The notes below the pieces were generated by a model that was given only the letters and a program-made list of their open reading frames with translations, was not told where the DNA came from and did not search any database. DNA of 64,000 bases, taken from an uncultured Christensenella sp. Lineage in GTDB: Bacteria; Bacillota; Clostridia; Christensenellales; UBA1242. Below are positions 1 through 64,000 of the stretch, in pieces. Positions within the stretch are counted from its first letter, which is position 1. Each line of letters starts with the position of its first letter. Where the stretch lies: contig CAJTYR010000004.1 in NCBI GenBank assembly GCA_910584295.1, positions 41,496-105,495 of the forward strand, given 5' to 3'. Position numbers and translations under genes: made by a program.

Positions 1-2
1 CC

Positions 3-185
3 AACAGTTATAAAACTGCTTTGGGAGATTTCGGTATTAAAGACTTTGCTGTTTCTTATGATGGAAACATGAAGACTTATCTCAAGCAGAACAAGTTGGC
101 GGAAAGAGATCTTTATAAAATAGATCAATTTTTGAAGATTACATTGCCAAACTTTATCAGAAATTTCAGCGATATGATAAGATAG
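3..185 (+). CDS. 3' end of an upstream CDS (partial, product unknown)
   Basis: Frame 3 is open from the window edge (..NSYKTALGDFGIKDFAVSYDGNMKTYLKQNKLAERDLYKIDQFLKITLPNFIRNFSDMIR) to TAG at 183-185, directly abutting the gltX SD. No product recognised. Confidence 0.4.
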   Translation, partial: NSYKTALGDFGIKDFAVSYDGNMKTYLKQNKLAERDLYKIDQFLKITLPNFIRNFSDMIR

Positions 186-194
186 GAGAAACAA

Positions 195-1826
195 ATGGAT
201 TATCAAAAGCTTGCAGATTTGCTGTTTGCTGACAACAAATTGACAGCCACGGAAATTGAAAAAAAATATCCAAAAAGAAATTTGCCTGATGGAGCTCAGG
301 TTACTCGTTATGCTCCAAGCCCAACGGGTTTTATGCACCTTGGGAACTTTTTCCAAGCATTCATTTCTTCAACAGTTGCAAGAATGTCAAATGGGATTTT
401 CTATCTTCGAAATGAAGATACTGACAAAAAAAGAGAAGTTGAGGGTGCAAGTGCAGTGATCATGGGGATTTTGTTTGATTACGGCATTATGCCTGCTGAA
501 TACGAACTTAAAGGCGGAGTTACCGTTGGAAATTATGGTCCTTACTATCAAAGTGAAAGAGTTGAAATCTATAAAGCATATGCAAAAAAACTTGTGAGTG
601 AGGGCAAGGCTTTTCCATGTTTTTGTGATAAGGCAAGCGGGATTGGCGAAATAAAAGAGCAGAGAGAAAAGAAATTTGCTGTTGGTCTTTCAAATGATGA
701 CAAAGACCCATGCAGAAATTTGACATTTGAGCAAATTGAAAAGTTTGTCAAAGAAGGCAAAAAGTTTGCAATTCGTCTCAAGTCAAATGGAAATTCAAAA
801 AATAAGGTTGAGTTCTTTGATGTATTGAAAGGGAAAATCAGCATGGAAGAGAACTCAAAAGATGTGGTTATTCTTAAGAGCGATGGGCTTCCTCCATATC
901 ATTTTGCACATGCCATTGATGACACATTGATGGGGACAACGCTTGTTGTCCGTGGAGAAGAATGGCTTCCATCTACTCCAGTTCACATTGAAATATTCAA
1001 AGCACTTGGCTTTAAGCCAATGATATATTTGCATAATCCTCTAATCTGCATCAAAGAGGGCGAGAAAAAGAGAAAAGTTTCAAAAAGAAAAGATAAAGAG
1101 TTTGATATGCGTTTTTATGCGCAAGCGGGCTATCCAGTGGAAACTATTTGTGAATATATTATGAACTTAATCAATTCTGGTTTTGAAATGTGGCGAAAAA
1201 ACAATCCAAATCTTCCTTACACTGAATATCATTTCAAACCTCTCAACATCACCGCAAGTTCTCCGGTTTTGGATATGGACAAATTTAATGATATTTCAAA
1301 AGAGGTTATTTCAAAATATACAGCAGAAAAATGCTATGAGCTTCTTCTTGCGTGGGCGAGAGAATACTCTCGCGAAAATGTTGATTACCTTGTTAAAGAC
1401 AAAGATTATGTCACAAAAGTTTTAAACATTGACAGAGAAAAGCCAAAACCAAGAAAGGATATTTTCAAATGGAGCATGTTTTTCGATCTGTTTGATTATA
1501 TGTTTGGCAAGCCTCATTCTTATGAATTGGATGAAGATAAAAAATCTGATTTTTGTGAGGTGTTGAAGAATTACAAAAATTATCTTGATTTATCTTCCAA
1601 AGAGGCTTGGTTTGAGAATGTCAAAAAAATGGCAGGAGATCTCGGTTATGCAACAGATAACAAACTTTTTAAAGCAAATCCAGAAGCTTTCAAAGGAAAT
1701 GTTGCAACTGTTTGTGAATATATCAGAGTCGCTGTGACAGGAAGAAAAAATTCTCCAGATTTGTTTGAAATTATGACACTTTTGGGAAAAGAAGAAGTGC
1801 TTGAAAGAATTTCTTTATTTGTTTAA
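195..1826 (+). CDS. gltX: glutamate--tRNA ligase (GluRS)
   Basis: 543 aa with GGAG SD about 6 nt upstream. Class I aaRS signatures PSPTGFMHLGN (HIGH-type) and KVSKRK (KMSKS-type). GluRS core PPYHFAHAIDD...VVRGEEWL. Confidence 0.93.
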   Translation: MDYQKLADLLFADNKLTATEIEKKYPKRNLPDGAQVTRYAPSPTGFMHLGNFFQAFISSTVARMSNGIFYLRNEDTDKKREVEGASAVIMGILFDYGIMPAEYELKGGVTVGNYGPYYQSERVEIYKAYAKKLVSEGKAFPCFCDKASGIGEIKEQREKKFAVGLSNDDKDPCRNLTFEQIEKFVKEGKKFAIRLKSNGNSKNKVEFFDVLKGKISMEENSKDVVILKSDGLPPYHFAHAIDDTLMGTTLVVRGEEWLPSTPVHIEIFKALGFKPMIYLHNPLICIKEGEKKRKVSKRKDKEFDMRFYAQAGYPVETICEYIMNLINSGFEMWRKNNPNLPYTEYHFKPLNITASSPVLDMDKFNDISKEVISKYTAEKCYELLLAWAREYSRENVDYLVKDKDYVTKVLNIDREKPKPRKDIFKWSMFFDLFDYMFGKPHSYELDEDKKSDFCEVLKNYKNYLDLSSKEAWFENVKKMAGDLGYATDNKLFKANPEAFKGNVATVCEYIRVAVTGRKNSPDLFEIMTLLGKEEVLERISLFV

Positions 1827-1999
1827 AAAAAAATAAATAAAATTAATAAATAAATGTTAATTAATTTTTAATAATTAAATTAAAAATAAACATATAAAAT
1901 ATTTTTCCTTCGATAAATAGGGATTTTCAGGCATTTTTAATAATTATTTAATTAAAAAATTAATTATTTAAAAAAATATTTATTTTTTGGAGAAATATT

Positions 2000-2992
2000 A
2001 TGAAAAAAAGAATTTTAACAGGAATAAAACCCACTGGTTATGCTCATTTGGGCAATTATTTTGGTGCAATAAAACCTGCGATTGAATTAAGCAAAGAAAA
2101 TGATTTTGAATGTTTTTATTTTATTGCTGACTATCATGCGCTTACAACGCTTAAAACCAAAGAAGAAATGGATGAATATTCATACAACATTGCGTGTACA
2201 TGGCTTGCATGTGGACTAGACCCAAACAAAATTGTTTTCTATCGGCAATCAGACATTCCAGAGGTTTTTGAACTTAATTGGATTTTAAGCAATGTGACCC
2301 CAAAGGGGCTGATGAACAGGGCTCATGCATATAAAGCAATTGTTGAAAAAAATGATGAAGAAGGTCAAGAAAAAGACTTTGGTGTAAACATGGGGCTTTA
2401 CAACTATCCAATTTTGATGGCTGCAGACATTTTGCTTTTCAAAAGCAATCTTGTTCCTGTTGGACTTGATCAAAAGCAACATATTGAAATTGCAAGAGAT
2501 ATTGCAAGCAGTTTCAACAACAAATATGGAAACACTTTTGTCTTGCCAGAAGATTACATTCAAGAAAATGTTGCAACTCTTGTTGGACTTGATGGCAGAA
2601 AAATGAGCAAAAGTTATGGAAATCAAATTCAACTTTTCACGCAAGAGAATGTTTTGAAGAAAAGCATAAACAAAATCGTCACAGATTGCAAGCTTCCTGG
2701 AGAGCCAAAGGATGTTGATTGCACGGTGAATAAACTTTATAAACTTTTTGCAACGAAAGAAAAAGCTCAGGATTTTGAAGAAAGATTGAAAGGTGGGCTT
2801 GCTTGGGGTGAGGCAAAAAAAGAACTTTTTGAAGTTGCAAATGAGTTTATTAAACCTATGAGAGAAAAATTTTTCTATTATCAAGAGCATAAAGATGAGG
2901 TTGACAAAATCTTGCTTGCTGGGGCAGAGAAGGCAAGACCTATTGCAAAAGATGTCCTCTCAAGGGTTAGAAAAGCGATTGGCGTTAAATAA
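2000..2992 (+). CDS. trpS: tryptophan--tRNA ligase (TrpRS)
   Basis: 330 aa with GGAG SD. GIKPTGYAHLGNY (HIGH-type) and a literal KMSKS. Size and N-terminal pattern are typical of TrpRS. Confidence 0.93.
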   Translation: MKKRILTGIKPTGYAHLGNYFGAIKPAIELSKENDFECFYFIADYHALTTLKTKEEMDEYSYNIACTWLACGLDPNKIVFYRQSDIPEVFELNWILSNVTPKGLMNRAHAYKAIVEKNDEEGQEKDFGVNMGLYNYPILMAADILLFKSNLVPVGLDQKQHIEIARDIASSFNNKYGNTFVLPEDYIQENVATLVGLDGRKMSKSYGNQIQLFTQENVLKKSINKIVTDCKLPGEPKDVDCTVNKLYKLFATKEKAQDFEERLKGGLAWGEAKKELFEVANEFIKPMREKFFYYQEHKDEVDKILLAGAEKARPIAKDVLSRVRKAIGVK

Positions 2993-3017
2993 AAAGTGCA
3001 TACGTATGCACTTTTTT
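2992..3017 (+). terminator. rho-independent terminator after trpS
   Basis: Perfect palindrome GTGCATAC/GTATGCAC (2996-3011), flanked by an A-run upstream and TTTTTT downstream. Confidence 0.8.
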
Positions 3018-3158
3018 GTTGTTTTGGGCTGTTTTTATGACAAAATAAGAAAAAATAAAATGTTTTTTATGCTTATTTATAACCAAATTTTTGGTCTAAA
3101 GTTGGTTAAAAGTTTAAAGAATATATATATTAAAATATATATATTTTTTTATATTCAT

Positions 3159-3188
3159 TTGCATAAGTGATTGGGTTTATTGTAAAAT
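3159..3188 (+). promoter_or_regulatory. candidate sigma-A promoter of the 6,090-codon gene
   Basis: TTGCAT (3159-3164), 18 nt spacer, TAAAAT (3183-3188), about 44 nt before the ATG. Preceded by TA-repeat palindromes at about 3119-3147. Confidence 0.4.
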
Positions 3189-3231
3189 AAAGTTGAAGAA
3201 GTCTATGTGAATGTAGGCGAGGAGAAGTCAA

Positions 3232-6200
3232 ATGAAGAAGAAGTCCATTTTCCTATTTTTGTCGATGATTGTTTTGGGAGTATGCAGTGCTCTCGGATTT
3301 TTTAATATTAAGAGTGAGCAAGTGCATGCTGAAAGTTCTGTTTATGAAGGAAGCACAACTGCAAGTGTGTGGGAGGGGACTTGTGAGAACGAAGTTGATG
3401 AGACTGATTTCTTTACGATTTCTGCAACAAAAGAACATCACATTTTGACTGCTCGAGGATTTGGATTTTTTGCACAAAGGGTTACATCTGGACTTTACCC
3501 TTTCATTGACGAAAAAGTTTTTCTTGATTGTGACATTGATTTGGCAAAACATGAATGGAAACCAATTGGCTATGACGATGGACATTCTTTCAAAGGCACC
3601 TTTGATGGACAAGGACACTCAATTTACAATTTAAAAATTTCGCAAAAGACATCTGACTATGCTGGACTTTTTGGTTTTGCAACAGGTTCAATTTCAAACC
3701 TTTGTTTAAAAAATGTTGACATTGAAGTTGATGGAGCGAGAAGTGTAGGCGCTTTGGCAGGAAATTTGACAGGGAATGTTTACAGCAACATTTCAGTTTC
3801 TGGGGAGATTGTTGCAAATGGTGCAACGTATGTTGGTGGTGTGATTGGAGAAAGTTCAACTTCTGCGCTTCGTAACATTTCAAATATAATGTCAGATGTT
3901 GTGATTTCTGCAACTTGCAGTGGCACAGGCAGTGCTGTGGGTGGTGTGTTTGGAAGATATGCTGTCGGAAATGGTGTCATCGAAAATGTTGCATTCAAAG
4001 GGAGTATCACAAAAACAACTGCAACTTATGCTGCAGGAATTCTTGGGCAACTTGATGCGTTTTCAAATTTGAGAAATTCATACAATGTTGGCTCAGTTTC
4101 CAATTCTGGTGTAAACACTGCAGGTTTGGTTGGTTATGTGAATGGAACATCAAGTGGAAATAACAAATTATCAAATCTTTACAATGCTGGCGAATTGACT
4201 TGGCAAAATGGAAATGTAGCAGGTGTTTACACTTCTGGTCTTTTTGGACTTTTTGCTGGAGGAAAAACTTTTAATGTTGTAAATTGTGTTAATTTGGATC
4301 GTCGACAAATTTTAAGTGGAGATTCACAAAACTTTCCTCTTTACAGAAATGCAAATAATGCCACAATCAATGCAACTGGCACAAAATTTGCTGTGGATCA
4401 ATTTGCGACAAATTTGAAGGATGCGCAAAACTCTGTTCGTGGACTTGCTGACATGGCACGAAACAAAGGGGTTTATTCAAACACTGAAATTTTCCCTGAC
4501 ATGAGTGCAATTTGGGATTTTGAAAATGTTTGGGAAATTTCTTCTGGAATTAATGGTGGATTGCCATATCTTCTTTCAACTCAAAATTTGGGACTTGCAA
4601 ACAACGATCAGCAAGAGGTCTCAAGTTTGAAGGGCGAAGGGACTTTTGAAAATCCATTTTTGATTGAGACGGCTGCTGACCTTGGATTTTTGTCATCTCA
4701 TTATGTTGGAGGCAACAACAATGGTGCTGAAGAGTGGAGAGGGAAATATTATTCTCTCCAAAACGATATTGATTTGACTGGCAAGAATTGGCAACCAATT
4801 GGTTATTCAACTGACAGTGCATTTACTGGTGTGTTTGATGGGAACGGACATGCAATTGTTGGAATGACATGCTCTTTGCAATTTAAATATTCCTATCATG
4901 GTCTTTTTGGTGTGACAGATGGTGCGGTCATCAAAAATCTTGAAATCAGAGATCCAAGATTTATCAATGGCGGAGCTGAAGATAACATCGTTGGAGCATT
5001 GGTTGGCTATGCTGCTGGAAATACATACATTGTCAATTGCAAAGTGCCAGTGAAGTTTGATGAGCAAGATTTGAGTGCGGTTGGGAAAGCAGATAATGGC
5101 ACTCTAACAATTGCTTATGGAAAAAATAACCTTGTTGGAAATGAATTGACAACGCTTGCTGTTCCTTCAAACGCAACAACCACTTATGATGTTGAAGTTG
5201 AAGGCAATGGCGGAACTTTCTATGATGAGAAAGGAAAAGTTGTCAGAGGTTCTTATCATGTGATTGTTGGGGAAGGCGGAAATATTATTGAGCAAAGCAT
5301 TGATGCTGGCTTTAAAAAAGAACTCCCTTCACTTTCTGAAAAATTTGGTTCTGATGAAAAACCTAATGCTTGCACTTTGATTAGACGAGGTTATAAACTT
5401 CAAGATTTCATAGTTGGCGGAAACAAAGTTGCAGACATTGGAGCAACCTCAGTTAGTGCGTCAAATATGGCGGATTTGATTTCTGGAATTATTGCAAACT
5501 ACGGAAAACAAAACTCGAAAAATGTTCAAGTGGTCTACAATCAATATGAGGTTGAAAACTTTGGAGCAACATCTTCAAATGATTATTTGAGAAGTGAAGA
5601 ATTTGAAGTTGAGTATGACTCAATTTTAAGTCTTGACTATCCACAAATTTTCAGAAAGGATGTAAAAAAAGATAGTGATGATCTTCTTCGTGGAACGGGC
5701 TTCTCAATTGCTGGTTTCTATTTCAGAACAACGGAAGAGGGGTTGTTTGGCAAAGAAGTTGATGAAACCGCTTTTGCCAATGATACATCTTTGCCTAACC
5801 CAACAAGTGAAGTATATGTCAAATGGGTTGGAAATACTGAAACTAAATATCAACTGAAAGTTGTGCTTGGCAAGGCTGACAATGTTGTGCTTGGCAAATT
5901 CAATCTTTTGGATGCGATTGAAAGTGTATCTTTGCAATCATGGGGAGATCAAGGAACAGAATTTAACAAAAGTGCAACTCTTCAAGAAGAAAATGGAAAA
6001 GTTATTGTTTCTTTTGATTTTGACAGCACTCACAGTGACATGGCAGATAATGGTGTTAAGCTTTCAGTTAAACTTAAAGGTGGCTATGAATTTTCACAAA
6101 ATGTTTTGATTTCAGATTTTGATGGAGAGCATGATTTCGGTCATTTGGCATTTGGAAGTTCAAATGCTTCAAACATTGTCAATGGAGAGCCGAAAGCTTT

Positions 6201-9200
6201 CAATGAATCTGTTTTAAGCGATGGTTTGATTTTGCGAAATCTTGTTGGAGAATATACCATCAACATCACACTACAAAGAAAAACTTTCACCACAGCGACA
6301 AATGTAAGCTCTGAAGAAGTTTTCTTTGCAATTGCTCCAAACATTCCAAATGTTGAAGCGATTGAAATTTATCCAAATGGTTTTGGCGGAGACCCAAGCG
6401 TTGCAAATCCAACAACAAAACTTTTGGAGAATGAAACCTATCTTGGTTTTGATGCAATCAATCAAAAGTTTGTTTCAGGCTTGGCGTCAGTTGGCTCTGA
6501 AGAAAATCCAAGCGGAGTTGCGTTTGATTTTAATTTGACAGGTTATGATGAAATTTTGCTTGGATATAGATTCCGACAAGACGGAAATTTGATGACAAGG
6601 TATTTCAAAATTGTAAAAGAAATAAATGATGCAAGCGTTGATCAAAGATATGCTTATTCATATTTTGAAGCGGTATATGAAAATGGCGAATGGAAAAATA
6701 TTGACCTTATTGCAAAACTTTATGTTTCAGCAAATGGCGATGCAACAAGCTTAACATATCTTATGGCTTCAGAGTTTTCGATTATTGGCTCTGTGAAAGA
6801 CAACATCTCTGACACTGTGATTTCCAAAGACGGATATGATGACTTTGGAGATGGTGGTGAACTGGATGGAAAAGAAAATGCAAACACTGAGATCTTGGTG
6901 ATGGAAGAAAGTGGGCTTAAGAAACTTCGTCACGACATCAAGATTGAAAAGGTTATGGGCAAATTTTCCAGCCAAATTGGATTTACTGCAACTGCAACAA
7001 CTGACACAAAAATCACACTGATTTCAAAATATACAAAAGTTTCCATTGATTTGAAATTTGTTGAGTATGTTAATGGAGAAAAAAGAGAAATTGTTGGAGA
7101 ATACGCTCCAAAAGTCATTCTTGAAAATGGAACAAATTATCAGCTTCCAGCTGGAGAAGAAAATCAATCAATTCCATTCAAATTTGTTTCATCAGATTTT
7201 TATAGGCTTCATGAGAGCAAGTTTGATGACAGATTGTCTGTTGTTTTGAGTGATGGAATTGATCCAAACATCTTGATTACAGCGGAGACGGTTGCTCTTG
7301 AAAATGGAGAGACGGATAATGGTGCAAGTTGGAAGGCAACTTTCAATGCGACAAACTCAAATTATTTTGGAGGAAGTTGGATTGTCAAGAAGGACGCGGT
7401 TAAAGAGAACAAAAGTAACCAAGATAATTATGACACATACACCTTTTCCATTATTTTTGGTGGAACTGGAAGACAGCCTATCCGTGCAGGACGATATTTG
7501 GTTGAAATCATTTGCGATCAAATTGAATATGCTTTAAATTTTGATACCAAATTTGTTCAATATAAGCAAGATGGAAAGTATACAAAAAAAGATTTTACTA
7601 CAGAAAGTGGAAATGGTGCACCTTCTGCACATGCTTCAGTTAAAGCACATGGTTCAGCTGATGAAAATTATGAAATGATTGAATCTGGTTTTGACAGGTT
7701 GTCGTACAATTCTGATTTGAAAATGGAAACAGGACTTGGGGCTGTCAGTGCATATTCATTTTTTGACTGGTATGTGGAAGGTGAACTTTGGTCAGGCTTC
7801 TTAAGTGAAATAAATAGAGAGTGGGGAAGAGAAGAAGCTTTTGAATTTTCTTATTCACAAATTTATGACTATTTTTCAACTGAAGTTTTGAATGTAAACA
7901 AACCGAAAGACTATACATTAAGTTTAAGTGCGATTTATGTAAGAAAAGAAATTCACATAAGTTTTCCAAGCACAGATGGAAGAGTTTCAGTTGCTGGACA
8001 AGATGTCTATGTGACTGCAAGAAGTTTGGGACTTGAAATATCAGTTTCTTCACTTGATTATTCCTATGCCTATGAGACTTCAATTTCAGATGATGTAAAT
8101 TGGAATCTTAACTTTGCAAAATCAGGGACAAATGGCGACTCTTACTATTTCAGTGGATTTATTGTTTTAAATGCATCAAATGCTGTTGTTAAGCGTGTTG
8201 ATGTTGCAAGTGAAAGTGGTGCATTCACGGATGCAGGAGTGTTTAAAAACAACTACTCAATAAAAAGTTTTGTTATTGATAAACTTGAAAATGATGAAAC
8301 TCTTCTTTCTTCAACATCTTACACGATTGTTCCTATGGTGACGAGAAAAACCGCAAACTTGTTTGTTGTTTCTGGAACGGGAAATGGAATTGATGGAGCC
8401 TTTACTGATGGTAAAAACGGCGATGTATTCTATCGTGATGGTGACAACAAGATCTCAACGACAAACACAATTGTTGAAATTGGGAATGTCAATGTTGGAG
8501 ACACGCTCTATTTGAATTTTGAAATTGACGCAAAAGTTGATGGTGGATTGAGAAGTGTTGTTGTTGACAGATTGTTTGCAGAAAGAACAGGTTACTCTGC
8601 ACCAGCAAATGGATATTGGAGTTGGTCAAACGGAGCGCAGTCGGGACAACTTAATGGTTCTCAACTTTACATTGCAAGCTCATATTTTGATGGCACAAGT
8701 GAAGATAATACTTCAATTAATCTCGTGGTCTATAAGACTTGGATTGCAAATTCTTACACCATAACCTTTGCAAGAAATCAAGGAATGTTTGGTGGAGACA
8801 ATGCCTCAAACGAAAATTTGACTGTGACAGTTTATTATGATTCAAAAGTTGAAAATGCTCTTACAAGTGATGACATCTCAAGGATTGGACATTCTCTTTC
8901 TGGTTGGACATATGAGATGGACAACAATGATCAAATTGTCTTTGATGCAGACGGACAAACTTTGGGACTGGAAGGTGTTTTTGACGCAGAGGGGAATTAT
9001 GTCTCAACAGGAAATCTTTATGTATATGCTTTGTGGACACCTAAAAACTATGTGGTTCAACTTGTGACAAATGGTGCGAACACAATTGCTGGAGAGGATG
9101 CGGGAGAAACTCTTGAGTTTGAAATCGCATATGGATCAACATTTGCTGATGCTTTCGAAAAACTTGGACTTTCTGGTGGTGATAATTCGCCAGTGCGTGA

Positions 9201-12200
9201 AGGTTTCACATTCAATGAGATATATGCCAATGGGGCTTATAGACAAACAATTACTTCAAACACAATTTTCAGTGAGACGCTGCCAAGTTGTTTGTTGAAA
9301 GAAGACGGAAGTGCATCCATAGTTCTTTACATAGATTGGAAATTTGACAAAACATATGTGGATTTGAGTTTTGAAAACAGTCAAATTTCTAGGACATACA
9401 CAGCAAATGAAATTTCAATCTTCTTGGCGGAGTATTTCAAGGCCGGCTTTAATGCAAAGGGTTATGTTATTGAAGTTGTTGACGATCAAACTATTTCAAT
9501 TTCCATGAAAGATGAAACCCACACAAGTGTGACTGTTGAACTTGTTTCAAGCTCTCTTGAGGTTTCTGGAAATTCATCATTCGAAGTGAGAAATGTTGGA
9601 AGATATAATGTTTCTTTGGTTTTGACAATTGTTGATGATATTGGTGCTGGGGAAGCTTTATACAGTCAAACAATAAACTTGTTTGCACAAGTTGAAGCGG
9701 CAAACCTTTCAGGCATGTTGGATGGTGACAATGAGGGGGTTTGGCTTGCAAATGTCAAGAGACTTATGGCAGACTTTGTTTCAGATGATACTCAAGCAAG
9801 GCTTGAAAATTGCTATACTTTCACCGCATTTGTAAACAACATTGCAAAAAGCATGGACAATACAATTCCATCCAATGTGACAAACAAGCAGGTCTATGAA
9901 TTTGTTGCTTATAAATATTATTACATGATTACTTCAGCACAATACTCTCGCTTCAAGCAAATGACTTATGCAGATTTTGTGAAAGTAAAAGAAGAAAATG
10001 GCGTAGATGTTGAAAATGTTCTTGAAAGAGTTAATTTCTTCGACTTCTTTGATCATAAGTCAGAAGGCGTGAAAACAATTTCAATGTATAACAGCAGCAT
10101 TCAACTTACATCTTCAACTGTTGAAAATCCAAATGCGGAAGTTTTGATTGACAGAGTTGAGATTGTGGCAGACTCTATCAATGTGGATTCAATGTATTAT
10201 TTCAGAGCAGTTATCAAAAACTCGGGTGAAGATAGCAATTTAAATAATTATGCTTTGAGTTTTGATGAGAATGGTGAGGCTTACATATATTTGGGCAGAA
10301 TTTATATAATGCCAGAACTCTTTCTTATTGAGAGTGAAACAAAAAACAATTCAACATATTACAATGCAAATGTTCTTAATGTGACTGCTCCATGGCAAGA
10401 TGGAAGAATTGCTTGTGATGTGGAAAACTTTGAAGAGTATTTCAAAATTGACGAAAATCTTTTCGCTCGAGCAAATCTCTTCACTTCAAATCTTGGAAAT
10501 GAGAGAATTGACACAGATTTCAATTTCCTTTCTTCTGACAATTTCCTCTATTTCGATAATTTGTCGGTTTATGAAAAAACCTTTGTCGAAGAAGAAATTG
10601 TTATGGTTGATGTGACAAACAAATTTAAATTTGTTCTTGACAAAAATTATGTCTTTACAATCCTTAATATTGATGGTGTGGCATCTATTGAAATCTCGGC
10701 AAAATATCTGTCCTATATTGATGGGTTCATGACCTTTGCAGACTTGCCAGCATCATCTCCAAACGATTTGCTTAAGATCACTCAAGTGACTTATGATTTT
10801 GGAGGAGGTGTAAAGAGAATTGCAAATTCAACTGATGGATTGCAAGAAAGAGCATACGAGGAAGATGGAAACATAATATGTCAGGTTGAGAAAAACAACT
10901 GCAATACGGTTTCAATCATCTTGTCAAAATTTGCAAAATCTGTCACAGTTATGACAAACGAAAAATCGCTGACAGAATATATTGCACTTTATAAATGGGC
11001 AGACAATCCAACCTACAATATTGATGGAACAATGGAAAACAATACGAGTTTCACAATCAACAAGGACTCTTTGGAAGAAAGTGAAGGTGGGCTTTCAACT
11101 TACAATTTCTATGCAGTTTACACAGACATGGTTTTGGTGAATTATAATCTTAATTTCCCAAGCAACTATGGAACATCTTCTCCAACAACTTCTTGGTTGA
11201 AATTGGGAGAGTCAACAATAGACGAACTTTTGCTTCCAAATGAAAGTGGATTCAAACTTGCAACTTTGACATTGACAAAGACAAAAGAGTCTTATGAAAG
11301 TATTTTTGACAATGTCGATGGAAAGTTTAAGGGGCTTCTTCCAACTGATAGACACGCAAAAGTTGAACTTGAAGCAAAGTGGCAAATCGAAGAGATGAAT
11401 TATGAGCAGACGCTCACAGAATACAGAACAAGTGTCTATGGCTTTGATTATTTGGCGGTTTCCAGTGTTGTCAACATATACAACAAAAATGACAATTTGT
11501 TTAACTACTCTTATGAATGGTTTAAGGGAGAAAAACTTCTCTCAAAACTTGAAAGATTTTCTCTTGAAGGAAATGGAACAATTGAGGAAAGTGGGACTTA
11601 CAGGCTTGTTGTAACAGCAAATGTCAAGAAAGAATTTTTGTCAACTGCTCTTGTCAATAGTGAAGGAGCGACAAGTTCTTTCGAGGTTTCATTCGACCTA
11701 GAATTCATCAAAAACAAATTGCTCTCAATCACTTTTGCTGGCGAAAATCATTTTGAATATGACAGCACAAACCATATGAACGGCTGGCATGTATCCATTG
11801 AATATGCGGTTTATGACCCAACAACGGAAAGTTATTCAGAAAATCCAAGTTATGCAATTGAATATTTTGCAGCAGCAAAGAATCTTGATTTCCTTATCAA
11901 GAGAAATGGGCAGACAACTTCAACAATGAAGGATGCTGGAACCTACATCATTTCTGCAACTGGAAAAGAAGATGTTTATTCAAATGCTGTGGAATTTGGA
12001 AAGGTGGAATTTGAGGTTGTAGTCAGCCCTTATGAAGTTGAACTTTCTGAACTTGAAATCAGATTTAAGCGTTATTTCAATGGACAAGAAATTAATCTTT
12101 CAAAAGAACATTATCTTGCAAACGAGAATGTTACTCTAAACTTTGAAAGACAATCGGGTGAGGATGTTGGAGTTTATGCTCTCATGCTTTCAAGCATTTC

Positions 12201-15200
12201 TGAAGATAAGAAAGAAAACTATCGTCTTAAAATGAATGGTGTTGTTGTTTTTGAAAATGGAGCGGTGACAACTGCTGGACAAACAACAAAGGTTGGAGAA
12301 TTTGAAATTGAGAAAAGTGGAACTTTGACACTTTCTTATGAAGTGACAGACTCAAACCCAGAGACGATTGAGGTTTCATACAGTGCGGACGGTTACAGAG
12401 TTGAACTTGATGGCTGGACTCTTAAAATATTCAATGGAGAAAATCTTTTGAAATCATTGAGGCTTCGCCTCTTTGATGAAACCGCAAAAGAGGAAATTAC
12501 ACGCAGTCAAATTTTGCAAATCTTGTCAGAAAATTTCAGGTCAGTTAATATTCAATTCTTCGACACGACGGCAAAAGATTTGGCTCGCTCAAGTGGAACT
12601 TATTCTTACGCTTTCTCTGGACTGGATGAAGTTTCAAATTATTTCTCAACTGTTGAGTTTGCAAAGGGTTATCAATTTGTTATTGGAAAGATCATAATTG
12701 ACATTTCAACTCTTGGCTTAAACAAAATTTATAATGGTAAGACAATTGAGTATTTCACTCAAACTGGTGCAAAAATCGAAGACATAGATGCTTTTGATGG
12801 GGTTTATGTTTCAGCAACCTATGAAAATGCTCATGTTGGCACAACAAGAGTTGATTTGAGTTTGCATGACACAAATGACAGTGGTGAGGTCTCAAATTAT
12901 CAACTTTCAGAGGGAAGCATGCAAGCAACAATCAGCAAGCTTTCTGCAACTCTCACAGCGGTTATGGACAAAGAAACTTTTGAGTATGGTGAGATTTCTT
13001 TGGCTAATCTTGAAAGCCATGTTGATAAAAATTACAAAATTGTTGATGGTTTAGGAAATGATGTTTCCGCACTTCTTGCAAGTGGGTATTACAACATTTC
13101 ATACTTCTTGCTTTCAACAGTAAAAACAAATGCAAGCGGATTTGTGTATGCGGGGACATATGATCTTCAAGCCACAGCATCCTTTGATGATTTCAATATG
13201 ACATTGAAACTTCCAAAGATTAAGATCGGACAGAAGAAAATAGAAAAAGGAATTTCTGTTGGACAAATAAGCATTTTGGCAAGCGAATCAATTGCTGATA
13301 CATACAAAGAAGAATACACAATCACGGAAACTGGTGACACTTTCTCAATCATATACAATGTGGTTGGCGGAATTGTTGAAAGCAACACAAGTGGAGATTT
13401 CTATAATTTGGCATTGGCTTTCAATGAATATGTAAATTCAAGTGTTCTCATTTCAATCCAAACAGACAACAAAGGCTTTGTTGTCAAACCTGAGGAAAAT
13501 CTTGTTTATATTGTTCTTGACAAAACTAAATTAGACAAAGCTATTTACAATGGCTTCGCATACAACTTCAGTGTGGATGTGGGAAATAAACAACTTTTGA
13601 TTTCAAACAATGGCATATTTACAAATGTTGACTTCTCATTTGTTTATGCAAATGGGGGTGCATCTGCAGACGATGTTGTGCTTTCAGAACTAGAAATCTT
13701 CTCTGGCGCAAACGCAAAGAGTTTTGCTGATGCTGGGTCATATAGATTGTCATTTAGGGCGACATCTTCAACGCATGCAAACTTTGCATTTCAAGAAGAA
13801 TATATGTTCCAAATTGCAAAGAGAGAAGTTGATGCAAGAACGCTCAATCTTGAAAGAACTTATAGTGGCTCTGCAACATTTACAATAGATGATTTTGATG
13901 GTAAAGTTGGAGAAGATGGGGTGTCATTGATTGCAAAATTTGCAAGTGCAAATGCCGGCGATGAAATAGACGTAAGCCTCTTCTTACAAGGCACAAAAAG
14001 TGTAAACTACGAACTTAAGAACGCTGATGGTCTTAAAGGAAAGATTAAGAAAGCGGAAGCCTATGTTGAACTTGTGAAAACAGAATTTATCTATGGCAAT
14101 TTGACTTCAAGAGATTCTGCTCCTTTCAGAGTGATTTCAGGTGGATTTGCTGTTTCCGCATCACAATATCAAGTGACATTGACACTTGAAAACTCAACTT
14201 ATTCTGCAGTGGGATATTTAGAGTGCAACACTTATCTGGTTTCAATGAGTACAATGTTTTCTACAAACTACAACATAACTTTTGCTGATAATCAAAGAAT
14301 CACTGTTTCTCCATTCTCATTTTCAGTTTCCCTTGCTACAAGTGGACAATTCTCATATGTCTATGGAGCGCCAGAGACAACAACTGATATTTTTGTTGGG
14401 AACTATCAAACTCCGCTCAATGAAACAATTGGATTGAGTTTCACAAGAGAAATGGGGCAAGAAGTTGGGTATTACAAAGTGCTTTCAGCAATGTCAACTT
14501 CAAAAAATTACATCGTCACAGAAACAACTGATCGAAGTGATGGTGCATTTAGAATTTTGAAAAAACAAGATGTGGTTTATATTTTGATGAGTAGTTCTGA
14601 TGTTGTTTTGGGCAGCGAAAAAGAAATTTCAACAATCACTTATGATGGAAATCTCTACGACAAAGTTTCTGTTGTTCAAAAGTCTGGTAGCAAGGATTAT
14701 CAACTTGTCTATGAGAGTTCTGAAACATCAACAGCAAAACAATTCTATGATCTTAATTTCTATTCTTACAACAGCGAGACAGATGAATATACTCGCTTGA
14801 CTGATGTGACAATTGATGGACTTAATGCAAAGATTGAGTTTGCAAACTCTGAAGGTGGAAGAAGTGTTGGAGAATATTTGCTCAATGTTCAAAATGCTAC
14901 TGCGGACAATTTCTCTGTTGTTCTTGGAAAATATGGACTTCAAAGTTTCTATCTCAACATCGAAAAAAGAGATGTCTATTTCTTGGATAGAAAAGTGTCA
15001 AAAGTATTTGACAATCAAGATGCCGAGATTGTTTATGAAGATCCAACACAGCTTTTGGATGGAATTTTGGCTTCTGATGTTGACAAACTTAAACTTATAA
15101 TAAGAATTAAGTCTGGGGACGCTCTTGCAAAATATGTTGGTTATTCTTACTCTGTGGAAGCGGAACTTGAAGGTGGAACTAACTATCGTCTTAACCTTGA

Positions 15201-18200
15201 GTCTCTTCAACATGAAAGTCTTATTGGACAAATTTTGCCTGCCGAGCTTATCATTTCTGTAAACAATCAAACTTTTGTTTATGGAGAAGAAATTGTAATA
15301 GATTTTGAGTATTCAACTGAAGTTGATCTTAATAAATATGACAGAGGCATGGGAATCAGTCTTCTTCCAATCGCCGAGGATGACAGATATTCAACAAGTG
15401 GTTCTTTGAGGGTTGGAGAATATGAAATGGGTTGCATTTTGGGCACTCCGGACTTCAAAGCAACTTACATTGTCAATGGCACTGCTGCAGACAATCTTTC
15501 AACAGCAACAGTGACAATTCTCAAAAAAGGTCTTTCACTTGAAGGTGTCAAACAAGAATTGGAAGAAATTTTCACAAAGACTTATGATGGAAGCACAGAA
15601 GTTTCTCTTACAGATGAAAGTGGTGCGGACAAACTTAGGCTTGTGGGGATTGTTTCAAAAGAAAGACCTGTTGAAGGTGCTGAAGATGAAACAACACAAG
15701 TTATGACAGATGATGTCAGACTTGAAAATGCAACTTATGAAAGAGAATCAATTGGCAAATCAATAACCATTAATTTTACCCTTGGTGGAACAGAAAGTGA
15801 TTTTGAAAACTATTCTCTTGCATCTTGGGGCTATGGAGTAATTGAGCCTGTTGTTGTTGGAATTGTTTTCAATTATAATGCAAATGGCAGTGATGTTAAG
15901 TCGAATGTTGAAACAAACAAACTTCCACAACTTTCAGCAATTGCCTTTCCATTTATGGATTCCTCAACGCTTACTGCAAATTCTGCGGACGCACAAACTA
16001 CTTCTGTAAGAAATTTTCCAACAAATTTGACTGGAAGATCTGGTTACAGGTTCCAGAAATGGACAATGTCATTCAAAGGTGAGCAGTTTGCTGAAGGAAC
16101 AGATGAGTATTCATATTTAAGATCGGTACTTGGTGTTTCTGGGCTTACATATGTTTATGACGCTGATGCAAAAGAGTTTATTATTGATGTTTCAAACAAT
16201 GCCGAAACAGTGAACTTCTTGGGACTTTTGCTTGGCAACGAAGCAGATATTTTGGGAACATATTACAAAAACCATGCAGGACAAAGTTTCACTTTTGACG
16301 CTGCTTGGGAGATTTTGAACTATCAAATAAGTGTTAAGATTGCAGATGAGAAAGGTGGAGATGCAAGTTTTGGAAAAGTTGTGCTTGATGCTGGTGATGG
16401 AAATCCAATTGAAATCACTTCTTCATATACAGGCAAATTTGACTATGGCACAAAAATCACTTTGCTTGCAACACCGGAAGAACATTGCTCATATGTTGGT
16501 TTCTACAATGCGACTGGAAGTATTTATTATGATAGTGGAACTGTGAATGGTGTCATTGTTACAGCAAGTGGCAATGGTGCACTTCTTACAGTGGAAAAAC
16601 TTGGCGGAACATTTAATTTTGTTGCAAGATTTGAGGCTGACAAGGTAGATGTTGAAGTTGACCTTTCACAAGCAACTGATGCGACAATTTCTTCAGAAAA
16701 GTTTACATTGAAAGAAGGTGGCATTTATTCTTGGAAAGCAACCTATCTTGAACTTGAAAATTTTGCTCTTTCAGATATTGGAATAAGCAGAGAGGGATTC
16801 TCACTTATATCAATAAGTGATGGAGAAGAAACCATAACAGATTTTGAAAACACAAAACTTTCAAGCTTGATTTCAGAAGGACAGACAACACTTATACTTA
16901 CTCCAAACTTTGATGCAGTTGGTGTGGTTGTAACTCTTGATTTTGCAGATGGAAAAACGGAAAACAAGAGAATCATCGTTCCATTTAAATCAAAATATTC
17001 TGAAAGTTCTGATTGGATTGAGACTCCAACAAGAGAGGGGTATGAGTTTGTCGGTTGGTATGATGGTGAAGAGAACGAGATAACTGGACAGAGCGTGCTT
17101 TCAACTATTGAAAATCACACTCTTACTGCAAGATGGAAAATTTTGAGTTTCGATCTTTCAATCACAGCAGAAAATGTGACGATTTCATCTGACAGTGTTG
17201 ATTTTGTTGTCAGTGGAAATTCTTATTCACTTGCTGATGTTGAATTTAACACAGAAGTTGTTTTCACAGTTTCAGCAAAACTTGGATACGAACTTACAGA
17301 AGAAGTTGTTGAAAAATGGAGCAAGTTCTTTGATGTGACAATTTCTGCAGGCGTTGCAAATGTTTCATTGAAGATGCCTGCGCAAGATGTTGTTTGCACA
17401 ATTGCATCAGTTGCATTAACAAACACAATCACAATCACAGGCACAAACATTGGACAAATTTTGGCTTATGATGTGACAGAAAGTGAAAATCCACTTGAAG
17501 TTGTGGCTGGCAAGGTGAATATTGAAACAGGAAGAACCCTCAAGTTGATTGTTTCAGCTGAGTATGGTTATCAAATGATTGAAGAATATGTTTGTATGGA
17601 TCCAGACGCAATCATTTCTCACAGCATTTCAAATGATGTTTTGACTTTGACTATTTCAAACATCTTGAGAGATATTTCAATTGAACTTTCAACTCTTGAA
17701 GTCATCAATGATGTCACAATAAGATTTAATGACAACGACATGATTTCAGCGTTTGTTGTTGGAGGAGTTAATTATAAAAATTCTCTTGAAACAATGCTTC
17801 CATTCAGGGTTGTTGAAGGCGAGAACCTTGAAATGTATGTGAAATACGAACATGGTTTTGAATATGACACAAGCGAGACTGAAGCAGGCTATTCAATCCT
17901 CTGCGAAAAGGCGACGGAAGGAGTCTATGGCGAAGAGGGTTATTATAAGATTATTGTTTCAAACATCGAATGTGACGGGCTTATCAACATTTTGGGCAAA
18001 CTTGCTCACTTTACAATTGAAACAAGAGTGCTTTCTTACAATGAACTTAAGCAACCAGTTGATGAACCTTCAAATAAGATTTTTATTGGGGGAGCGGAAG
18101 CTGGACAAACAAGCATTTCAGTTGAGTATGGCTCACAAATTAGCCTTTCATATCAAATGCATTCAACCTTCAATTTTGCGGGCTGGAGCAAAGATGGTGT

Positions 18201-21200
18201 CAATGTTTTCAGCACTGATGAAAATCTTGTTTATACAGTTGAAGACAATGAGACAATCTATGCAATCTTCTCTTCAATGAGGTTTACGATAAGATTTGGA
18301 ACTTATAATAATTACATTCTCTATTCTGAGTATTCAGATCCAAACAGAGAAAGAGAAATTTATCAAGAAATTGTTGGCAAAGGTGAAAAATATATTGATG
18401 CCGACAGCAGAGAAGAACTCGACTCCCTTGTGCTTTACTATGGTGCAAGCAAGACAATATCTTATGTCGTGCCTACTGGTTATCGCTTCTATGGTTTTGG
18501 ATATTACAAAAATTCAGAATTTGTGATGCTTAATGTTGATGAAACTGATGCAAAAGAAGCGACTTTCACAATTTCAAGCCTTGAACTTGACGAAGATGTT
18601 GTAAACTTCACGCTCTATGTCATTGTCAAAGCATACAGCTTCAACATAAACATCAACACCGCAATTGATATTGATGGTATTCGAGAAGAAAACATTGATG
18701 TTGGCGGAGCGAAACTTGTTGGACATCGTGGCGAAGATGTCAATGCTTTTGGCTATGTTGAGGGAACAAGGACAAGATACAGCAACGATGACTTTGTGAA
18801 TGGAAATCTTGCAGATGACAGACATTTCAAAGTTGTTGGCTTTACAGGTGAAAATGTCTATATAAAAGTTAACACAAGAAAACCTGGCTATAAATTCTTG
18901 AATGTTGCATCAAATTCATCAGAAATCACAATCTCCGAAATTGAAAAAACTGACACCTATGCAATTTACCTGATTTCAGGTGCAATTGGTGGAAAAGAAT
19001 TTGATGTTGATGTTTTGTTTAAGCCAAACTTAAACGACATCAAGATTGGTTTCAAACTTGGAGAAAATGCTGTTGATGGCGGTGCAATCACATATATGAC
19101 TGACGAGAAAAACAGTCATAAAGTCTTTGCATCAGGACGAGACTATTCATCAATCACAGTCTCAGCTTACACTGACAGCAGATTTGAGGTCTTTGCTTAT
19201 GTGAGAACTGGTTTTGAAATTGACCCACAAAATATTCAAATTGTTTGTCAAAACGACATCATTGACAGGAATTCAATTGAATACACACCACTTTCAATCA
19301 CAAAAGATGGATTTACTGGTAGAGTTAAATTTGTTGTAAGAGATTTCCTTTTTGAAAACGAAATCGTTCTCAAGTTGGAAACAACAAAATACACAGTCAA
19401 GTTTGTTGAAGAAGGAAAGACTTTGGCAATTGTCAAAGACGTTGAGTTTGGATCAAAACTTAATCTCAATCAAACAAATGAGGAAAACATTCAGATCATT
19501 GGTTCTGACACAGGATTGAAGTTTGTTGACGGAAAACTTGAATTTTTGATGGAAAAAGAAAACTATCGTTTTGAAGGTTTGTTTACAAGTGAAAATGGTG
19601 CTGGAACAATGTATATTGATGCAAACGGAAAAGTGCTTTCTGATTGGTTTGAAAGCGGATATAAGCTCAACAGTTTGACATCAAGATATGAGCTTACTGA
19701 AAATGCATATTTCAACACTCAAACAGGGCAGATGGAGATTTCTCTTTATGTTTATTGGTCATATTATAAGACAAGGATAAAGTTTAATCTTGTTCCAGAT
19801 GTCAATTTAAATGTGACCGCACAAGACATGGTTTCTGGAGTGGACTACACAAATTCTTGGTTCTATCCAACTTCAAAATATTATATTGAAGTGGCGTTTA
19901 ACACAAACATATATATCAAAGCTCCAAAAATAAATGGATATAAATTCTATAAATTTATCATCAAGCAAAGAGACATCAATGGCAATGCTCTTGAAGATGT
20001 TGTGACATTCTCTGAAGAGGTGCCATGGTCAACAAACGAACTTGACAACATTGTAGAATGTGAAGTTCAAATCATATACTTTGCACAGATTGACGTTGTT
20101 GTGTTTGGTGGTGAAGGAACCTTCAGAGTTGAACAAGAGTCAGCTGACTCACAAGCAATGATGCTTAACTCCGAAAATTATGTTGACACAACAAAGATAT
20201 TTAAACTTGTGGCTGTGTATGATGAAAACAACTTTGATTTTGTCAGATGGAACAACATCACATCAGGGCAAAGTTGGTGGTCAAAAGAGTGGGATGGACT
20301 TCAAGTTAGGGCAAGGACAACGCTTATTCTCAACTTGCAAGGAAGAACCTTCACCATGAGTTTTGAAAATCCTAACGGACAACTTTACGACTTCACTTTT
20401 GGACAAGTTTTGAATGTCATCACAACTTCCTCAGACAATAATGTGAAAGCATATAGATTGGGTTATTACAGCGCAGGTAAGTTTATTCCAACGACAAACA
20501 CGGTCGATGTCAGCGTCGGAGACAGGGTGACACTTGCAGTTTCAATTGACTATGGATTTGTTGCAATTTGGAATAATGATGCAATCACATTCTCAAATTA
20601 TACAGATGGAATTTACTATTTTGATATGAATATCACAGACTGCCCACCAGATGCAGTTTTGAGAATATTGCCAGAATTTAAAAACGAAATTCTTTCAGTT
20701 TATCTTGATCGAGACTTCGTTGAAAAAGACAAAGTCAAAGATGCAATAGATTTCAATTCGGTTAGTATGGCAGGCAGTGCAACTTTTGGCGGAAGAAAAG
20801 TAAATTCATTTACAGTTAATTCTGCAGTAGAAAGCATAAATGTGAAACTTACTACAAATGCAAGATACAAGATAAGTTCAATTGTAGTGAAAAACTATGA
20901 TAAGGTTTTTGCAAATGTTGAAGCGTTTACGACTGACAAAGGCGATATTCTTCTTTCAAGGAAATTCTTGGATGACAACAACATTGTTGGAACAATCCAA
21001 ATTGTAATCAGATATGAAAGAATCCTTTGGGAAGATCATCTTGTCACTCAAACTTCATTCAAAGGAAAGGGGACAGACGAAGATCCTTACCAGATTTCGT
21101 CTGTTGAAGATCTTGTCCTTATGATGAGGCTTTGCAACAGCGGTGCATTTGCATCAGGTGGCAAGCAATATAGAAGTGCAAGTTATATTTTGATGAAAGA

Positions 21201-21504
21201 TCTTGATCTTTCGGAGAAGTTCTGGACGCCTATTGGCACGATAATGTATTCATTCAATGGCTCCTTTGATTTCAACAAACATAGAGTGAAAGGTGTTTTC
21301 AACGCACTCATCTATGACACTGTAAGTTATGGTGGTCTCTTTGGAGTGCTTTCTCCAAACGCTGTCTTTGTTGAAGCAAAGACGGAGAAGTGGTATATCT
21401 ATCTCATCATAGGTATTGTTGCATTTCTCGTGATTGTCATTGTAATTCTTATCATTTTGGCAAAACGACGCAAGAAGCGTAGAGAAAAATTGGCAACTGC
21501 CTGA
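3232..21504 (+). CDS. giant (6,090 aa) modular surface protein: signal peptide, GLUG-type modules, Listeria-Bacteroides (Flg_new) repeats, MBG/YDG-like modules, divergent InlB-B-repeat-like modules, C-terminal TM anchor
   Basis: Uninterrupted 18,273-nt ORF with GAGGAG SD. Signal peptide MKKKSIFLFLSMIVLGVCSALG..VHA/ES. W.PIG..F.G.FDG.GH.I...GLFG modules at nt ~3550-3680, ~4780-4915 and ~21215-21345. GHSLSGWTYEMD..LYVYALWTPKNY (~8755-9060) and REGYEFVGWYDGEE..LTARWKI (~16900-17145). F.YG / KTYDG modules ~12000-15900. C-terminal WYIYLIIGIVAFLVIVIVILIIL + KRRKKRREK. Confidence 0.9.
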   Translation: MKKKSIFLFLSMIVLGVCSALGFFNIKSEQVHAESSVYEGSTTASVWEGTCENEVDETDFFTISATKEHHILTARGFGFFAQRVTSGLYPFIDEKVFLDCDIDLAKHEWKPIGYDDGHSFKGTFDGQGHSIYNLKISQKTSDYAGLFGFATGSISNLCLKNVDIEVDGARSVGALAGNLTGNVYSNISVSGEIVANGATYVGGVIGESSTSALRNISNIMSDVVISATCSGTGSAVGGVFGRYAVGNGVIENVAFKGSITKTTATYAAGILGQLDAFSNLRNSYNVGSVSNSGVNTAGLVGYVNGTSSGNNKLSNLYNAGELTWQNGNVAGVYTSGLFGLFAGGKTFNVVNCVNLDRRQILSGDSQNFPLYRNANNATINATGTKFAVDQFATNLKDAQNSVRGLADMARNKGVYSNTEIFPDMSAIWDFENVWEISSGINGGLPYLLSTQNLGLANNDQQEVSSLKGEGTFENPFLIETAADLGFLSSHYVGGNNNGAEEWRGKYYSLQNDIDLTGKNWQPIGYSTDSAFTGVFDGNGHAIVGMTCSLQFKYSYHGLFGVTDGAVIKNLEIRDPRFINGGAEDNIVGALVGYAAGNTYIVNCKVPVKFDEQDLSAVGKADNGTLTIAYGKNNLVGNELTTLAVPSNATTTYDVEVEGNGGTFYDEKGKVVRGSYHVIVGEGGNIIEQSIDAGFKKELPSLSEKFGSDEKPNACTLIRRGYKLQDFIVGGNKVADIGATSVSASNMADLISGIIANYGKQNSKNVQVVYNQYEVENFGATSSNDYLRSEEFEVEYDSILSLDYPQIFRKDVKKDSDDLLRGTGFSIAGFYFRTTEEGLFGKEVDETAFANDTSLPNPTSEVYVKWVGNTETKYQLKVVLGKADNVVLGKFNLLDAIESVSLQSWGDQGTEFNKSATLQEENGKVIVSFDFDSTHSDMADNGVKLSVKLKGGYEFSQNVLISDFDGEHDFGHLAFGSSNASNIVNGEPKAFNESVLSDGLILRNLVGEYTINITLQRKTFTTATNVSSEEVFFAIAPNIPNVEAIEIYPNGFGGDPSVANPTTKLLENETYLGFDAINQKFVSGLASVGSEENPSGVAFDFNLTGYDEILLGYRFRQDGNLMTRYFKIVKEINDASVDQRYAYSYFEAVYENGEWKNIDLIAKLYVSANGDATSLTYLMASEFSIIGSVKDNISDTVISKDGYDDFGDGGELDGKENANTEILVMEESGLKKLRHDIKIEKVMGKFSSQIGFTATATTDTKITLISKYTKVSIDLKFVEYVNGEKREIVGEYAPKVILENGTNYQLPAGEENQSIPFKFVSSDFYRLHESKFDDRLSVVLSDGIDPNILITAETVALENGETDNGASWKATFNATNSNYFGGSWIVKKDAVKENKSNQDNYDTYTFSIIFGGTGRQPIRAGRYLVEIICDQIEYALNFDTKFVQYKQDGKYTKKDFTTESGNGAPSAHASVKAHGSADENYEMIESGFDRLSYNSDLKMETGLGAVSAYSFFDWYVEGELWSGFLSEINREWGREEAFEFSYSQIYDYFSTEVLNVNKPKDYTLSLSAIYVRKEIHISFPSTDGRVSVAGQDVYVTARSLGLEISVSSLDYSYAYETSISDDVNWNLNFAKSGTNGDSYYFSGFIVLNASNAVVKRVDVASESGAFTDAGVFKNNYSIKSFVIDKLENDETLLSSTSYTIVPMVTRKTANLFVVSGTGNGIDGAFTDGKNGDVFYRDGDNKISTTNTIVEIGNVNVGDTLYLNFEIDAKVDGGLRSVVVDRLFAERTGYSAPANGYWSWSNGAQSGQLNGSQLYIASSYFDGTSEDNTSINLVVYKTWIANSYTITFARNQGMFGGDNASNENLTVTVYYDSKVENALTSDDISRIGHSLSGWTYEMDNNDQIVFDADGQTLGLEGVFDAEGNYVSTGNLYVYALWTPKNYVVQLVTNGANTIAGEDAGETLEFEIAYGSTFADAFEKLGLSGGDNSPVREGFTFNEIYANGAYRQTITSNTIFSETLPSCLLKEDGSASIVLYIDWKFDKTYVDLSFENSQISRTYTANEISIFLAEYFKAGFNAKGYVIEVVDDQTISISMKDETHTSVTVELVSSSLEVSGNSSFEVRNVGRYNVSLVLTIVDDIGAGEALYSQTINLFAQVEAANLSGMLDGDNEGVWLANVKRLMADFVSDDTQARLENCYTFTAFVNNIAKSMDNTIPSNVTNKQVYEFVAYKYYYMITSAQYSRFKQMTYADFVKVKEENGVDVENVLERVNFFDFFDHKSEGVKTISMYNSSIQLTSSTVENPNAEVLIDRVEIVADSINVDSMYYFRAVIKNSGEDSNLNNYALSFDENGEAYIYLGRIYIMPELFLIESETKNNSTYYNANVLNVTAPWQDGRIACDVENFEEYFKIDENLFARANLFTSNLGNERIDTDFNFLSSDNFLYFDNLSVYEKTFVEEEIVMVDVTNKFKFVLDKNYVFTILNIDGVASIEISAKYLSYIDGFMTFADLPASSPNDLLKITQVTYDFGGGVKRIANSTDGLQERAYEEDGNIICQVEKNNCNTVSIILSKFAKSVTVMTNEKSLTEYIALYKWADNPTYNIDGTMENNTSFTINKDSLEESEGGLSTYNFYAVYTDMVLVNYNLNFPSNYGTSSPTTSWLKLGESTIDELLLPNESGFKLATLTLTKTKESYESIFDNVDGKFKGLLPTDRHAKVELEAKWQIEEMNYEQTLTEYRTSVYGFDYLAVSSVVNIYNKNDNLFNYSYEWFKGEKLLSKLERFSLEGNGTIEESGTYRLVVTANVKKEFLSTALVNSEGATSSFEVSFDLEFIKNKLLSITFAGENHFEYDSTNHMNGWHVSIEYAVYDPTTESYSENPSYAIEYFAAAKNLDFLIKRNGQTTSTMKDAGTYIISATGKEDVYSNAVEFGKVEFEVVVSPYEVELSELEIRFKRYFNGQEINLSKEHYLANENVTLNFERQSGEDVGVYALMLSSISEDKKENYRLKMNGVVVFENGAVTTAGQTTKVGEFEIEKSGTLTLSYEVTDSNPETIEVSYSADGYRVELDGWTLKIFNGENLLKSLRLRLFDETAKEEITRSQILQILSENFRSVNIQFFDTTAKDLARSSGTYSYAFSGLDEVSNYFSTVEFAKGYQFVIGKIIIDISTLGLNKIYNGKTIEYFTQTGAKIEDIDAFDGVYVSATYENAHVGTTRVDLSLHDTNDSGEVSNYQLSEGSMQATISKLSATLTAVMDKETFEYGEISLANLESHVDKNYKIVDGLGNDVSALLASGYYNISYFLLSTVKTNASGFVYAGTYDLQATASFDDFNMTLKLPKIKIGQKKIEKGISVGQISILASESIADTYKEEYTITETGDTFSIIYNVVGGIVESNTSGDFYNLALAFNEYVNSSVLISIQTDNKGFVVKPEENLVYIVLDKTKLDKAIYNGFAYNFSVDVGNKQLLISNNGIFTNVDFSFVYANGGASADDVVLSELEIFSGANAKSFADAGSYRLSFRATSSTHANFAFQEEYMFQIAKREVDARTLNLERTYSGSATFTIDDFDGKVGEDGVSLIAKFASANAGDEIDVSLFLQGTKSVNYELKNADGLKGKIKKAEAYVELVKTEFIYGNLTSRDSAPFRVISGGFAVSASQYQVTLTLENSTYSAVGYLECNTYLVSMSTMFSTNYNITFADNQRITVSPFSFSVSLATSGQFSYVYGAPETTTDIFVGNYQTPLNETIGLSFTREMGQEVGYYKVLSAMSTSKNYIVTETTDRSDGAFRILKKQDVVYILMSSSDVVLGSEKEISTITYDGNLYDKVSVVQKSGSKDYQLVYESSETSTAKQFYDLNFYSYNSETDEYTRLTDVTIDGLNAKIEFANSEGGRSVGEYLLNVQNATADNFSVVLGKYGLQSFYLNIEKRDVYFLDRKVSKVFDNQDAEIVYEDPTQLLDGILASDVDKLKLIIRIKSGDALAKYVGYSYSVEAELEGGTNYRLNLESLQHESLIGQILPAELIISVNNQTFVYGEEIVIDFEYSTEVDLNKYDRGMGISLLPIAEDDRYSTSGSLRVGEYEMGCILGTPDFKATYIVNGTAADNLSTATVTILKKGLSLEGVKQELEEIFTKTYDGSTEVSLTDESGADKLRLVGIVSKERPVEGAEDETTQVMTDDVRLENATYERESIGKSITINFTLGGTESDFENYSLASWGYGVIEPVVVGIVFNYNANGSDVKSNVETNKLPQLSAIAFPFMDSSTLTANSADAQTTSVRNFPTNLTGRSGYRFQKWTMSFKGEQFAEGTDEYSYLRSVLGVSGLTYVYDADAKEFIIDVSNNAETVNFLGLLLGNEADILGTYYKNHAGQSFTFDAAWEILNYQISVKIADEKGGDASFGKVVLDAGDGNPIEITSSYTGKFDYGTKITLLATPEEHCSYVGFYNATGSIYYDSGTVNGVIVTASGNGALLTVEKLGGTFNFVARFEADKVDVEVDLSQATDATISSEKFTLKEGGIYSWKATYLELENFALSDIGISREGFSLISISDGEETITDFENTKLSSLISEGQTTLILTPNFDAVGVVVTLDFADGKTENKRIIVPFKSKYSESSDWIETPTREGYEFVGWYDGEENEITGQSVLSTIENHTLTARWKILSFDLSITAENVTISSDSVDFVVSGNSYSLADVEFNTEVVFTVSAKLGYELTEEVVEKWSKFFDVTISAGVANVSLKMPAQDVVCTIASVALTNTITITGTNIGQILAYDVTESENPLEVVAGKVNIETGRTLKLIVSAEYGYQMIEEYVCMDPDAIISHSISNDVLTLTISNILRDISIELSTLEVINDVTIRFNDNDMISAFVVGGVNYKNSLETMLPFRVVEGENLEMYVKYEHGFEYDTSETEAGYSILCEKATEGVYGEEGYYKIIVSNIECDGLINILGKLAHFTIETRVLSYNELKQPVDEPSNKIFIGGAEAGQTSISVEYGSQISLSYQMHSTFNFAGWSKDGVNVFSTDENLVYTVEDNETIYAIFSSMRFTIRFGTYNNYILYSEYSDPNREREIYQEIVGKGEKYIDADSREELDSLVLYYGASKTISYVVPTGYRFYGFGYYKNSEFVMLNVDETDAKEATFTISSLELDEDVVNFTLYVIVKAYSFNININTAIDIDGIREENIDVGGAKLVGHRGEDVNAFGYVEGTRTRYSNDDFVNGNLADDRHFKVVGFTGENVYIKVNTRKPGYKFLNVASNSSEITISEIEKTDTYAIYLISGAIGGKEFDVDVLFKPNLNDIKIGFKLGENAVDGGAITYMTDEKNSHKVFASGRDYSSITVSAYTDSRFEVFAYVRTGFEIDPQNIQIVCQNDIIDRNSIEYTPLSITKDGFTGRVKFVVRDFLFENEIVLKLETTKYTVKFVEEGKTLAIVKDVEFGSKLNLNQTNEENIQIIGSDTGLKFVDGKLEFLMEKENYRFEGLFTSENGAGTMYIDANGKVLSDWFESGYKLNSLTSRYELTENAYFNTQTGQMEISLYVYWSYYKTRIKFNLVPDVNLNVTAQDMVSGVDYTNSWFYPTSKYYIEVAFNTNIYIKAPKINGYKFYKFIIKQRDINGNALEDVVTFSEEVPWSTNELDNIVECEVQIIYFAQIDVVVFGGEGTFRVEQESADSQAMMLNSENYVDTTKIFKLVAVYDENNFDFVRWNNITSGQSWWSKEWDGLQVRARTTLILNLQGRTFTMSFENPNGQLYDFTFGQVLNVITTSSDNNVKAYRLGYYSAGKFIPTTNTVDVSVGDRVTLAVSIDYGFVAIWNNDAITFSNYTDGIYYFDMNITDCPPDAVLRILPEFKNEILSVYLDRDFVEKDKVKDAIDFNSVSMAGSATFGGRKVNSFTVNSAVESINVKLTTNARYKISSIVVKNYDKVFANVEAFTTDKGDILLSRKFLDDNNIVGTIQIVIRYERILWEDHLVTQTSFKGKGTDEDPYQISSVEDLVLMMRLCNSGAFASGGKQYRSASYILMKDLDLSEKFWTPIGTIMYSFNGSFDFNKHRVKGVFNALIYDTVSYGGLFGVLSPNAVFVEAKTEKWYIYLIIGIVAFLVIVIVILIILAKRRKKRREKLATA

Positions 21505-21560
21505 TATTTTCAAAAATATTTGAAGATTAACCTAAATATAAATAAAGCAAGGAGGCTTTT

Positions 21561-22319
21561 GTGGAAATCCTTGCTTTATTTTTTTTGGGGCTTGTCCAAG
21601 GACTGACAGAGTTTTTGCCAGTTTCTTCTTCCGGACATCTGGTGCTATTTTCAAAATTATTTGGCATTGAGGAAAGCCTTTTTGTCAGCATAATTTTGCA
21701 TGTGGCGACTTTATGTTCGATTTTTGTGGTGTATCGTAAAGACATCTGGCAGATGATTCGCCATCCATTTTCTTTTGAAACTTTAAGTATTGCAGTCGCA
21801 ACAATACCAACATGTATCTTGTGCTTGATACTGATGCCAGTGATAAAAATGTCATTTTCTGGTGGACTTTTGCCTTTATGTTTCTTCATCTCTGCAATTT
21901 TGCTTTTGACAAGTGAAAGGGTTTCCAAAAAGAAAGGACAAAAAACTTTTTCTTTCAAAGATGCTTTTCTCATTGGCGTGGCACAAGGCTTCGCGGTTTT
22001 TCCTGGCGTGTCAAGGTCTGGAACAACAATAAGTGCTGGGCTTTTGTGTGGAAACAAGAAGGAAGATGTGACGAAATTTTCTTTTCTTATGTCTTTGCCA
22101 ATCATTTTGATATCGCTTCTCATGGAGATTTTTGAAATAGTGATGGGAGGACAAGTTTTGAAAGTGTCCATAGTTGGAATCTTGCTTTCCTTTGTCACTG
22201 CGTTTTTGACAGGGTTGTTTTCAATAAAGCTTATGATAAAGCTGACTCAAAAATCCAGTCTTAAGTATTTTGCAGCATATCTCTTTTTGATTTCCATTGT
22301 CACGCTTTTTATCTTGTGA
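21561..22319 (+). CDS. uppP: undecaprenyl-diphosphate phosphatase
   Basis: GTG start 5 nt after GGAGG. LTEFLPVSSSGHL and PGVSRSGTTI motifs, polytopic membrane protein, 252 aa. Confidence 0.93.
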   Translation: MEILALFFLGLVQGLTEFLPVSSSGHLVLFSKLFGIEESLFVSIILHVATLCSIFVVYRKDIWQMIRHPFSFETLSIAVATIPTCILCLILMPVIKMSFSGGLLPLCFFISAILLLTSERVSKKKGQKTFSFKDAFLIGVAQGFAVFPGVSRSGTTISAGLLCGNKKEDVTKFSFLMSLPIILISLLMEIFEIVMGGQVLKVSIVGILLSFVTAFLTGLFSIKLMIKLTQKSSLKYFAAYLFLISIVTLFIL

Positions 22320-22379
22320 GAAATATGTCGAAAAGTGATAAGCAAATTCTTTGTTAAATAAGTTATTCAAGGAGTGGGT

Positions 22380-25010
22380 GTGAAAGATAAGAATTTCTAT
22401 AAAAAAAGTATCAAGCAGTGTTTAGCGGAATATGATTCAAGCTTAGATGGATTATCAAGTGTCCAAGTTGAAAACAGAATTGCGGAAAGCAAGTTATATT
22501 CTATTAAACCGCAAAAAAAGCAATCACTTTTTGTTAAGTTTCTTTGTCAGATAAAAGAACTTATGGTGCTTGTGTTGCTTGTCTCTGGAATTGTTTCAAT
22601 TGTCATGGGGGCTATTGAGAGATCGACGAGTGAAATTGTTGATGGCGCAATCATTTTGGGAATTGTTGTGATGAATGCTCTTTTTGGTGTTTTTCAAGAA
22701 AGAAAGAGTGAAAAAGCAATAGACAGCTTGAAAAAGATGACTCAACCAGAAACTTTTGTTGTTCGTGATGGAGCGGTTGTAAAGATTAAAACATCCGAAC
22801 TTGTTTTTGGTGATGTGGTTTGCCTTGAAGCTGGAAGCATTGTGCCTGCCGACTTGCGTCTTATTGAAAGCGCCAATTTGAAAATTAATGAATCTGCACT
22901 TACAGGTGAAAGTGACGCTGTGGGCAAAGACCATGAAATAATTTATGACAAAGATGTTGCTCTTGCGGACAGAAAAAATGTTGCATATTCGGGTAGTGTG
23001 GTGGAAGATGGACATGGGAAAGGAATTGTTTGCGCACTTGGCACACAAACGGAAATTGGAAAAATTGCGGAAAGCCTTAAAGAAACAAAAAAGGATTTGA
23101 CAAAACTGCAAAAAGACATAAAGGCAATTGGGAAAATTTTGACATACCTGATTTTGCTGATTGCAAGTGTCACTTTTGTTTTGGAAGTGGTGGCAAATCC
23201 AAAAGATATTCTCAATGCTTTTCTCACTGCTGTTGCAATTTCAGTGGCTGCAATCCCTGAAAGTTTGCCTGCAGTGATCACAATTATCATGAGTTTAGGC
23301 ATTGCAAAACTATCAAAAGAAAAAGCCATTGTCAAGCGTATGCATGCTGTTGAGACATTGGGAGCATGTGACGTGATTTGTTCTGACAAAACTGGGACAA
23401 TAACTCAAAACAAGATGAAAGTTGAGAAGACCTTTACGTTTTTTGATAAAAAAAGTATTTTTTTTGATATTTTTTTGAAAAATATGGTGCTTTGCAATGA
23501 TGCAAAAATTGGAGGAAGCGGTTATGTTGGCACATCAACGGAGGTTGCTCTTCTTAATTATGCAAAAAAGTTGGGTTGCTTAAAGGAAGAGATTTTTGAT
23601 AGATATGAAAGAGTTGATGAGGTTTCATTCAATTCAAAGCGCAAAATGATGACAACATCAAATTTGGTTGAAGGGAAAAAGATTGTTTTTATGAAAGGGG
23701 CTTTGGATAGGGTTCTTGAAAAATGCAAATTTTATGCTGTTGAAGACAAAATTCTACCTCTAGATAAATCCGCAAAAGATAAAATCATAAGTCAAAACAA
23801 AAAGATGTGTGAAGGGGCATTGCGAGTGATTTCGTTTGCTTATAAACCAAGCGAAGAAAAATGCCTAAACGAAGATGAAATGATATTTTTGGGACTTTGT
23901 GGCATTGTTGATCCACCAAGGAAGGAAATCATTGATGCCGTGAAAAAATGTCATGGTGCTGGAATGCGCTCAGTGATGATCACAGGAGATTATAAGGACA
24001 CTGCTTTTGCAATTGCAAAGAAGGTTGGAATTGCTTCCTCCTTAGATGAAGTGATTTCTGGCGAAGAAATTGACCTTTTAAATGAAACTGATTTTCAAAA
24101 GGCTGTTGAAAAGAAAAGTGTTTTTGCAAGGGTGTCTCCAGAGCATAAGGTTCGTATTGTGGATGCACTGAAGAAGAATGGACATATTGTTGCGATGACT
24201 GGCGATGGAGTCAACGATGCTCCAAGTCTTAAGAAAGCAGACATTGGAATTGGAATGGGAAAGACTGGCACAGACGTTGTGAAAGATGTCGCTGATATAA
24301 TTATAACAGATGACAATTTTGCAACAATTGTTGTTGCGGTTGAAGAAGGAAGAAAAATTTACAGCAACATTCAGAAGACTGTCAAATATTTGTTTTCAGC
24401 AAATATGGCAGAAATCTTGGCATTGTTTTTCATCACGATTCTTTTTCCAAATAAGGTGTTTTTGCTTCCAGTGCAGATTTTGTTTGTCAACTTGATTACA
24501 GACAGTTTGCCAGCAATCGCTTTGGGCACTCAAAAAGTTGAGACGTCGCTTATGAAACATAAGCCGAGAAATAAATCTGCTGGACTTCTCTCTGATGGCG
24601 TTGGAATGGGGATTTTGTGCTTGGGCATTATTCAAACTCTTTTAACAATGGGGGCATATCTTTTTGGGCTGTTTTTGCATGGAGAAGAGATTGCAATAAC
24701 AATGGCGTTCTACACTTTGAATCTTATTCAGCTTTTCTATATGTTCACAGCAATCACAAACGAAAGCATTTTCAAAGCAAATCCTTTCAAAAATAAATTT
24801 TTCAATTTTTCGCTTTTCATTGGGTTTGGGCTTTTAGGATTGATGATTTTCACAGATTTCGGAAAATTGTTGAAACTTCAAAGCCTTAATGCAACATGTT
24901 GGCTTGTGGTTTTAGCATTGTCAATTTCAATAATTTTTATTGGAGAAATCTATAAAGTTGTTGAAAGAAAAATCATGAGTTTTTATCACAAAAAGAAGGA
25001 GAAATGTTGA
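22380..25010 (+). CDS. calcium-translocating P-type ATPase (PMCA/SERCA-like)
   Basis: TGES actuator motif, CSDKTGTITQN phosphorylation site, TGDGVNDAPSLKKADIGIGMG hinge, IPESLPAV in TM4. Start moved to GTG 22380 because the ORF-track start (22374) overlaps the AAGGAG SD. Confidence 0.9.
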   Translation: MKDKNFYKKSIKQCLAEYDSSLDGLSSVQVENRIAESKLYSIKPQKKQSLFVKFLCQIKELMVLVLLVSGIVSIVMGAIERSTSEIVDGAIILGIVVMNALFGVFQERKSEKAIDSLKKMTQPETFVVRDGAVVKIKTSELVFGDVVCLEAGSIVPADLRLIESANLKINESALTGESDAVGKDHEIIYDKDVALADRKNVAYSGSVVEDGHGKGIVCALGTQTEIGKIAESLKETKKDLTKLQKDIKAIGKILTYLILLIASVTFVLEVVANPKDILNAFLTAVAISVAAIPESLPAVITIIMSLGIAKLSKEKAIVKRMHAVETLGACDVICSDKTGTITQNKMKVEKTFTFFDKKSIFFDIFLKNMVLCNDAKIGGSGYVGTSTEVALLNYAKKLGCLKEEIFDRYERVDEVSFNSKRKMMTTSNLVEGKKIVFMKGALDRVLEKCKFYAVEDKILPLDKSAKDKIISQNKKMCEGALRVISFAYKPSEEKCLNEDEMIFLGLCGIVDPPRKEIIDAVKKCHGAGMRSVMITGDYKDTAFAIAKKVGIASSLDEVISGEEIDLLNETDFQKAVEKKSVFARVSPEHKVRIVDALKKNGHIVAMTGDGVNDAPSLKKADIGIGMGKTGTDVVKDVADIIITDDNFATIVVAVEEGRKIYSNIQKTVKYLFSANMAEILALFFITILFPNKVFLLPVQILFVNLITDSLPAIALGTQKVETSLMKHKPRNKSAGLLSDGVGMGILCLGIIQTLLTMGAYLFGLFLHGEEIAITMAFYTLNLIQLFYMFTAITNESIFKANPFKNKFFNFSLFIGFGLLGLMIFTDFGKLLKLQSLNATCWLVVLALSISIIFIGEIYKVVERKIMSFYHKKKEKC

Positions 25011-25047
25011 TTTTAATTTTGTTGAAATCGTATCAAACATTCTCACC

Positions 25048-25085
25048 AAAATTGCATTAGAAATAATGCAATTTTATTTTTGCTT
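25048..25085 (+). terminator. rho-independent terminator after the ATPase gene
   Basis: AAAATTGCATTA (25048-59), loop GAAA, TAATGCAATTTT (25064-75), then a T-rich run. Confidence 0.75.
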
Positions 25086-25108
25086 TTTGATTTAAATTAT
25101 GCTAAAAT
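25080..25108 (+). promoter_or_regulatory. promoter of holB placed for a leaderless transcript
   Basis: TTGCTT (25080-85), 17 nt, TGc-TAAAAT (25100-08), then exactly 6 nt (caatat) to ATG 25115. No SD. Confidence 0.5.
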
Positions 25109-25114
25109 CAATAT

Positions 25115-26071
25115 ATGGGATTTGTGGAAATATTAAAAAAACAAAGTTTTTTTGAAAATATATTGAAAAAGAAAGAGAAAAAATCTCTTTCCAATTCAAT
25201 TATGTTTTTTTGCGATGACAGTTTGACAAGCAAAAAAGTTTTGATTATGACTGCACTTCTTCTTGAATATCCAACTTTCGATTTGTTTGATGAAAAAAGT
25301 GCGGAGTTTCTTAAGATCGAAGAAGGAATCGATTTAGATGTCAAAAGCTATCCTAAAAATGGTGAAAAACTTTTGGTGTCAGATGCAAATGAAATGGTGA
25401 GTGAAGCATATGTTAAGCCAGTAAACTTGCCTTATAAAATCTTTCTAATAAACAATTTCGACATTTCCACAGCAGAGGCACAAAATAAACTGCTTAAGGT
25501 TTTGGAAGAGCCTCCACAAAATGTTTATTTTATAATAAGCGTAAAAAATGAAGAGAAGGTTTTGCCAACAATCAAAAGTCGTTGTGAAAAAGTCCGAATT
25601 CCTCCACTTTCTGATGATGAAATCTTGCAAATATCAAAAGATAAACTGGCTTGTGTTTTGGGAGAGGGATTTATTGGAAAAACTTTGTCTCTTGAAAAAC
25701 ACAAAGAACTTTCAAGCGTTGCTGAATTTGCTGTGAGCATTTTCACAGAGCTTAAAAACAGCAAACAAGTTTTGAGTTTTTCAAAAAAGCTGTTGGAACA
25801 AAAAAATGATCTTGATCTTGTTTTGCAAGTTCTTTCACTTTGTGTTGAGGATATTATTAAGTTGAAGTGTGAAAGCGAGTCGTTATGCAAACTTAAGATG
25901 TTTCAATCGGAGTTGAAAGATGTTGAGCCGGAATTTTCTGCACAGTCTTTGTGCGAAATCTCTGGGCTCATTTCAAAGTTTAGAGAAAAATTGGAATTTA
26001 ACGCAAATTTGACTGTTGCGGTTGACAATTTTTTACTTAAAATGTTGGAGGTTAAATTTTTATGCAAGTAG
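25115..26071 (+). CDS. holB: DNA polymerase III subunit delta-prime
   Basis: LKVLEEPPQNVYFI and LPTIKSRC clamp-loader motifs, degenerate P-loop region, followed by ricT as in Bacillota. Confidence 0.85.
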   Translation: MGFVEILKKQSFFENILKKKEKKSLSNSIMFFCDDSLTSKKVLIMTALLLEYPTFDLFDEKSAEFLKIEEGIDLDVKSYPKNGEKLLVSDANEMVSEAYVKPVNLPYKIFLINNFDISTAEAQNKLLKVLEEPPQNVYFIISVKNEEKVLPTIKSRCEKVRIPPLSDDEILQISKDKLACVLGEGFIGKTLSLEKHKELSSVAEFAVSIFTELKNSKQVLSFSKKLLEQKNDLDLVLQVLSLCVEDIIKLKCESESLCKLKMFQSELKDVEPEFSAQSLCEISGLISKFREKLEFNANLTVAVDNFLLKMLEVKFLCK

Positions 26072-26883
26072 AAGTTGTTGGAGTAAAATTTAAAAACAGC
26101 AACCACATATATTCATTTGATCCAAATGGGATCGAGCTGAAAGTTGGAGATTATGTTTTGGTTGACACAGAGAAAGGAACTGATCTCGGTTGTATCATCA
26201 AAGAAAAAGAAACCATTGATGCAAGCACGCTTGTTGCTCCGCTGAAAAGAGTTGTCAAAATTGCTTCCGATGAGGTTGTGAAGAAGGCTGAAGAATTTGA
26301 CAAAGAGGCTGAAAAACTTTATCCAATGGTAAAGAAAATGGCAAAAGAAGAAAAACTTGACATGAAGATTGTCAAAGTTGAAGCAAGTTATGACAATTCA
26401 AAATACATTGTCAATTTCACATCAGAAAACAGAGTGGATTTTCGTGAGCTTGTCAAAAAACTTGCTGTTGCCATGAAAAAGCGTGTGGAACTTCGACAGG
26501 TGGGAAACCGTGACGAGGTAAGGATGGTTGGCGGTTTTGGTCCATGCGGAAAAATTTGTTGTTGTGTGCAAAACATGGGCGAATTTGATCATGTTTCAAT
26601 GAAGATGGCAAAAACTCAAAACCTGTCTCTCAATCCTGCAAGCATAAGTGGACTCTGTGGAAAGCTTATGTGCTGCATCGCTTATGAAAACCCTGTTTAT
26701 GTGGAAGCACTTAAAGTAATGCCTAAAGTTGGCTCATTTGTGAGCACAAAGGATGGAAGAGGAAGTGTGATTTACAACAATTTGCTAAAACGCGAGGTTT
26801 CAGTGAAATTTATAAATGGTGAAGACAGTGAAATCAAAGTTTACCCACTTGCCGATGTGACTTTCAAAAAGGAAGAAAAATGA
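26062..26883 (+). CDS. ricT: PSP1-domain protein RicT/YaaT
   Basis: Cys cluster GPCGKICCCVQN...GLCGKLMCCIAYE typical of the PSP1 C-terminal domain. Overlaps the holB stop. GGAGG SD. Confidence 0.9.
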   Translation: MQVEVVGVKFKNSNHIYSFDPNGIELKVGDYVLVDTEKGTDLGCIIKEKETIDASTLVAPLKRVVKIASDEVVKKAEEFDKEAEKLYPMVKKMAKEEKLDMKIVKVEASYDNSKYIVNFTSENRVDFRELVKKLAVAMKKRVELRQVGNRDEVRMVGGFGPCGKICCCVQNMGEFDHVSMKMAKTQNLSLNPASISGLCGKLMCCIAYENPVYVEALKVMPKVGSFVSTKDGRGSVIYNNLLKREVSVKFINGEDSEIKVYPLADVTFKKEEK

Positions 26884-27611
26884 TTTTGAAGAAAACAGAA
26901 AGGTTGGAAGATTTGCAATGTGGCGGACTTAATATCATTCAAGATAAAGAGCTTTACACTTTTAGTTCGGATAGTGTTGTGCTGGCAAATTTTGTAAAAA
27001 CGAAAGCCAAAGATGTTGCGGTTGAGATTGGTGCTGGAAGCGGAGTGGTTTCAATTCTCGTTCAGGCAAAAAACAAGCTTGGTCACATTTTCTCTTTTGA
27101 AATTCAACCATGCATGGCAGAACTTTGTGAAAGAAATATTGCTTTGAACAATTTGCAAGAAAAAATTACACTTGTTGGGGACGATGTCAAAAATTTCAAA
27201 AAATACATCAGACCAGCGAGTGTTGATGTTGTCTTTTCTAATCCGCCATTTTTTAAGGAAACCAATTTTAAACAGAGCGAAGTGAAAAAGATTGCAAAAG
27301 AGGATGCCTGTTTGAAAGTTGAAACTTTGGCAGAGGTTGCTTCAAAAATGTTGAAAGAAGGCGGAAATTTCTTTTGTGTTTATTGTGCAGAGCGTGCGAT
27401 TGAACTTGCTTGTGAACTTCAAAAAAACAGATTAATTGTTAAAGAATTGTTTTTTACTGAAAATGGCAAAGGTGAAATCAATTTAGTGGTCGTCAAGGCG
27501 GTTAAAGGTGGTAAGCAAGGCGTAAAAATTTTGCCAAATTTGGTCAGAAATGATGCAGATGGAAAATACCTTGAGACTCTTCACACAAAGCATTTTTGTG
27601 AAGATAGCTGA
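26880..27611 (+). CDS. SAM-dependent N6-adenine methyltransferase (YabB/TrmN6-like)
   Basis: Motif I VEIGAGSGVVS and motif IV FSNPPFF. ATGA overlap with ricT. Same position as B. subtilis yabB after holB-yaaT. Confidence 0.8.
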   Translation: MILKKTERLEDLQCGGLNIIQDKELYTFSSDSVVLANFVKTKAKDVAVEIGAGSGVVSILVQAKNKLGHIFSFEIQPCMAELCERNIALNNLQEKITLVGDDVKNFKKYIRPASVDVVFSNPPFFKETNFKQSEVKKIAKEDACLKVETLAEVASKMLKEGGNFFCVYCAERAIELACELQKNRLIVKELFFTENGKGEINLVVVKAVKGGKQGVKILPNLVRNDADGKYLETLHTKHFCEDS

Positions 27612-27640
27612 GAAAAAAAGACTGGTTTTCCAGTCTATTT

Positions 27641-28147
27641 TTACATAATTTTGCATACAAGACAAGCAAGGATTGTCCCAACAAGAGAACAAAACAGTGC
27701 GACAGGAATGGCATAGAGCAGTTTTTTGACCTTGGTTTGAGAGATGTAGACTGTTGCGACGTAGAATATTGTTTCACTGCAACCCATAATGACACATGCA
27801 CAGCGAGAGATGTAACTGTCAGCACCATAAGTTGAGAAGATGTTTTCCAGAATCCCATAACTTCCACTTCCAGTGAATGGGCGAAGTAGGACAAGCTCAC
27901 AAAGTTCTTTGGGGATGCCTAATATGCGAAAGAAGGGCGACAAGATATTTCCAAGAAAATCTGTTATGCCACTCACTCTAAGAAGGGCAACTGCGATAAG
28001 AATTGAGGCTATGAATGGAAAAATGTCAACGACAAGTTGTATTGCGCCTTTTGCACCTTTTACAAAGTGGTCATAAGTGTTTATGCGCTTAAAAACACAG
28101 TAAACAAAAAGCAGGAGAAAAAGTACAGGAAGAATATATACACTCAT
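27641..28147 (-). CDS. spmB: spore maturation protein B-like (nucleoside-recognition membrane protein)
   Basis: 168-aa polytopic protein. FTGSGSYGILENIF and MGCSETIFYV resemble SpmB. 4-nt overlap with spmA. Confidence 0.8.
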   Translation of the reverse strand: MSVYILPVLFLLLFVYCVFKRINTYDHFVKGAKGAIQLVVDIFPFIASILIAVALLRVSGITDFLGNILSPFFRILGIPKELCELVLLRPFTGSGSYGILENIFSTYGADSYISRCACVIMGCSETIFYVATVYISQTKVKKLLYAIPVALFCSLVGTILACLVCKIM

Positions 28148-28725
28148 ACTTTTCTCCTCTTTTGATGTCTTCTTAATAATGCGTCAATCAGATGTACGAA
28201 GGCTATTCCAAGTGCTGTTGTGCAAAATGTTACAAGAAGAGTTGGCAATATGATGTCGGCTGGGGTGAGAGATCCGGCGCTTTGTCGAAGCCCAATGACA
28301 GTTGTTGGCAAGAGTTGGATTGATGTTGCGTTGACTACAATGAGCATAATCATTGCAAAGGTTGCTTTGCCAGACTTGTCGTCGAGAGCTTGCATGGATT
28401 TAATTCCCATAGGTGTGGCAGCATTGCCAAGTCCAAGCATATTTGCAGAAACATTCAGGGCGATGATTTTTTGGGTTTCCTTATCCTCCACTTTGAAAAT
28501 TTTTTTGATGAGAGGTCGCAAAATTTTTGCAAGTTTTTCAGCAAGCCCACTTGCTTCAACAAGTTCCATTATTCCCAGCCAAACCGCATAGATTGCGCAG
28601 AGTTCAATGCAAAGTTTCAATGCCTCGGCTGAAGCACCAATCATTTCTGAAAGCACTGCACTGGGATTTGTGATGAGAAGTGTTAAGATGCTTGAGAGCA
28701 TCATTATTGTCCAAAAAATGTTCAT
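28144..28725 (-). CDS. spmA: spore maturation protein A-like (nucleoside-recognition membrane protein)
   Basis: MNIFWTIMMLSS.. N-terminus resembles SpmA. Start moved to ATG 28725 because the ORF-track start (28767) lies inside the degV terminator hairpin. Confidence 0.75.
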   Translation of the reverse strand: MNIFWTIMMLSSILTLLITNPSAVLSEMIGASAEALKLCIELCAIYAVWLGIMELVEASGLAEKLAKILRPLIKKIFKVEDKETQKIIALNVSANMLGLGNAATPMGIKSMQALDDKSGKATFAMIMLIVVNATSIQLLPTTVIGLRQSAGSLTPADIILPTLLVTFCTTALGIAFVHLIDALLRRHQKRRKV

Positions 28726-28750
28726 AAGAAATTTTATGATTTTTGCCAAT

Positions 28751-28782
28751 AAAAAAGACCTCATCATAAAGTTGAGAGGTCG
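28751..28782 (-). terminator. rho-independent terminator after degV (minus strand)
   Basis: On the minus strand GACCTC (28781-76), 13-nt loop, GAGGTC (28762-57), followed by TTTTTT (plus-strand A-run 28751-56). Confidence 0.7.
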
Positions 28783-28804
28783 TTTAATAGTTTAAAAAGG
28801 GGTA

Positions 28805-29632
28805 CTATTTCTCGAAATAAACAACTCCAACACAGCTTGGACCAGCATGTGTGCCAATGACTGGGCCAACAACACTTGTGTCATCAGAGTTTATTCCAAG
28901 TTGCTTACATGTTTTTTTCAACATATTAAGTTTGACTAGGTCATTTGAGTGTCCAAAATATATTGGTTTTGATTTGTCAATATTTTGAATTTGTTTTATG
29001 AGATTTTTTATGGCGTTTCCTGTGCCTATACCTTTTGCAACCACATCCAGTTTGCCATCTTTAAGTGTGACAATTGGTTTGATGTTGAGTGCTGTCACTG
29101 CAATTCCTTTCATCAAAGAAAGTCGTCCACCCTTAATAAGGTATTTGACATTGTCAACAGCGGCAAGAAGTTTGACTTTTGTGCAAAGAATCTCCATATT
29201 TTCTTTCAACTCTTTGACATCGTTGCATATTTTTGAAAGCTTTACTGCTTCAACAACCAAAGCCTTATATGCAAATGTGACGCTCTGTGTGTCCAAAATT
29301 TCTAATTTTGAAGAGTTGATTTCATTACATGCTTTTTGAAGATTTTCATATGAGCCAGAAAGTTTACTTGACAGACACATCACAAAAACTTGCTCATTCT
29401 TTTTCAAAGCATCGCTCAAAATTTCTTCATATTCAAACTCAGTGATCAAGGAGGTTTGAGGAAGCTTCTTGCAAGTTTCAAGTTTTTGATAAAACTCTTC
29501 TGCAAAAAGATTCTTTCCAGAAACATATTCTTCTCCATCAATTAATACTTTCATTGGAATGATTTGCACACCAAGTTTTTGCGCTTCATTATTTGTTAAA
29601 TCACAGGTGCTGTCGGCAATAATTTTTATCAT
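28805..29632 (-). CDS. DegV family fatty-acid-binding protein
   Basis: MIKIIADSTCDL N-terminus, 275 aa, typical DegV length and pattern. AAGGAAG SD. Confidence 0.9.
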   Translation of the reverse strand: MIKIIADSTCDLTNNEAQKLGVQIIPMKVLIDGEEYVSGKNLFAEEFYQKLETCKKLPQTSLITEFEYEEILSDALKKNEQVFVMCLSSKLSGSYENLQKACNEINSSKLEILDTQSVTFAYKALVVEAVKLSKICNDVKELKENMEILCTKVKLLAAVDNVKYLIKGGRLSLMKGIAVTALNIKPIVTLKDGKLDVVAKGIGTGNAIKNLIKQIQNIDKSKPIYFGHSNDLVKLNMLKKTCKQLGINSDDTSVVGPVIGTHAGPSCVGVVYFEK

Positions 29633-29671
29633 TTTAATTTCTTCCTTTTCTTGCTTTTTGCTTTTTGTTTG

Positions 29672-29687
29672 TGTTACACTTGTAACA
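29672..29687. promoter_or_regulatory. 7-2-7 inverted repeat, candidate TetR operator in the degV/tetR divergent region
   Basis: TGTTACA-ct-TGTAACA, a perfect palindrome between the divergent degV and the TetR-family gene. Confidence 0.5.
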
Positions 29688-29767
29688 GTAATAAGTCTAC
29701 CAAATTTTTATTAAAGAAAAAAGAGGAAAATGTGAATTTGGCAAGAAGTGTGACATATGGAGGAAAA

Positions 29768-30328
29768 ATGTATCAGCAAACATCAAGAAAAAACAAAACA
29801 AACATCTTTGTGAGAGAATGTATCACGCAATCTCTTTTCAAACTTCTTGAAAAGAAGGATTTTGAGTGCATTTCAATCACTGACATCATCACCAAAGCGG
29901 GTGTAAGCAGAATGGGATTCTATCGCAACTACTCCAGCAAAGAGGATGTCATTGAAAGTTATATTTTGGATCTTTTTGTTCAAACTGTGGATGAAATTCA
30001 AAGAGAGCGAGCGTTGTCGTTTAAGGTGAAAAACATCATGGTTACAACTCTTGAAACTTTCAAAAAATATTCCGATCAAATAAAACTTTTCTTAGATCGA
30101 AATTTGGATTGGCTTTTGTTTAGATGCTATTCCAAGGCGTTTGATTTCTTGGCACAAAACAAAAAACCTTCAAGGGTACGTGAGTATTCAAATCAAATGT
30201 TTGTGGGAGAGTTGTTTAATTTTGAGATGAGTTGGCTTAGAAATGGAATGAAAGAAACTCCAGAGCAGATGGCAAGGATATATTATTACATTTTGCAAAG
30301 ACGATTGAATATCAAAAATTTTATTTAA
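29768..30328 (+). CDS. TetR/AcrR family transcriptional regulator
   Basis: N-terminal HTH ISITDIITKAGVSRMGFYRNYSSKEDV. Start set at ATG 29768 after the GGAGG SD (the ORF-track extension lacks an SD). Confidence 0.85.
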   Translation: MYQQTSRKNKTNIFVRECITQSLFKLLEKKDFECISITDIITKAGVSRMGFYRNYSSKEDVIESYILDLFVQTVDEIQRERALSFKVKNIMVTTLETFKKYSDQIKLFLDRNLDWLLFRCYSKAFDFLAQNKKPSRVREYSNQMFVGELFNFEMSWLRNGMKETPEQMARIYYYILQRRLNIKNFI

Positions 30329-30340
30329 TCATTGTATTTA

Positions 30341-30369
30341 TTGATTATTTGAAGGGAGTTTGATATAAT
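30341..30369 (+). promoter_or_regulatory. promoter of tatD placed for a leaderless transcript
   Basis: TTGATT (30341-46), 17 nt, TGa-TATAAT (30361-69), then exactly 6 nt (ttttat) to ATG 30376. Confidence 0.55.
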
Positions 30370-30375
30370 TTTTAT

Positions 30376-31146
30376 ATGAATTTAACGAAATATGTAGATG
30401 TACACAGTCATATAACTGATGATCGATATGAAGATGTTGGCTCAGTGATTGAAAGAGCAAAAGAGGCAGGGGTGGAACAAATAATTTGTTCTGCTTACAA
30501 TTTTTATTCCTCTCTGGAGGCAATTAAACTTTCACAAAAGTATGATAATGTCTTTGCAAATGCGGGGATTCATCCAGAAAACACAAACGAAATTGAAGAA
30601 GATACTTTGATTTTGATTGAAGAACTTGCAAAGGAAGAAAAGGTTGTTGCAATTGGTGAAATTGGGTTGGATTTTCATAGAGAGGGGTTCAATAAAGAGT
30701 TGCAGAAAAAATATTTTAAAAGTCAAATCGAACTTGCAAACAGAGTGAAAAAACCTATTGTAGTTCATAGCAGGGAAGCAATGGGTGAGACAATTGAGAT
30801 TTTAAAAAATAATCCTGTTTGCAAAGAAAGTGTCATCCATTGTTTTTCAGGAAGTGTGGAGAGTGCCAAAATTTTGCTTGAGCTTGGATTTTCTTTTTCA
30901 ATTGGTGGCGTTGTGACTTTTAAAAATGCAAAAACCTTGCCAGAAGTTGTCAAGTTTTTACCAATAGAAAAAATTTTGCTTGAGACAGATTGCCCATATA
31001 TGGCTCCAGTTCCATTTAGAGGAAAGACAAACGAGCCAAAAAATGTTGTGTATGTTGCAGATGAAATTGCAAGGCTTAAAGGCATGAGCATTGAAAATGT
31101 GGCGTTTTTTACAACAAAAAACGCAAAGAGGATTTTTGGAATATGA
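30376..31146 (+). CDS. tatD: TatD family metal-dependent hydrolase/DNase
   Basis: VDVHSHI, GEIGLDFH, VVHSREA, HCFSGS and ETDCPYM motifs. 256 aa. Confidence 0.9.
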   Translation: MNLTKYVDVHSHITDDRYEDVGSVIERAKEAGVEQIICSAYNFYSSLEAIKLSQKYDNVFANAGIHPENTNEIEEDTLILIEELAKEEKVVAIGEIGLDFHREGFNKELQKKYFKSQIELANRVKKPIVVHSREAMGETIEILKNNPVCKESVIHCFSGSVESAKILLELGFSFSIGGVVTFKNAKTLPEVVKFLPIEKILLETDCPYMAPVPFRGKTNEPKNVVYVADEIARLKGMSIENVAFFTTKNAKRIFGI

Positions 31147-31943
31147 AAAATTTTGTTTTTAAGAAGAAGTATGGACAGAATTTCTTGAGTGATAAGAATT
31201 TACTTAAAGCTATTTGCACAGATGCTGGTGTCGACAAAGCAAGTGAAGTCTTGGAAATTGGAGCAGGTGCTGGCAGTTTGACCGAAGTTTTGAGTGAATT
31301 CGCAAAGAAGGTTGTTTCTTTTGAGATTGATAAAGATCTTCAAGAACAGCTGTTGGGGCTTGGGCTTTCAAATGTGGAGTTTGTCTTTGAAGATTTCATG
31401 AAAAAAAGTATGGAAGATGTTGAAAAACTTTTTGAAGCAGAATTTAAAGTTGTTGCCAATTTGCCTTATTACATCACAACTCCAATCATTTTCAAACTTT
31501 TGGAAGAGAGTGACAAAGTGAAAAGTTTGACAATTATGGTACAAAAAGAAGTTGCAGAAAAAATTGTCTCAAAAGTGGGAGACAAAGATTATGGAATCCC
31601 CACTGTTATGACGGCATTTTATGGTCAGGCAAAAATAACAAGAATTGTTGGCCGTCAAATGTTTTTTCCTGCTCCAAATGTGGATTCTGCAATTTTGCAC
31701 ATTGAAATTGAGAAAGACAAATTTGAGAGGGTTGATAAAAAGCAATTTTCACGCTTTGTCAAAGCTTGCTTTTCTATGAGAAGAAAAACTCTTCTCAACA
31801 ATTTGGGGGCGCTTTATAATAAGGAAAAACTTAAAGCGACATTGGGCGAAGAAGTGCTTGCAAGAAGAGCCGAAAGTTTTTCTCTTGAAGAATTTGTTGA
31901 GCTTTTTGAAGAATGTCAAATCATGTCCAACACAAATAAATAG
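31143..31943 (+). CDS. rsmA: 16S rRNA (adenine1518/1519-N6)-dimethyltransferase
   Basis: YGQNFL, EIGAGAGSLT and NLPYYITTPI motifs. ATGA overlap with tatD. Confidence 0.93.
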   Translation: MKNFVFKKKYGQNFLSDKNLLKAICTDAGVDKASEVLEIGAGAGSLTEVLSEFAKKVVSFEIDKDLQEQLLGLGLSNVEFVFEDFMKKSMEDVEKLFEAEFKVVANLPYYITTPIIFKLLEESDKVKSLTIMVQKEVAEKIVSKVGDKDYGIPTVMTAFYGQAKITRIVGRQMFFPAPNVDSAILHIEIEKDKFERVDKKQFSRFVKACFSMRRKTLLNNLGALYNKEKLKATLGEEVLARRAESFSLEEFVELFEECQIMSNTNK

Positions 31944-31963
31944 AAAAAATAATATAAAATTAT

Positions 31964-32146
31964 ATGGAAAACAAATGCGATGATGAAAAGATGATTTTGC
32001 TTGCGACTTCAATTGCAATGGAACTTGCAAAGGGGCTGGATGTGGATGAGTTGGAAGATTTGAGAAATTTTGTCAATCAAATCGCTTGTTCTGTCTCAAA
32101 CCTCATCACAAGAAGATATTGCGTTTTGAAAAAGAAAAAAGACTGA
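31964..32146 (+). CDS. small hypothetical protein (60 aa)
   Basis: ORF fills the rsmA-rplI gap. ILLATSIAMELAKGLDVDELEDLRNFVNQIA resembles small clostridial proteins with pattern IA..LAKGL..DEL..L..F..Q (recalled from memory, not searched). No clear SD. Stop codon lies inside the terminator stem. Confidence 0.35.
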   Translation: MENKCDDEKMILLATSIAMELAKGLDVDELEDLRNFVNQIACSVSNLITRRYCVLKKKKD

Positions 32147-32162
32147 AATTTCAGTCTTTTTT
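32135..32162. terminator. bidirectional terminator between the small ORF and rplI
   Basis: Perfect 14+14 palindrome AAAAAAGACTGAAA/TTTCAGTCTTTTTT, with A/T runs on both sides. Confidence 0.8.
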
Positions 32163-32605
32163 TATTCCGCTTCAACAACCACATTAAATTTTGCAGTGAT
32201 TTCTGGGTATACTTTTGCAACCGCAATAAAACTGCCAGAATTTTTGATTGCATCTTTGAGTTCGATTTTCTTTTTGTCAAGATTAATTCCAATTTTTGCA
32301 AGTTCGTCTGAGATTTCTTTGCTTGTCACAGAGCCGAAGGTTTTTCCATTACTTCCGCACTTAATTTTAAAATACACAGTTTTTCCTTCAATTCTTTTTG
32401 CAAGTTCTTTTGCTGCCAAAATTTCTTGTTGTTTGTGAAACTTGGCTGCATCGCCTTTTATTTTATTTTCACTTATTGCACTGTTGTCTGCAATTTTTGC
32501 ACTTCCATTTTTAAAAAGAAAATTCTTTGCAAAGCCATCAGAAACTTCTTTGATTTCTCCTTTTTTTCCTGTACCTTTGACATCTTTGAGTAAAACTACT
32601 TTCAT
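32162..32605 (-). CDS. rplI: 50S ribosomal protein L9
   Basis: [31 protein letters not shown]-terminus. AGAGG SD. Start set at the ATG (the track's GTG is 2 codons upstream). Confidence 0.93.
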
Positions 32606-32687
32606 ATTCACCTCTTAACGAAATTAGTTTACAACAAAGAAGTTTGATTTGTCAAGGTTTGGGAAATATTTATGCAAGGAGAATGAT

Positions 32688-33002
32688 ATGGATATTAGAT
32701 GCAGAAAGACACTTTGCAAATTTAATGAGGGCTACACTTGCAAAGCAAAGGGAATTTTAATAAAAAAAAGTTGTGAGTGTGAGCAATATGACAAAAATGT
32801 TGGCAAACAAGTTTTGGACAAAACCCAACTGATATTTTCAGACAATCCGCCAAAGTATGCACCACAAAGAGATTCCAAAACAATTGAAATTGGGTGTAAT
32901 GCACATTGTCTTTTTAATCAAGAGGGGAAATGTGTTGCAAATGGAATCACTTTGAATGATATCAAAGAGAAACCTTTGTGTGTCACCTTTTTGAGAAAAT
33001 AA
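32688..33002 (+). CDS. Cys-rich small protein with two DUF1540-like repeats
   Basis: MDIRCRKTLCKFNEGYTCKAKGILI and IGCNAHCLFNQEGKCVANGITL both fit the C..C......C.A..I pattern. AAGGAG SD before ATG 32688. Confidence 0.7.
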   Translation: MDIRCRKTLCKFNEGYTCKAKGILIKKSCECEQYDKNVGKQVLDKTQLIFSDNPPKYAPQRDSKTIEIGCNAHCLFNQEGKCVANGITLNDIKEKPLCVTFLRK

Positions 33003-33024
33003 AAATTCGACACGAAAAAAAGTG

Positions 33025-33053
33025 TTGCAAATGAAGAAATAGTATTGTATAAT
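33025..33053 (+). promoter_or_regulatory. promoter placed for a leaderless transcript of the 451-aa orphan gene
   Basis: TTGCAA (33025-30), 17 nt, TATAAT (33048-53), then exactly 6 nt (acggac) to ATG 33060. A-rich tract upstream of the -35. No SD. Confidence 0.55.
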
Positions 33054-33059
33054 ACGGAC

Positions 33060-34415
33060 ATGGACAAGAAGAAAAAAGAAAAGTTAGGTCTTCAGGCTGA
33101 GAATGGCGAAAAGCAACAAAAACTTGACCCAAAGCTTGAGAGGCTTAAAAAAGAGTTTTTGGAGGTTTCTCAATTTCAAACAAAAAGAGAAAATCTTTTG
33201 CTTGGAGAATATGACTCCAAAGGAAAATACGCCCTCACTGATGATGTCTTGATGCAGGATTTGGTTTCAATGCCAAAAGTGCTTCAGGAGAGAGTTGACA
33301 ATGTTGTGTATGCATACACAAAATATAAAGAATATAACCTTAATTTCAGAATAAATTTGGACATTTCAGAGTCTTATTGCTCAGCAGAAATGTTTTTGAT
33401 TGAGATTGAACATGGTCTTGAAGAAGATATTAAACACCTTACTTCGCTTGGAAATTTGGTTGAATTGTATTCTCCAAGTTTCAAAGAGAATGTCTACAAA
33501 GTGTGGAACATCAATTTGCAGGAGACTCCTCTTGACAAAGATGATGTCGTTTTCAAAAATATGAAGGAGATGGAAGGCGAACTCAACTTCAGCAAAGAGT
33601 TGATTGAAATTTTGTCTCAACTTTATATTGTTCGTCTGCTCAAACTTTTGGACAAGTGTGGAACGCTTGGGCTTAAAGTTCAAGGGGACTATCGCGCTCT
33701 TGTTGAAGAACTTATCAGAAAAGATCCATCACTTGCACAAGACCACACAAGACTTAAACAAATTCTTGACAAAATGATTATTAAATATAATGGACTTGAC
33801 AACATATTGAGAATGCCTGAAGGTCCTGAAATTTTGAGAAACTTTTCAGAGCCAATTGATCGCGTTAGAGGAAAACTTGCTCCAGTGCTTGTTGAAGACG
33901 GGGCATTGGAAGAAAAGAAGCCTGAAGTAAAAACAGCATCAAAACCTGCTGCAAAAAAGAAAAAGGCAAAAAGCAAAGGTGGCGACAGCATCAAGCCTTT
34001 TGTGTATGACTATAAAAATTACAAACCTGCAGTTTTGGCAACAACCGAAGAAATAGTAAAGGTTTTACCATCAAAAGAAAATGCTCTTCCAACAGAACCT
34101 ACAGCACAAAGAGGTAGAACGCCAGTGCAAAACCCGATTGCTCCACCGCCAGAGATACCAGCGGAAGAAATGCAAGAAGGAAAAACGCAAGATGCAGAGG
34201 TTGTTCAACAAAACCTAAGCCGTGCGGGAGCTGCGGCTCAAATGGTGGAAGATGAATTAAATGATGAAATAGAAAATTTTGAAGAAGATGAAGAAGAAAA
34301 AGAAGAAGCGGCAGAATTTGATGCTGAAGATGAAGAAGAAAAAGCGGCAGATTTTGATGAAAAGCCTACTACTAAATCAAGAGATTTGGGTGGCAGAACA
34401 ACTGAATTTAGATAA
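33060..34415 (+). CDS. hypothetical protein, ~290-aa folded N-region plus long charged low-complexity tail
   Basis: 451 aa from ATG 33060 (the track's TTG start lies inside the -10 box). No TM or signal peptide. Tail has a basic patch AAKKKKAKSK, then a Pro-rich stretch, then acidic EEDEEEKEEAAEFDAEDEEEKAADFDE encoded by an imperfect tandem DNA repeat at 34287-34359. Confidence 0.75.
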   Translation: MDKKKKEKLGLQAENGEKQQKLDPKLERLKKEFLEVSQFQTKRENLLLGEYDSKGKYALTDDVLMQDLVSMPKVLQERVDNVVYAYTKYKEYNLNFRINLDISESYCSAEMFLIEIEHGLEEDIKHLTSLGNLVELYSPSFKENVYKVWNINLQETPLDKDDVVFKNMKEMEGELNFSKELIEILSQLYIVRLLKLLDKCGTLGLKVQGDYRALVEELIRKDPSLAQDHTRLKQILDKMIIKYNGLDNILRMPEGPEILRNFSEPIDRVRGKLAPVLVEDGALEEKKPEVKTASKPAAKKKKAKSKGGDSIKPFVYDYKNYKPAVLATTEEIVKVLPSKENALPTEPTAQRGRTPVQNPIAPPPEIPAEEMQEGKTQDAEVVQQNLSRAGAAAQMVEDELNDEIENFEEDEEEKEEAAEFDAEDEEEKAADFDEKPTTKSRDLGGRTTEFR

Positions 34416-34441
34416 AAAAATGATGCAAATGCATCATTTTT
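34416..34441. terminator. bidirectional terminator between convergent orphan genes
   Basis: TGATGCA-aa-TGCATCA (34421-36), flanked by an A-run and a T-run. Both stop codons abut it. Confidence 0.75.
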
Positions 34442-35076
34442 TATTTTCCACCTTTGCCACCAAAAGATTTTTCAACTTCTTTAGTGACTCTTTCCATATG
34501 ATTTTTCGAACGAGCTAAAGGAACAATTTTGTCTTTTTCTTCAAGTAGAGCATTTAATCTTTGTGCTTCTTTATAGTTGTGGGCAATACATTCTTTTATT
34601 ACTGATGAAAATTCAACCCTTAAACTTGTTGCTTCAGTTGGATTTTGAATTACTACTTTTCCTCCAGCATTTCTTGTGATATCTATTTTATCAAATTTTT
34701 CTTTAAAGTATTCAAAATCGGGAGAGATGAATAATCCTCCACTTGCCTTTATATCAGTGGCCATACTCACAAATTGGTCATACATTGCAATCCAGTCAAG
34801 TTTAAATAATTCTCTATCTTCATCAGGTGTTTTTGTATCCTTGTATGAATATTCCACAGATTCTGGACTGCACATTGCTTCATAAAATGGACCTTTAGGA
34901 GACATCATTTTTTTTATTTGAGTCACATCATATTTGAAATCATTCCATTCTACAATTTCTTCCAATCCATCTTGAGTAAATTTATATGGACCATCTGTAG
35001 TATATCTAGGTGTCTTAAGCTGATATGAAGAATTTATATTAAGTTCGGACAATCTTGCTTTCAATGTCTTTGCCAT
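34441..35076 (-). CDS. hypothetical cytoplasmic protein (211 aa)
   Basis: AAGGAG SD with a near-consensus promoter upstream. No TM or signal peptide. C-terminal GGKGGK. No family recognised. Confidence 0.75.
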   Translation of the reverse strand: MAKTLKARLSELNINSSYQLKTPRYTTDGPYKFTQDGLEEIVEWNDFKYDVTQIKKMMSPKGPFYEAMCSPESVEYSYKDTKTPDEDRELFKLDWIAMYDQFVSMATDIKASGGLFISPDFEYFKEKFDKIDITRNAGGKVVIQNPTEATSLRVEFSSVIKECIAHNYKEAQRLNALLEEKDKIVPLARSKNHMERVTKEVEKSFGGKGGK

Positions 35077-35110
35077 AGGTTTTTCTCCTTTTGTTCATCT
35101 AGTTGGCTTT

Positions 35111-35156
35111 ATTATAGCACTAAATTTAGCGTTTGTAAATACCCTTTTTGAAAATT
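35111..35156 (-). promoter_or_regulatory. promoter plus conserved upstream element (copy 1) of the 211-aa gene
   Basis: Minus strand reads AATTTTCAAAAAGGGTATTTACAAACGC (35156-35129) containing -35 TTTACA (35139-34), 17 nt, TATAAT (35116-11). 27/28 identical to 44686-44713. Confidence 0.7.
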
Positions 35157-35213
35157 TTTGGTGCATAAATGCATTTACTTTTGGCACTCTATTTAAGAAG
35201 AAGTGAGGCTTTT

Positions 35214-36743
35214 ATGGAAGAAAAAAAACACAAATTGGGTGTAAGTGCCTTGGTTTTGGTCATTGGTGGGCTTGTTTGCAAGTGTTTGGGTGCACTTTTC
35301 AGGCTTCCACTGACAAACTTGCTGGGAATTGAGGGTATTGGAGTTTTTCAGCTTATCATGTCCCTTTATTCCTTTTCTTTGGTTGTGACTTGTGGCGGTG
35401 TGGCGTCAAGTTTGTCAAAACTTATAAGTTCGGCAAGGGCAAGAGGAGAGCATGCAAAAATTTCGACATATTTGCAAAGATCGATTTTTCTTTCTGTCTT
35501 AATTGGGCTTATTATTGGTGCTTTATTTTTCTTTTGTGGCAAGTGGATTGCTTCTTTTCAAGGGATATCTTCAGGGAGTGGATATTTTCTCTTTGTTGCG
35601 CTTTTGCCGTTGGGTGGGTTGCTCGCTGTTTTTCGAGGCTTTTTTCAAGGCTATGAAAATATGTTGCCAACTGCAATAAGTCAAATCTTTGAGCAGGTTG
35701 CCAAATTTGGCTTTGGACTTTTGTTTGCTTTTTATTTTGGAAAACACGGCTTGAGTCAAGGTGTCTTTGGGGCATTTTTGGGGATTGTTATAAGTGAAGT
35801 TGTTGCATTTTTATTCTTATATGTCTTTTACCTTTTCAAAAGGGGTGATGTGCAAAAGTTGCAAGATTTAAGGCAAATTAAGTTTGTGCGAGGAGAATTT
35901 GACAGAGCGAATTTTTTGCTTATGCTCTCTGCCAGCATTTTGCCGCTTGTCAATGCATTTGATGCTTTGGTGATTGTTCCAAGGCTTGTGGATGCGGGCT
36001 TTTCAAGTGGTCTTTCTACAAAGATGTTTGGACTTCAAAGTGGGATTGCTGGAGCATTTTTAAATTTTCCTCTGGTCATTTCAGTCGCTGTGGCGACAAC
36101 GCTTTTGCCAAACATATCCTATCTGATTTCAAAAGGAGTGAAAGCAAGGCATGTGGTGGAAAAAGGGGTTAAAATTTTGATGTTTTTGGTCTTGCCAACA
36201 ACTTTTGGTCTTGTTGCAATTTCAAAACAAGTTTTACCACTTGTCTATAATGATCTGACAGGTCGTATGCTTGAATTGGTTTTTGAATTTATGCTTTATG
36301 GTGCATTTTCAATTGTTTTCACTGCCTTTATGCAATATTTCATCATGCTGTTGCAAGCTAATGGAGATTTTAAGTATATTGTTGTAATCACTGCAATTGG
36401 CGGCGTGGTGAAAGGTCTTACGACAGTTGTTCTTGCAGGGTTTCCACAAATAAATGTTTTTGCTTTGGTTTTGGGGAATATTTTGATGTCGGCCGTGATT
36501 TGTGTGTCTGCGTTGGTGAGGCTTAAAAAGATTTTCGGATTCAATCTCAAATTTTTGGATGTTTTGCTTATGGTGTTGGGTACGGCAGTTATGACGCTTG
36601 CGGTGTACACTTTTGCGGAAAAGACGTATTTCTCTGTTTTTGTCAATGTTGCTCTTGCAATTGTGATTGGGGTGCTTGTTTATGCTGTGTTTTGCGCGCC
36701 AGTGCTTTATCATATTTTAAAAAAGAAAAAAAATGCTGTTTAA
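35214..36743 (+). CDS. MOP-superfamily flippase (SpoVB/MurJ-like polysaccharide biosynthesis protein)
   Basis: About 14 predicted TM segments. N-terminus LVCKCLGALFRLPLTNLLGIEGIGVFQLIMSLYSF matches the SpoVB/MurJ-family pattern. GAGG SD before ATG 35214. Confidence 0.85.
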   Translation: MEEKKHKLGVSALVLVIGGLVCKCLGALFRLPLTNLLGIEGIGVFQLIMSLYSFSLVVTCGGVASSLSKLISSARARGEHAKISTYLQRSIFLSVLIGLIIGALFFFCGKWIASFQGISSGSGYFLFVALLPLGGLLAVFRGFFQGYENMLPTAISQIFEQVAKFGFGLLFAFYFGKHGLSQGVFGAFLGIVISEVVAFLFLYVFYLFKRGDVQKLQDLRQIKFVRGEFDRANFLLMLSASILPLVNAFDALVIVPRLVDAGFSSGLSTKMFGLQSGIAGAFLNFPLVISVAVATTLLPNISYLISKGVKARHVVEKGVKILMFLVLPTTFGLVAISKQVLPLVYNDLTGRMLELVFEFMLYGAFSIVFTAFMQYFIMLLQANGDFKYIVVITAIGGVVKGLTTVVLAGFPQINVFALVLGNILMSAVICVSALVRLKKIFGFNLKFLDVLLMVLGTAVMTLAVYTFAEKTYFSVFVNVALAIVIGVLVYAVFCAPVLYHILKKKKNAV

Positions 36744-36785
36744 TTGTTGCTTAAAAGTGCAATATTGCTTTTGGAGGAAAAAGAT

Positions 36786-37058
36786 ATGAATAAATCACAA
36801 TTTGTAGAAATTTTGGCAAAAAGGACAAGCCTTTCAAAGAGCAAATGCAGTCTGGTTATCGACCAGATGCGTGATGCCATTTTGGACATTTGTTCAAAAG
36901 GCGGAGATGTCAGCATAAGAAATTTTGGGAAGTTTTCTTTGCAAGAAAAAAAGTCTCGAAAGTTTTTAAATCCACAAACAAAACGATATTATTTTTGCAA
37001 GCCAAAGAAAGTTGTCTCTTTCAAAAGTTTTGACAACTTCAAATATGCAATAAATTGA
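36786..37058 (+). CDS. hup: HU family DNA-binding protein
   Basis: 90 aa, MNKSQFVEILAKRTSLSKSKCSLVIDQM...FGKFSLQEKKSRKFLNPQTK pattern. GGAGG SD. Confidence 0.9.
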   Translation: MNKSQFVEILAKRTSLSKSKCSLVIDQMRDAILDICSKGGDVSIRNFGKFSLQEKKSRKFLNPQTKRYYFCKPKKVVSFKSFDNFKYAIN

Positions 37059-37078
37059 TTGTGGCAAAGTTTCAAACG

Positions 37079-37110
37079 GCAAGAGGTGAAGTCTTGCTGT
37101 TTTCTTTTGT
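37079..37110 (+). terminator. terminator after hup
   Basis: GCAAGA (37079-84), 7-nt loop, TCTTGC (37092-97), followed by a T-rich tract. Confidence 0.6.
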
Positions 37111-37134
37111 TTTCTTTTGATTTTGTGTTAAGAT
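37107..37134 (+). promoter_or_regulatory. promoter of dus placed for a leaderless transcript
   Basis: Weak -35 TTGTTT (37107-12), 16 nt, extended -10 TGt-TAAGAT (37126-34), then exactly 6 nt (atcttt) to ATG 37141. No SD. Confidence 0.45.
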
Positions 37135-37140
37135 ATCTTT

Positions 37141-38088
37141 ATGAAAATAAAGACACTTGATTTTTCAGAAAGTCCGATTTTGCTTGCACCAATGGCTGGA
37201 GTGACTGATGTTGGGTTTAGAAACCTTGCATCTTCTTTTGGTGCGGATGCAACAGTGACAGAAATGCTTTCAGCAAGAGCAATGGAGCATAATCCCAAAA
37301 AGACCGCTTTCATGACTTTGACCACTGCTGCGGAAAAGATTAAGATTGCTCAAATCTTTGGACATGAGTCGGACTTTATGGCACGGGCAACAAAAAGTCA
37401 ACTTCTTGAAAAGTTTGACTCATTCGACATCAATATGGGCTGTCCAGCACCAAAAATTGTCAAAAATGGAGAAGGGTCAGCCCTTATGGACAATCTTGTG
37501 CTTGCAAGTGAAATTATTTCGGCTGTGAAAAAATCCACTGACAAACCAGTTTCAGTGAAGTTTAGAAAAGGAAGAAGCAAAGAGAACTTTTTGGAGTTTG
37601 CTCGCATGTGTGAAGAAAGTGGTGCGGATTTTGTCACTTTTCATGCAAGGACTGTGGAGCAAGGGTATTCTGGAAAAGCTGATTATGATGCAATTGCAAA
37701 GGTGAAGGCGTCTTTGAAAATACCTGTCATTGGAAATGGAGATGTGGTTGATAAAAAAAGTTTCATTTTGATGAAGGAGACTGGTGTTGATGGCGTCATG
37801 GTGGGAAGAGGAGCGATGGGCAAGCCTTGGATTTTCTCAGAACTTAAAGAAACAAGCCTGAAAGTGGATAGGTTTGAGGTTGTCAAAAAACATATTGAAA
37901 TCTTGAGAGAAAACTTTGAAGAGGACTGGCTTAAGCTTTATATAAGAAAGCATCTTTTGTGGTACGCGAGTGATCTTCCAATGAGTGCTAGTCTGCGGTT
38001 GAGACTTGCCACATGCGATGACATTGATGCATGTCTTGAAATTTTGAAAAATGCTTTTTCACAAAATTCAGGGAATTTTTTTGATTGA
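37141..38088 (+). CDS. dus: tRNA-dihydrouridine synthase
   Basis: LAPMAGVTDVGFR, INMGCPAPK, and TFHARTVEQGYSGKADY motifs. 315 aa. Confidence 0.92.
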   Translation: MKIKTLDFSESPILLAPMAGVTDVGFRNLASSFGADATVTEMLSARAMEHNPKKTAFMTLTTAAEKIKIAQIFGHESDFMARATKSQLLEKFDSFDINMGCPAPKIVKNGEGSALMDNLVLASEIISAVKKSTDKPVSVKFRKGRSKENFLEFARMCEESGADFVTFHARTVEQGYSGKADYDAIAKVKASLKIPVIGNGDVVDKKSFILMKETGVDGVMVGRGAMGKPWIFSELKETSLKVDRFEVVKKHIEILRENFEEDWLKLYIRKHLLWYASDLPMSASLRLRLATCDDIDACLEILKNAFSQNSGNFFD

Positions 38089-38142
38089 AAATGTTTTGAA
38101 TTATGATTGAAATGTTGTAAACTTAAGAAAAGGGTTGAAGGA

Positions 38143-39309
38143 ATGAAAAAGACGATAAGAGACATGAAAGATTTAAAAGGAAAAAGGGTTCTTCTTCGTT
38201 GTGATTTCAATGTGCCTCTTGACAATTATGGAGACATTTTGGATGACACAAGAATTTCAGCGGAGATCCCAACCATAAAATATTTGGCTGACCATGGAGC
38301 AAAAGTGATTGTTTGCTCGCATTTGGGCAGACCAAAAAGCAGTTATGACAAATATTTGTCCCTCTTTCCAGTTGCAGTTTATCTTATGAAAGTTTTTCCA
38401 AACAGAGTGAAGTTTTCAAGATCTCCTGCTGGAAAAGAGGCGGAAGCCGAGGTCGCAAAACTCAAAGAGGGGGAAATTTTGCTTCTTGAGAATGTTCGTT
38501 TTCTTGAGGGGGAGGAGATAAACAATCCAAAAGTTGTTCAAGAACTTTGCAAACTTGCCGACATCTATGTCAATGATGCTTTTGGCGTAACTCACAGAAA
38601 ACATGCTTCAACTTATGGCGTTGCAGTGAAATTGCCAAACGCAATTGGCTTTTTGGTGGAAAAGGAACTCAATGTTTTTGAAAATGCTTTTAAATCACCA
38701 AAGCATCCATTTGTTGCCATTTTTGGTGGAGCAAAAGTTGATGATAAAATCAATCTGATTAACAATGTGATGGACAAAGCTGACACAATCATCATTGGTG
38801 GCGGAATGGCATATACCTTTTTGCAAGCGCAAGGAAAGAAAATTGGAAAGTCAATTGTTTCTCTTGACAAAGTTGATGACGCTCAAGCAATTTTGGATGC
38901 TGCAAAAGCGAAAGGTATAAAGATTATGCTTCCTGTCGACCATGTGGTGTTGGATGGAGATAAAGTTGTTAAAACTCAAAAGCTTGATGGAAATATGGTT
39001 GGGCTTGACATAGGAAATGCCAGCATAAAACTGTTTACGAAAGAAATTTTGAATGCTCGACAGATTGTTTGGAATGGACCTGTTGGAAAGTATGAAGATG
39101 CAAGATTTAAAAAAGGCACAATGAAAATTGCAAAGGCAGTTGCAAAAGCTGATGCATATTCAATAGTAGGTGGTGGTGACAGTGTGAGTGCTGTCAAAGC
39201 AAGTGGATTCGCGGATCGCATAGGACATTTGTCAACTGGCGGTGGTGCCAGCATGAAACTTATGGAAGGAAAGCCTCTTCCAGCCATTGAAATCATTGAC
39301 AACAAATAA
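38143..39309 (+). CDS. pgk: phosphoglycerate kinase
   Basis: MKKTIRDMKDLKGKRVLLRCDFNVPL N-terminus and C-terminal STGGGASMKLMEGK. Start set at the ATG matching canonical PGK N-termini. Confidence 0.95.
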   Translation: MKKTIRDMKDLKGKRVLLRCDFNVPLDNYGDILDDTRISAEIPTIKYLADHGAKVIVCSHLGRPKSSYDKYLSLFPVAVYLMKVFPNRVKFSRSPAGKEAEAEVAKLKEGEILLLENVRFLEGEEINNPKVVQELCKLADIYVNDAFGVTHRKHASTYGVAVKLPNAIGFLVEKELNVFENAFKSPKHPFVAIFGGAKVDDKINLINNVMDKADTIIIGGGMAYTFLQAQGKKIGKSIVSLDKVDDAQAILDAAKAKGIKIMLPVDHVVLDGDKVVKTQKLDGNMVGLDIGNASIKLFTKEILNARQIVWNGPVGKYEDARFKKGTMKIAKAVAKADAYSIVGGGDSVSAVKASGFADRIGHLSTGGGASMKLMEGKPLPAIEIIDNK

Positions 39310-39399
39310 ACTTTGTGAGGTCAACAAAAGAAAAAGGTAGGCATCGAATTTTTTAAATGATTGAAGTCTATCAGTTGTGAAAATTTGTGTGGAGGATAT

Positions 39400-40149
39400 A
39401 TGAAAAAACTTATCATTGGAAATCTAAAGATGAACTCAACTCCAAGTGAGTTTAAATCTTATGCCATGACCATTGCCACAAAAACAAAAGGAACCAAAAA
39501 CACGATTGTGATTTGCCCACCTTTCACTCATCTTTCTGTTGCAAAGGAGATTTTGTCTGGAAGCAAGGTTGAATATGGCGCACAAAATATCTCGGAAGAA
39601 GAGAGTGGTGCTTTAACTGGTGAAATAAGCGCAAAAATGATAAAAGATTTGGGCGCTGATTATGTGATTGTGGGACACTCTGAAAGAAGACAAAAATTTA
39701 AAGAAACTGACAAAACCATAAACAAGAAAATCAAAACTGCACTTGCAAACGGACTTAAAGTTGTGCTGTGCGTCGGAGAAACATTGCAGACGAGGACAAA
39801 CAAGCAGGCTTGCACTTTTGTGAGAAAGCAGATTGATGACGACCTTAAAGGGATTTATGAAAACGAACTTGAAAGCGTTGTAATTGCATATGAACCAATT
39901 TGGGCAATAGGCTCTGGCAAAAATGTCACAGCAAAAGATGTTCAAAAAATGGTGGAGGCAATCAGAAAAGAGATTGAATATCTCTATTCAGTGAAAGCCA
40001 GTAAAAATGTTTCTGTCATCTATGGCGGTGGTGTGACTCTCACAAATTATAAGAAGCTGATTTCGCTTGAATTTTTGAATGGTGCTCTTATTGGTGGCAC
40101 ATGTTTGGATGTTGACAATTTTGTTGTCATAGCAAAAGAAAATTATTGA
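39400..40149 (+). CDS. tpiA: triose-phosphate isomerase
   Basis: IIGNLKMN, VGHSERR and AYEPIWAIGSG motifs. GGAGG SD before ATG 39400. Confidence 0.95.
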   Translation: MKKLIIGNLKMNSTPSEFKSYAMTIATKTKGTKNTIVICPPFTHLSVAKEILSGSKVEYGAQNISEEESGALTGEISAKMIKDLGADYVIVGHSERRQKFKETDKTINKKIKTALANGLKVVLCVGETLQTRTNKQACTFVRKQIDDDLKGIYENELESVVIAYEPIWAIGSGKNVTAKDVQKMVEAIRKEIEYLYSVKASKNVSVIYGGGVTLTNYKKLISLEFLNGALIGGTCLDVDNFVVIAKENY

Positions 40150-40157
40150 TTGGAGAA

Positions 40158-41264
40158 ATGATGAATCATATTGCACTTTACAGAAAATATAGACCAAAAA
40201 GTTTTGAAGAGGTGATTGGACAGGATCACATCACAAAAACTCTTCAAAACCAAATAAGTAGTGACCAAATCGGACACGCTTATCTTTTCACAGGCTCTCG
40301 TGGAACGGGAAAAACAAGTGTTGCAAAAATCTTTGCAAAAGCTGTAAATTGCTTAAGCCCTGTGAGGGGCTCGGCGTGTGGGCAATGTGAAAACTGCAAA
40401 AGACTTGAACAAGAAAATGATATAAACATCATCGAAATCGACGCTGCGTCAAACAACAAAGTTGACGATATCAGAGAAATAAGAGACAAGGTTAAATTCA
40501 TGCCTGTTGGGGCAAAATATAAAGTTTACATCATTGACGAAGTGCATATGCTTTCAGACAGTGCATTTAATGCTCTTTTGAAAACCTTGGAAGAACCTCC
40601 AGCCTATATCATTTTTATTTTGGCGACCACAGAGGTTCATAAGTTGCCACAGACAATTTTGTCAAGGTGTGTGCGTTTTGATTTCAGACTTGTTTCAACT
40701 GACAACTTGACAAAACTTCTTGCAAGAGTATTTGACAAAGAAAATGTCAAATATGATGAAGAGAGTTTGAAAATCATCGCAAATGCAGGTGAAGGAAGTG
40801 TGAGAGATACTCTATCAATTGCTGACTCAATCTGCTCTTTCTGTCAAGGCGAAATAACAAAAGAGAAGACACTTTCAGTTTTGGGAACAACCGACCATGA
40901 TCTTATTTTGGGTTTCTTTGACAAATTGAAAGAAAAAGATACTGGGGAAGTTCTTTCGCTTATTGATAAAATTGAGAAAGAAGGTAAAAATCTGGCTGTG
41001 TTTGCAAAAGACCTTTCAAAACACTCAAGAAATTTGCTTGTTTGTAAGTCTTGTGAAAATGCAAATGAAATCTTAAACCTCACGGACGATGTCTTTGAAA
41101 AGTATAAAGACCAAGCCGAAAAATTTGAAGAAAGAGATTTGATAAGATATATGCAAGTTTTTTCAGGAGCAGAAAGCGAATTGCGATACACTCTTTCAGT
41201 CAGACTCCTTTTGGAGACCACTTGTCTCTCGGCAATGTTGGGCTTTGATGTAAAAAAAAACTGA
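40158..41264 (+). CDS. dnaX: DNA polymerase III subunit gamma/tau, domains I-III only (0-frame product)
   Basis: GSRGTGKTS Walker A, IIDEVHML, LKTLEEPP and LSRC motifs. The frame ends ..GFDVKKN-TGA immediately after an A9 tract. About 368 aa, versus the >500 aa usual in Bacillota (from memory). Confidence 0.92.
   Translation: MMNHIALYRKYRPKSFEEVIGQDHITKTLQNQISSDQIGHAYLFTGSRGTGKTSVAKIFAKAVNCLSPVRGSACGQCENCKRLEQENDINIIEIDAASNNKVDDIREIRDKVKFMPVGAKYKVYIIDEVHMLSDSAFNALLKTLEEPPAYIIFILATTEVHKLPQTILSRCVRFDFRLVSTDNLTKLLARVFDKENVKYDEESLKIIANAGEGSVRDTLSIADSICSFCQGEITKEKTLSVLGTTDHDLILGFFDKLKEKDTGEVLSLIDKIEKEGKNLAVFAKDLSKHSRNLLVCKSCENANEILNLTDDVFEKYKDQAEKFEERDLIRYMQVFSGAESELRYTLSVRLLLETTCLSAMLGFDVKKN
41252..41260 (+). 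other. A9 homopolymer: candidate -1 frameshift or transcriptional-slippage site in dnaX
   Basis: GTA AAA AAA AAC TGA in the 0 frame. The -1 frame is open from 41249 and runs into the ATG at 41279. Confidence 0.5.
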
Positions 41265-41278
41265 AAATTGAGAAAGAT

Positions 41279-41593
41279 ATGACAAAAGTCACAGCAAACA
41301 ATGTTTGGGGAAAAGTTGTGCTTTATCTTAAGGAGCATAAAAAGGTTGCACTTCATGTGGCATGTGGGGACATCACAAATGCACAGATTGAAGCTGACAA
41401 ACTTGTCATTCGCTCTAGTGATGACTTTCTGATTGACATTCTTGAAAATGGAAGAAGAGACATCGAGACTGCCATTCGTTGGCAAGGACTTGAACTTAAA
41501 TTTGAAGTGATTAAGTTTGAAAGCAGTGAGCAAAAAATAAACAAAGACATCAAAAAACTTAAAAATTTTTTCAAAAAGATTGAGATTGACTAA
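41279..41593 (+). CDS. DnaX C-terminal-domain-like ORF (in the -1 frame relative to dnaX)
   Basis: 104 aa. W..V...L......L...........I....L.I......F.........IE.A pattern recalls the C-terminal domain of Bacillota DnaX/tau. Only a weak SD (GAGAAAG). Confidence 0.6.
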   Translation: MTKVTANNVWGKVVLYLKEHKKVALHVACGDITNAQIEADKLVIRSSDDFLIDILENGRRDIETAIRWQGLELKFEVIKFESSEQKINKDIKKLKNFFKKIEID

Positions 41594-41715
41594 CTTTTCC
41601 TTTGGAGAAAAGAAAAGTTAGCAAAAGAAAATCGATAAAAACTTGATTTTAGAAATAAAAAAACAAAGAAAAACAATACAATATAAAGGGGCAAAAAGCC
41701 TAAAGGAGAATTGAT

Positions 41716-42033
41716 ATGGGATACGGATTTGGTGGTTTCGGTGGAGGAAACAACATGCAGGCGCTTATGCGTCAAGCACAAAAAATGCAAGAGGACATGA
41801 GACGCATTCGTGAAGAAATTGATGGCACGGAATATACTTCTTCAGTTGGTGGTGGAATGGTTGAGGTCACGCTTTATGGAAACAAAACTGTTAAAGGTGT
41901 GAAGATCAAACCAGAGGTGGTTGACCCAGAAGATGTTGAAATGCTTGAAGATTTGGTGGCTTCTGCCATCGGTGATGCGCTTAGCAAAATTGCCGAGGAC
42001 GAGAAAAACAAATTGCCAAATTTGGGGATGTAG
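41716..42033 (+). CDS. ybaB: nucleoid-associated protein YbaB/EbfC
   Basis: MQALMRQAQKMQEDM...GGGMVEVTLYGNKTVKGVKI pattern. AAGGAG SD. Conserved dnaX-ybaB-recR order. Confidence 0.9.
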   Translation: MGYGFGGFGGGNNMQALMRQAQKMQEDMRRIREEIDGTEYTSSVGGGMVEVTLYGNKTVKGVKIKPEVVDPEDVEMLEDLVASAIGDALSKIAEDEKNKLPNLGM

Positions 42034-42139
42034 GACTATGCCGATGTATGGATGGCTTTGCATTGCTGGTGTCTGCGCCTTTTTGTTTGAAAAACTTGTC
42101 TCAAGATGGTGAGAAAGAAAATTAAATGGAAAAAATGCT

Positions 42140-42733
42140 ATGAGTGAATTTGAAGAGCCTATTGAAAAATTGATTGAATATTTTAGATCATTGCCAAGTG
42201 TTGGAAAGAAAACTGCTCAACGCTATGCTTTTTCCATTCTTGAAGGAAGCAAGGAAAAGGCTGAAAATTTTGCTCGTGCCATTGTTGAAGTGAAAGAAAA
42301 AGTTAAACTTTGCAGTGTTTGTGGGAATTATTCCGCAAGCGATGTATGTCCAATCTGCCAAAGACGAAATAGAAAAGTGGTTTGTGTTGTTCAAGAGCCA
42401 AAAGATGTTGTGTCTATGGAAAAAATCAAAAGTTTCGATGGTGTTTATCATGTGCTTTTTGGATGCATCAATCCGCTTGAAGGAAAGGGACCAAATGACA
42501 TACGCATCAAAGAGCTTCTTTCTCGTGTGGGCAAAGATGGTGTGGAAGAAGTGATTATGGCGACAAATCCAGATGTTGAGGGGGAAGCCACAGCAATGTA
42601 TATTGCAAAAGTACTTAAGCCTCTTGGTGTGAAAGTGACAAGGCTTGCTCAAGGAATATCAATGGGTAGTGATATTGAGTTTGCAGATGAAATCACACTT
42701 GAAAAAGCGCTCAGGGCAAGACAAGAAATATAG
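42140..42733 (+). CDS. recR: recombination protein RecR
   Basis: LPSVGKKTAQRYAF helix-hairpin-helix, Cys4 finger CSVCGNYSASDVCPIC, Toprim region. 197 aa. Confidence 0.93.
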   Translation: MSEFEEPIEKLIEYFRSLPSVGKKTAQRYAFSILEGSKEKAENFARAIVEVKEKVKLCSVCGNYSASDVCPICQRRNRKVVCVVQEPKDVVSMEKIKSFDGVYHVLFGCINPLEGKGPNDIRIKELLSRVGKDGVEEVIMATNPDVEGEATAMYIAKVLKPLGVKVTRLAQGISMGSDIEFADEITLEKALRARQEI

Positions 42734-42753
42734 AGGCGTTGCCTCTTTTTTTA
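42732..42753 (+). terminator. rho-independent terminator after recR
   Basis: AGAGGC-gtt-GCCTCT followed by TTTTTT. Confidence 0.8.
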
Positions 42754-42864
42754 TTGATTTCTTTGAAAAGAAAATTACTAAAAAAATTAAAGCGACATTG
42801 TCGCCTTTTGTTGATTATTTTTTTTTCATTTGTTATACTTTTGAATATAGACGGAGAAATAGAT

Positions 42865-44673
42865 ATGGATTTGAATTTTAAATTGGTTTCAATGATTTCA
42901 GAAAGTTTGGGTGAATATATGAGGGCATTTGCTGTTGAGCCTCAATATTACGATTTGTCAAAACTTGTTGTTTCTTTTTCAAATCGTCCAGAACTTTGTG
43001 ACTATCAAACAAATGTCGCAATGCTTATTGCAAAAAAAGTGGGGCAAAAGCCACTTGACATTGCAAACAAAATTGTCTCAAACATCAAGCCAAATGATGA
43101 GTTTGAATTTTTTGCTGTCGAGCCGGGGTTTATCAACATCAAAGTGAAGAACAATCGGCTGTCAAGATATGCAAATTTGGTGATGTATGACGGCAATCTA
43201 GGGATTCCTCGTGTCTTTCATCCAAGAGTTGTTCTGTTTGATTATGGTGGTGCAAATGTTGCAAAAGAGCTGCATGTGGGGCACTTGCGTTCTCCAATTG
43301 TAGGTGAGGCTCTTAAAAGACTTCATATGGTTATGGGAGATAAGACCATCTCTGATGTTCACCTGGGTGATTATGGTTTGCAAATGGGATTGACTATTTT
43401 GCAACTCAAAGAAGATGGCTATCTTGACAAATTCTTTAAAGACATTGTTGAGCATTATGACAATATTTCGCTTGATAATGTCACACTTGATCTTTTGAAT
43501 GAAGAATATCCAAAAGCAAGCAAACGCAAAGATGTGGATGAACAATTCAAGAAAATAGCAGATGAATATACGCTTTTCATCCAACAACATAAAGAGCCTT
43601 ATTTCTCTATATATAATAAGATTAGAAAGCTTTCCGTCGTTGAAATTAAGAAAAATTATGAGCTTCTTAATACGACTTTTGATTTTTATCTTGGTGAGAG
43701 TGATGCATATCCATATATTGACGAGACAATTCAAATCTTTGTTGACAAGAAACTTTCAAGAGAGAGTGAAGGTGCTTTGGTGGTTGATATTGCAAGAGAA
43801 GGAGAGCATGTCCCAATTCCAAAGAAGAGTGAAGATGAACCACAACGCTATAAAAATCCAATGCCTCCAGCAATCATCAAAAAGTATAATGGTGGAGATT
43901 TGTATGCCACTACTGATATCGCCACAATTCTCATGAGAAACAGAACTTTTAAGCCTCATGAAATTGTCTATGTAACTGACAATCGTCAATCTGGGCATTT
44001 TGAGCAGGTGTTCAGATGTAGCAAACTTGCAGAAATCTCTCCAGAAGGACAAAAGCTTACTCATGTTGCTTTTGGCACAATGAATGGTCGTGATGGAAAA
44101 CCTTTCAAGACTAGGGCTGGCGGAACGGTGAAATATAAGGATGTTGTTTCTTTGCTTGTGGAAAGTGCAGAGAAGAAACTGGCTGAGAATGGCATTGTCG
44201 GAGATAAAGAACTTGCAAGAAAAATTGGTGTGGGTGCGATGAAGTTTGGGGATTTGTCTAACACTGTTGCAAAAGATTATGTTTTTGACATTGACAAATT
44301 CTTGTCATTTGATGGAAAAACCGGTCCTTACATTCAATATACAATTGCTCGAATCAATTCCATTCTTTCAAAAGCGAATGGGAAATATGGCGCTGTCAGT
44401 GTTGAAACAGAAGAGGAAAGAAATATTGTGTTGGCAATTTTGAAGCTCAACTCTTCCTATAAGGTTTGTTATGACAGCTATTCTCTCAATACATTGTGCC
44501 TCGCTGCTTTTGACCTTGCGAGTGCATTCTCAACTTTCTATAACAATTGCAAGATTTTGACAGAACAAAATGAAGAAAGAAAATTGGCAATGCTTGGCAT
44601 TTGTTGTCTTGTTAAGAAGTGTCTTGAAAAAGCGCTTTGGACACTTGGAATTGATGCTGTTGAGAAGATGTAA
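42865..44673 (+). CDS. argS: arginine--tRNA ligase
   Basis: HVGHLRS (HIGH-type) and typical ArgRS anticodon-binding C-terminus. Start set at ATG 42865 (GGAG SD). The upstream 42 codons of the ORF track cover a terminator and promoter. Confidence 0.93.
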   Translation: MDLNFKLVSMISESLGEYMRAFAVEPQYYDLSKLVVSFSNRPELCDYQTNVAMLIAKKVGQKPLDIANKIVSNIKPNDEFEFFAVEPGFINIKVKNNRLSRYANLVMYDGNLGIPRVFHPRVVLFDYGGANVAKELHVGHLRSPIVGEALKRLHMVMGDKTISDVHLGDYGLQMGLTILQLKEDGYLDKFFKDIVEHYDNISLDNVTLDLLNEEYPKASKRKDVDEQFKKIADEYTLFIQQHKEPYFSIYNKIRKLSVVEIKKNYELLNTTFDFYLGESDAYPYIDETIQIFVDKKLSRESEGALVVDIAREGEHVPIPKKSEDEPQRYKNPMPPAIIKKYNGGDLYATTDIATILMRNRTFKPHEIVYVTDNRQSGHFEQVFRCSKLAEISPEGQKLTHVAFGTMNGRDGKPFKTRAGGTVKYKDVVSLLVESAEKKLAENGIVGDKELARKIGVGAMKFGDLSNTVAKDYVFDIDKFLSFDGKTGPYIQYTIARINSILSKANGKYGAVSVETEEERNIVLAILKLNSSYKVCYDSYSLNTLCLAAFDLASAFSTFYNNCKILTEQNEERKLAMLGICCLVKKCLEKALWTLGIDAVEKM

Positions 44674-44685
44674 AAAAGTTTGAAG

Positions 44686-44731
44686 AATTTTGAAAAAGGG
44701 TATTTACAAACGCAAAGTTTTGTGGTATTAT
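44686..44731 (+). promoter_or_regulatory. promoter plus conserved upstream element (copy 2) of the 113-aa gene
   Basis: AATTTTGAAAAAGGGTATTTACAAACGC (44686-44713) with -35 TTTACA (44703-08), 17 nt, TGg-TATTAT (44723-31). 27/28 identical to the reverse complement of 35129-35156. Confidence 0.7.
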
Positions 44732-44769
44732 ATGGCTGTAAATAAATGAAACACACGGAGGTATACGAA

Positions 44770-45111
44770 ATGGCAAATGTTAAAAACGAATCAACTGCTT
44801 ATGGTTTGAATGTAAATTGTCTTACAGCAGATGGGGCACTTAATAAATATATGGCTGTCAATATTGGTTTGGGAGGCAAGACATCAGTAAGAGATGTTTT
44901 GAGAGCTACAGAATTTGCGGACAGAAAAACTGATCTTCCAAAAGTGACAATTGACACTTCAAAAATTCATATTGAAGGTTTGGAATGCAAAACTCCACAT
45001 GGGGCAGTTAAGGAAGTGAAAGCATCAGCAATCATTCCACCAAAATTTTTGAATGCTTCAAAAAATTCAACACATTCTCGTGAAGAAGCGGTGTTTGGAA
45101 GAAATCGTTAA
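44770..45111 (+). CDS. hypothetical cytoplasmic protein (113 aa)
   Basis: GGAGG SD (44757-61) 8 nt before ATG 44770. MANVKNESTAYGLNVN... No family recognised. Confidence 0.7.
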   Translation: MANVKNESTAYGLNVNCLTADGALNKYMAVNIGLGGKTSVRDVLRATEFADRKTDLPKVTIDTSKIHIEGLECKTPHGAVKEVKASAIIPPKFLNASKNSTHSREEAVFGRNR

Positions 45112-45120
45112 ACACAACAA

Positions 45121-45150
45121 AAAATCGCAAAAATTTTGCGATTTTTTTTA
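45121..45150 (+). terminator. terminator after the 113-aa gene
   Basis: AAAATCGCAAAA-a-TTTTGCGATTTT palindrome followed by extra T residues. Confidence 0.7.
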
Positions 45151-45220
45151 AATCATTTTGAAATTATATTTTTATATGATAAAATCAATATATAAAACAA
45201 ATGTTTCTTGGAGATTTGTG

Positions 45221-45493
45221 ATGGAAAAGTTTAAGCAATACCTTTATCCTGCCATTTTTGTTAAAGACGAAGATGATGCATATCAAGTTATTTTCCCAGA
45301 TTTGGACATTTTTACAGATGGAGTAAATTTGTCTGAAGCATATTTGGCAGCAAAAGAACTTTTGCGTGTCTACTTTTCTTATGTTCATAAATATGAAATT
45401 GAATATAACAATCCAACAAAACTTGAAGAACTTTCAAAAAGATGCAAAGAAAATGAAACTGTATTGCTTGTTGATGCTTACGTAAACAACTAA
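45221..45493 (+). CDS. HicB-like antitoxin-fold protein (N-domain only, orphan)
   Basis: MEKFKQYLYPAIFVKDEDDAYQVIFPDLDIFTDGVNLSEAYLAAKELL fits the YPA.F...EDG.Y.V.FPDLPG..T.G....EA pattern of HicB-family N-domains. GGAG SD before ATG 45221. About 90 aa, with no RHH/HTH tail. Confidence 0.6.
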   Translation: MEKFKQYLYPAIFVKDEDDAYQVIFPDLDIFTDGVNLSEAYLAAKELLRVYFSYVHKYEIEYNNPTKLEELSKRCKENETVLLVDAYVNN

Positions 45494-45499
45494 AAATTT

Positions 45500-45526
45500 A
45501 AGTCGCAATTGAAGCGACTTTTTTTG
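45500..45526 (+). terminator. terminator after the HicB-like gene
   Basis: AAGTCGC (45500-06), 7-nt loop, GCGACTT (45514-20), then TTTTT. Confidence 0.75.
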
Positions 45527-45590
45527 TTGAAAGCAAAAGAATGAGCAATAAAAAATTTTAAAATATTTTTCACTCTTTCCTCCAAAACAC

Positions 45591-45619
45591 TTGACTTATT
45601 GGGATGTCTATGATATATT
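45591..45619 (+). promoter_or_regulatory. promoter of the rpmG-secE-nusG cluster
   Basis: TTGACT (45591-96), 17 nt, TGa-TATATT (45611-19). Confidence 0.6.
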
Positions 45620-45669
45620 TATTTCGACACTTTCAAAGGGTGTTAGTTTTTTTGTTAGGAGATAAAATC

Positions 45670-45831
45670 ATGGCAGCACCAAAACGCAAGATTATTACAC
45701 TTGAATGTACAGAATGTAAAGAAAGAAACTATTCTACAATGAAAAATACAACAAACAATTCAGAAAGAATAGAAATCAACAAGTTTTGTCCAAGATGCAA
45801 TAAGAGAACAAAACATAAAGAAACAAAATAG
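45670..45831 (+). CDS. rpmG: 50S ribosomal protein L33
   Basis: 53 aa, [23 protein letters not shown]...[14 protein letters not shown] (CxxC...CxxC). AGGAG SD. Confidence 0.92.
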
Positions 45832-45846
45832 TATTTGGAGGAAAAT

Positions 45847-46215
45847 ATGTCAAAGAAGCAAAAAGCTCTTGAAGCGGAAATTGCAAATGACAATTCACAG
45901 GCGCAAGACAACATCTCTCAAGGTGTAGTTGCTCCTGCTGGAAAGACCAATAAAAAAGAAAAGACCAAAGACAAAGAAAAAAACAAGAAAAAGAAAAAAG
46001 ACAAAAAAGAGAAAAGAGGTTTCGGCAAGCGCGTTAAAGAAACTGCTTCCGAACTTAAGAAAGTGACATGGCCTTCTTTTGGCGAAGTGTGCAAAAAGAC
46101 AGGTATCGTTATCGCTTTCGTGGTTATTTTTGGAGTGTTCTTGTTTGGGGTTAACTATTTGCTGGGCGGGCTTGTCAGCTTGCTTAATAATGGAACTTGG
46201 AATCCATTCAAATAG
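45847..46215 (+). CDS. secE: preprotein translocase subunit SecE (with a K-rich N-terminal extension)
   Basis: C-terminal ELKKVTWPSFGEVCKKTGIVIAFVVIFGVFLFGVNYLL is canonical SecE. GGAGG SD. Conserved rpmG-secE-nusG order. Confidence 0.88.
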   Translation: MSKKQKALEAEIANDNSQAQDNISQGVVAPAGKTNKKEKTKDKEKNKKKKKDKKEKRGFGKRVKETASELKKVTWPSFGEVCKKTGIVIAFVVIFGVFLFGVNYLLGGLVSLLNNGTWNPFK

Positions 46216-46302
46216 AAAACCTTTTCAAAAGGGTTGGTTTCTCTTTTGATGGTTAAATTTGGACATATTTCAGAAAAAGAAAATTTAAGGGGTATAAAAA
46301 AT

Positions 46303-46830
46303 ATGGAACATTCAACAGAACCAAAATGGTATGTTCTTCACACTTTTTCAGGATATGAAAATGTTGCGAAGGAAAATCTTGAAACAGTTGTTGAAAAGTT
46401 TAATTTACAAGACAGAATTTTTGACATCATCATTCCAGAAGAAGATGTCATCGAAGAAAAAAATGGCAAGAAAAAGCTGGTTACAAGAAAAAGTATGCCT
46501 TGCTATTTGTTTGTTAAGATGATTTATGGGGATGACCTTTGGCATAATGTGACAAGAACTCGTGGAATCACAGGTTTTGTTGGACCAAAAGGGAGGCCTC
46601 TTGCTTTGACCGAAGACGAAGTTATCAAAAACAGACTTGAAAAAATCAAGGTTGAAACAGACATTGAAGTTGGTGATCAAGTTGAAATTGTTGAAGGTGC
46701 TCTTGATAAAATGATTGGAACGGTTGTTGCAGTTGACACTGACACTCAAAAAATCAAAGTTACTGTTGAAATGTTTGGAAGGGAAAACAATGTCGAACTT
46801 GAATTTGGTCAAGTTCGAAAAATCAAGTGA
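46303..46830 (+). CDS. nusG: transcription termination/antitermination protein NusG
   Basis: KWYVLHTFSGYENVAKENL NGN domain and C-terminal KOW (GDQVEIVEGALDKMIGTVVAVD). Start at ATG 46303 after AAGGGG. Confidence 0.93.
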   Translation: MEHSTEPKWYVLHTFSGYENVAKENLETVVEKFNLQDRIFDIIIPEEDVIEEKNGKKKLVTRKSMPCYLFVKMIYGDDLWHNVTRTRGITGFVGPKGRPLALTEDEVIKNRLEKIKVETDIEVGDQVEIVEGALDKMIGTVVAVDTDTQKIKVTVEMFGRENNVELEFGQVRKIK

Positions 46831-46926
46831 CAACTCACTTAGTGCTTAAAAACTGACATTAAATATGGTTTTTATTAGGTTTTTTGCAAAAATCTATTTA
46901 ATATTGTCCTCAGCATGACATTAAAA

Positions 46927-46951
46927 GGCTAGTATTGTGGGAGAACTAGCC
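46927..46951 (+). promoter_or_regulatory. hairpin in the rplK leader, candidate L1-binding autoregulatory element
   Basis: GGCTAGT (46927-33), loop ATTGTGGGAGA, ACTAGCC (46945-51), about 35 nt before the rplK ATG. GGGAG-containing loop in the position of the L1 leader. Confidence 0.35.
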
Positions 46952-46986
46952 AAAGTTCAATAAAACCACATTAGGAGGAAGAAAAA

Positions 46987-47412
46987 ATGGCAAAAAAAGT
47001 AAAAGCAGTTGTAAAATTACAACTTGATGCTGGCAAAGCTACTGCTGGACCTCCAGTAGGTTCATCACTTGGACCTCACGGAATCAACATCGGTGGATTT
47101 GTTAAAGAATTTAACGAAAAAACAGCATCTCAAGCAGGTTTCATTATTCCTGTTGTGATCACTATCTATGAAGATAGAAGTTTCACATTTGAATTGAAAA
47201 CTCCACCTGCAGCAGTCCTTATCAAAAAGGCTATTGGTCTTGACAAAGGTTCTGCAAAACCAAACTCATCAAAAGTCGGAAAAATCACAAAAGAACAAAT
47301 CAGAAAGATTGCAGAGACAAAGATGCCAGATCTCAATGCTTCTTCAATCGAAAGTGCTATGTCCATGATTGCTGGTGCAGCAAGAAGCATGGGCGTTGAA
47401 GTGATTGACTAG
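46987..47412 (+). CDS. rplK: 50S ribosomal protein L11
   Basis: [35 protein letters not shown], canonical L11. Confidence 0.96.
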
Positions 47413-47420
47413 GAGGCGTT

Positions 47421-48104
47421 ATGAATAAAGGGAAAAGATATACAAAAAGTCTTGAAGCTTTTGACAGAACAGCTTCTTATGACATTAAAAAGGCACTTGA
47501 TAATGTTATTGCAACTTCAACAGCAAAGTTTGATGAAACAATTGAATTGCACATAAAACTTGGCGTTGATGGAAGAAATGCAGATCAACAAGTTCGTGGT
47601 GTTGTTGTACTTCCAAACGGAACAGGTAAATCTGTGAAGGTTTTGGTTATCGCACGTGGCGACAAAGCTGACGAAGCTACAAAAGCTGGAGCAGACTATG
47701 TTGGCGCAGAAGAAATTGTTGCAAAAATCAACGGTGGTTGGTTGGATTTTGACGTTGCAATCACAACTCCAGATATGATGGGCGTTGTTGGTAGAATTGC
47801 AAAAATCCTCGGACCAAAAGGTTTGATGCCAAACCCAAAGAGCGGAACTGTTACCACAGATGTTGCAAAGGCTATCAAAGATGTTAAAGCCGGAAAAGTT
47901 GAATACAGACTTGACAAAACAAACAACGTTCACGTTGTAATCGGCAAAAAGAGTTTTGGACAAGAAAAACTCGCTGAAAACTTCAATACTGTTATGGACG
48001 CTATCGTTAAGGCAAAACCAGCAGCTGCAAAAGGTCAATATATCAGAAGCGTAACTTTGGCTTCAACAATGGGCCCTGGAGTGAAGGTTTCCTACAACAT
48101 TTAA
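47421..48104 (+). CDS. rplA: 50S ribosomal protein L1
   Basis: [34 protein letters not shown], canonical L1. 227 aa. Confidence 0.96.
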
Positions 48105-48111
48105 TGATTTT

Positions 48112-48133
48112 AAAGCAGGCGTCGTCCTGCTTT
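48112..48133 (+). terminator. hairpin/terminator after rplA
   Basis: AAAGCAGG (48112-19), loop CGTCGT, CCTGCTTT (48126-33). The T tract is short, so strength is uncertain. Confidence 0.55.
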
Positions 48134-48240
48134 ATGTCATTTGCAAGGATGCCTTTTTTCGACAATAAAAGTGTTTTTATTTTCGCATACAATGGAAAAG
48201 ACATTCGCAAAATACTTTTAAATTTCAAAGTGTATTTCGT

Positions 48241-48269
48241 TTGACTTGCACTTTGAATTTAGATAAAAT
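48241..48269 (+). promoter_or_regulatory. promoter of the 1,454-codon gene
   Basis: TTGACT (48241-46), 17 nt, TAAAAT (48264-69). Followed by the imperfect palindrome ATGTCTtATAT-aa-ATATAGACAT (48270-92). Confidence 0.5.
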
Positions 48270-48310
48270 ATGTCTTATATAAATATAGACATTTAAGGAG
48301 ATTTTACTTT

Positions 48311-51300
48311 ATGAAATTAAAAAGAAAAAATCGCTCAGTTTTGTTTAGAGGATTGGTGCTTGGGATGGCTATGGCTTTCACTGTGCTTTGTTTCCCAGTG
48401 AACGAGCTTGCTGCTTCAGCAAAAACTCTTGACAATTTCACAGACTACACATTCATGACAATCGGAACAAAAAAAGAGGCTGTTGAAACTGTTGTAAACA
48501 AAGGTGCAACATATGTTGCTCCAAAAGCTTATATTGGTGGAGACAAAAACCGTGCTGTTGGAACAAGCATCTCTGACAAGGATCTTTCAGCTGACGTTAA
48601 ACTTTTGTCCTCAAAAGTGACTGTGAAATATAGTTCTGAAATTGTTGGTGAAGTTGTTGATGGAACCCCTAAAGAAGGTGGTGCAGTCACTGTTTCTAGC
48701 GACGGAAATGCACAATTCAAAGCAGAAAGAGTCGGTTCTTACACTGTGACATATTCTTACACTTACACAGTTAAGGGCGTGGAATACACAAACAGTTATG
48801 ATATGACTGTCACAAGTGAAATCACAGATGCTGACATCAATTTTGAAGATAATCAAAAAGTGTTCTTGCCAAGCATTCTTGACCTTAAGTTGGCTGAAAA
48901 GAATGGAAAATATAAGGATATGTATATCCCTATGCCAGAACTTTTGGACGACAAGGGTGATGAAGTTGACACAACAAGTGAAGACTTTGAATTTATTACA
49001 GAAAGAGCAAAACTTGGAGATAAGAAGCAACAACTTTTGATTGAAGTTTCTTCAACCGCAAATGGAAAAGTTGCAGTTTCTGGTGATGCTGAAACTGGTT
49101 TCTATCTTGCAGGCAGTGTTTTCGATGAAAATGATCCAGAAAATCCTGGCACAAAGAAGGCTGTTGCTGGAAAATATACTGTGACATATTCTTATTATGA
49201 AAATGGAAACTTTGTTGCATCAACAACAAAAACTACTCAAGTTTATGCAAAAAGTGATGCACACTACAAAGACTATTCTCTTCGTTTGAAGCTTAACTCT
49301 GATTTTGTTGACAATGGACAAACAGGTGTTGAATCTTCACTTCCAACAGCATCAGGTGTTACTTCAACTTCAACTACTCCAAAGAGTGAAGCTGTTGATA
49401 TTTACTATACAGTTTCTGTATACTACAAAACTTCAACAGGTTCTTACAAACTGATTGATGCTGACAAATATAATGCAACAGTCAAAGAAGACGAAGACAA
49501 AATTGTAAACGAAGACGGAACATTGGTTAACCCAACAAAGTTTAAGCCTTTGGATGATGGTTATTATTCATTTGTTTATGAAGCATACGACTATTATTAT
49601 GATGCAGCTGCTGGAAAGGGCGCAAGCGTAAACAAAAATCATTACTTCAAGACAGATCTTGGAAGCAACGAATTTAAAAATATCAAAGATGAAAAGGATC
49701 CAACTCCAGTTGTTTATGAAGCAACAAAGGATGGTTCTTTGGATGGAGTAGATGCTTCATCAAAAATGGCAACAAGAGCAAACGCAGAAAGCGTTGTGAT
49801 CTATGCAATTGGCATTGATGACAATGTTTCAAAGGCAGGCGAAGAAGGTGTTGTTCTCACAAGAAAAATTATGACAGATGAAACTGTTTCAAAAATCACT
49901 CTTTCTTCAACAGATGCAAGAGATTTGAGCAGTTACAACCTTATCTTCAACTATGCTGGAAAGTTTGACTCAAAAGCAACTGAAAAGAATTATGGAAGAA
50001 TTGGACTTAAAAACAACAACTATCTTATCCGTCACAGAATGGAAAAAGAAAGCGTTGCAGACACTGAAGAAGCAACACTTGCATGGCTTCTTGAAAACAA
50101 ATATTTGATTGTTGTTGACAACAAAAATGCAGGAAGACTTTATGAAAACTTTAAAGACAGCGGCATTTTTGATGCAACTGTAACTGACGAAAAGACAGCT
50201 TTTGAATGGTTCAAGAGTGATGATGCTTTTGCAAAGGGCTTCGCATATATCAACTGCGACCAAACATTTGGCTCTTCTGCAGCAATTTCAGGTGGAATGG
50301 GAGTTGGTCAATACTACATTCACTATGTTGCAAAAGATGCAGCAGGAAATGAAACAGACATCTATAAGAGACTTTATGTTCGTGATTATGAAGACAAAAA
50401 GAGTCCAGATATCACATTCTCAACAACACTTAAAGATTCTTATATGCCAAACTCAAAAATCACATTCAACGCACCAACTGCAACTGATGAGATTGACGAA
50501 AATATGACAACACATGTTATGTATCGTTATCTTACCAAATCAGGAGATGTACTTGAAGTTGTTGACAAAAAAGACAATGTTGTTTCAAAAAATAACCTTG
50601 TTGATCTTTGGCAACATTTGGGTACAGATCCAGATGGGGAAGGTGTGAGAGATGACAACAATACACTTTTGACAGAAAAGTATAAGGCTTATCATACAGA
50701 TGAAAACGATGGTTATGTTGACATCACAGATGCAAAAGCAAGTTCGTTTACAATTGACTTGAGTGAAGTTGAAGGCGCAGCAAAACTTCAAATTGTAGTT
50801 TACACATATGATGATGCTGGAAACCCAATGCTCCATGCTCAAACAATTGATATCAACAACATTCAAGACGAATTTCCACCACAACTTTTGGGTGTAAGTT
50901 CAGTTGGAAAAGATTTTGTCAACAAGTTTGAACAACATGCAACAATTGCACTTCCAAAAGTTACTGTTGCGGATGATGCGGTTTCGTATGTGACAAGTGA
51001 AATTAATGTTGACAGAATTGAAGATGGAGAAAGATATTCTTATCCAGTAAGAGAAATCAATGTTGACAGAGAAAACCACGAAGGTTCAGGAAAATACATC
51101 GTTGATGCTGGAAACTTTGTTGCAGCTGAAAGCGGTGACTATCAAGTAAGCATTGCAGTTAAGGATGCAAACAACAAAACAATCGTTGTATTTGCAAACT
51201 ATAAAGTTGACCCAAGAGCAATTGTTCAAGATCCAGTGATCAATTCAACCCTTACAAGTCAAGAAGTTGAACTTGATGACAAGCCAGAAATTGAAATACC

Positions 51301-52675
51301 TGCTCCAACAGTTTCTTTCGAATTGGGGGACAGCACAACTTATGATGTTAAAGATGAAAATACAGATAAGACTTATGTTGTGAGAGGATTGAATGCTGAC
51401 GGAAAGGCAACAAACTGGACAACAAACAATGAAGAAGCAAAAAATGATGTGTTCAGACCAACAAAAGTTGGAAAATTTGAAATTAAGTATTCAGTTAAAC
51501 TTGAAGCTTACAATCAAAAAGTATTCAGCTATGTTGAAATGAACGCTCCAACTTATGATCCAGATAAAGATGAAACAGTTTATGCTGATGCTGGATATTA
51601 CACACGTAATGGTGTGAGCGGAGTTCAAGTTACATTCGGAAAGAATGGCGAACATCAAATCAAAGATGGAACAAATTATTATGTTGTAAAGAATGTTGAT
51701 GGAGAAATCACTTTCTATAGAGCATCTTCAGATTTTGTTATTGAAGAAAAAATCGCTCAAGCTGATATGTCAAATGTAAGTCTTAAATCAATAGATTTCA
51801 CACAATGGTTCAAAGATCTTAGAGTTTATAATTTAGAATCTGAAACATACACAATCACAGTGAATGATACAAAGGGACCAAAACTTATAAACTATGATTA
51901 CAGTGATCAAGAATTCATGACTGTTGAAGAATTTAAGGCAAAAGGAATCAAGATCTATGGGCTTCAAGCTTCTGATGATATTGATGCAAGCAAGTCTGAA
52001 ATCAGAATCAGCTGGAAACGTGCAAACGGAACAGCTGCTGGTGACACAGGTTCTACAACTTATCAAAAGGCTGATGCATTGAAGGACAACACATTTAAAT
52101 CTTCCGCTTCAAACCTCAATGGTAAATATACAATCACATATGAAGCTTATGATTTCAATGGCAACAAGTCAAATGCAACCTATACAATCAGTGTAGGTGA
52201 CAATGAAGCTCCAACAATCAAATTGCCAGAAAACTTTGTGAAATCAAATTATGGTCTTAAGGACAAACTTGTTATTGACACAAAAGATATCAAGATCTCT
52301 GACAACAATCCTTTGCCACCTGACACTCAACCAAAGATTAAGCTTGTAAACACTTCAAAGAACAATGAAGAAGTGAAATATACAAAACAAGATTACACTG
52401 AAAATGGAAAGACTTATTCAAAATATATCTTCGAATCATTTGAAGATTATGGTGAAGGAAACTACACTTTGACAATCGAAGTTGAAGATGGTGTTGGACA
52501 TGTTACAGTTAATGATGAATGTAAGTTTACAGTTTCATCAAAGACAAAGAGCACCACTGAAACATACAAGGTTGTTGGAACAGTTTTGATCGTTATTTCA
52601 GTGCTTGTTCTTGCTGGAGTAATCATCTACTTCATCGTTTCAAAAGTTAAACTTGACAAAGAGCTTAAGAAATAA
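48311..52675 (+). CDS. large (1,454 aa) surface protein with repeated Ig-like (DUF5011/HYR-like) modules, C-terminal TM anchor
   Basis: AAGGAG SD. Signal peptide ..MAMAFTVLCFPVNELAASA/KT. Module ends of type G.Y.I.Y.A.D..GN......I.V.D...P.I, e.g. GQYYIHYVAKDAAGNETDIYKRLYVRDYEDKKSPDITF (~50305-50420) and GKYTITYEAYDFNGNKSNATYTISVGDNEAPTIKL (~52120-52225). C-terminal VVGTVLIVISVLVLAGVIIYFIV + SKVKLDKELKK. Confidence 0.88.
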   Translation: MKLKRKNRSVLFRGLVLGMAMAFTVLCFPVNELAASAKTLDNFTDYTFMTIGTKKEAVETVVNKGATYVAPKAYIGGDKNRAVGTSISDKDLSADVKLLSSKVTVKYSSEIVGEVVDGTPKEGGAVTVSSDGNAQFKAERVGSYTVTYSYTYTVKGVEYTNSYDMTVTSEITDADINFEDNQKVFLPSILDLKLAEKNGKYKDMYIPMPELLDDKGDEVDTTSEDFEFITERAKLGDKKQQLLIEVSSTANGKVAVSGDAETGFYLAGSVFDENDPENPGTKKAVAGKYTVTYSYYENGNFVASTTKTTQVYAKSDAHYKDYSLRLKLNSDFVDNGQTGVESSLPTASGVTSTSTTPKSEAVDIYYTVSVYYKTSTGSYKLIDADKYNATVKEDEDKIVNEDGTLVNPTKFKPLDDGYYSFVYEAYDYYYDAAAGKGASVNKNHYFKTDLGSNEFKNIKDEKDPTPVVYEATKDGSLDGVDASSKMATRANAESVVIYAIGIDDNVSKAGEEGVVLTRKIMTDETVSKITLSSTDARDLSSYNLIFNYAGKFDSKATEKNYGRIGLKNNNYLIRHRMEKESVADTEEATLAWLLENKYLIVVDNKNAGRLYENFKDSGIFDATVTDEKTAFEWFKSDDAFAKGFAYINCDQTFGSSAAISGGMGVGQYYIHYVAKDAAGNETDIYKRLYVRDYEDKKSPDITFSTTLKDSYMPNSKITFNAPTATDEIDENMTTHVMYRYLTKSGDVLEVVDKKDNVVSKNNLVDLWQHLGTDPDGEGVRDDNNTLLTEKYKAYHTDENDGYVDITDAKASSFTIDLSEVEGAAKLQIVVYTYDDAGNPMLHAQTIDINNIQDEFPPQLLGVSSVGKDFVNKFEQHATIALPKVTVADDAVSYVTSEINVDRIEDGERYSYPVREINVDRENHEGSGKYIVDAGNFVAAESGDYQVSIAVKDANNKTIVVFANYKVDPRAIVQDPVINSTLTSQEVELDDKPEIEIPAPTVSFELGDSTTYDVKDENTDKTYVVRGLNADGKATNWTTNNEEAKNDVFRPTKVGKFEIKYSVKLEAYNQKVFSYVEMNAPTYDPDKDETVYADAGYYTRNGVSGVQVTFGKNGEHQIKDGTNYYVVKNVDGEITFYRASSDFVIEEKIAQADMSNVSLKSIDFTQWFKDLRVYNLESETYTITVNDTKGPKLINYDYSDQEFMTVEEFKAKGIKIYGLQASDDIDASKSEIRISWKRANGTAAGDTGSTTYQKADALKDNTFKSSASNLNGKYTITYEAYDFNGNKSNATYTISVGDNEAPTIKLPENFVKSNYGLKDKLVIDTKDIKISDNNPLPPDTQPKIKLVNTSKNNEEVKYTKQDYTENGKTYSKYIFESFEDYGEGNYTLTIEVEDGVGHVTVNDECKFTVSSKTKSTTETYKVVGTVLIVISVLVLAGVIIYFIVSKVKLDKELKK

Positions 52676-52682
52676 TAAAGAT

Positions 52683-52714
52683 AAAAAAGACTGATATAAT
52701 TCAGTCTTTTTTTT
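52683..52714 (+). terminator. terminator after the 1,454-codon gene
   Basis: AAAAAGACTGA (52684-94), loop TATAAT, TCAGTCTTTTT (52701-11), T-run to 52714. Confidence 0.85.
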
Positions 52715-52860
52715 GTTGAAAAAATGTGTATAAATCATGCAAAATACCTTATATTTGGCTATATTTTGGCTTAAATTTGTGAGCTTGAGTTTTCTTATAA
52801 GGAATTTATAATATGGAAAAATAAGTCATTTAAAGGGATAAAAAATGTGTAATTTTGACA

Positions 52861-52895
52861 AAAATAAAACACACAAAAAATGTGTGTTTTATTTT
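52861..52895 (-). terminator. terminator after the 2,768-codon gene (minus strand)
   Basis: Perfect 15-bp arms AAAATAAAACACACA / TGTGTGTTTTATTTT with an AAAAA loop, 20 nt beyond the stop codon. Confidence 0.85.
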
Positions 52896-52915
52896 AATAC
52901 TAACGAAACAAAAGT

Positions 52916-55900
52916 TTATTTTACAGAGATACGTTTACGCAACTTGATGACTATGAAGAGGATTACAAGTGCAACAATGACAGCGACAACAATGATTATG
53001 ATTGTGGCTGGGTTCATTGGTTCTTGTTTATTTATTTTGTAACTATAAAGCAAATTTCCACTTGGAGATACGATTTGCATATAGAATATTCCATCTTCAG
53101 TTCCTTTGATTGTGACAGATGTTTCACCATCTGTTTGGCTTGTTATTTCGGTTGTGTAATATGTGCCTCTAAATTCTCCCTTCTCGTTGTATTTCAGAAC
53201 CCTGACTGTACATTCTCCCATTTCTGCAAAGATGTTGGTCTTATTGAATTGGATTGTGACTGCTTTTGTGACCTTCTTTCCTTCAGCAATTGAAATTCTG
53301 ACAGGGGCAACGCCAACTTGAATTGTCACTTCAAATGTCCAGCTTGTTGGCACTGCGCTTGTTTTGAAACTTGAGTCATTTGAATTGATTGTGATCAAAT
53401 ATTTGCCAGCTCCAGTCTTTTCGTCAAGGTAGGAGAGTGGAAGTTCTGTCATATATACATCAGTTCCTATTTTAATTGTGCTTACATCAAGCGATTTCAA
53501 AAGTGCTTGAGTGATATCTTTTCCATCTTTTTCAACTTTTTCAATGTAGTAATTTGAATATTTGTTGATAATGTAAGAATATTTGTATTCGTTTGCGCTT
53601 AAAACTGTAAACTGATAAACTTCGCTTCGAATCTTTCCTATATTTGAATCTTTGCTTGTTGCTGTGAAGAACACTTCATAGAAACCTGCTTCTTTAAATA
53701 CAAAGTTTACGCTGCTATTTGCATCTTGAATAATGTTTTTCTGTTCAATTGTTTCATCTGAGAGAGTTGATCCATTTTTCTTTATTGTTATTGCAGGGTA
53801 GCCACCTTGAGAATAGAATTCTGAACGAGTGCTTTTATCGATTGAAAGGGTGACTTGATTGTTGTATACGGCTTGTTTGATAGGCATACTTCGCACTTCT
53901 TCGACTGTGCTTGGGTCAGTTGAAACAACCGTGAATGGCACATCTTTCAAGAATATGAATGTCATTGTGTCGGATTGACCAGTGTTTCCATAGTTGAACT
54001 TTTGAGTGTTCCCAGAAGTGTCAAAGAATGAAATTATATATTTACCAGAGTGTTTGAGGTTGATATAGTTGTATTCTTTGCCACCTTTAATTTTTGAGTA
54101 AATTGTAGGGTTGAGGCTTACACCATCCTTGACAAGTCTGATTGAAATTTCATTTTGTTCCAAGCCATAGTATTTTGTCCATCTCAATTCAATTTTGTCG
54201 ACATTTTGATATTCAGAAGAAACAACAAACATCATTGAGGTCTTTGTAATCAAGTTTTCAGAATCTTCTGTGTTGTTGATGATTCCGTTTGTGTTGCTGT
54301 AGGTGTAGAACTCTTCAACAAAGTTCTCAGATGCAGGAATATATGAAATGACGATGCTTGTACTGAACGCTGGAATATTTCCAAGGTCGCCACTTGTTGT
54401 GTTTGAAATCAACCAAAGTTCTGAAGCGATGCCAGCATTTTCAAATGTCTGCATGAGAGTTGGAACAATTTTTTGTTCTTTATTTGTTTTTATTTGAACG
54501 GCATCTTTATCTGTGTAATAATTGACATTCACGATGTAGTGATTTGAGTATTGGGCGGTTACTTTGCCGGAATTATCTTTCACAGTATAGATTGTGTTGC
54601 TTTTTTCAACAACGGTTGTGGCATTGTTGACTGTTTTTTCAACCCAGAATGTGGATGTGAGTGAAGACAAGTTAAATTCATAAATTTGACTTTCAGGCAC
54701 AATTCCAAAAACATATGCTGTGTTTGAGAGTTCGTTCTCCAAATATGTTTCGTCGTACCAAACTTTAAGATAATAAGTTAACATTTCGGAAGTTTGATTT
54801 TTAAGCACTGTTCCTGATGCGACTTCATTCCAATTTTTCTTGTCAGTGCTGACTGAATATTTCACAGGTATGAAAGTTGTTTTGTTTGAATAAAGAAGCG
54901 TGATTTCTGAGAAATATCCGGTGTCGCTTAAATTCTTGTCAGCAATGATTGTTGATGTGACATTGTTTCTGCTTGCATCCAAAAGTTTGAATTGCCCAGG
55001 CTTGTTGTTTTCTCCTGCAGCAGAAGAATCTGTGGATGAGTTTGGCTTTGGCAATTCGTTGTAAAGCGTGAAGTAGATTGGGTCAAGTTGATTGTTCGGA
55101 TTTGCAAAGTCTGCAATTTCAATAACAAAACTGTTGTTGTAAGAAACATTTGAATCTTTTGCCTTTGCTGTCAAAAGCATGATTCCATCAGCATTTGGCT
55201 CTTTTGTCAGATTTGCGTTGCTGCAAGTGGTTTGCTTCACACCATCAATAACATCATAAACATTCACAACATATTTGCCAGGGTTATAGAAATATTCAAA
55301 ACCGTCTTTTGTGATATAGTATCTTTGTCCATTGTTGTTGTACGCATACAAATCATTTTCAGAGGAGATTGTTGTTGGAATTGCTGTTTCTTTGTAAAGG
55401 TGAAGTTCACTTGTGGTCTTTCCATAGTTGTCTGTATATTCGTAGATAATTCTGGTGTTTGGAGCGTACCCAAGTGCAGGGTTAAGTTCAAACACAAGAT
55501 ATCTTGAAGTTGTTGAAACAGTCACATTTGCAGTTGATTTGTTTTTCCAGATTGTTGAAAGCCCAAGTCTGTTTGTTGCATTGAAAATTTCAACATCATC
55601 CGCAGTTATTCGCAATCCTGTCACATAATTTTGTGGGGTGAGGTTGCTTCGAAGAGCGTCATCTGTTGGTTGTTCAAAATCAATGTGTTCTCTGGTTTTT
55701 GAGTCTTTTGGAACTTCTGGAGGATTCAACATCTTTGTGTTAACCGTGAACAAAATCTCATCATTTGCTTGACTTTCACGATTAAAGAAAGTGAAGCTGT
55801 TTTTAAGATTAATGCTCATAGAAGTGTCGATAAGGTTAGTTATTTCAATTCTTTCTGCATTTCCACCAATGAAAGCATAAGCATGGGTTGGATCCCAAGG

Positions 55901-58900
55901 AGTGAGCATGAGATATCTTGTTGTTCTTATGCCTGTCCTGCTGTATGTGTCAAGTTTGAATTGAGCCCAAACATCTCCAAAATAGTTGATGCTTTGGAGT
56001 TGTGAGTTTGGTCTTGTATAGATGTTGTGTGGGAATTTCTCATTTGCAGATTCATTGAAATCTGAAATGCTGTAGGATTTGAGAACTTTGTTTTCATCAT
56101 AATATGAAATTATTCTGTTTTTCTCATCCTCCTTTGATGTTTCATAAGAAATGATGTAAATTGTGTAGATTGACATATTTCCAGCCCTGTCTGTTTCAAT
56201 GACTTGATAATATGAATCAGTGTCAAAACCTTTAAACGACCTGTCGGTTATGTCAGTGAAATTTGATGCATGGAAATTGTCAGGCGATGTTTCTTGTTCA
56301 TAATTGTTGTTGTATTTTGTGCATTCTCCACTTGAATTTACAAATTTGTTGATGTAAGTTTTGAAATCAACGCTTCGCTTCAAGGTTTCAGCAAAGTCAG
56401 AAGTTACAGCATAAGAATAGTATGCAAAATTTCCAGTTGTGTTGCTTGTGTTGAAACTTGTGTTGTTTTCGTTTGTTGTAATGTTTCCAAGTGCGGTTTT
56501 ATGAACACGGAGTGAACTTTCGGATAACGCTGAGATGAAGCCCTTGTCAGTTGACATTGACACAAGATTGTTGATGTTTGTGTTTGGTGCTGAAAGGTCA
56601 ACCATGATGCGTTTTGTTACTTTTTTATAGAAATCATCATTGTGGTTTTTATATTGCATCGTGATGTCAACATAAGAACCATTTTCATAGATTTTCAAAA
56701 GTTCAAGGTTGAGTGAAGCTGTGTACATGTTGTTTGAAAGCGTTGGTTCTTGAGCCCAAATGTCATCAGATGCTTTGAAAGGTGAGCCAGGGCGTTTGTT
56801 TGTTACAAGTGTGATTTCGTCAATATCAATGTCTGCGATGTATTCTGAGCCGGCTTCCCATGTGAGGTTGATGATTGGTTGGTTTGTATAATAAGTTTCC
56901 CTTGAGTTTACAACTTGACTGTTGAGAGTGTCACCAGTTGTTGATTGTGCTTCAAAGTTCGGATTTGTTTGTCTTACTTCAAAGCAGAATGTCAATGCTT
57001 GAGTAAAGTTATCTTCTCCAATACCTGTTCCAAAGTTTCCTTGGTAGATCTTGACATAATATGTTCCAGCTTGTGTCAAACGTTCCAGTTTTTGTCCATT
57101 GTCAAGATAGAAGTTTAAGAAGCCATTCTCATTTGCAATCACAGCACTCAAATTTCCAGATTTATTTATTGCTGTTCTTGCATAAGGGGTTGCTCCGTTT
57201 GCGTTTATCTTATCCAGGCTTTCGTTGCGATATATTTCCGCATAGAGGGCATATTCCTTGACCAAAAGTTTTTCTTTAAAGAAGTTCATTGTGTCTTTGC
57301 CATCTTCGGAGAAGTCATAGCTTACATTGAAGTCATAGCCTGTTGATGTCTTATACATTTGTGATGATGTTGTGTATTTATATTGAGGCACATAGACATA
57401 AACAGGAAGCATGTTTGTTGTGAGGATTGTTCTTGGATTTGCATTGTTATATATTGAAGAACCTGTTGAGTTTGCTTCTGGACTGTTTGGGAATGTCACA
57501 ACTAAACTTGCGTTTTGCTTGTTGTCATACATTGAAACAAATGCATCTCCGCCAACAAGGCTTTCAAGATGATTTCCGTTTTCATCGCTGACCAGTTCTG
57601 GGTTGCTGACAACTTCGTTTCGGTCAATTGTGAGGATGAATGTCCTTTGATAGAAATCATTTTTGTTGTAATAATCTTTTGAAGTGTCCGCCTCATCCAC
57701 ATAATATGTTCTGGTGATCTCATATCTTCCAGCAGTCGTGAAGTTGTCAGAATTAAGTCTGATTGATTCTTCTCGAAGTGCGGTCGAAGAATTGTCGCCA
57801 TTATATTCATAAATTGTGGTAGTTGTGTATGAGTCGGAGAGTTCATAATAGTGATATATTGTGCTTTTTGTTACATTGTTGTTTTCATCCCATTCAACAG
57901 GCACACTCTTTGTGTTTCGTTGATAAGGATAATAATTTATTGTTACGCTTCCAACTTGGATTGTGATGTCTCCATCCATAACTGTTGGGTAGAATGAAAG
58001 TATAAATTCTTTGTTAAGTCTGGTTGGGTTGAGATAAGTTGTTTTTGTCCTTTTTGTTTCATCGCCATTCAAAGTCCCTTCTTCCACATTGTTTGATGTA
58101 AGGGTGACATTGTTTCCGTCGGACGATTCATATGAAATCAAAAATTCTGAAGAGTCGAAACTGATTATGATCGTCTGGGATGCACTGTAATAGTTTTTAT
58201 ATTGAACAACAGAGTCTTTGTTGTATGCTGCATTGTATTTTGTGTTTGATGCGTCTCTGATAAGAACGCTGTATGTCAGTTCTGTAGACATGTCAAAACT
58301 TTTACTATATACATCTCGTTGAGCGGTGTAATCGTCATGCTCTCTGTCAAGGAAATATGACAAAGAGTCTACAGGAATTGTCAAATACATTCCAGTATAG
58401 TCTTTCACATCCGTTCTGCAAACCAATTGCTTCATATAATTGTTTCCAATCAGTTTTTTGTATAATGCGTCATAGATTTCTTTTGAAACTTTGTTGTCAT
58501 ATGATAAGAACATTTTATCGCTGAGAGCGCTTTCACTTATTGTGTCTGGTGTGTAATCTAAGAAAGCGTTTTGTGATGTGAAATTTTCAATGAAAATGCC
58601 TTTGTATTTTGCCCAGAACAATGTTGATGCCTTTGAGATGTAAACTGAAGATGTCACAATCTTATAACTATCTTCCAAGATTGCAAAGATAGGGGTTGTG
58701 TAGTCAATTAAGTATACATCAACGGAATGGTTCCCTGCTTCGTCATATACATCAACTACATAAAGACCTGCTTCTGTAAACACATATTCTGAAGAAACCA
58801 TTCCTTCAGAAACAAGATTTTTTGCATTGCCTTTATATTTAAGCCAGAGACTTTCAGTTGTTGACATGTTGAGAAATGCATTGACTGGCAAATAGGAAGC

Positions 58901-61222
58901 GTCTTCTTCCAGAGATAACATCTTTTCCAAAACGAGGTGAACAGCATTCTCATCAGACTTGCTGTAATATTGTCCAAAATCAAGAGAGAAATATTTATAA
59001 TATGCAAAAGTTCTCGCACCGCTTGCTTTTTCATCCCATGAAATCGCAATGTTTTGATTTGTAGAAACTCCATCAACTCTTTCAAGCGCGGTGAAGTTTG
59101 TTGAGTTGGTGATTGAAGCAACATTTGTTGCGTTTATATTTTGCACAGGAGTTTTGTCAATGGTGAATTTTTGTTCTCTGAAGAATCCCGTGTTTGAAGT
59201 AATTGAGATGTTTCTTGTGTTCATTTCATTTGTGAAATACATTCTGATTGTGAAATGAGCATTTGCTTCCAAGATTCTTATTTTTGAATCCCCAGTATCT
59301 GGGAGACTGTCAAAATCAATTCCGTTGCTTCCACCAAAAGATGAAAGATAATTTCCTCCAAAGTCCTCTGCATAAACTCGGATTGTGACATCTTTGTTGT
59401 ATGGATCTTCTTTTGTGAGATCAGTAATCCTCACATTTCTGTTTACAAATGTGTCGCTGAAGACTTCTGAAATCTCATCAGATGGATTCAGTTTTTCAGT
59501 TTGAAGAGAAATCGTTGGCAAATCTTTCACAACTTCAAAATAGAACACTTGATAGAAAACTCTTGTTGCATCCAAAGTTGTTTCAGATGAATAGAAGTTG
59601 TTGAAAGTGTAAGCAATTATGTATATGTATGTGCCAGCAGAACTTTCTGTCCTTCCATTGTAAGTTGTCCAATAGAGATCTTTTCCATTGAGTTGGGTGT
59701 TGGCTTTTTTGTATGAGTTTGAAACTTTTGTCGTGGAATAAACATAACTTGCAATTTTTGTGGACAATGTCGCATTAGAATTGATTCGGATTGGTGTTTG
59801 GTTTGTCCTTATTGGTTTTGTAGCTCCAATGAAAGAGGCGATGTTGCTTATGACAAAAGTTGTTCCGCTCTTATCTTCATCTTGAGAGAAGTTGACATTT
59901 GAGTTGACAAATTCGCTTGTGATATCTGCGCTGTTGTTGAAAGTTGCGGAATTATAGTCAAAGTCTTTAAGCTCTGCAGTTGGGCGTGACCCATTTGCAT
60001 CAAGCCCACCGTCAACATTTGTGTAATTTGCTTGATAGCCATAAACATAGACCATAATCTTTTTTGTTATGCCTGTCAAGCCTGTCAGATTGTTTTTGAC
60101 CAAAGAGGTGGAATTGCCATTGACATACTCAACCACTTGAATGTCATTGAAAACAATGCTGTAGTTTCCAACATCTTTGAAGAAGACCTTGCAAGTGTTT
60201 GTCTCTTTGTCGGAGATTGCTACAATGATGTCATCTCCTTCAGTGACGATGTCTTGAGTGTCTTTGTCAAACAAAACCATTTCCCTTTTTGAAATATTTG
60301 AAAGGTCTCTTTCAATAGAAAGTTCGAATCTGGTATAGTCAAATTCTATGTAAGGAATTTTGTTTGAGTCAGAAGGGTTTTCTCCCTCTGATGAATAGTT
60401 GTAATAGAGATAATAAGCAAAGTTTGGATTTGTTGCAGCAGACACAGGCACGATGTGGTCAAATTGATGATGTGAAACATTTGGTCTGTTGTTAAAGATG
60501 TAGGCTTCTCTGTCAGCAACATAGAATGAATATGTTATGTCAACATTTTGATCTGAAAATTTTTCTTCCTCGGTTGTTGTGTTTCCGTCGGTGCAAGTGA
60601 AGAGAGTTATTGTGAGAGTGAGAGTATAAACTCCTTCCTTGAGATTGCCATCGGCATCCATAAGATTGATTTCATTGGCTGCAGTGCCACCAGCTTTAAA
60701 ATTCATTTCAAAGCCTTGAAGTGGGGCGTTGTTGTTTTGGAAACTTTGTCCACCGCAGTCCTTAACAAAATTTTTCTCGTCAAGATTGATGCTTTGTCCA
60801 TTGAAGTAAAGGCTGATTGCTCCAACATTATAGAAATAGAAAAGTTTTGTGTTGTCTTTATCAGGATAATAAACATATTGATAAACTTCATGATTTGCAG
60901 CAGCTGTTGGATTTACCTGTGCTCCGTTCATAGCCAAAGACAAGTCGAGTTCAGTTGTTCTTCCGCCATCTATGTAATATAAGAATGTGTCAGAGGAAAT
61001 CAAACTTGAAGGATTTTCCTCCACATCTTCTCCAGAGCCAAGCATGTCCTTAACAGAAAAATATTGAGGAATGTTGTTTACTATTGGCTGATTGTAAGAA
61101 GTGTCTTCTGCACTTGCAGACGAGTCCTCTTTTTGATTTATCGTAAAAATTCCTGCACCCAAAAAACAGAATGCAAAGAAAATATAGAAGATATTTTTAA
61201 ATAAATTATTTTTCTTTTTCAT
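52916..61222 (-). CDS. giant (2,768 aa) N/T/S/Y-rich exported protein with beta-module signatures, C-terminal TM anchor, no named domain recognised
   Basis: GGAGAG SD 6 nt before the ATG. Signal peptide MKKKNNLFKNIFYIFFAFCFLGAGIF..SASA/ED. D..GN module ends: AGLYVVDVYDEAGNHSVDVYLIDYTTPIF (~58684-58776), YYQVIETDRAGNMSIYTIYIISYE (~56130-56200) and GKYIISFFDTSGNTQKF (~53982-54030). C-terminal ATIIIIVVAVIVALVILFIVI + KLRKRISVK. Confidence 0.88.
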   Translation of the reverse strand: MKKKNNLFKNIFYIFFAFCFLGAGIFTINQKEDSSASAEDTSYNQPIVNNIPQYFSVKDMLGSGEDVEENPSSLISSDTFLYYIDGGRTTELDLSLAMNGAQVNPTAAANHEVYQYVYYPDKDNTKLFYFYNVGAISLYFNGQSINLDEKNFVKDCGGQSFQNNNAPLQGFEMNFKAGGTAANEINLMDADGNLKEGVYTLTLTITLFTCTDGNTTTEEEKFSDQNVDITYSFYVADREAYIFNNRPNVSHHQFDHIVPVSAATNPNFAYYLYYNYSSEGENPSDSNKIPYIEFDYTRFELSIERDLSNISKREMVLFDKDTQDIVTEGDDIIVAISDKETNTCKVFFKDVGNYSIVFNDIQVVEYVNGNSTSLVKNNLTGLTGITKKIMVYVYGYQANYTNVDGGLDANGSRPTAELKDFDYNSATFNNSADITSEFVNSNVNFSQDEDKSGTTFVISNIASFIGATKPIRTNQTPIRINSNATLSTKIASYVYSTTKVSNSYKKANTQLNGKDLYWTTYNGRTESSAGTYIYIIAYTFNNFYSSETTLDATRVFYQVFYFEVVKDLPTISLQTEKLNPSDEISEVFSDTFVNRNVRITDLTKEDPYNKDVTIRVYAEDFGGNYLSSFGGSNGIDFDSLPDTGDSKIRILEANAHFTIRMYFTNEMNTRNISITSNTGFFREQKFTIDKTPVQNINATNVASITNSTNFTALERVDGVSTNQNIAISWDEKASGARTFAYYKYFSLDFGQYYSKSDENAVHLVLEKMLSLEEDASYLPVNAFLNMSTTESLWLKYKGNAKNLVSEGMVSSEYVFTEAGLYVVDVYDEAGNHSVDVYLIDYTTPIFAILEDSYKIVTSSVYISKASTLFWAKYKGIFIENFTSQNAFLDYTPDTISESALSDKMFLSYDNKVSKEIYDALYKKLIGNNYMKQLVCRTDVKDYTGMYLTIPVDSLSYFLDREHDDYTAQRDVYSKSFDMSTELTYSVLIRDASNTKYNAAYNKDSVVQYKNYYSASQTIIISFDSSEFLISYESSDGNNVTLTSNNVEEGTLNGDETKRTKTTYLNPTRLNKEFILSFYPTVMDGDITIQVGSVTINYYPYQRNTKSVPVEWDENNNVTKSTIYHYYELSDSYTTTTIYEYNGDNSSTALREESIRLNSDNFTTAGRYEITRTYYVDEADTSKDYYNKNDFYQRTFILTIDRNEVVSNPELVSDENGNHLESLVGGDAFVSMYDNKQNASLVVTFPNSPEANSTGSSIYNNANPRTILTTNMLPVYVYVPQYKYTTSSQMYKTSTGYDFNVSYDFSEDGKDTMNFFKEKLLVKEYALYAEIYRNESLDKINANGATPYARTAINKSGNLSAVIANENGFLNFYLDNGQKLERLTQAGTYYVKIYQGNFGTGIGEDNFTQALTFCFEVRQTNPNFEAQSTTGDTLNSQVVNSRETYYTNQPIINLTWEAGSEYIADIDIDEITLVTNKRPGSPFKASDDIWAQEPTLSNNMYTASLNLELLKIYENGSYVDITMQYKNHNDDFYKKVTKRIMVDLSAPNTNINNLVSMSTDKGFISALSESSLRVHKTALGNITTNENNTSFNTSNTTGNFAYYSYAVTSDFAETLKRSVDFKTYINKFVNSSGECTKYNNNYEQETSPDNFHASNFTDITDRSFKGFDTDSYYQVIETDRAGNMSIYTIYIISYETSKEDEKNRIISYYDENKVLKSYSISDFNESANEKFPHNIYTRPNSQLQSINYFGDVWAQFKLDTYSRTGIRTTRYLMLTPWDPTHAYAFIGGNAERIEITNLIDTSMSINLKNSFTFFNRESQANDEILFTVNTKMLNPPEVPKDSKTREHIDFEQPTDDALRSNLTPQNYVTGLRITADDVEIFNATNRLGLSTIWKNKSTANVTVSTTSRYLVFELNPALGYAPNTRIIYEYTDNYGKTTSELHLYKETAIPTTISSENDLYAYNNNGQRYYITKDGFEYFYNPGKYVVNVYDVIDGVKQTTCSNANLTKEPNADGIMLLTAKAKDSNVSYNNSFVIEIADFANPNNQLDPIYFTLYNELPKPNSSTDSSAAGENNKPGQFKLLDASRNNVTSTIIADKNLSDTGYFSEITLLYSNKTTFIPVKYSVSTDKKNWNEVASGTVLKNQTSEMLTYYLKVWYDETYLENELSNTAYVFGIVPESQIYEFNLSSLTSTFWVEKTVNNATTVVEKSNTIYTVKDNSGKVTAQYSNHYIVNVNYYTDKDAVQIKTNKEQKIVPTLMQTFENAGIASELWLISNTTSGDLGNIPAFSTSIVISYIPASENFVEEFYTYSNTNGIINNTEDSENLITKTSMMFVVSSEYQNVDKIELRWTKYYGLEQNEISIRLVKDGVSLNPTIYSKIKGGKEYNYINLKHSGKYIISFFDTSGNTQKFNYGNTGQSDTMTFIFLKDVPFTVVSTDPSTVEEVRSMPIKQAVYNNQVTLSIDKSTRSEFYSQGGYPAITIKKNGSTLSDETIEQKNIIQDANSSVNFVFKEAGFYEVFFTATSKDSNIGKIRSEVYQFTVLSANEYKYSYIINKYSNYYIEKVEKDGKDITQALLKSLDVSTIKIGTDVYMTELPLSYLDEKTGAGKYLITINSNDSSFKTSAVPTSWTFEVTIQVGVAPVRISIAEGKKVTKAVTIQFNKTNIFAEMGECTVRVLKYNEKGEFRGTYYTTEITSQTDGETSVTIKGTEDGIFYMQIVSPSGNLLYSYKINKQEPMNPATIIIIVVAVIVALVILFIVIKLRKRISVK

Positions 61223-61543
61223 AATTCACTCTCCATTTCAGAAATATTTTATCACAAAGAAAAAATAATTCAAAATAAATAAGATATTATTATTATAAAT
61301 AATATAATATATTTAATACATCTTTATAAGGCGAAAGAGGACAAAATGGACTTAAAATTGGGGTGGAAATTGATAAAAAATTATTAAAAAATTAATTAAT
61401 AATTATTTTTAATTAAATAAATAATTTAAAAAATAATAAAAAATATTTTTAAAATTAAACAAAAATTGCAAATATTGTTAATTTTTTAATAAAAATTGAT
61501 TATTTCTTTAATTATTTATTTAAATTCTATACATATTATTTTT
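61223..61543. other. extremely AT-rich divergent intergenic region with TTAATTAA-type motifs
   Basis: 321 nt, almost pure A/T apart from a short core (ggcgaaagaggacaaaatggacttaaaattggggtgg). Contains taataattatttttaattaaa, related to 1939-1957 (taataattatttaattaaa). Confidence 0.6.
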
Positions 61544-62113
61544 ATGGTTAATTATATAAAAAATATCTTGCTTTATATCAGTGCTTTTGTGCCAATGTAT
61601 GTTTTGGTGTTTGTCAAACTTATTGTTGAAATCATAAATGACAATCTTCATTTCAATGTTCTCAACACTCTCAACCTTGTCACGCTTTTGCTTTTGATGA
61701 TTTTGGGCGGATTGGGTTTGTGGTGGAATGTATATGCAAAAAATGGAGAGACTTTGCGGGTGCAAATAATTTCAAAAGAGAACACGACAGATCAGCATTT
61801 TTTAGGTTACTTTTCTCTCTTTGTTTTTTTTGCCATTCCTCTTGACTTGTCACTCATGAGTGCATATTGCGTTTATGTTTTAGTCTTGATTATGATTGGT
61901 GTGGTTTACATCAACAATTCCCTCTATTATATCAATCCGTTTCTCAATCTTTTAGGTTACAATTTTTATGATGTGAGATACAAAGTGGATGGAGAAGATG
62001 AAGAAAAAACAACCAAGATGTTTTTCAGGGGAGACTTAAAAGTAGGGAAAGAGAAGGTGAGTGTGAAAGTTAAAAATGAGCATTTTTGTTTTATAGAGAG
62101 GAAGAGAAAATAA
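61544..62113 (+). CDS. hypothetical 4-TM membrane protein with charged C-terminal domain
   Basis: From ATG 61544 (MVNYIKNILLYISAFVPMYVLVFV...). Four hydrophobic segments, then NPFLNLLGYNFYDVRYKVDGEDEEKTTKMFFRGDLKVGKEKVSVKVKNEHF. No family recognised and no clear SD. Confidence 0.6.
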   Translation: MVNYIKNILLYISAFVPMYVLVFVKLIVEIINDNLHFNVLNTLNLVTLLLLMILGGLGLWWNVYAKNGETLRVQIISKENTTDQHFLGYFSLFVFFAIPLDLSLMSAYCVYVLVLIMIGVVYINNSLYYINPFLNLLGYNFYDVRYKVDGEDEEKTTKMFFRGDLKVGKEKVSVKVKNEHFCFIERKRK

Positions 62114-62160
62114 ATCTACTTCCAATTTGTTTTTTTGTTGATGTTAATTTTGGACGATAA

Positions 62161-62182
62161 AAAACAGGCGTATGCCTGTTTT
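62161..62182. terminator. bidirectional terminator
   Basis: AAAACAGGC-gtat-GCCTGTTTT between convergent genes. Confidence 0.85.
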
Positions 62183-62193
62183 ATTTAATTAAG

Positions 62194-62662
62194 TTAAATT
62201 TTGCTCCAAGAAATAGAATATTGATATTCATCAGTCATGTTTATATATGACATTCCGTCGCTCCCATCTTCTACATAGTTTTTCAAATCAACAGCAAAAT
62301 ATCCATTGTAGAAACCTTTGTCTTTTGTGACAATCAAAACTCCACTTTTAAGGCTGTACCAAGTGCCAGTTGTGTCAATATTGAAGTTGTTGTCTCCAGT
62401 GATTGTAAATTTGGCGGTTCCATTTTTGTTTAATACGAGTGAAAGGTTGATATTAATAAGAGTTCCGCTTGTTTCTTCGTGAACATCTTTTGTCATCATA
62501 TTGTTTGTTTGTGTAAGCAGAGTTGAAGCTGATGATGTTTTTGTTTTCGTTGTCAGACTTTTTTACATAAAGCGTTGCAAGCACGGCAACGGCGATTGCA
62601 AGTGCAGCCATAACACCATATATCAACACATTTTTGATAATTTTTGTCACATATTTTCTCAT
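62194..62662 (-). pseudogene. small membrane-anchored protein gene split between two frames (frameshift, slippage or sequencing error)
   Basis: ATG 62662 encodes the signal-anchor MRKYVTKIIKNVLIYGVMAALAIAVAVLATLYVK. The second frame (101-aa ORF 62194-62499) is open upstream to the A6 tract (plus-strand T6 62559-64). Deleting one A would give one ~155-codon ORF. Confidence 0.4.
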
Positions 62663-62891
62663 TATTAAAATTATGAAAACATGTTTATTTTCATAAAAAA
62701 AGTATATCACACTGAAAAAGTTGCTGTCAATCGCAAACAAAACATTCCAAAGCGAAAGGTTGAAAATTGTTAATCAAGAACTTGCAGATGGATTTAAGAG
62801 CTGAGTTTTTTGTTGAATTTTGTTTTTATAATGTATTATTGTATTATGTAAATACTTAATATATAAGATATGAAAATATTAAAATTGGGGG

Positions 62892-62920
62892 TTGACAAAA
62901 GAGGCTTTGTGCTGTATCAT
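62892..62920 (+). promoter_or_regulatory. promoter of the 230-aa orphan gene
   Basis: TTGACA (62892-97), 17 nt, TATCAT (62915-20). AAGGAG SD at 62930-35. Confidence 0.6.
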
Positions 62921-62940
62921 AAGTCGGTGAAGGAGTTTTT

Positions 62941-63633
62941 ATGAGCAAACAAGAAAAGAAGAATTTGGCAGACATTGAAAAAGAAGTTTATAGAGCGTTT
63001 TTGGAAGAGAAAGCTTTAAAGTATTTGATGGCTGTCAAAGTTGCACCACTTTGTGTTGATATGAGAGCAAATGAAGGAATGTTTTTATTTATAAGTGACA
63101 GGGAGCTTTCAACGACTGGAGGCAAAATAAATTTCAGTTGTGATAAGATTTCAAGAAGAGTTGCAAAACAACTTAAATCATTTGATAAGATTTCCGAAGA
63201 ACTTGCCGAATTTCAAGATTATCCTGTCAGCGAAGAAGGACAGCAACAAATCAGAGTTATGATTTCTTCTTTAAAGTCTTATGCAATTAAATATGGTTAT
63301 TGCAAGCAAGCGTGCGATCTTTTGAGACTTTCAGCCAATCCAAACTTAGTTGGAACAGACTTTGCTGGATGCAATGCCAAAGAAGATATTGTAAAAGTTT
63401 TGGGGGCTTATGGAAGAAGAAGCATACTTGAGGGAAAACCACACGAAATAAAAGACGATGTCAACCAATTGATTGCAGATGTTGTTTGTGGATATTATGG
63501 CAGTGTTGCAAGAGAGGGACTTTCACAAAAAGACATGGATGAAGCTTATAACAAATCAACTGTTGTTCGTGGTGATATGGTTTTCAAGATGGATGGAACT
63601 CATGAAAGAATATCCTCAAAGAATAAAGCGTAG
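62941..63633 (+). CDS. hypothetical cytoplasmic protein (230 aa)
   Basis: Strong promoter and SD. No TM or signal peptide. Several Cys residues. No family recognised. Confidence 0.75.
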   Translation: MSKQEKKNLADIEKEVYRAFLEEKALKYLMAVKVAPLCVDMRANEGMFLFISDRELSTTGGKINFSCDKISRRVAKQLKSFDKISEELAEFQDYPVSEEGQQQIRVMISSLKSYAIKYGYCKQACDLLRLSANPNLVGTDFAGCNAKEDIVKVLGAYGRRSILEGKPHEIKDDVNQLIADVVCGYYGSVAREGLSQKDMDEAYNKSTVVRGDMVFKMDGTHERISSKNKA

Positions 63634-63884
63634 GATAGATTATATAAAATAATAAAAGAGAGGGCTGATATGAGTCTTCTTTTTTTGATGTTTTTCTTAA
63701 AAAGAGATTAAATTGCTTATGATTTTGGATAAATTTTTGAAAAATTATAAGATTTTTTCAAACTTTTTTAAGGAATTTTTGGTCAATTTTGGGTCTATTT
63801 TGCGAACACACGGAGAGACGCCCTATGCAACAAAAAAATATTGAAAAATTTTTGAAAAAAAGTAAAATTTTTTTTAAAAAAGTG

Positions 63885-63914
63885 TTGACAAAGATTTTTG
63901 CGTTGTGGTAGAAT
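63885..63914 (+). promoter_or_regulatory. strong promoter with A/T-rich UP-like tract, probably rRNA operon P1
   Basis: aaaattttttttaaaaaagtg upstream, TTGACA (63885-90), 18 nt, TGg-TAGAAT (63906-14). A boxA-like element lies downstream. Confidence 0.6.
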
Positions 63915-63971
63915 GTGCATGTTGACACCGCAAGAGGGGGTCGGACGAAAATAGTTCGATTGTCAACAAAA

Positions 63972-63985
63972 GTTCTTTGACAACT
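63972..63985 (+). promoter_or_regulatory. boxA-like antitermination element of an rrn leader
   Basis: GTTCTTTGACAACT resembles the rrn boxA consensus (E. coli GCTCTTTAACAA, B. subtilis-type GTTCTTTGAAAACT, from memory). Sits about 55 nt downstream of the predicted start site. The window ends before any 16S sequence. Confidence 0.5.
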
Positions 63986-64000
63986 ACATATTTTGAAGAT

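Follow-up and report, generated by a model that had tools for sequence, protein, structure and literature searches.

An 18.3-kb gene for a giant, probably membrane-anchored surface protein conserved in uncultured Clostridia

The window analysed here, a 64,000-nucleotide stretch of DNA from a short-read metagenome assembly, carries an 18.3-kb gene that is genuine and codes for a cell-surface protein of 6,090 residues. Sequence comparison places this protein in a conserved but unnamed family of uncultured gut-type Clostridia, of which it is the local ortholog. Domain content and predicted structures suggest that it is probably a Sec-exported, type-I membrane-anchored giant surface fibre of the fibrillar adhesin-like kind, with a putative role in adhesion. 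The features of the gene, its product and its flanks are listed in Table 1.

Table 1. Features of the giant gene, its product and the adjoining DNA
Feature	Residues (aa)	Position (nt)	Strand	Description
trpS		2000-2992		upstream flank of giant gene
Terminator-like hairpin 3' of trpS		2991..3016	+	11-bp stem and T-run; 0.2 expected in shuffles
Shine-Dalgarno sequence		3219..3224	+	GAGGAG, read directly; spacing to ATG 7 nt
Giant open reading frame	1-6090	3232..21504	+	6,090 codons and stop; ATG start; translation without internal stop
Signal peptide	1-33	3232..3330	+	MKKK, h-region, VHA/ES; putative cleavage
Domain 1	40-455	3349..4596	+	head 1 (cap, WKPIG, FKGTFDGQGH, GLFG), GLUG-type right-handed beta-helix, C-terminal cap
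Domain 2	456-660	4597..5211	+	head 2 (G.GT..NPFLI cap, WQPIG, FTGVFDGNGH, GLFG), short beta-helix
Hypervariable family-specific region	661-1700	5212..8331	+	13-27% mean identity, 75-86% occupancy
Stalk segment	1701-2900	8332..11931	+	beta-rich domains; Flg_new-like modules at aa 1824-2061 (profile matches)
Helical bundle	2168-2267	9733..10032	+	~100 residues; DSSP helices, model residues 468-567
MBG_2/YDG block	~2890-4200	11899..15831	+	super-repeat of ~375 aa
Listeria-Bacteroides/InlB B-repeat-like block	~4450-5475	16579..19656	+	Pfam, TIGR02543, profile self-matches; partly modelled in mb44e0b3e37b4
Membrane-proximal beta-domain array	5400-5936	19429..21039	+	most conserved part of family, 32-58% identity
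Head 3	5937-6049	21040..21378	+	truncated GLUG-type: cap helix, FWTPIGT, FNGSFDFNKH, GLFG
C-terminal TM helix	6054-6077	21391..21462	+	WYIYLIIGIVAFLVIVIVILIILA; Kyte-Doolittle peak 3.8
Cytoplasmic tail (predicted)	6078-6090	21463..21501	+	KRRKKRREKLATA; charge +8
Stem-loop and U-run between giant gene and uppP		21531..21589	+	-23.8 kcal/mol, z -3.5
uppP/BacA		21561-22319		downstream flank of giant gene; GTG start

Reading frame and genomic setting

Across 3232-21504, each of the five other frames contains 238-596 stops, and the probability of 6,090 open codons arising by chance, computed from base composition, is ~10^-208. The first-pass annotation had described a single uninterrupted frame with a Shine-Dalgarno sequence and a cleavable-looking signal peptide, and all three were borne out: the frame is open throughout, relatives of the same length are intact, an identical copy exists in a second assembly, and both the GAGGAG motif and an h-region followed by VHA/ES are in place. 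The mature protein has a mass of ~671 kDa and a pI of 4.5.

That the gene results from misassembly or repeat collapse, or is a decaying pseudogene staying open by chance, is a reading to which we give next to no weight, and it is effectively refuted already. The short-read origin of the assembly speaks for it, as does one relative (P0137, locus L005) whose called length is only 4,718 aa, the 4.5 kb upstream of it being left uncalled; yet hardly any internal repeats are available for collapse (self-BLAST of the protein returns nine weak off-diagonal HSPs, so that internal repetition is nearly nil), two independent assemblies (L001 and L002) carry the identical gene sequence, 34 colinear relatives of the same length are intact, and the chance expectation for such a frame is that given above.

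The placement of the gene between trpS and uppP, outside any obvious island, had been pointed out earlier and is correct, both flanking genes having been found and the GC content of the gene (0.366) being close to that of its flanks (0.33-0.36). The terminator-like hairpin behind trpS, which is followed by a 239-bp AT-rich spacer, suggests that the giant gene is its own transcription unit. The stem-loop between the giant gene and uppP was equalled in stability by 0 of 200 shuffles. Its 5' arm contains the Shine-Dalgarno sequence of uppP and its loop the GTG start of that gene; as the loop exceeds 8 nt, a simple terminator scan missed the structure. Both arms are kept in locus L005, where the remaining spacer differs. 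An Rfam scan of the window at the gathering threshold gave no RNA family.

Among related loci, the giant gene lies downstream of trpS in L003, L004 and L011 (TrpS at least 81% identical) and upstream of uppP in L005. Universal linkage to trpS was ruled out, relatives with 72-77% identical TrpS having different neighbours. In relatives the giant protein is 51-60% identical, as against 85-87% for TrpS, and this much faster divergence is a pattern typical of exposed proteins. Two other large secreted proteins within the window are also C-terminally TM-anchored.

Termini, head modules and stalk

Fibrillar adhesin-like proteins are defined by an extracellular location, a terminal adhesive region, a stalk and an anchor, and in Gram-positives the adhesive region is N-terminal and the anchor C-terminal (PMC8286594). 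With regard to location, an N-terminal secretion signal is conserved in the family, as judged by inspection of N-termini (MKKK, h-region, VHA/ES); an A-x-A-like site ~8-10 residues past the h-region, followed by an S..ASVWDG mature end, recurs across members. Hydrophobic stretches in the whole protein number only two, the h-region (aa 4-26) and the C-terminal TM helix (aa 6054-6077), and one such segment at either end, together with the basic tail, supports a type-I topology. A lipoprotein tethered at both ends was considered and rejected: the LGVC lipobox is non-canonical, having V at -1, and many relatives lack the Cys.

As anchor, the protein has a single C-terminal TM helix, predicted by AlphaFold2 as one long helix with a conserved W[YW]xYL start, and a polybasic tail whose consensus in the 6-kaa family, [KR]KRKKxRE[EK]L[AS]xK, reaches the last residue; this type is absent from the known anchors listed by the study that defines the class (PMC8286594). 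A motif scan found neither LP.T[GASN] nor NP.T[GN] anywhere in the protein, which places it outside the LPXTG sortase class. Sorting-signal profiles stayed under their cut-offs: TIGR01167 scored 12.6-14.5 bits (cut-off 15.9) on the TM helix and tail only, NF041738, from the curated NCBIfam C-terminal sorting signals (GG_III-CTERM and others), 17.5-19.4 bits (cut-off 22) on the C-terminal 60-190 aa, and the other NCBIfam sorting-signal matches on the tail, generic TM-plus-basic in kind, lay far below. Pfam searches with the full-length protein (E up to 1) returned no SLH, CWB2, LysM, GW or choline-binding domain. The first-pass annotation had regarded a membrane-proximal GLUG module joined to a tail anchor as an unrecognised combination; as a peculiarity of this gene the idea did not survive comparison, since truncated head, TM helix and basic tail form a conserved cassette at the extreme C-terminus in 72 of the 150 best representative matches and in two giant families, the second of which (4.4 kaa) has tails ending in ..RKKKLEELANS.

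Heads of the form WxPIG...FxGxFDG...GLFG lie at aa 109, 520 and 5998 and are mutually related (38-43% identity by BLAST). In hhalign comparisons, head 3 aligned onto the first 105 residues of domain 2 with a probability of 99.7% (E 3.9e-27) and with domain 1 with a probability of 98.7%; it comprises the cap and first rungs, ending where the beta-helix rungs would continue. Exactly three heads occur at the same positions (~aa 60-200, ~aa 450-670 and immediately N-terminal to the TM helix) in all 26 members checked. Head 3, with a consensus conservation of 0.73 and pLDDT values of ~80 in the cap and 57-74 in the rungs, is found in the same place in 26/26 members of the 6-kaa family and 8/8 of the 4.4-kaa family. 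Domain 2 is supported by self-BLAST, profile self-comparison and external homologs, and mean family identity over aa 501-600 is 49%.

The label 'GLUG-type' given to these modules stands at the level of the family and its profiles, but the window protein itself has no match to Pfam GLUG (PF07581) at E up to 1 and scores 25.7 bits against Peptidase_M26_N (cut-off 27.7). Ten N-terminal domains of the family gave Pfam GLUG in eight cases (best E 7e-13) and M26_N in five, and homologs of domain 1 carry PF05342/PF07581. The family profile of domain 1 (A3) matched PDB 3n6z ('putative IgA1 protease') at E 1.6e-21 and the N-terminal beta-helix of S. pneumoniae IgA1 protease (6xjb/7jgj/6xja) at E ~2e-14, and by the matches to 3n6z and 6xjb it belongs with the M26 N-terminal beta-helices; the raw giant-protein sequence gave no matches in the PDB, these coming from the family profile alone. 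A word-indexed search with aa 1-1200 returned module-level GLUG/M26_N proteins only, of at most 2,082 aa. The protein has, at its N-terminus, a non-stalk beta-helix region, and we assume that its GLUG/M26_N domains are a binding tip.

Within the stalk, the module order of the first-pass annotation proved essentially right by Pfam and profile matches. Flg_new (PF09479) reached 35-37 bits at aa 4586-4633 (cut-off 27), with weak matches at aa 1842-1907 and 4958-5011, while Flg_new_2 (divergent InlB B-repeat) scored 32-36 bits (cut-off 23.6), TIGR02543 29.4 bits (cut-off 20.95), YDG 25.9 bits (cut-off 25) and MBG_2 ('YGX type') 24.9 bits (cut-off 25). Pfam placed MBG_2 at aa 2963-3000 and 3628-3687 and YDG at aa 3539-3597 and 4114-4197, and in the same block the segments 3081-3366, 3489-3701 and 3840-4066 match one another by profile. 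The literal strings of the F.YG/KTYDG and F.GW/F.RW modules are rarer than the earlier description suggests (KTYDG once, F.YG four times, F.[GR]W three times). Recognisable modules are a minority, most of the stalk escaping Pfam; aa 661-1700 have no Pfam match, and the word-indexed database held no homolog for aa 651-1750. A crude scan of helix and strand propensities gave no useful information.

AlphaFold2 models of aa 1701-2900 (m88de090fb612; pLDDT 80.1) and aa 4891-6090 (mb44e0b3e37b4; pLDDT 83.7), 2 x 1,200 = 2,400 aa in total, both consist of serial beta domains; at a pTM of 0.40-0.44 in either model, the relative arrangement of the domains, extended or folded back, is not predicted. Foldseek matched the first segment to Nup210 Ig arrays, the GhpA grappling-hook neck (E 3e-10), PitA, cadherins, SraP, YwfG and the Sap S-layer, and the second to the B. 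anthracis TIE protein, PitA, T-antigen pilins, SpaC and Cna B repeats; S-layer arrays (SbsB, Sap, Nitrosopumilus) were also among the matches. The sole alpha-helical insert in the modelled stalk is the bundle at aa 2168-2267, where family identity to the window protein is 25% and vY.f...Kyy is conserved. In the membrane-proximal array, pLDDT is mostly 80-92, and aa 5501-5600 form the identity peak of the family. Serial beta domains in the models, Pfam stalk families and Foldseek matches to adhesin and pilin stalks correspond to a stalk as defined for the class (PMC8286594). Of the adhesive fibre or surface coat inferred by the first-pass annotation, a very long fibre agrees with a genuine single gene that has a secretion signal and a C-terminal TM helix, and with two modelled strings of beta-rich domains that come closest in fold to S-layer arrays, cadherins, pilins and the stalks of adhesins; the HMM, structure-plus-Foldseek and self-comparison checks it had proposed returned known module families, serial beta domains and little self-repetition.

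A giant family of constant length

An exhaustive representative search recovered 34 or more cluster representatives, 5,819-6,416 aa long, which align colinearly with 82-100% of the window protein at 25-64% identity; the word-indexed search returned none of them. Family length averages 6,147 aa with a CV of 2.6%, even though the median identity between pairs of members is 31%. The least conserved stretch is aa 900-1700 and the most conserved aa 5400-6090, a gradient consistent with an exposed part that varies and a base that is embedded in the envelope and under constraint. A second giant family of ~4.4 kaa likewise has heads near either terminus (8/8 members) and shares the C-terminal cassette. 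A variable-repeat adhesin was ruled out because internal repetition is almost absent, the protein being an ortholog in a length-constant family. A literature search on the lineage plus giant proteins found nothing. The closest genome record for this uncultured Clostridia lineage is a mouse-gut assembly.

The overall plan resembles that of Gram-positive fibrillar adhesins (SraP, Cpe0147/TIE, PitA/SpaC/RrgA; PMC8286594), with a signal peptide, an N-terminal non-stalk domain, a long stalk of tandem beta-sandwich modules whose predicted folds match, and a C-terminal anchor. Unlike these, the giant protein lacks an LPXTG/sortase signal and would be held by a TM helix with a truncated GLUG head just before it, its stalk modules differ from one another and show hardly any sequence repetition, its 6-kaa architecture is colinear and length-conserved family-wide, and its adhesive function is only putative. 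Proteins with Listeria-Bacteroides/InlB B-repeat (Flg_new, Flg_new_2), MBG and YDG modules share these module families, at scores above or at the Pfam cut-offs, but here such modules are a minority within a much longer protein. The giant serial Ig-like fibre GhpA of Aureispira (PDB 9flp/9flv/9flw) is the second-best Foldseek match of aa 1701-2900; the resemblance is at fold level only (9% identity), GhpA has neither heads nor the C-terminal cassette, and it belongs to a Gram-negative predator.

Fibre, coat, enzyme or fixed-span element

In the fibre that we favour, the signal peptide would direct the chain through SecYEG, with cleavage presumably after VHA, and the helix at aa 6054-6077 would act as a stop-transfer segment that retains the polybasic tail in the cytoplasm. 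The conserved aa ~5400-6049, with the truncated GLUG-type head last, would lie at the membrane and within the wall. Beyond them, a stalk of ~50 non-identical beta-rich modules (Ig/pilin-like, MBG, YDG, Listeria-Bacteroides/InlB B-repeat-like) would measure on the order of 200 nm if extended, at ~4 nm per domain, and a distal end formed by the fast-evolving aa 661-1700 and the two GLUG/M26_N-type beta-helix domains of aa 40-660 would meet a ligand. Many adhesins vary most at the tip, but here the tip domains are better conserved than the segment beneath, and this counts against the fibre; the heads at both ends, conserved in two families, count against a simple tip-out fibre, which leaves them unexplained.

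A live but less likely alternative is a surface coat, spacer or shield in which the fibre is associated with its own envelope at both ends. The N-terminal beta-helices would then attach to wall polymers or to the related head near the membrane while the C-terminus sits in the membrane, and many copies would build a layer of fixed thickness serving protection, cell spacing or envelope stability, as reported for TM-anchored Ebh. The gene is core-like (conserved place among housekeeping genes, no island signature, length CV 2.6%), both-end heads recur in every member checked of the two families, the tip is conserved rather than diversified, and S-layer arrays are among the Foldseek matches, all of which favours a coat. 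So do the size-dependent shielding of other adhesins by giant staphylococcal proteins and the anchoring of Ebh (~1.1 MDa, Staphylococcus aureus), which is likewise giant, with an N-terminal secretion signal and C-terminal TM and cytoplasmic anchoring domains (PMC6548404). Ebh may possibly serve a comparable function, as a spacer or shield of the envelope, but the two proteins are not homologous and Ebh is without GLUG heads. Its stalk is made of alpha-helical repeats, in contrast to the beta-rich stalk here, which weakens the parallel. Pfam scans without SLH, CWB2, LysM or another wall-binding domain and the absence of evidence for lattice-forming contacts also argue against a coat, as does the hypervariable segment, which suggests outward exposure to selection, an exposure that a fibre provides as well.

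A surface-tethered enzyme on a long stalk, whether a peptidase resembling IgA protease or a beta-helix enzyme that degrades glycans, is very improbable. No catalytic Pfam or NCBIfam family was found at E up to 1, PF07580 (Peptidase_M26_C) and with it the M26 catalytic domain being without a match in the Pfam scans; the peptidase idea was dropped as a motif scan of all 6,090 aa gave neither HExxH nor HxxEH, and both modelled segments are beta-domain arrays with one small helical bundle only. What speaks for an enzyme is that the N-terminal domains are homologous to that of M26 IgA1 protease, that module homologs occur in proteins with heparinase II/III, GDSL lipase, glycosidase or subtilase domains, and that polysaccharide lyases are among the right-handed beta-helices. 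However, the catalytic domain of IgA1 protease is distinct from its beta-helix N-terminal domain. The homology to the M26 beta-helix (PDB 6xja/6xjb/7jgj, 3n6z; Peptidase_M26_N/GLUG) extends to domains 1 and 2 and the truncated head 3, but unlike in M26 proteases the module occurs three times, and its last copy stops after the first rungs and is fused to a TM helix.

We consider it unlikely that the truncated GLUG head, W[YW]xYL TM helix and [KR]KRKKxREELxxK tail constitute an undescribed anchoring/assembly cassette and that the protein is a fixed-span structural element rather than a free adhesin, a reading to which both-end heads and constant length could point. Fibres could then be bundled at their bases through edge-to-edge pairing of the uncapped head, or could form loops or tethers, with the N-terminal beta-helix docked back on the envelope and setting the thickness of an outer layer, in a Clostridia lineage whose large surface proteins have TM-helix anchors.

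No new principle is involved: all modules come from known families and the overall plan is that of known surface fibres, while the end-piece that would hold the giant protein in the membrane is undescribed. A recognised anchor is missing in nearly half of the predicted fibrillar adhesin-like proteins (PMC8286594), and the cassette at this locus, well defined and recurrent, is a candidate anchor from which an annotation profile could be built. It also defines an unnamed, strictly metagenomic family of ~6,000-aa proteins with conserved gene order and length, a natural setting well suited to testing why certain giant proteins hold a constant length. At ~671 kDa per copy, the giant protein is likely to be a dominant determinant of the cells' contact with their surroundings.

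The giant gene and its setting

The giant gene (3232..21504, + strand) is a frame of 6,090 codons that starts with ATG and has zero internal stops; the remaining five frames carry 238-596 stops each over the same interval. From base composition, the probability of an open frame of this length is ∼10^-208. Its product has only two hydrophobic stretches, a signal-peptide core at aa 4-26, followed by VHA/ES, and a C-terminal helix at aa 6054-6077. Gene order is gltX, trpS, giant gene, uppP (BacA), P-type ATPase and holB, and the GC content of the gene is in line with that of the flanking DNA. The first-pass annotation had described a single ORF with ribosome-binding site, signal peptide and C-terminal helix, located between trpS and uppP outside any obvious island. 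The intact frame, the upstream GAGGAG, the two hydrophobic ends, the three WxPIG...FxGxFDG...GLFG modules ("heads"), the neighbours and the flank-like GC content confirm this observation.

Features of the giant gene, its product and the surrounding window
Feature	Position	Strand	Basis or remark
Terminator-like hairpin	2991-3016		just 3' of trpS
Shine-Dalgarno-type GAGGAG	7 nt 5' of giant gene ATG	+	sequence inspection
Heads 1, 2 and 3 (WxPIG/FxGxFDG/GLFG)	aa 109, 520, 5998		motif positions
Flg_new	aa 1842-1907, 4586-4633, 4958-5011		Pfam
Flg_new_2	aa 4672-4723, 4963-5015		Pfam
MBG_2	aa 2963-3000, 3628-3687		Pfam
YDG	aa 3539-3597, 4114-4197		Pfam
Helical bundle, ∼seven helices, ∼100 residues	aa 2168-2267 (window 9733-10032)	+	AlphaFold2; inserted in otherwise all-beta stalk
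Large secreted protein, 1,454 aa	48311-52675	+	N-terminal signal peptide, C-terminal TM helix and basic tail
Large secreted protein, 2,768 aa	52916-61222	-	N-terminal signal peptide, C-terminal TM helix and basic tail

That the ORF is an artefact is effectively excluded. Self-comparison of the protein gave just nine weak off-diagonal matches, almost all among the three heads; with almost no internal sequence repetition, there is nothing for an assembly to collapse. Moreover, the gene sequence is identical in two independent assemblies, SRR8909027 (102-kb contig) and SRR8909076. Two genomes of related species, including a mouse-gut MAG that bears the label 'uncultured Christensenella sp.', have an open frame of more than 3,250 codons directly downstream of trpS; it runs colinear with the window protein at 60% and 51% identity, compared with 87% and 85% for TrpS.

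Between the giant gene stop codon and uppP lies a stem-loop with a U-run (window 21531-21589; −23.8 kcal/mol, z −3.5), holding the uppP Shine-Dalgarno AGGAGG in its 5' arm and the uppP GTG start (21561) in its loop. Both arms, and not the remaining spacer, are kept at L005, the locus of a distant relative; the structure could act as a terminator for the giant transcript, as a gate on uppP translation, or as both. T-box leaders are common ahead of aminoacyl-tRNA synthetase genes in Bacillota. No Rfam family reached its gathering score in the 64 kb (window 1-64000), and hence no T-box leader is called upstream of gltX, trpS or argS.

Heads, stalk and C-terminal cassette

A profile built from aa 40-460 of ten family members matched PDB entry 3n6z ('putative IgA1 protease'; E 1.6e-21) and residues 156-426 of S. 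pneumoniae IgA1 protease, its beta-helical N-terminal domain (E ∼2e-14). The tip modules are homologous to this beta-helix. Five of the ten members match Pfam Peptidase_M26_N, on which the window sequence scores 25.7 bits (cut-off 27.7). The earlier GLUG-type label suits the family, with eight of the ten matching Pfam GLUG, but this model does not match the window protein. Non-family proteins carry the same modules several times each, with highly varied partner domains. Conservation within the family is lowest in the hypervariable segment that follows, aa 661-1700 (13-27% identity), which has neither a Pfam match nor a detectable homologue outside the family.

On the source contig, ahead of the window (L001 1-1721), a called 3,762-aa protein also has a GLUG-type head (GGQGTSQNPYLISN...) at its end, together with beta-helix rungs and without a C-terminal TM helix; the genome thus has several very large proteins with this module.

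Within the stalk (aa 1701-5936), Pfam detects only a few modules, belonging to Flg_new, Flg_new_2, MBG_2 and YDG, while a profile-based self dot-plot reveals extra Flg_new-like copies and a ∼375-aa super-repeat between aa 3081 and 4066. These Pfam matches uphold the module types named in the first-pass annotation, although the literal strings quoted there occur only rarely (KTYDG once, F.YG four times, F.[GR]W three times). AlphaFold2 models on family alignments predicted serial beta-rich domains for aa 4891-6090 (pLDDT 83.7) and aa 1701-2900 (pLDDT 80.1); pTM was low (0.40-0.44), and inter-domain geometry is therefore not predicted. In the helical bundle, conservation is seen at a few aromatic and lysine residues (vY.f...Kyy). 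Both segments are predicted strings of beta-domains, and Foldseek against the PDB returned tandem-domain fibres and arrays only: B. anthracis TIE protein; PitA, SpaC and RrgA pilus adhesins; T-antigen pilins; Cna B repeats; the GhpA grappling hook; Nup210; cadherins; SraP and YwfG; and S-layer proteins.

Conservation climbs toward the membrane, peaking at aa 5501-5600 (58% mean identity). For head 3 (aa 5937-6049), hhalign gives an alignment with the initial 105 residues of domain 2 (probability 99.7%, E 3.9e-27) and another with domain 1 (98.7%). The head breaks off precisely at the point from which GLUG rungs would extend, indicating a truncated cap-plus-first-rungs module; its pLDDT is ∼80 in the cap and 57-74 in the rungs. 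The TM helix begins ∼5 residues later and is followed by KRRKKRREKLATA. Family conservation extends to the start of the TM helix, W[YW]xYL, and to the entire cytoplasmic tail, [KR]KRKKxRE[EK]L[AS]xK, through the last residue. This cassette of head 3, TM helix and tail stands complete at the extreme C-terminus in 72 of the best 150 matches, a set in which many shorter members are contig fragments; P0164, one of the 72, is a whole protein of 918 aa and has a signal peptide of its own. None of the curated sorting-signal models covers the cassette (GG_III-CTERM 17.5-19.4 bits, cut-off 22; LPXTG_anchor below cut-off).

Two other large secreted proteins of the window also end in a TM helix and basic tail, so that TM anchoring seems to be customary in this lineage. 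Both lack an LPXTG motif and a head, and BLAST finds no similarity between either of them and the giant protein; Pfam matches are absent altogether from the 2,768-aa protein and limited to weak Ig-like ones in the 1,454-aa protein.

Two families of giant proteins

An exhaustive HMMER search that used the C-terminal 1,200 residues as query gave 1,343 proteins at E ≤0.001 and 67 at E ≤1e-30. At least 34 representatives of clusters at 50% identity, of 5,819-6,416 aa, are colinear over 82-100% of the window protein with 25-64% identity. Length in this family is constant (mean 6,147 aa, CV 2.6%) at a median pairwise identity of just 31%, and none of the sources names any member. A second group, of 4,347-4,740 aa, has the last ∼900 residues in common with the giant protein (27-30% identity) and a tail ending ..RKKKLEELANS.

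A head-profile search in 25 representatives plus the window protein placed a head at ∼aa 450-780 and another 40-150 residues from the C-terminus in 26 of 26; a head at ∼aa 50-245 scored in all members tested except one (P0165). The shorter family has exactly two heads, one per end (8/8 members). In both families (26 and 8 members), the stretches between these positions are free of heads.

Close TrpS relatives are all metagenomic and labelled at best 'Clostridia bacterium'. The gltX-trpS-giant order is preserved down to 81% TrpS identity, at a locus (L011) whose 6,172-aa product occurs in at least 20 samples, and relatives at 72-77% have a different neighbourhood. L005 preserves the giant-uppP order. 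At that locus, the giant gene is called as just 4,718 aa, and the 4.5 kb upstream of it (L005 1-4514) lack any called gene; the cause could be a frameshift, faulty assembly or genuine truncation in that sample. In the one member of the shorter family looked up, P0171 (4,740 aa; two contigs, L006/L007), the gene adjoins a tRNA-synt_1b (TrpS/TyrS-type) gene on the opposite strand; a synthetase neighbour in this family too hints at an old linkage.

Every module type is already known, and known surface fibres share the overall plan of signal, terminal non-stalk domain, stalk and anchor. Nor is size alone exceptional, since proteins of far greater length are on record from bacteria (bioRxiv 10.1101/2023.11.21.568195). 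The libraries and literature searched contain no description of the ∼6,000-aa orthologous family (colinear, constant in length, with little internal repetition), of the heads-at-both-ends design common to both families, or of the cassette with its conserved basic-acidic tail. The head and TM tail combination, which the first-pass annotation did not recognise, is recurrent, occurring in two families.

Fibre, coat or enzyme

The reading with the best support is that of a fibrillar surface protein exported through Sec and anchored in the membrane at its C-terminus. Topology signals, predicted stalk-like folds and the conservation gradient favour this part of the original proposal of an adhesive fibre or surface coat; the tip is a putative ligand binder. 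After the predicted cleavage of the signal peptide, ∼50 domains of ∼100 aa and ∼4 nm each would form an extended chain on the order of 200 nm, its conserved base crossing the wall. Of the published criteria for fibrillar adhesin-like proteins, the secretion signal, the tandem-domain stalk and the surface anchor fit the giant protein; with its putative adhesive tip it would also fit their Gram-positive layout (N-terminal adhesive, C-terminal anchor), and it agrees with the remark that almost half of them are without a known anchor (PMC8286594).

Alternatively, the protein could have both ends attached to the envelope and serve as a coat, spacer or shield. The core-gene behaviour, constant family length, heads at both ends and a tip conserved rather than diversified speak for this, and S. 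aureus Ebh, which is TM-anchored and masks other adhesins in a size-dependent manner, offers a functional precedent (PMC6548404). The boldest reading takes the cassette for a novel signal for anchoring or assembly and the protein for a fixed-span structural element instead of an adhesin; it strikes us as rather improbable. A surface-tethered enzyme is unlikely, given that the protein contains no HExxH and matches no catalytic family. The gene itself has been under selection as a single long frame across many lineages.

Follow-up and report, generated by a model that had tools for sequence, protein, structure and literature searches.

Organization of the dnaX locus and its predicted products

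The window, by which we mean the whole 64-kb stretch of DNA that was analyzed, contains a dnaX gene whose reading frame ends immediately after a run of nine adenines (A9), followed by ybaB/ebfC and recR. This dnaX-ybaB-recR operon order is conserved and was also found at loci L081, L084 and L085. The features of the locus, all on the forward strand, are as follows.

40161..41264, + strand: dnaX 0-frame ORF, predicted gamma-like product of 367 aa with domains I-III
41246..41248, + strand: TGA that closes the -1 frame upstream
41249..41593, + strand: -1 coding region, consisting of KKK, an 18-codon linker and the putative tau C-terminal domain, with stop TAA at 41591-41593
41252..41260, + strand: A9 slippery run, putative recoding site by sequence, invariant in 79 of 80 related species
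41261..41264, + strand: C and 0-frame stop TGA (41262-41264), directly 3′ of A9
41716..42033, + strand: ybaB/ebfC (Pfam YbaB_DNA_bd)
42140..42733, + strand: recR (Pfam RecR_HhH, RecR_ZnF, Toprim_4 and RecR_C)

The dnaX 0 frame ends GAT GTA AAA AAA AAC TGA. The run is thus read as GT(A AAA AAA AA)C in the 0 frame and as AAA AAA AAA (KKK) in the -1 frame, confirming on the sequence the first-pass annotation's observation that dnaX stops right after A9 while the -1 frame is open from 41249. A called ORF of 104 codons (ATG 41279..41593) sits in this -1 frame, inside 41249..41593. From ATG 40161 the 0-frame product has 367 aa, where about 368 had been claimed; ATG 40158 and TTG 40146 are other possible starts. 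As had been proposed, this product contains DnaX domains I-III only: it matches Pfam DNA_pol3_delta2, DNAX_ATPase_lid and DNA_pol3_gamma3 and, among NCBIfam models, TIGR02397 (dnaX_nterm) over its full length and NF004046 at positions 2-354 of 567 only. The two frames can be joined solely within a 16-nt interval that holds A9, and joining them would yield a 477-aa protein, in agreement with the tau-like product of about 478 aa suggested earlier. Its junction (GFDVKKKLKIEKDMTKV) reads GFDVKKK-LKIEKD. The fused protein could be aligned end to end with NCBIfam NF011514 (488 positions) and NF011523 (474), but the score was not raised and these alignments are not counted as evidence. Since dnaX stops after A9 and the tail lies in the -1 frame, full-length tau would be reached only through a programmed slip.

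The first-pass annotation had noted that the 104-codon ORF resembles the C-terminal domain of DnaX, and profile searches for such homology bore this out. The -1 ORF has 276 close homologues and, among the 120 matches listed, all are short ORFs. A profile built from these tail ORFs finds the C-terminal domain of DnaX in proteins P0151 (E = 8e-11), P0220 and P0309, which come from other lineages and in which the domain is covalently fused in frame. P0166, a distant member, matches the DnaX model NF011512 at positions 466-552 of 585 (E = 1.6e-4). The small ORF of the window alone gave no significant Pfam or NCBIfam match, and a PDB sequence search with the tail profile gave only chance-level matches. 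Structure prediction of the tail reached a pLDDT of 70.7 with a first, shallow alignment and 82.7 with a second, more diverse one. The best structural match of the tail model was DnaA domain I (4tps_B, TM 0.72, rmsd 2.4 Å). KH domains and DciA were also matched, but similarity to domain V of E. coli tau itself was weak (5fku_E, E = 0.55), and no match in this search had E <= 0.001. A KH-type fold is common to DnaA domain I and DnaX domain V (PMC9912922). Taken together, the fused versions, the C-terminal NF011512 match and the KH-like fold of the model identify the tail as a DnaX C-terminal domain, predicted to be KH-like and to resemble domain V. By analogy, it may bind the replicative polymerase (PolC/DnaE) or the helicase.

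Conservation and frame use at the A9 junction

Comparison of relatives, which the first-pass annotation had recommended, showed that the A-run and the two-frame layout are kept. Exactly nine adenines followed by C and TGA or TAA occur at the dnaX junction in the window and in 79 of 80 related species-level genomes, the one exception being L056 (Ca. Caccovivens faecavium), which is recorded with A10 and a fused dnaX. The resulting 80 A9 sequences (79 related loci plus the window) all have the tail in the -1 frame and never in +1, and all continue directly after the run with C-T-(G or A)-A. The conservation extends across proteins as divergent as 65% identity in the N-terminal part and 44% in the tail. 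In relatives, the 0 and -1 frames overlap by 13 to 91 nt, with the run inside the overlap every time. Among more distant lineages, L081 has A9 and L083 A10, and no relative has a run shorter than nine; in L085 the two parts are in frame across an A10, and each of the other two frames contains a stop. The more distant lineages also have longer linkers. Altogether 105 species-level genomes were counted, so that the annotation of dnaX is affected in about 100 or more species of uncultured gut Clostridia.

Selection at the nucleotide level on this site is suggested by the bases that flank the run. The codon preceding A9 is variable (V, A, S or T) with a third base that is always A, and the base after A9 is invariably C, though T would be synonymous in both frames. 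As for the run itself, the window contains two A9 runs where a first-order model expects about 6.6, so its presence by chance would be unremarkable; its significance lies in its placement and conservation rather than in its presence within 64 kb. When 482 kb of related loci were pooled, 79 of 80 A9 runs proved to be the dnaX junction site. The same sequence contains 405 A7 runs, 59 A8 runs and a single A9 run outside that site.

A translation table in which TGA encodes Trp or Gly was considered and rejected. Among the 80 A9 sequences, 72 have TGA as the stop after the run and 8 have TAA, and because relatives use either triplet at that position, TGA acts as a stop here. Furthermore, the 0 frame closes again at once and neighboring genes are of normal length, which also speaks against an alternative code.

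Frame use changes at the run. Upstream of it, the third-position variability ratio is 2.04 in the dnaX frame; directly after it, the ratio in the -1 frame is 1.70 and then 3.49, so that wobble periodicity changes from the 0 to the -1 frame exactly at A9. Past the run, all of the 74 species compared have a -1 frame free of stops, while a stop appears in the 0 frame within 21 nt in all 74 and in the +1 frame in 61. The segment LKIExDxTKLS, which lies between the run and any start codon, shows coding-type conservation in the -1 frame, and an invariant W-G motif follows the run at a spacing of 18 codons in 74/80 sequences. Both parts of dnaX, the N-terminal ORF and the tail, are under purifying selection. 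The first ATG, GTG or TTG lies downstream of the W-G motif in 36/80 species, an ATG ahead of the tail domain exists in only about 8/80, and no ribosome-binding motif was found before candidate tail starts, the only motif matches being in the TGGGG of the W-G codons. The frame change at the run, together with the lack of a conserved start or ribosome-binding site, indicates that standard decoding would produce the 367-aa gamma-like protein and recoding the 477-aa tau-like one.

Proposed mechanism of the frame change

Based on these observations, we propose that dnaX is a recoded gene with two products, most likely through programmed transcriptional slippage at A9, a reading to which we assign a probability of roughly 60%. 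The sequences themselves show the layout, how it is conserved, what the two parts are and that signals for separate initiation are lacking; that both proteins are made, in what proportion, and whether RNA polymerase or the ribosome slips, we infer from them. Standard transcription and translation would end at the TGA after A9 and give a 367-aa clamp-loader subunit of the gamma type, comprising domains I-III without the tail that tethers polymerase or helicase. In a fraction of expression events, the frame would move to -1 within A9 and give the 477-aa protein, in which the unchanged N-terminus leads through an 18-residue linker into a KH-like C-terminal domain that corresponds to domain V of DnaX. 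We predict that the nascent A-run is realigned against the T9 template by RNA polymerase, which then inserts one extra, untemplated A, and that ordinary translation of the A10 mRNAs continues into the tail. From A8 or A11 transcripts we would expect short products once more, since a stop closes the +1 frame by 21 nt in 61/74 species. Co-transcription of the two ORFs is in favor of this reading: metatranscriptome contigs span the dnaX/tail junction, and no promoter-like or terminator-like site was found between the ORFs.

A9 is a homopolymer of slippage-prone length (about nine or more), relatives never have a shorter one, and avoidance of such runs elsewhere is a known signature of slippage-prone length (Baranov 2005, PMC1088944). 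Neither the 100 nt that follow the run nor the 70 nt that precede it showed a conserved RNA structure: RNAalifold predicted 0 pairs on each side from 34 diverse sequences. The alignment likewise contains no conserved SD-like element upstream of the run, and an Rfam scan of 36000-46000 returned nothing relevant. A weak G-U-rich hairpin at 41228-41242, which is not conserved, was flagged by a terminator scan. The lack of a conserved RNA stimulator, a run that is always at least nine long and the avoidance of such runs elsewhere make transcriptional slippage likelier than ribosomal slippage. The opposite-polarity lineages L056 and L085 keep the run, which is a further point in favor of the RNA-polymerase level, and the precedents of Thermus thermophilus dnaX, poly-A two-ORF dnaX and tssM1 point the same way. 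Simple transcriptional slippage does not, however, explain the invariant C after the run.

The same layout and products could arise if ribosomes translating unedited A9 mRNA made a programmed -1 shift, which we regard as a serious but distinctly less probable explanation. The shift would take place at A_AAA_AAA (41252-41258) and/or A_AAA_AAC (41255-41261), possibly helped by the adjoining stop. These two overlapping heptamers fit X_XXY_YYZ in the dnaX frame, and ribosomal slippage at them can therefore explain the layout. The invariant C creates A_AAA_AAC, a known shift site; the 0-frame stop adjoins the site in all species; and the direction is -1 in 80/80, which is a criterion for ribosomal frameshifting used by Antonov et al. 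A9 is also what all three metatranscriptome contigs crossing the run show (depth 2-4), a weak argument against highly efficient slippage, of about 50% or more; these are assembled Logan contigs, which drop minor variants. One further RNA contig begins exactly at 41252 and is ambiguous for run length. Against a ribosomal shift stands the lack of a conserved 3′ stem-loop or pseudoknot and of a 5′ SD-like element, and in E. coli both A_AAA_AAA and A_AAA_AAC are far less shift-prone than A_AAA_AAG. Moreover, a ribosomal heptamer needs only seven adenines and would tolerate A7 or A8, neither of which occurs in the 80 species, in L081 (A9) or in L083 (A10).

It is improbable that dnaX is truly split into two polypeptides, made by independent initiation or by termination-reinitiation and perhaps associating non-covalently. 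In the window an ATG (41279) does lie 15 nt past the dnaX stop, and in all relatives gene callers list the tail ORF as a hypothetical protein of its own. The independent translation of the small ORF raised in the first-pass annotation is nevertheless disfavored by the tail's unconserved start codon, which in 36/80 cases could first occur inside the conserved domain, by the missing ribosome-binding motifs and by the rarity of an ATG before the domain. It is also at odds with the coding-type -1 conservation between the run and any start, with a -1 frame that in every case is already open ahead of the run and extends through it, and with the covalent fusion of the domain in other lineages. Least probable of all is an artefact or decay, whether a true A10 missequenced or misassembled as A9, a pseudogene or phase variation of the run at the DNA level. 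Homopolymers are liable to error and to replication slippage, and L056 is recorded as A10 with a fused gene. Yet four independent DNA assemblies of this organism, from four runs, have A9 without an indel, 79 independent assemblies from different studies and hosts also give A9, and the earlier suggestion of a sequencing error was consequently dropped. Purifying selection on both dnaX parts argues against decay, and phase variation of tau is implausible because dnaX is essential.

Implications and comparison with known recoding systems

Extending programmed transcriptional slippage to the clade as a whole, we tentatively suggest that at least 80 species of gut Clostridia, together with distant lineages, have a PolC-type replisome whose templated DnaX is gamma-like and obtain tau only by obligatory slippage at A9, with the gamma:tau ratio set by RNA-polymerase slippage; this full picture is possible rather than probable. 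If it is true, a gamma-like DnaX is templated in a phylum where gamma was thought absent, and single-base changes flip the polarity between sister lineages (L056 and L085). The invariant C might then tie the gamma:tau ratio to nucleotide supply, since slow addition of C would increase slippage. A gamma-like default product in this clade suggests selection for mixed gamma/tau clamp loaders in PolC-type replisomes as well. In practical terms, annotations of these genomes show a truncated dnaX and a 'hypothetical protein', where one recoded gene with two products would be correct. With its invariant A9-C-stop, no RNA stimulators and natural polarity flips nearby, the site is a good one for separating transcriptional from translational slippage, and its deep sampling also makes it suited to asking what sets the product ratio.

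Several known systems share parts of this arrangement. The E. coli dnaX gene undergoes programmed -1 ribosomal frameshifting at A_AAA_AAG. It shares with the present gene the A-rich heptamer, its place where domain III meets the tail, the -1 direction and a stop right after the site in one frame. The E. coli site is, however, stimulated by a conserved SD-like element upstream and by a stem-loop downstream, and no conserved counterpart of either was found here; its frameshift product is the short one, whereas here it would be the long one. The dnaX gene of T. thermophilus undergoes transcriptional slippage on an A9 (Larsen et al. 2000, as described in PMC1088944). It too has A9 ending the gamma part, one gene giving two products and nearby stops in the non-tau frames, but tau is templated and gamma comes from slipped transcripts, a polarity opposite to the one here. 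L056 and L085 appear to have the Thermus-type polarity. In tssM1 of Citrobacter rodentium, transcriptional frameshifting on A11 restores a C-terminal domain in about 20-25% of products (PMC4256274). That gene is also interrupted after a poly-A run, both of its forms are needed, and its polarity is also flipped in a relative (Yersinia tssM3). It differs in gene and function, in its longer run and in being experimentally proven. Bacillus subtilis shares with the present organism its phylum, the dnaX-ybaB-recR neighborhood and the clamp-loader family; it makes full-length DnaX only (PMC13220808), in contrast to the templated, tailless product here.

The closest counterpart is the two-ORF dnaX of Antonov et al. 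2013 (PMC3711429), also noted by Atkins et al. 2016 (PMC5009743), whose tau likewise depends on recoding at a poly-A run. The first-pass annotation had regarded the polarity at our locus as reversed; the long product does need the shift, but such an arrangement had already been described by Antonov et al. There, as here, the N-terminal ORF is the gamma part with a 0-frame stop directly after poly-A, the tail is in -1, so that only recoding can give the long product, conservation of the site spans genera and transcriptional realignment was inferred. Known examples come from Chlorobi, Bacteroidetes (Flavobacterium, Cytophaga, Capnocytophaga) and Verrucomicrobia, whereas ours are uncultured gut Clostridia (Bacillota); our literature search, which was incomplete, found no published report of tau-by-recoding dnaX in Clostridia or Bacillota. 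The known sites are mostly A10 followed by G, in contrast to the strict A9, C and immediate stop found here, and the present tail is very short by comparison, with an 18-residue linker and about 90 residues. In conclusion, this putative tau-by-recoding dnaX is of the kind described in 2013, and the gut Clostridia are a new, unannotated clade for it.

The dnaX junction in the window

The dnaX gene of the window ends in ...GGC TTT GAT GTA AAA AAA AAC TGA, with the -1 frame open across its end. The junction is as described in the first-pass annotation, and its coordinates in the window are these:

40161-41264, + strand: dnaX ORF in the 0 frame, from ATG 40161 to the stop TGA at 41262-41264
41246-41248, + strand: TGA closing the -1 frame 5' of the run
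41249 to the TAA at 41591-41593, + strand: open -1 frame, including a 104-codon ORF from ATG 41279
41252-41260, + strand: A9 run, within the frame overlap

The two frames overlap by only 16 nt, with the A9 run in the middle. Other possible dnaX starts are ATG 40158 and TTG 40146, and a GGAG lies just 5' of the start. The 367-aa product of the 0 frame carries the AAA+ module, lid and domain III of DnaX (Pfam). It matches the Bacillota-type DnaX model NF004046 over positions 2-354 of 567 only and is thus gamma-like. Pfam identifies ybaB and then recR, the usual partners of dnaX, 3' of the gene.

Two further features were observed. At 41228-41242, CTCGGC AAT GTTGGG forms a weak hairpin, several of whose pairs are G-U; it ends 9 nt before the A-run and is not kept in relatives. 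Transcriptional slippage can be stimulated by RNA hairpins adjoining the slip site. At 41590-41621 the stop codon of the downstream ORF is overlapped by an inverted repeat, perfect over 10 bp (CTAACTTTTC ... GAAAAGTTAG) and with a 12-nt loop; it has no T-run after it and no Rfam match.

The tail domain and its reading frame

The -1-frame region after the run (the tail) had been proposed to resemble DnaX C-termini. Alone, its ORF matches no Pfam or NCBIfam model. A profile search of 1.84 billion representative proteins returned 115 relatives, nearly all short ORFs. Among them, P0151 and P0220 are DnaX fragments (lid and domain III, Pfam) with the domain in frame at the C-terminus, and the alignment of P0151 covers positions 158-538 of NF004046. 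P0309, a protein from P0220's cluster, is a DnaX of full length (491 aa) to which the domain is fused; it lacks a lysine run. The distant short member P0166 matches another DnaX model, NF011512, at positions 466-552 of 585 (E = 1.6e-4). These matches bear out the proposed homology. An AlphaFold model of the tail, built from a diverse alignment, had a pLDDT of 82.7 and the topology H-H-E-E-H-H-E-H. In a PDB search with this model, in which no match reached E <= 0.001, the top structure was domain I of B. subtilis DnaA (4tps_B, TM 0.72, rmsd 2.4 A), followed by other DnaA N-terminal domains, KH domains and DciA; the tau C-terminal chain of the E. coli Pol III complex matched weakly. The KH fold is reported as common to three domains: DnaA domain I, DnaX domain V and the N-terminal domain of DciA (PMC9912922). 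Based on the in-frame fusions, the DnaX-model match, the fold matches and this shared fold, we conclude that the tail ORF encodes the tau-specific C-terminal domain, with an unusually short linker; we infer its binding partners.

Until the run is reached, third-position variability follows the dnaX frame (ratio 2.04); directly after the run it follows the -1 frame (1.70 at +13 to +57, then 3.49 further 3'). The -1 frame is stop-free in 74/74 species and the 0 frame closes within 21 nt in all 74. An invariant W-G motif, which opens the conserved domain, lies exactly 18 codons from the run in 74 of 80 species. Across the 80, the tail has no conserved start codon, and no ribosome-binding motif was found ahead of candidate starts; the first ATG, GTG or TTG falls 3' of W-G in 36, and only about eight have an ATG ahead of the domain, as at window position 41279. 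Since no start is conserved, gene callers place the tail ORFs (83-125 aa) at arbitrary starts, some cut into the domain. Metatranscriptome contigs cross the junction, and no promoter-like or terminator-like site was found between the two ORFs. This supports the tail as a putative translated continuation of dnaX.

Conservation of the A9 run

One genome per GTDB species was scanned with the tail ORF. This gave 105 species, and 80 loci from them were retained. Each junction was placed by the frames in which tblastn aligned the two parts, with no motif used. Exactly A9 stands at 79 of the 80 junctions, and the tail is in the -1 frame at all but one (L056). The run is always followed by C, T, G/A and A, so that the 0 frame reads AAC and then TGA (72) or TAA (8). 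The junction is unchanged while identity drops to 65% in DnaX and 44% in the tail. Immediately 5' of the run stands a codon for V, A, S or T that ends in A in every case; the base 3' of the run is always C, where T would leave the amino acids of both frames unchanged. These fixed bases show that the flanking nucleotides are themselves under selection.

In a window of 36% G+C, a single A9 is unsurprising by itself: about 6.6 are expected under a first-order model, and two were observed. In the pooled loci (482 kb) we counted 405 A7, 59 A8 and 80 A9 runs, 79 of the last being the dnaX junction, which indicates avoidance of long A-runs at other places and their retention at this one. Besides this run, the window has just two 9-mers of A or T: an A9 at 1825-1833, starting within the TAA stop of the ORF at 195-1826, and a T9 at 42818-42826, 3' of recR in the upstream part of a long TTG-started argS ORF, before its probable real start. 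Neither is apparently within real coding sequence, and their positions fit the idea that genes avoid such runs.

The distant lineages L081 and L083 keep the site, with -1 tails of 176 and 196 aa, linkers of 60-90 residues ahead of the C-terminal domain, rlmB-like and sigma-factor genes upstream and ybaB downstream. Their sites read TTT-A9-CTAA (L081, 2470-2500) and CG-A10-CTAA (L083, 2510-2535). The sole A10 among the 80 relatives is in Candidatus Caccovivens faecavium (L056:1918-3345, DVLK01000080), where it yields one in-frame 475-aa dnaX; slipped A9 or A11 transcripts would hit a stop at once (AAC TGA, or ..ACT GAA AAT TGA). If real, this polarity is Thermus-like; it could alternatively be an assembly error. 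In the one contig available for the more distant P0151 (L085:600-660, JGI metagenome 3300014204), the tail is fused in frame (..VEVKKKITEPK..) and an A10 run is nevertheless kept (GTC AAAAAAAAAA TAACTGAA), with TAA and TGA directly after it in the other two frames. That contig has the layout of T. thermophilus dnaX at the homologous position.

Proposed frame change and relation to known dnaX genes

Standard decoding would give the short, 367-aa gamma-like protein, and a shift to -1 within the A9 run would give a 477-aa tau-like protein. The layout, the conservation and the tail homology all support the earlier interpretation that this dnaX needs slippage for tau. We put at roughly 60% the probability that RNA polymerase slippage, possibly with a ribosomal contribution, is responsible, the favoured route being an A9 to A10 change in the transcript. 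This preference rests on several points. RNAalifold on 34 diverse sequences gave no conserved pairing within 100 nt downstream or 70 nt upstream of the run, and no conserved SD-like element is visible near it. The run is always at least nine long, whereas a ribosomal heptamer requires only seven. Runs of at least nine A are counter-selected elsewhere, matching the criterion of slippage-prone length in Baranov et al. 2005, namely avoidance of long runs (PMC1088944). The run is also kept across polarities, and there are precedents in the A9 of T. thermophilus dnaX (PMC1088944), in the two-ORF dnaX genes with poly-A tracts described by Antonov et al. (PMC3711429) and in the A11 of tssM1, which slips at about 20-25% (PMC4256274).

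The same lack of a conserved RNA element, and a run never shorter than nine, make a purely ribosomal -1 frameshift the less likely route, though it has points in its favour: the run holds the heptamers A_AAA_AAA and A_AAA_AAC, the latter classical one created by the invariant C, the direction is -1 throughout, and three RNA contigs over the site read A9, at a depth of only 2-4 and in a form that hides minor variants. One RNA-derived Logan contig (run X29) starts exactly at 41252, where the run begins. Heterogeneity between A9 and A10, through a de Bruijn branch, would produce such a start, and so would low coverage or strains that differ (T/C) at 41251. Independent translation of the small ORF, raised in the first-pass annotation, would make two separate polypeptides, which is improbable given the tail's want of a conserved start and ribosome-binding motif. 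Least probable of all is error, decay or phase variation: the suspected true A10 gives way to A9 with no indel in four independent mouse-gut metagenome assemblies holding the organism, and in 79/80 relatives.

The analysis corrects the dnaX annotation of a large clade, whose tail is entered in databases as an unnamed or 'hypothetical' protein. It suggests that a lineage of Bacillota makes a gamma-like DnaX by default, and the junction offers a clean natural system to tell transcriptional from translational slippage. The reversed polarity, first taken as novel, was already published in 2013 by Antonov et al., who described 17 dnaX genes, in 12 genera, split over two ORFs and requiring recoding for tau; most carry a poly-A tract, usually A10, and the named examples are Chlorobi, Flavobacterium, Cytophaga, Capnocytophaga and Coraliomargarita (PMC3711429). 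Atkins et al. 2016 also note such genes (PMC5009743). In the literature searched, we found no report of a two-ORF dnaX in Bacillota. The present gene has every sequence-level feature of the published set. It differs in its host, uncultured gut Clostridia around 'Candidatus Caccovivens' (Bacillota), in a motif that is strictly A9-C-stop, in a very short tail and in much deeper sampling.
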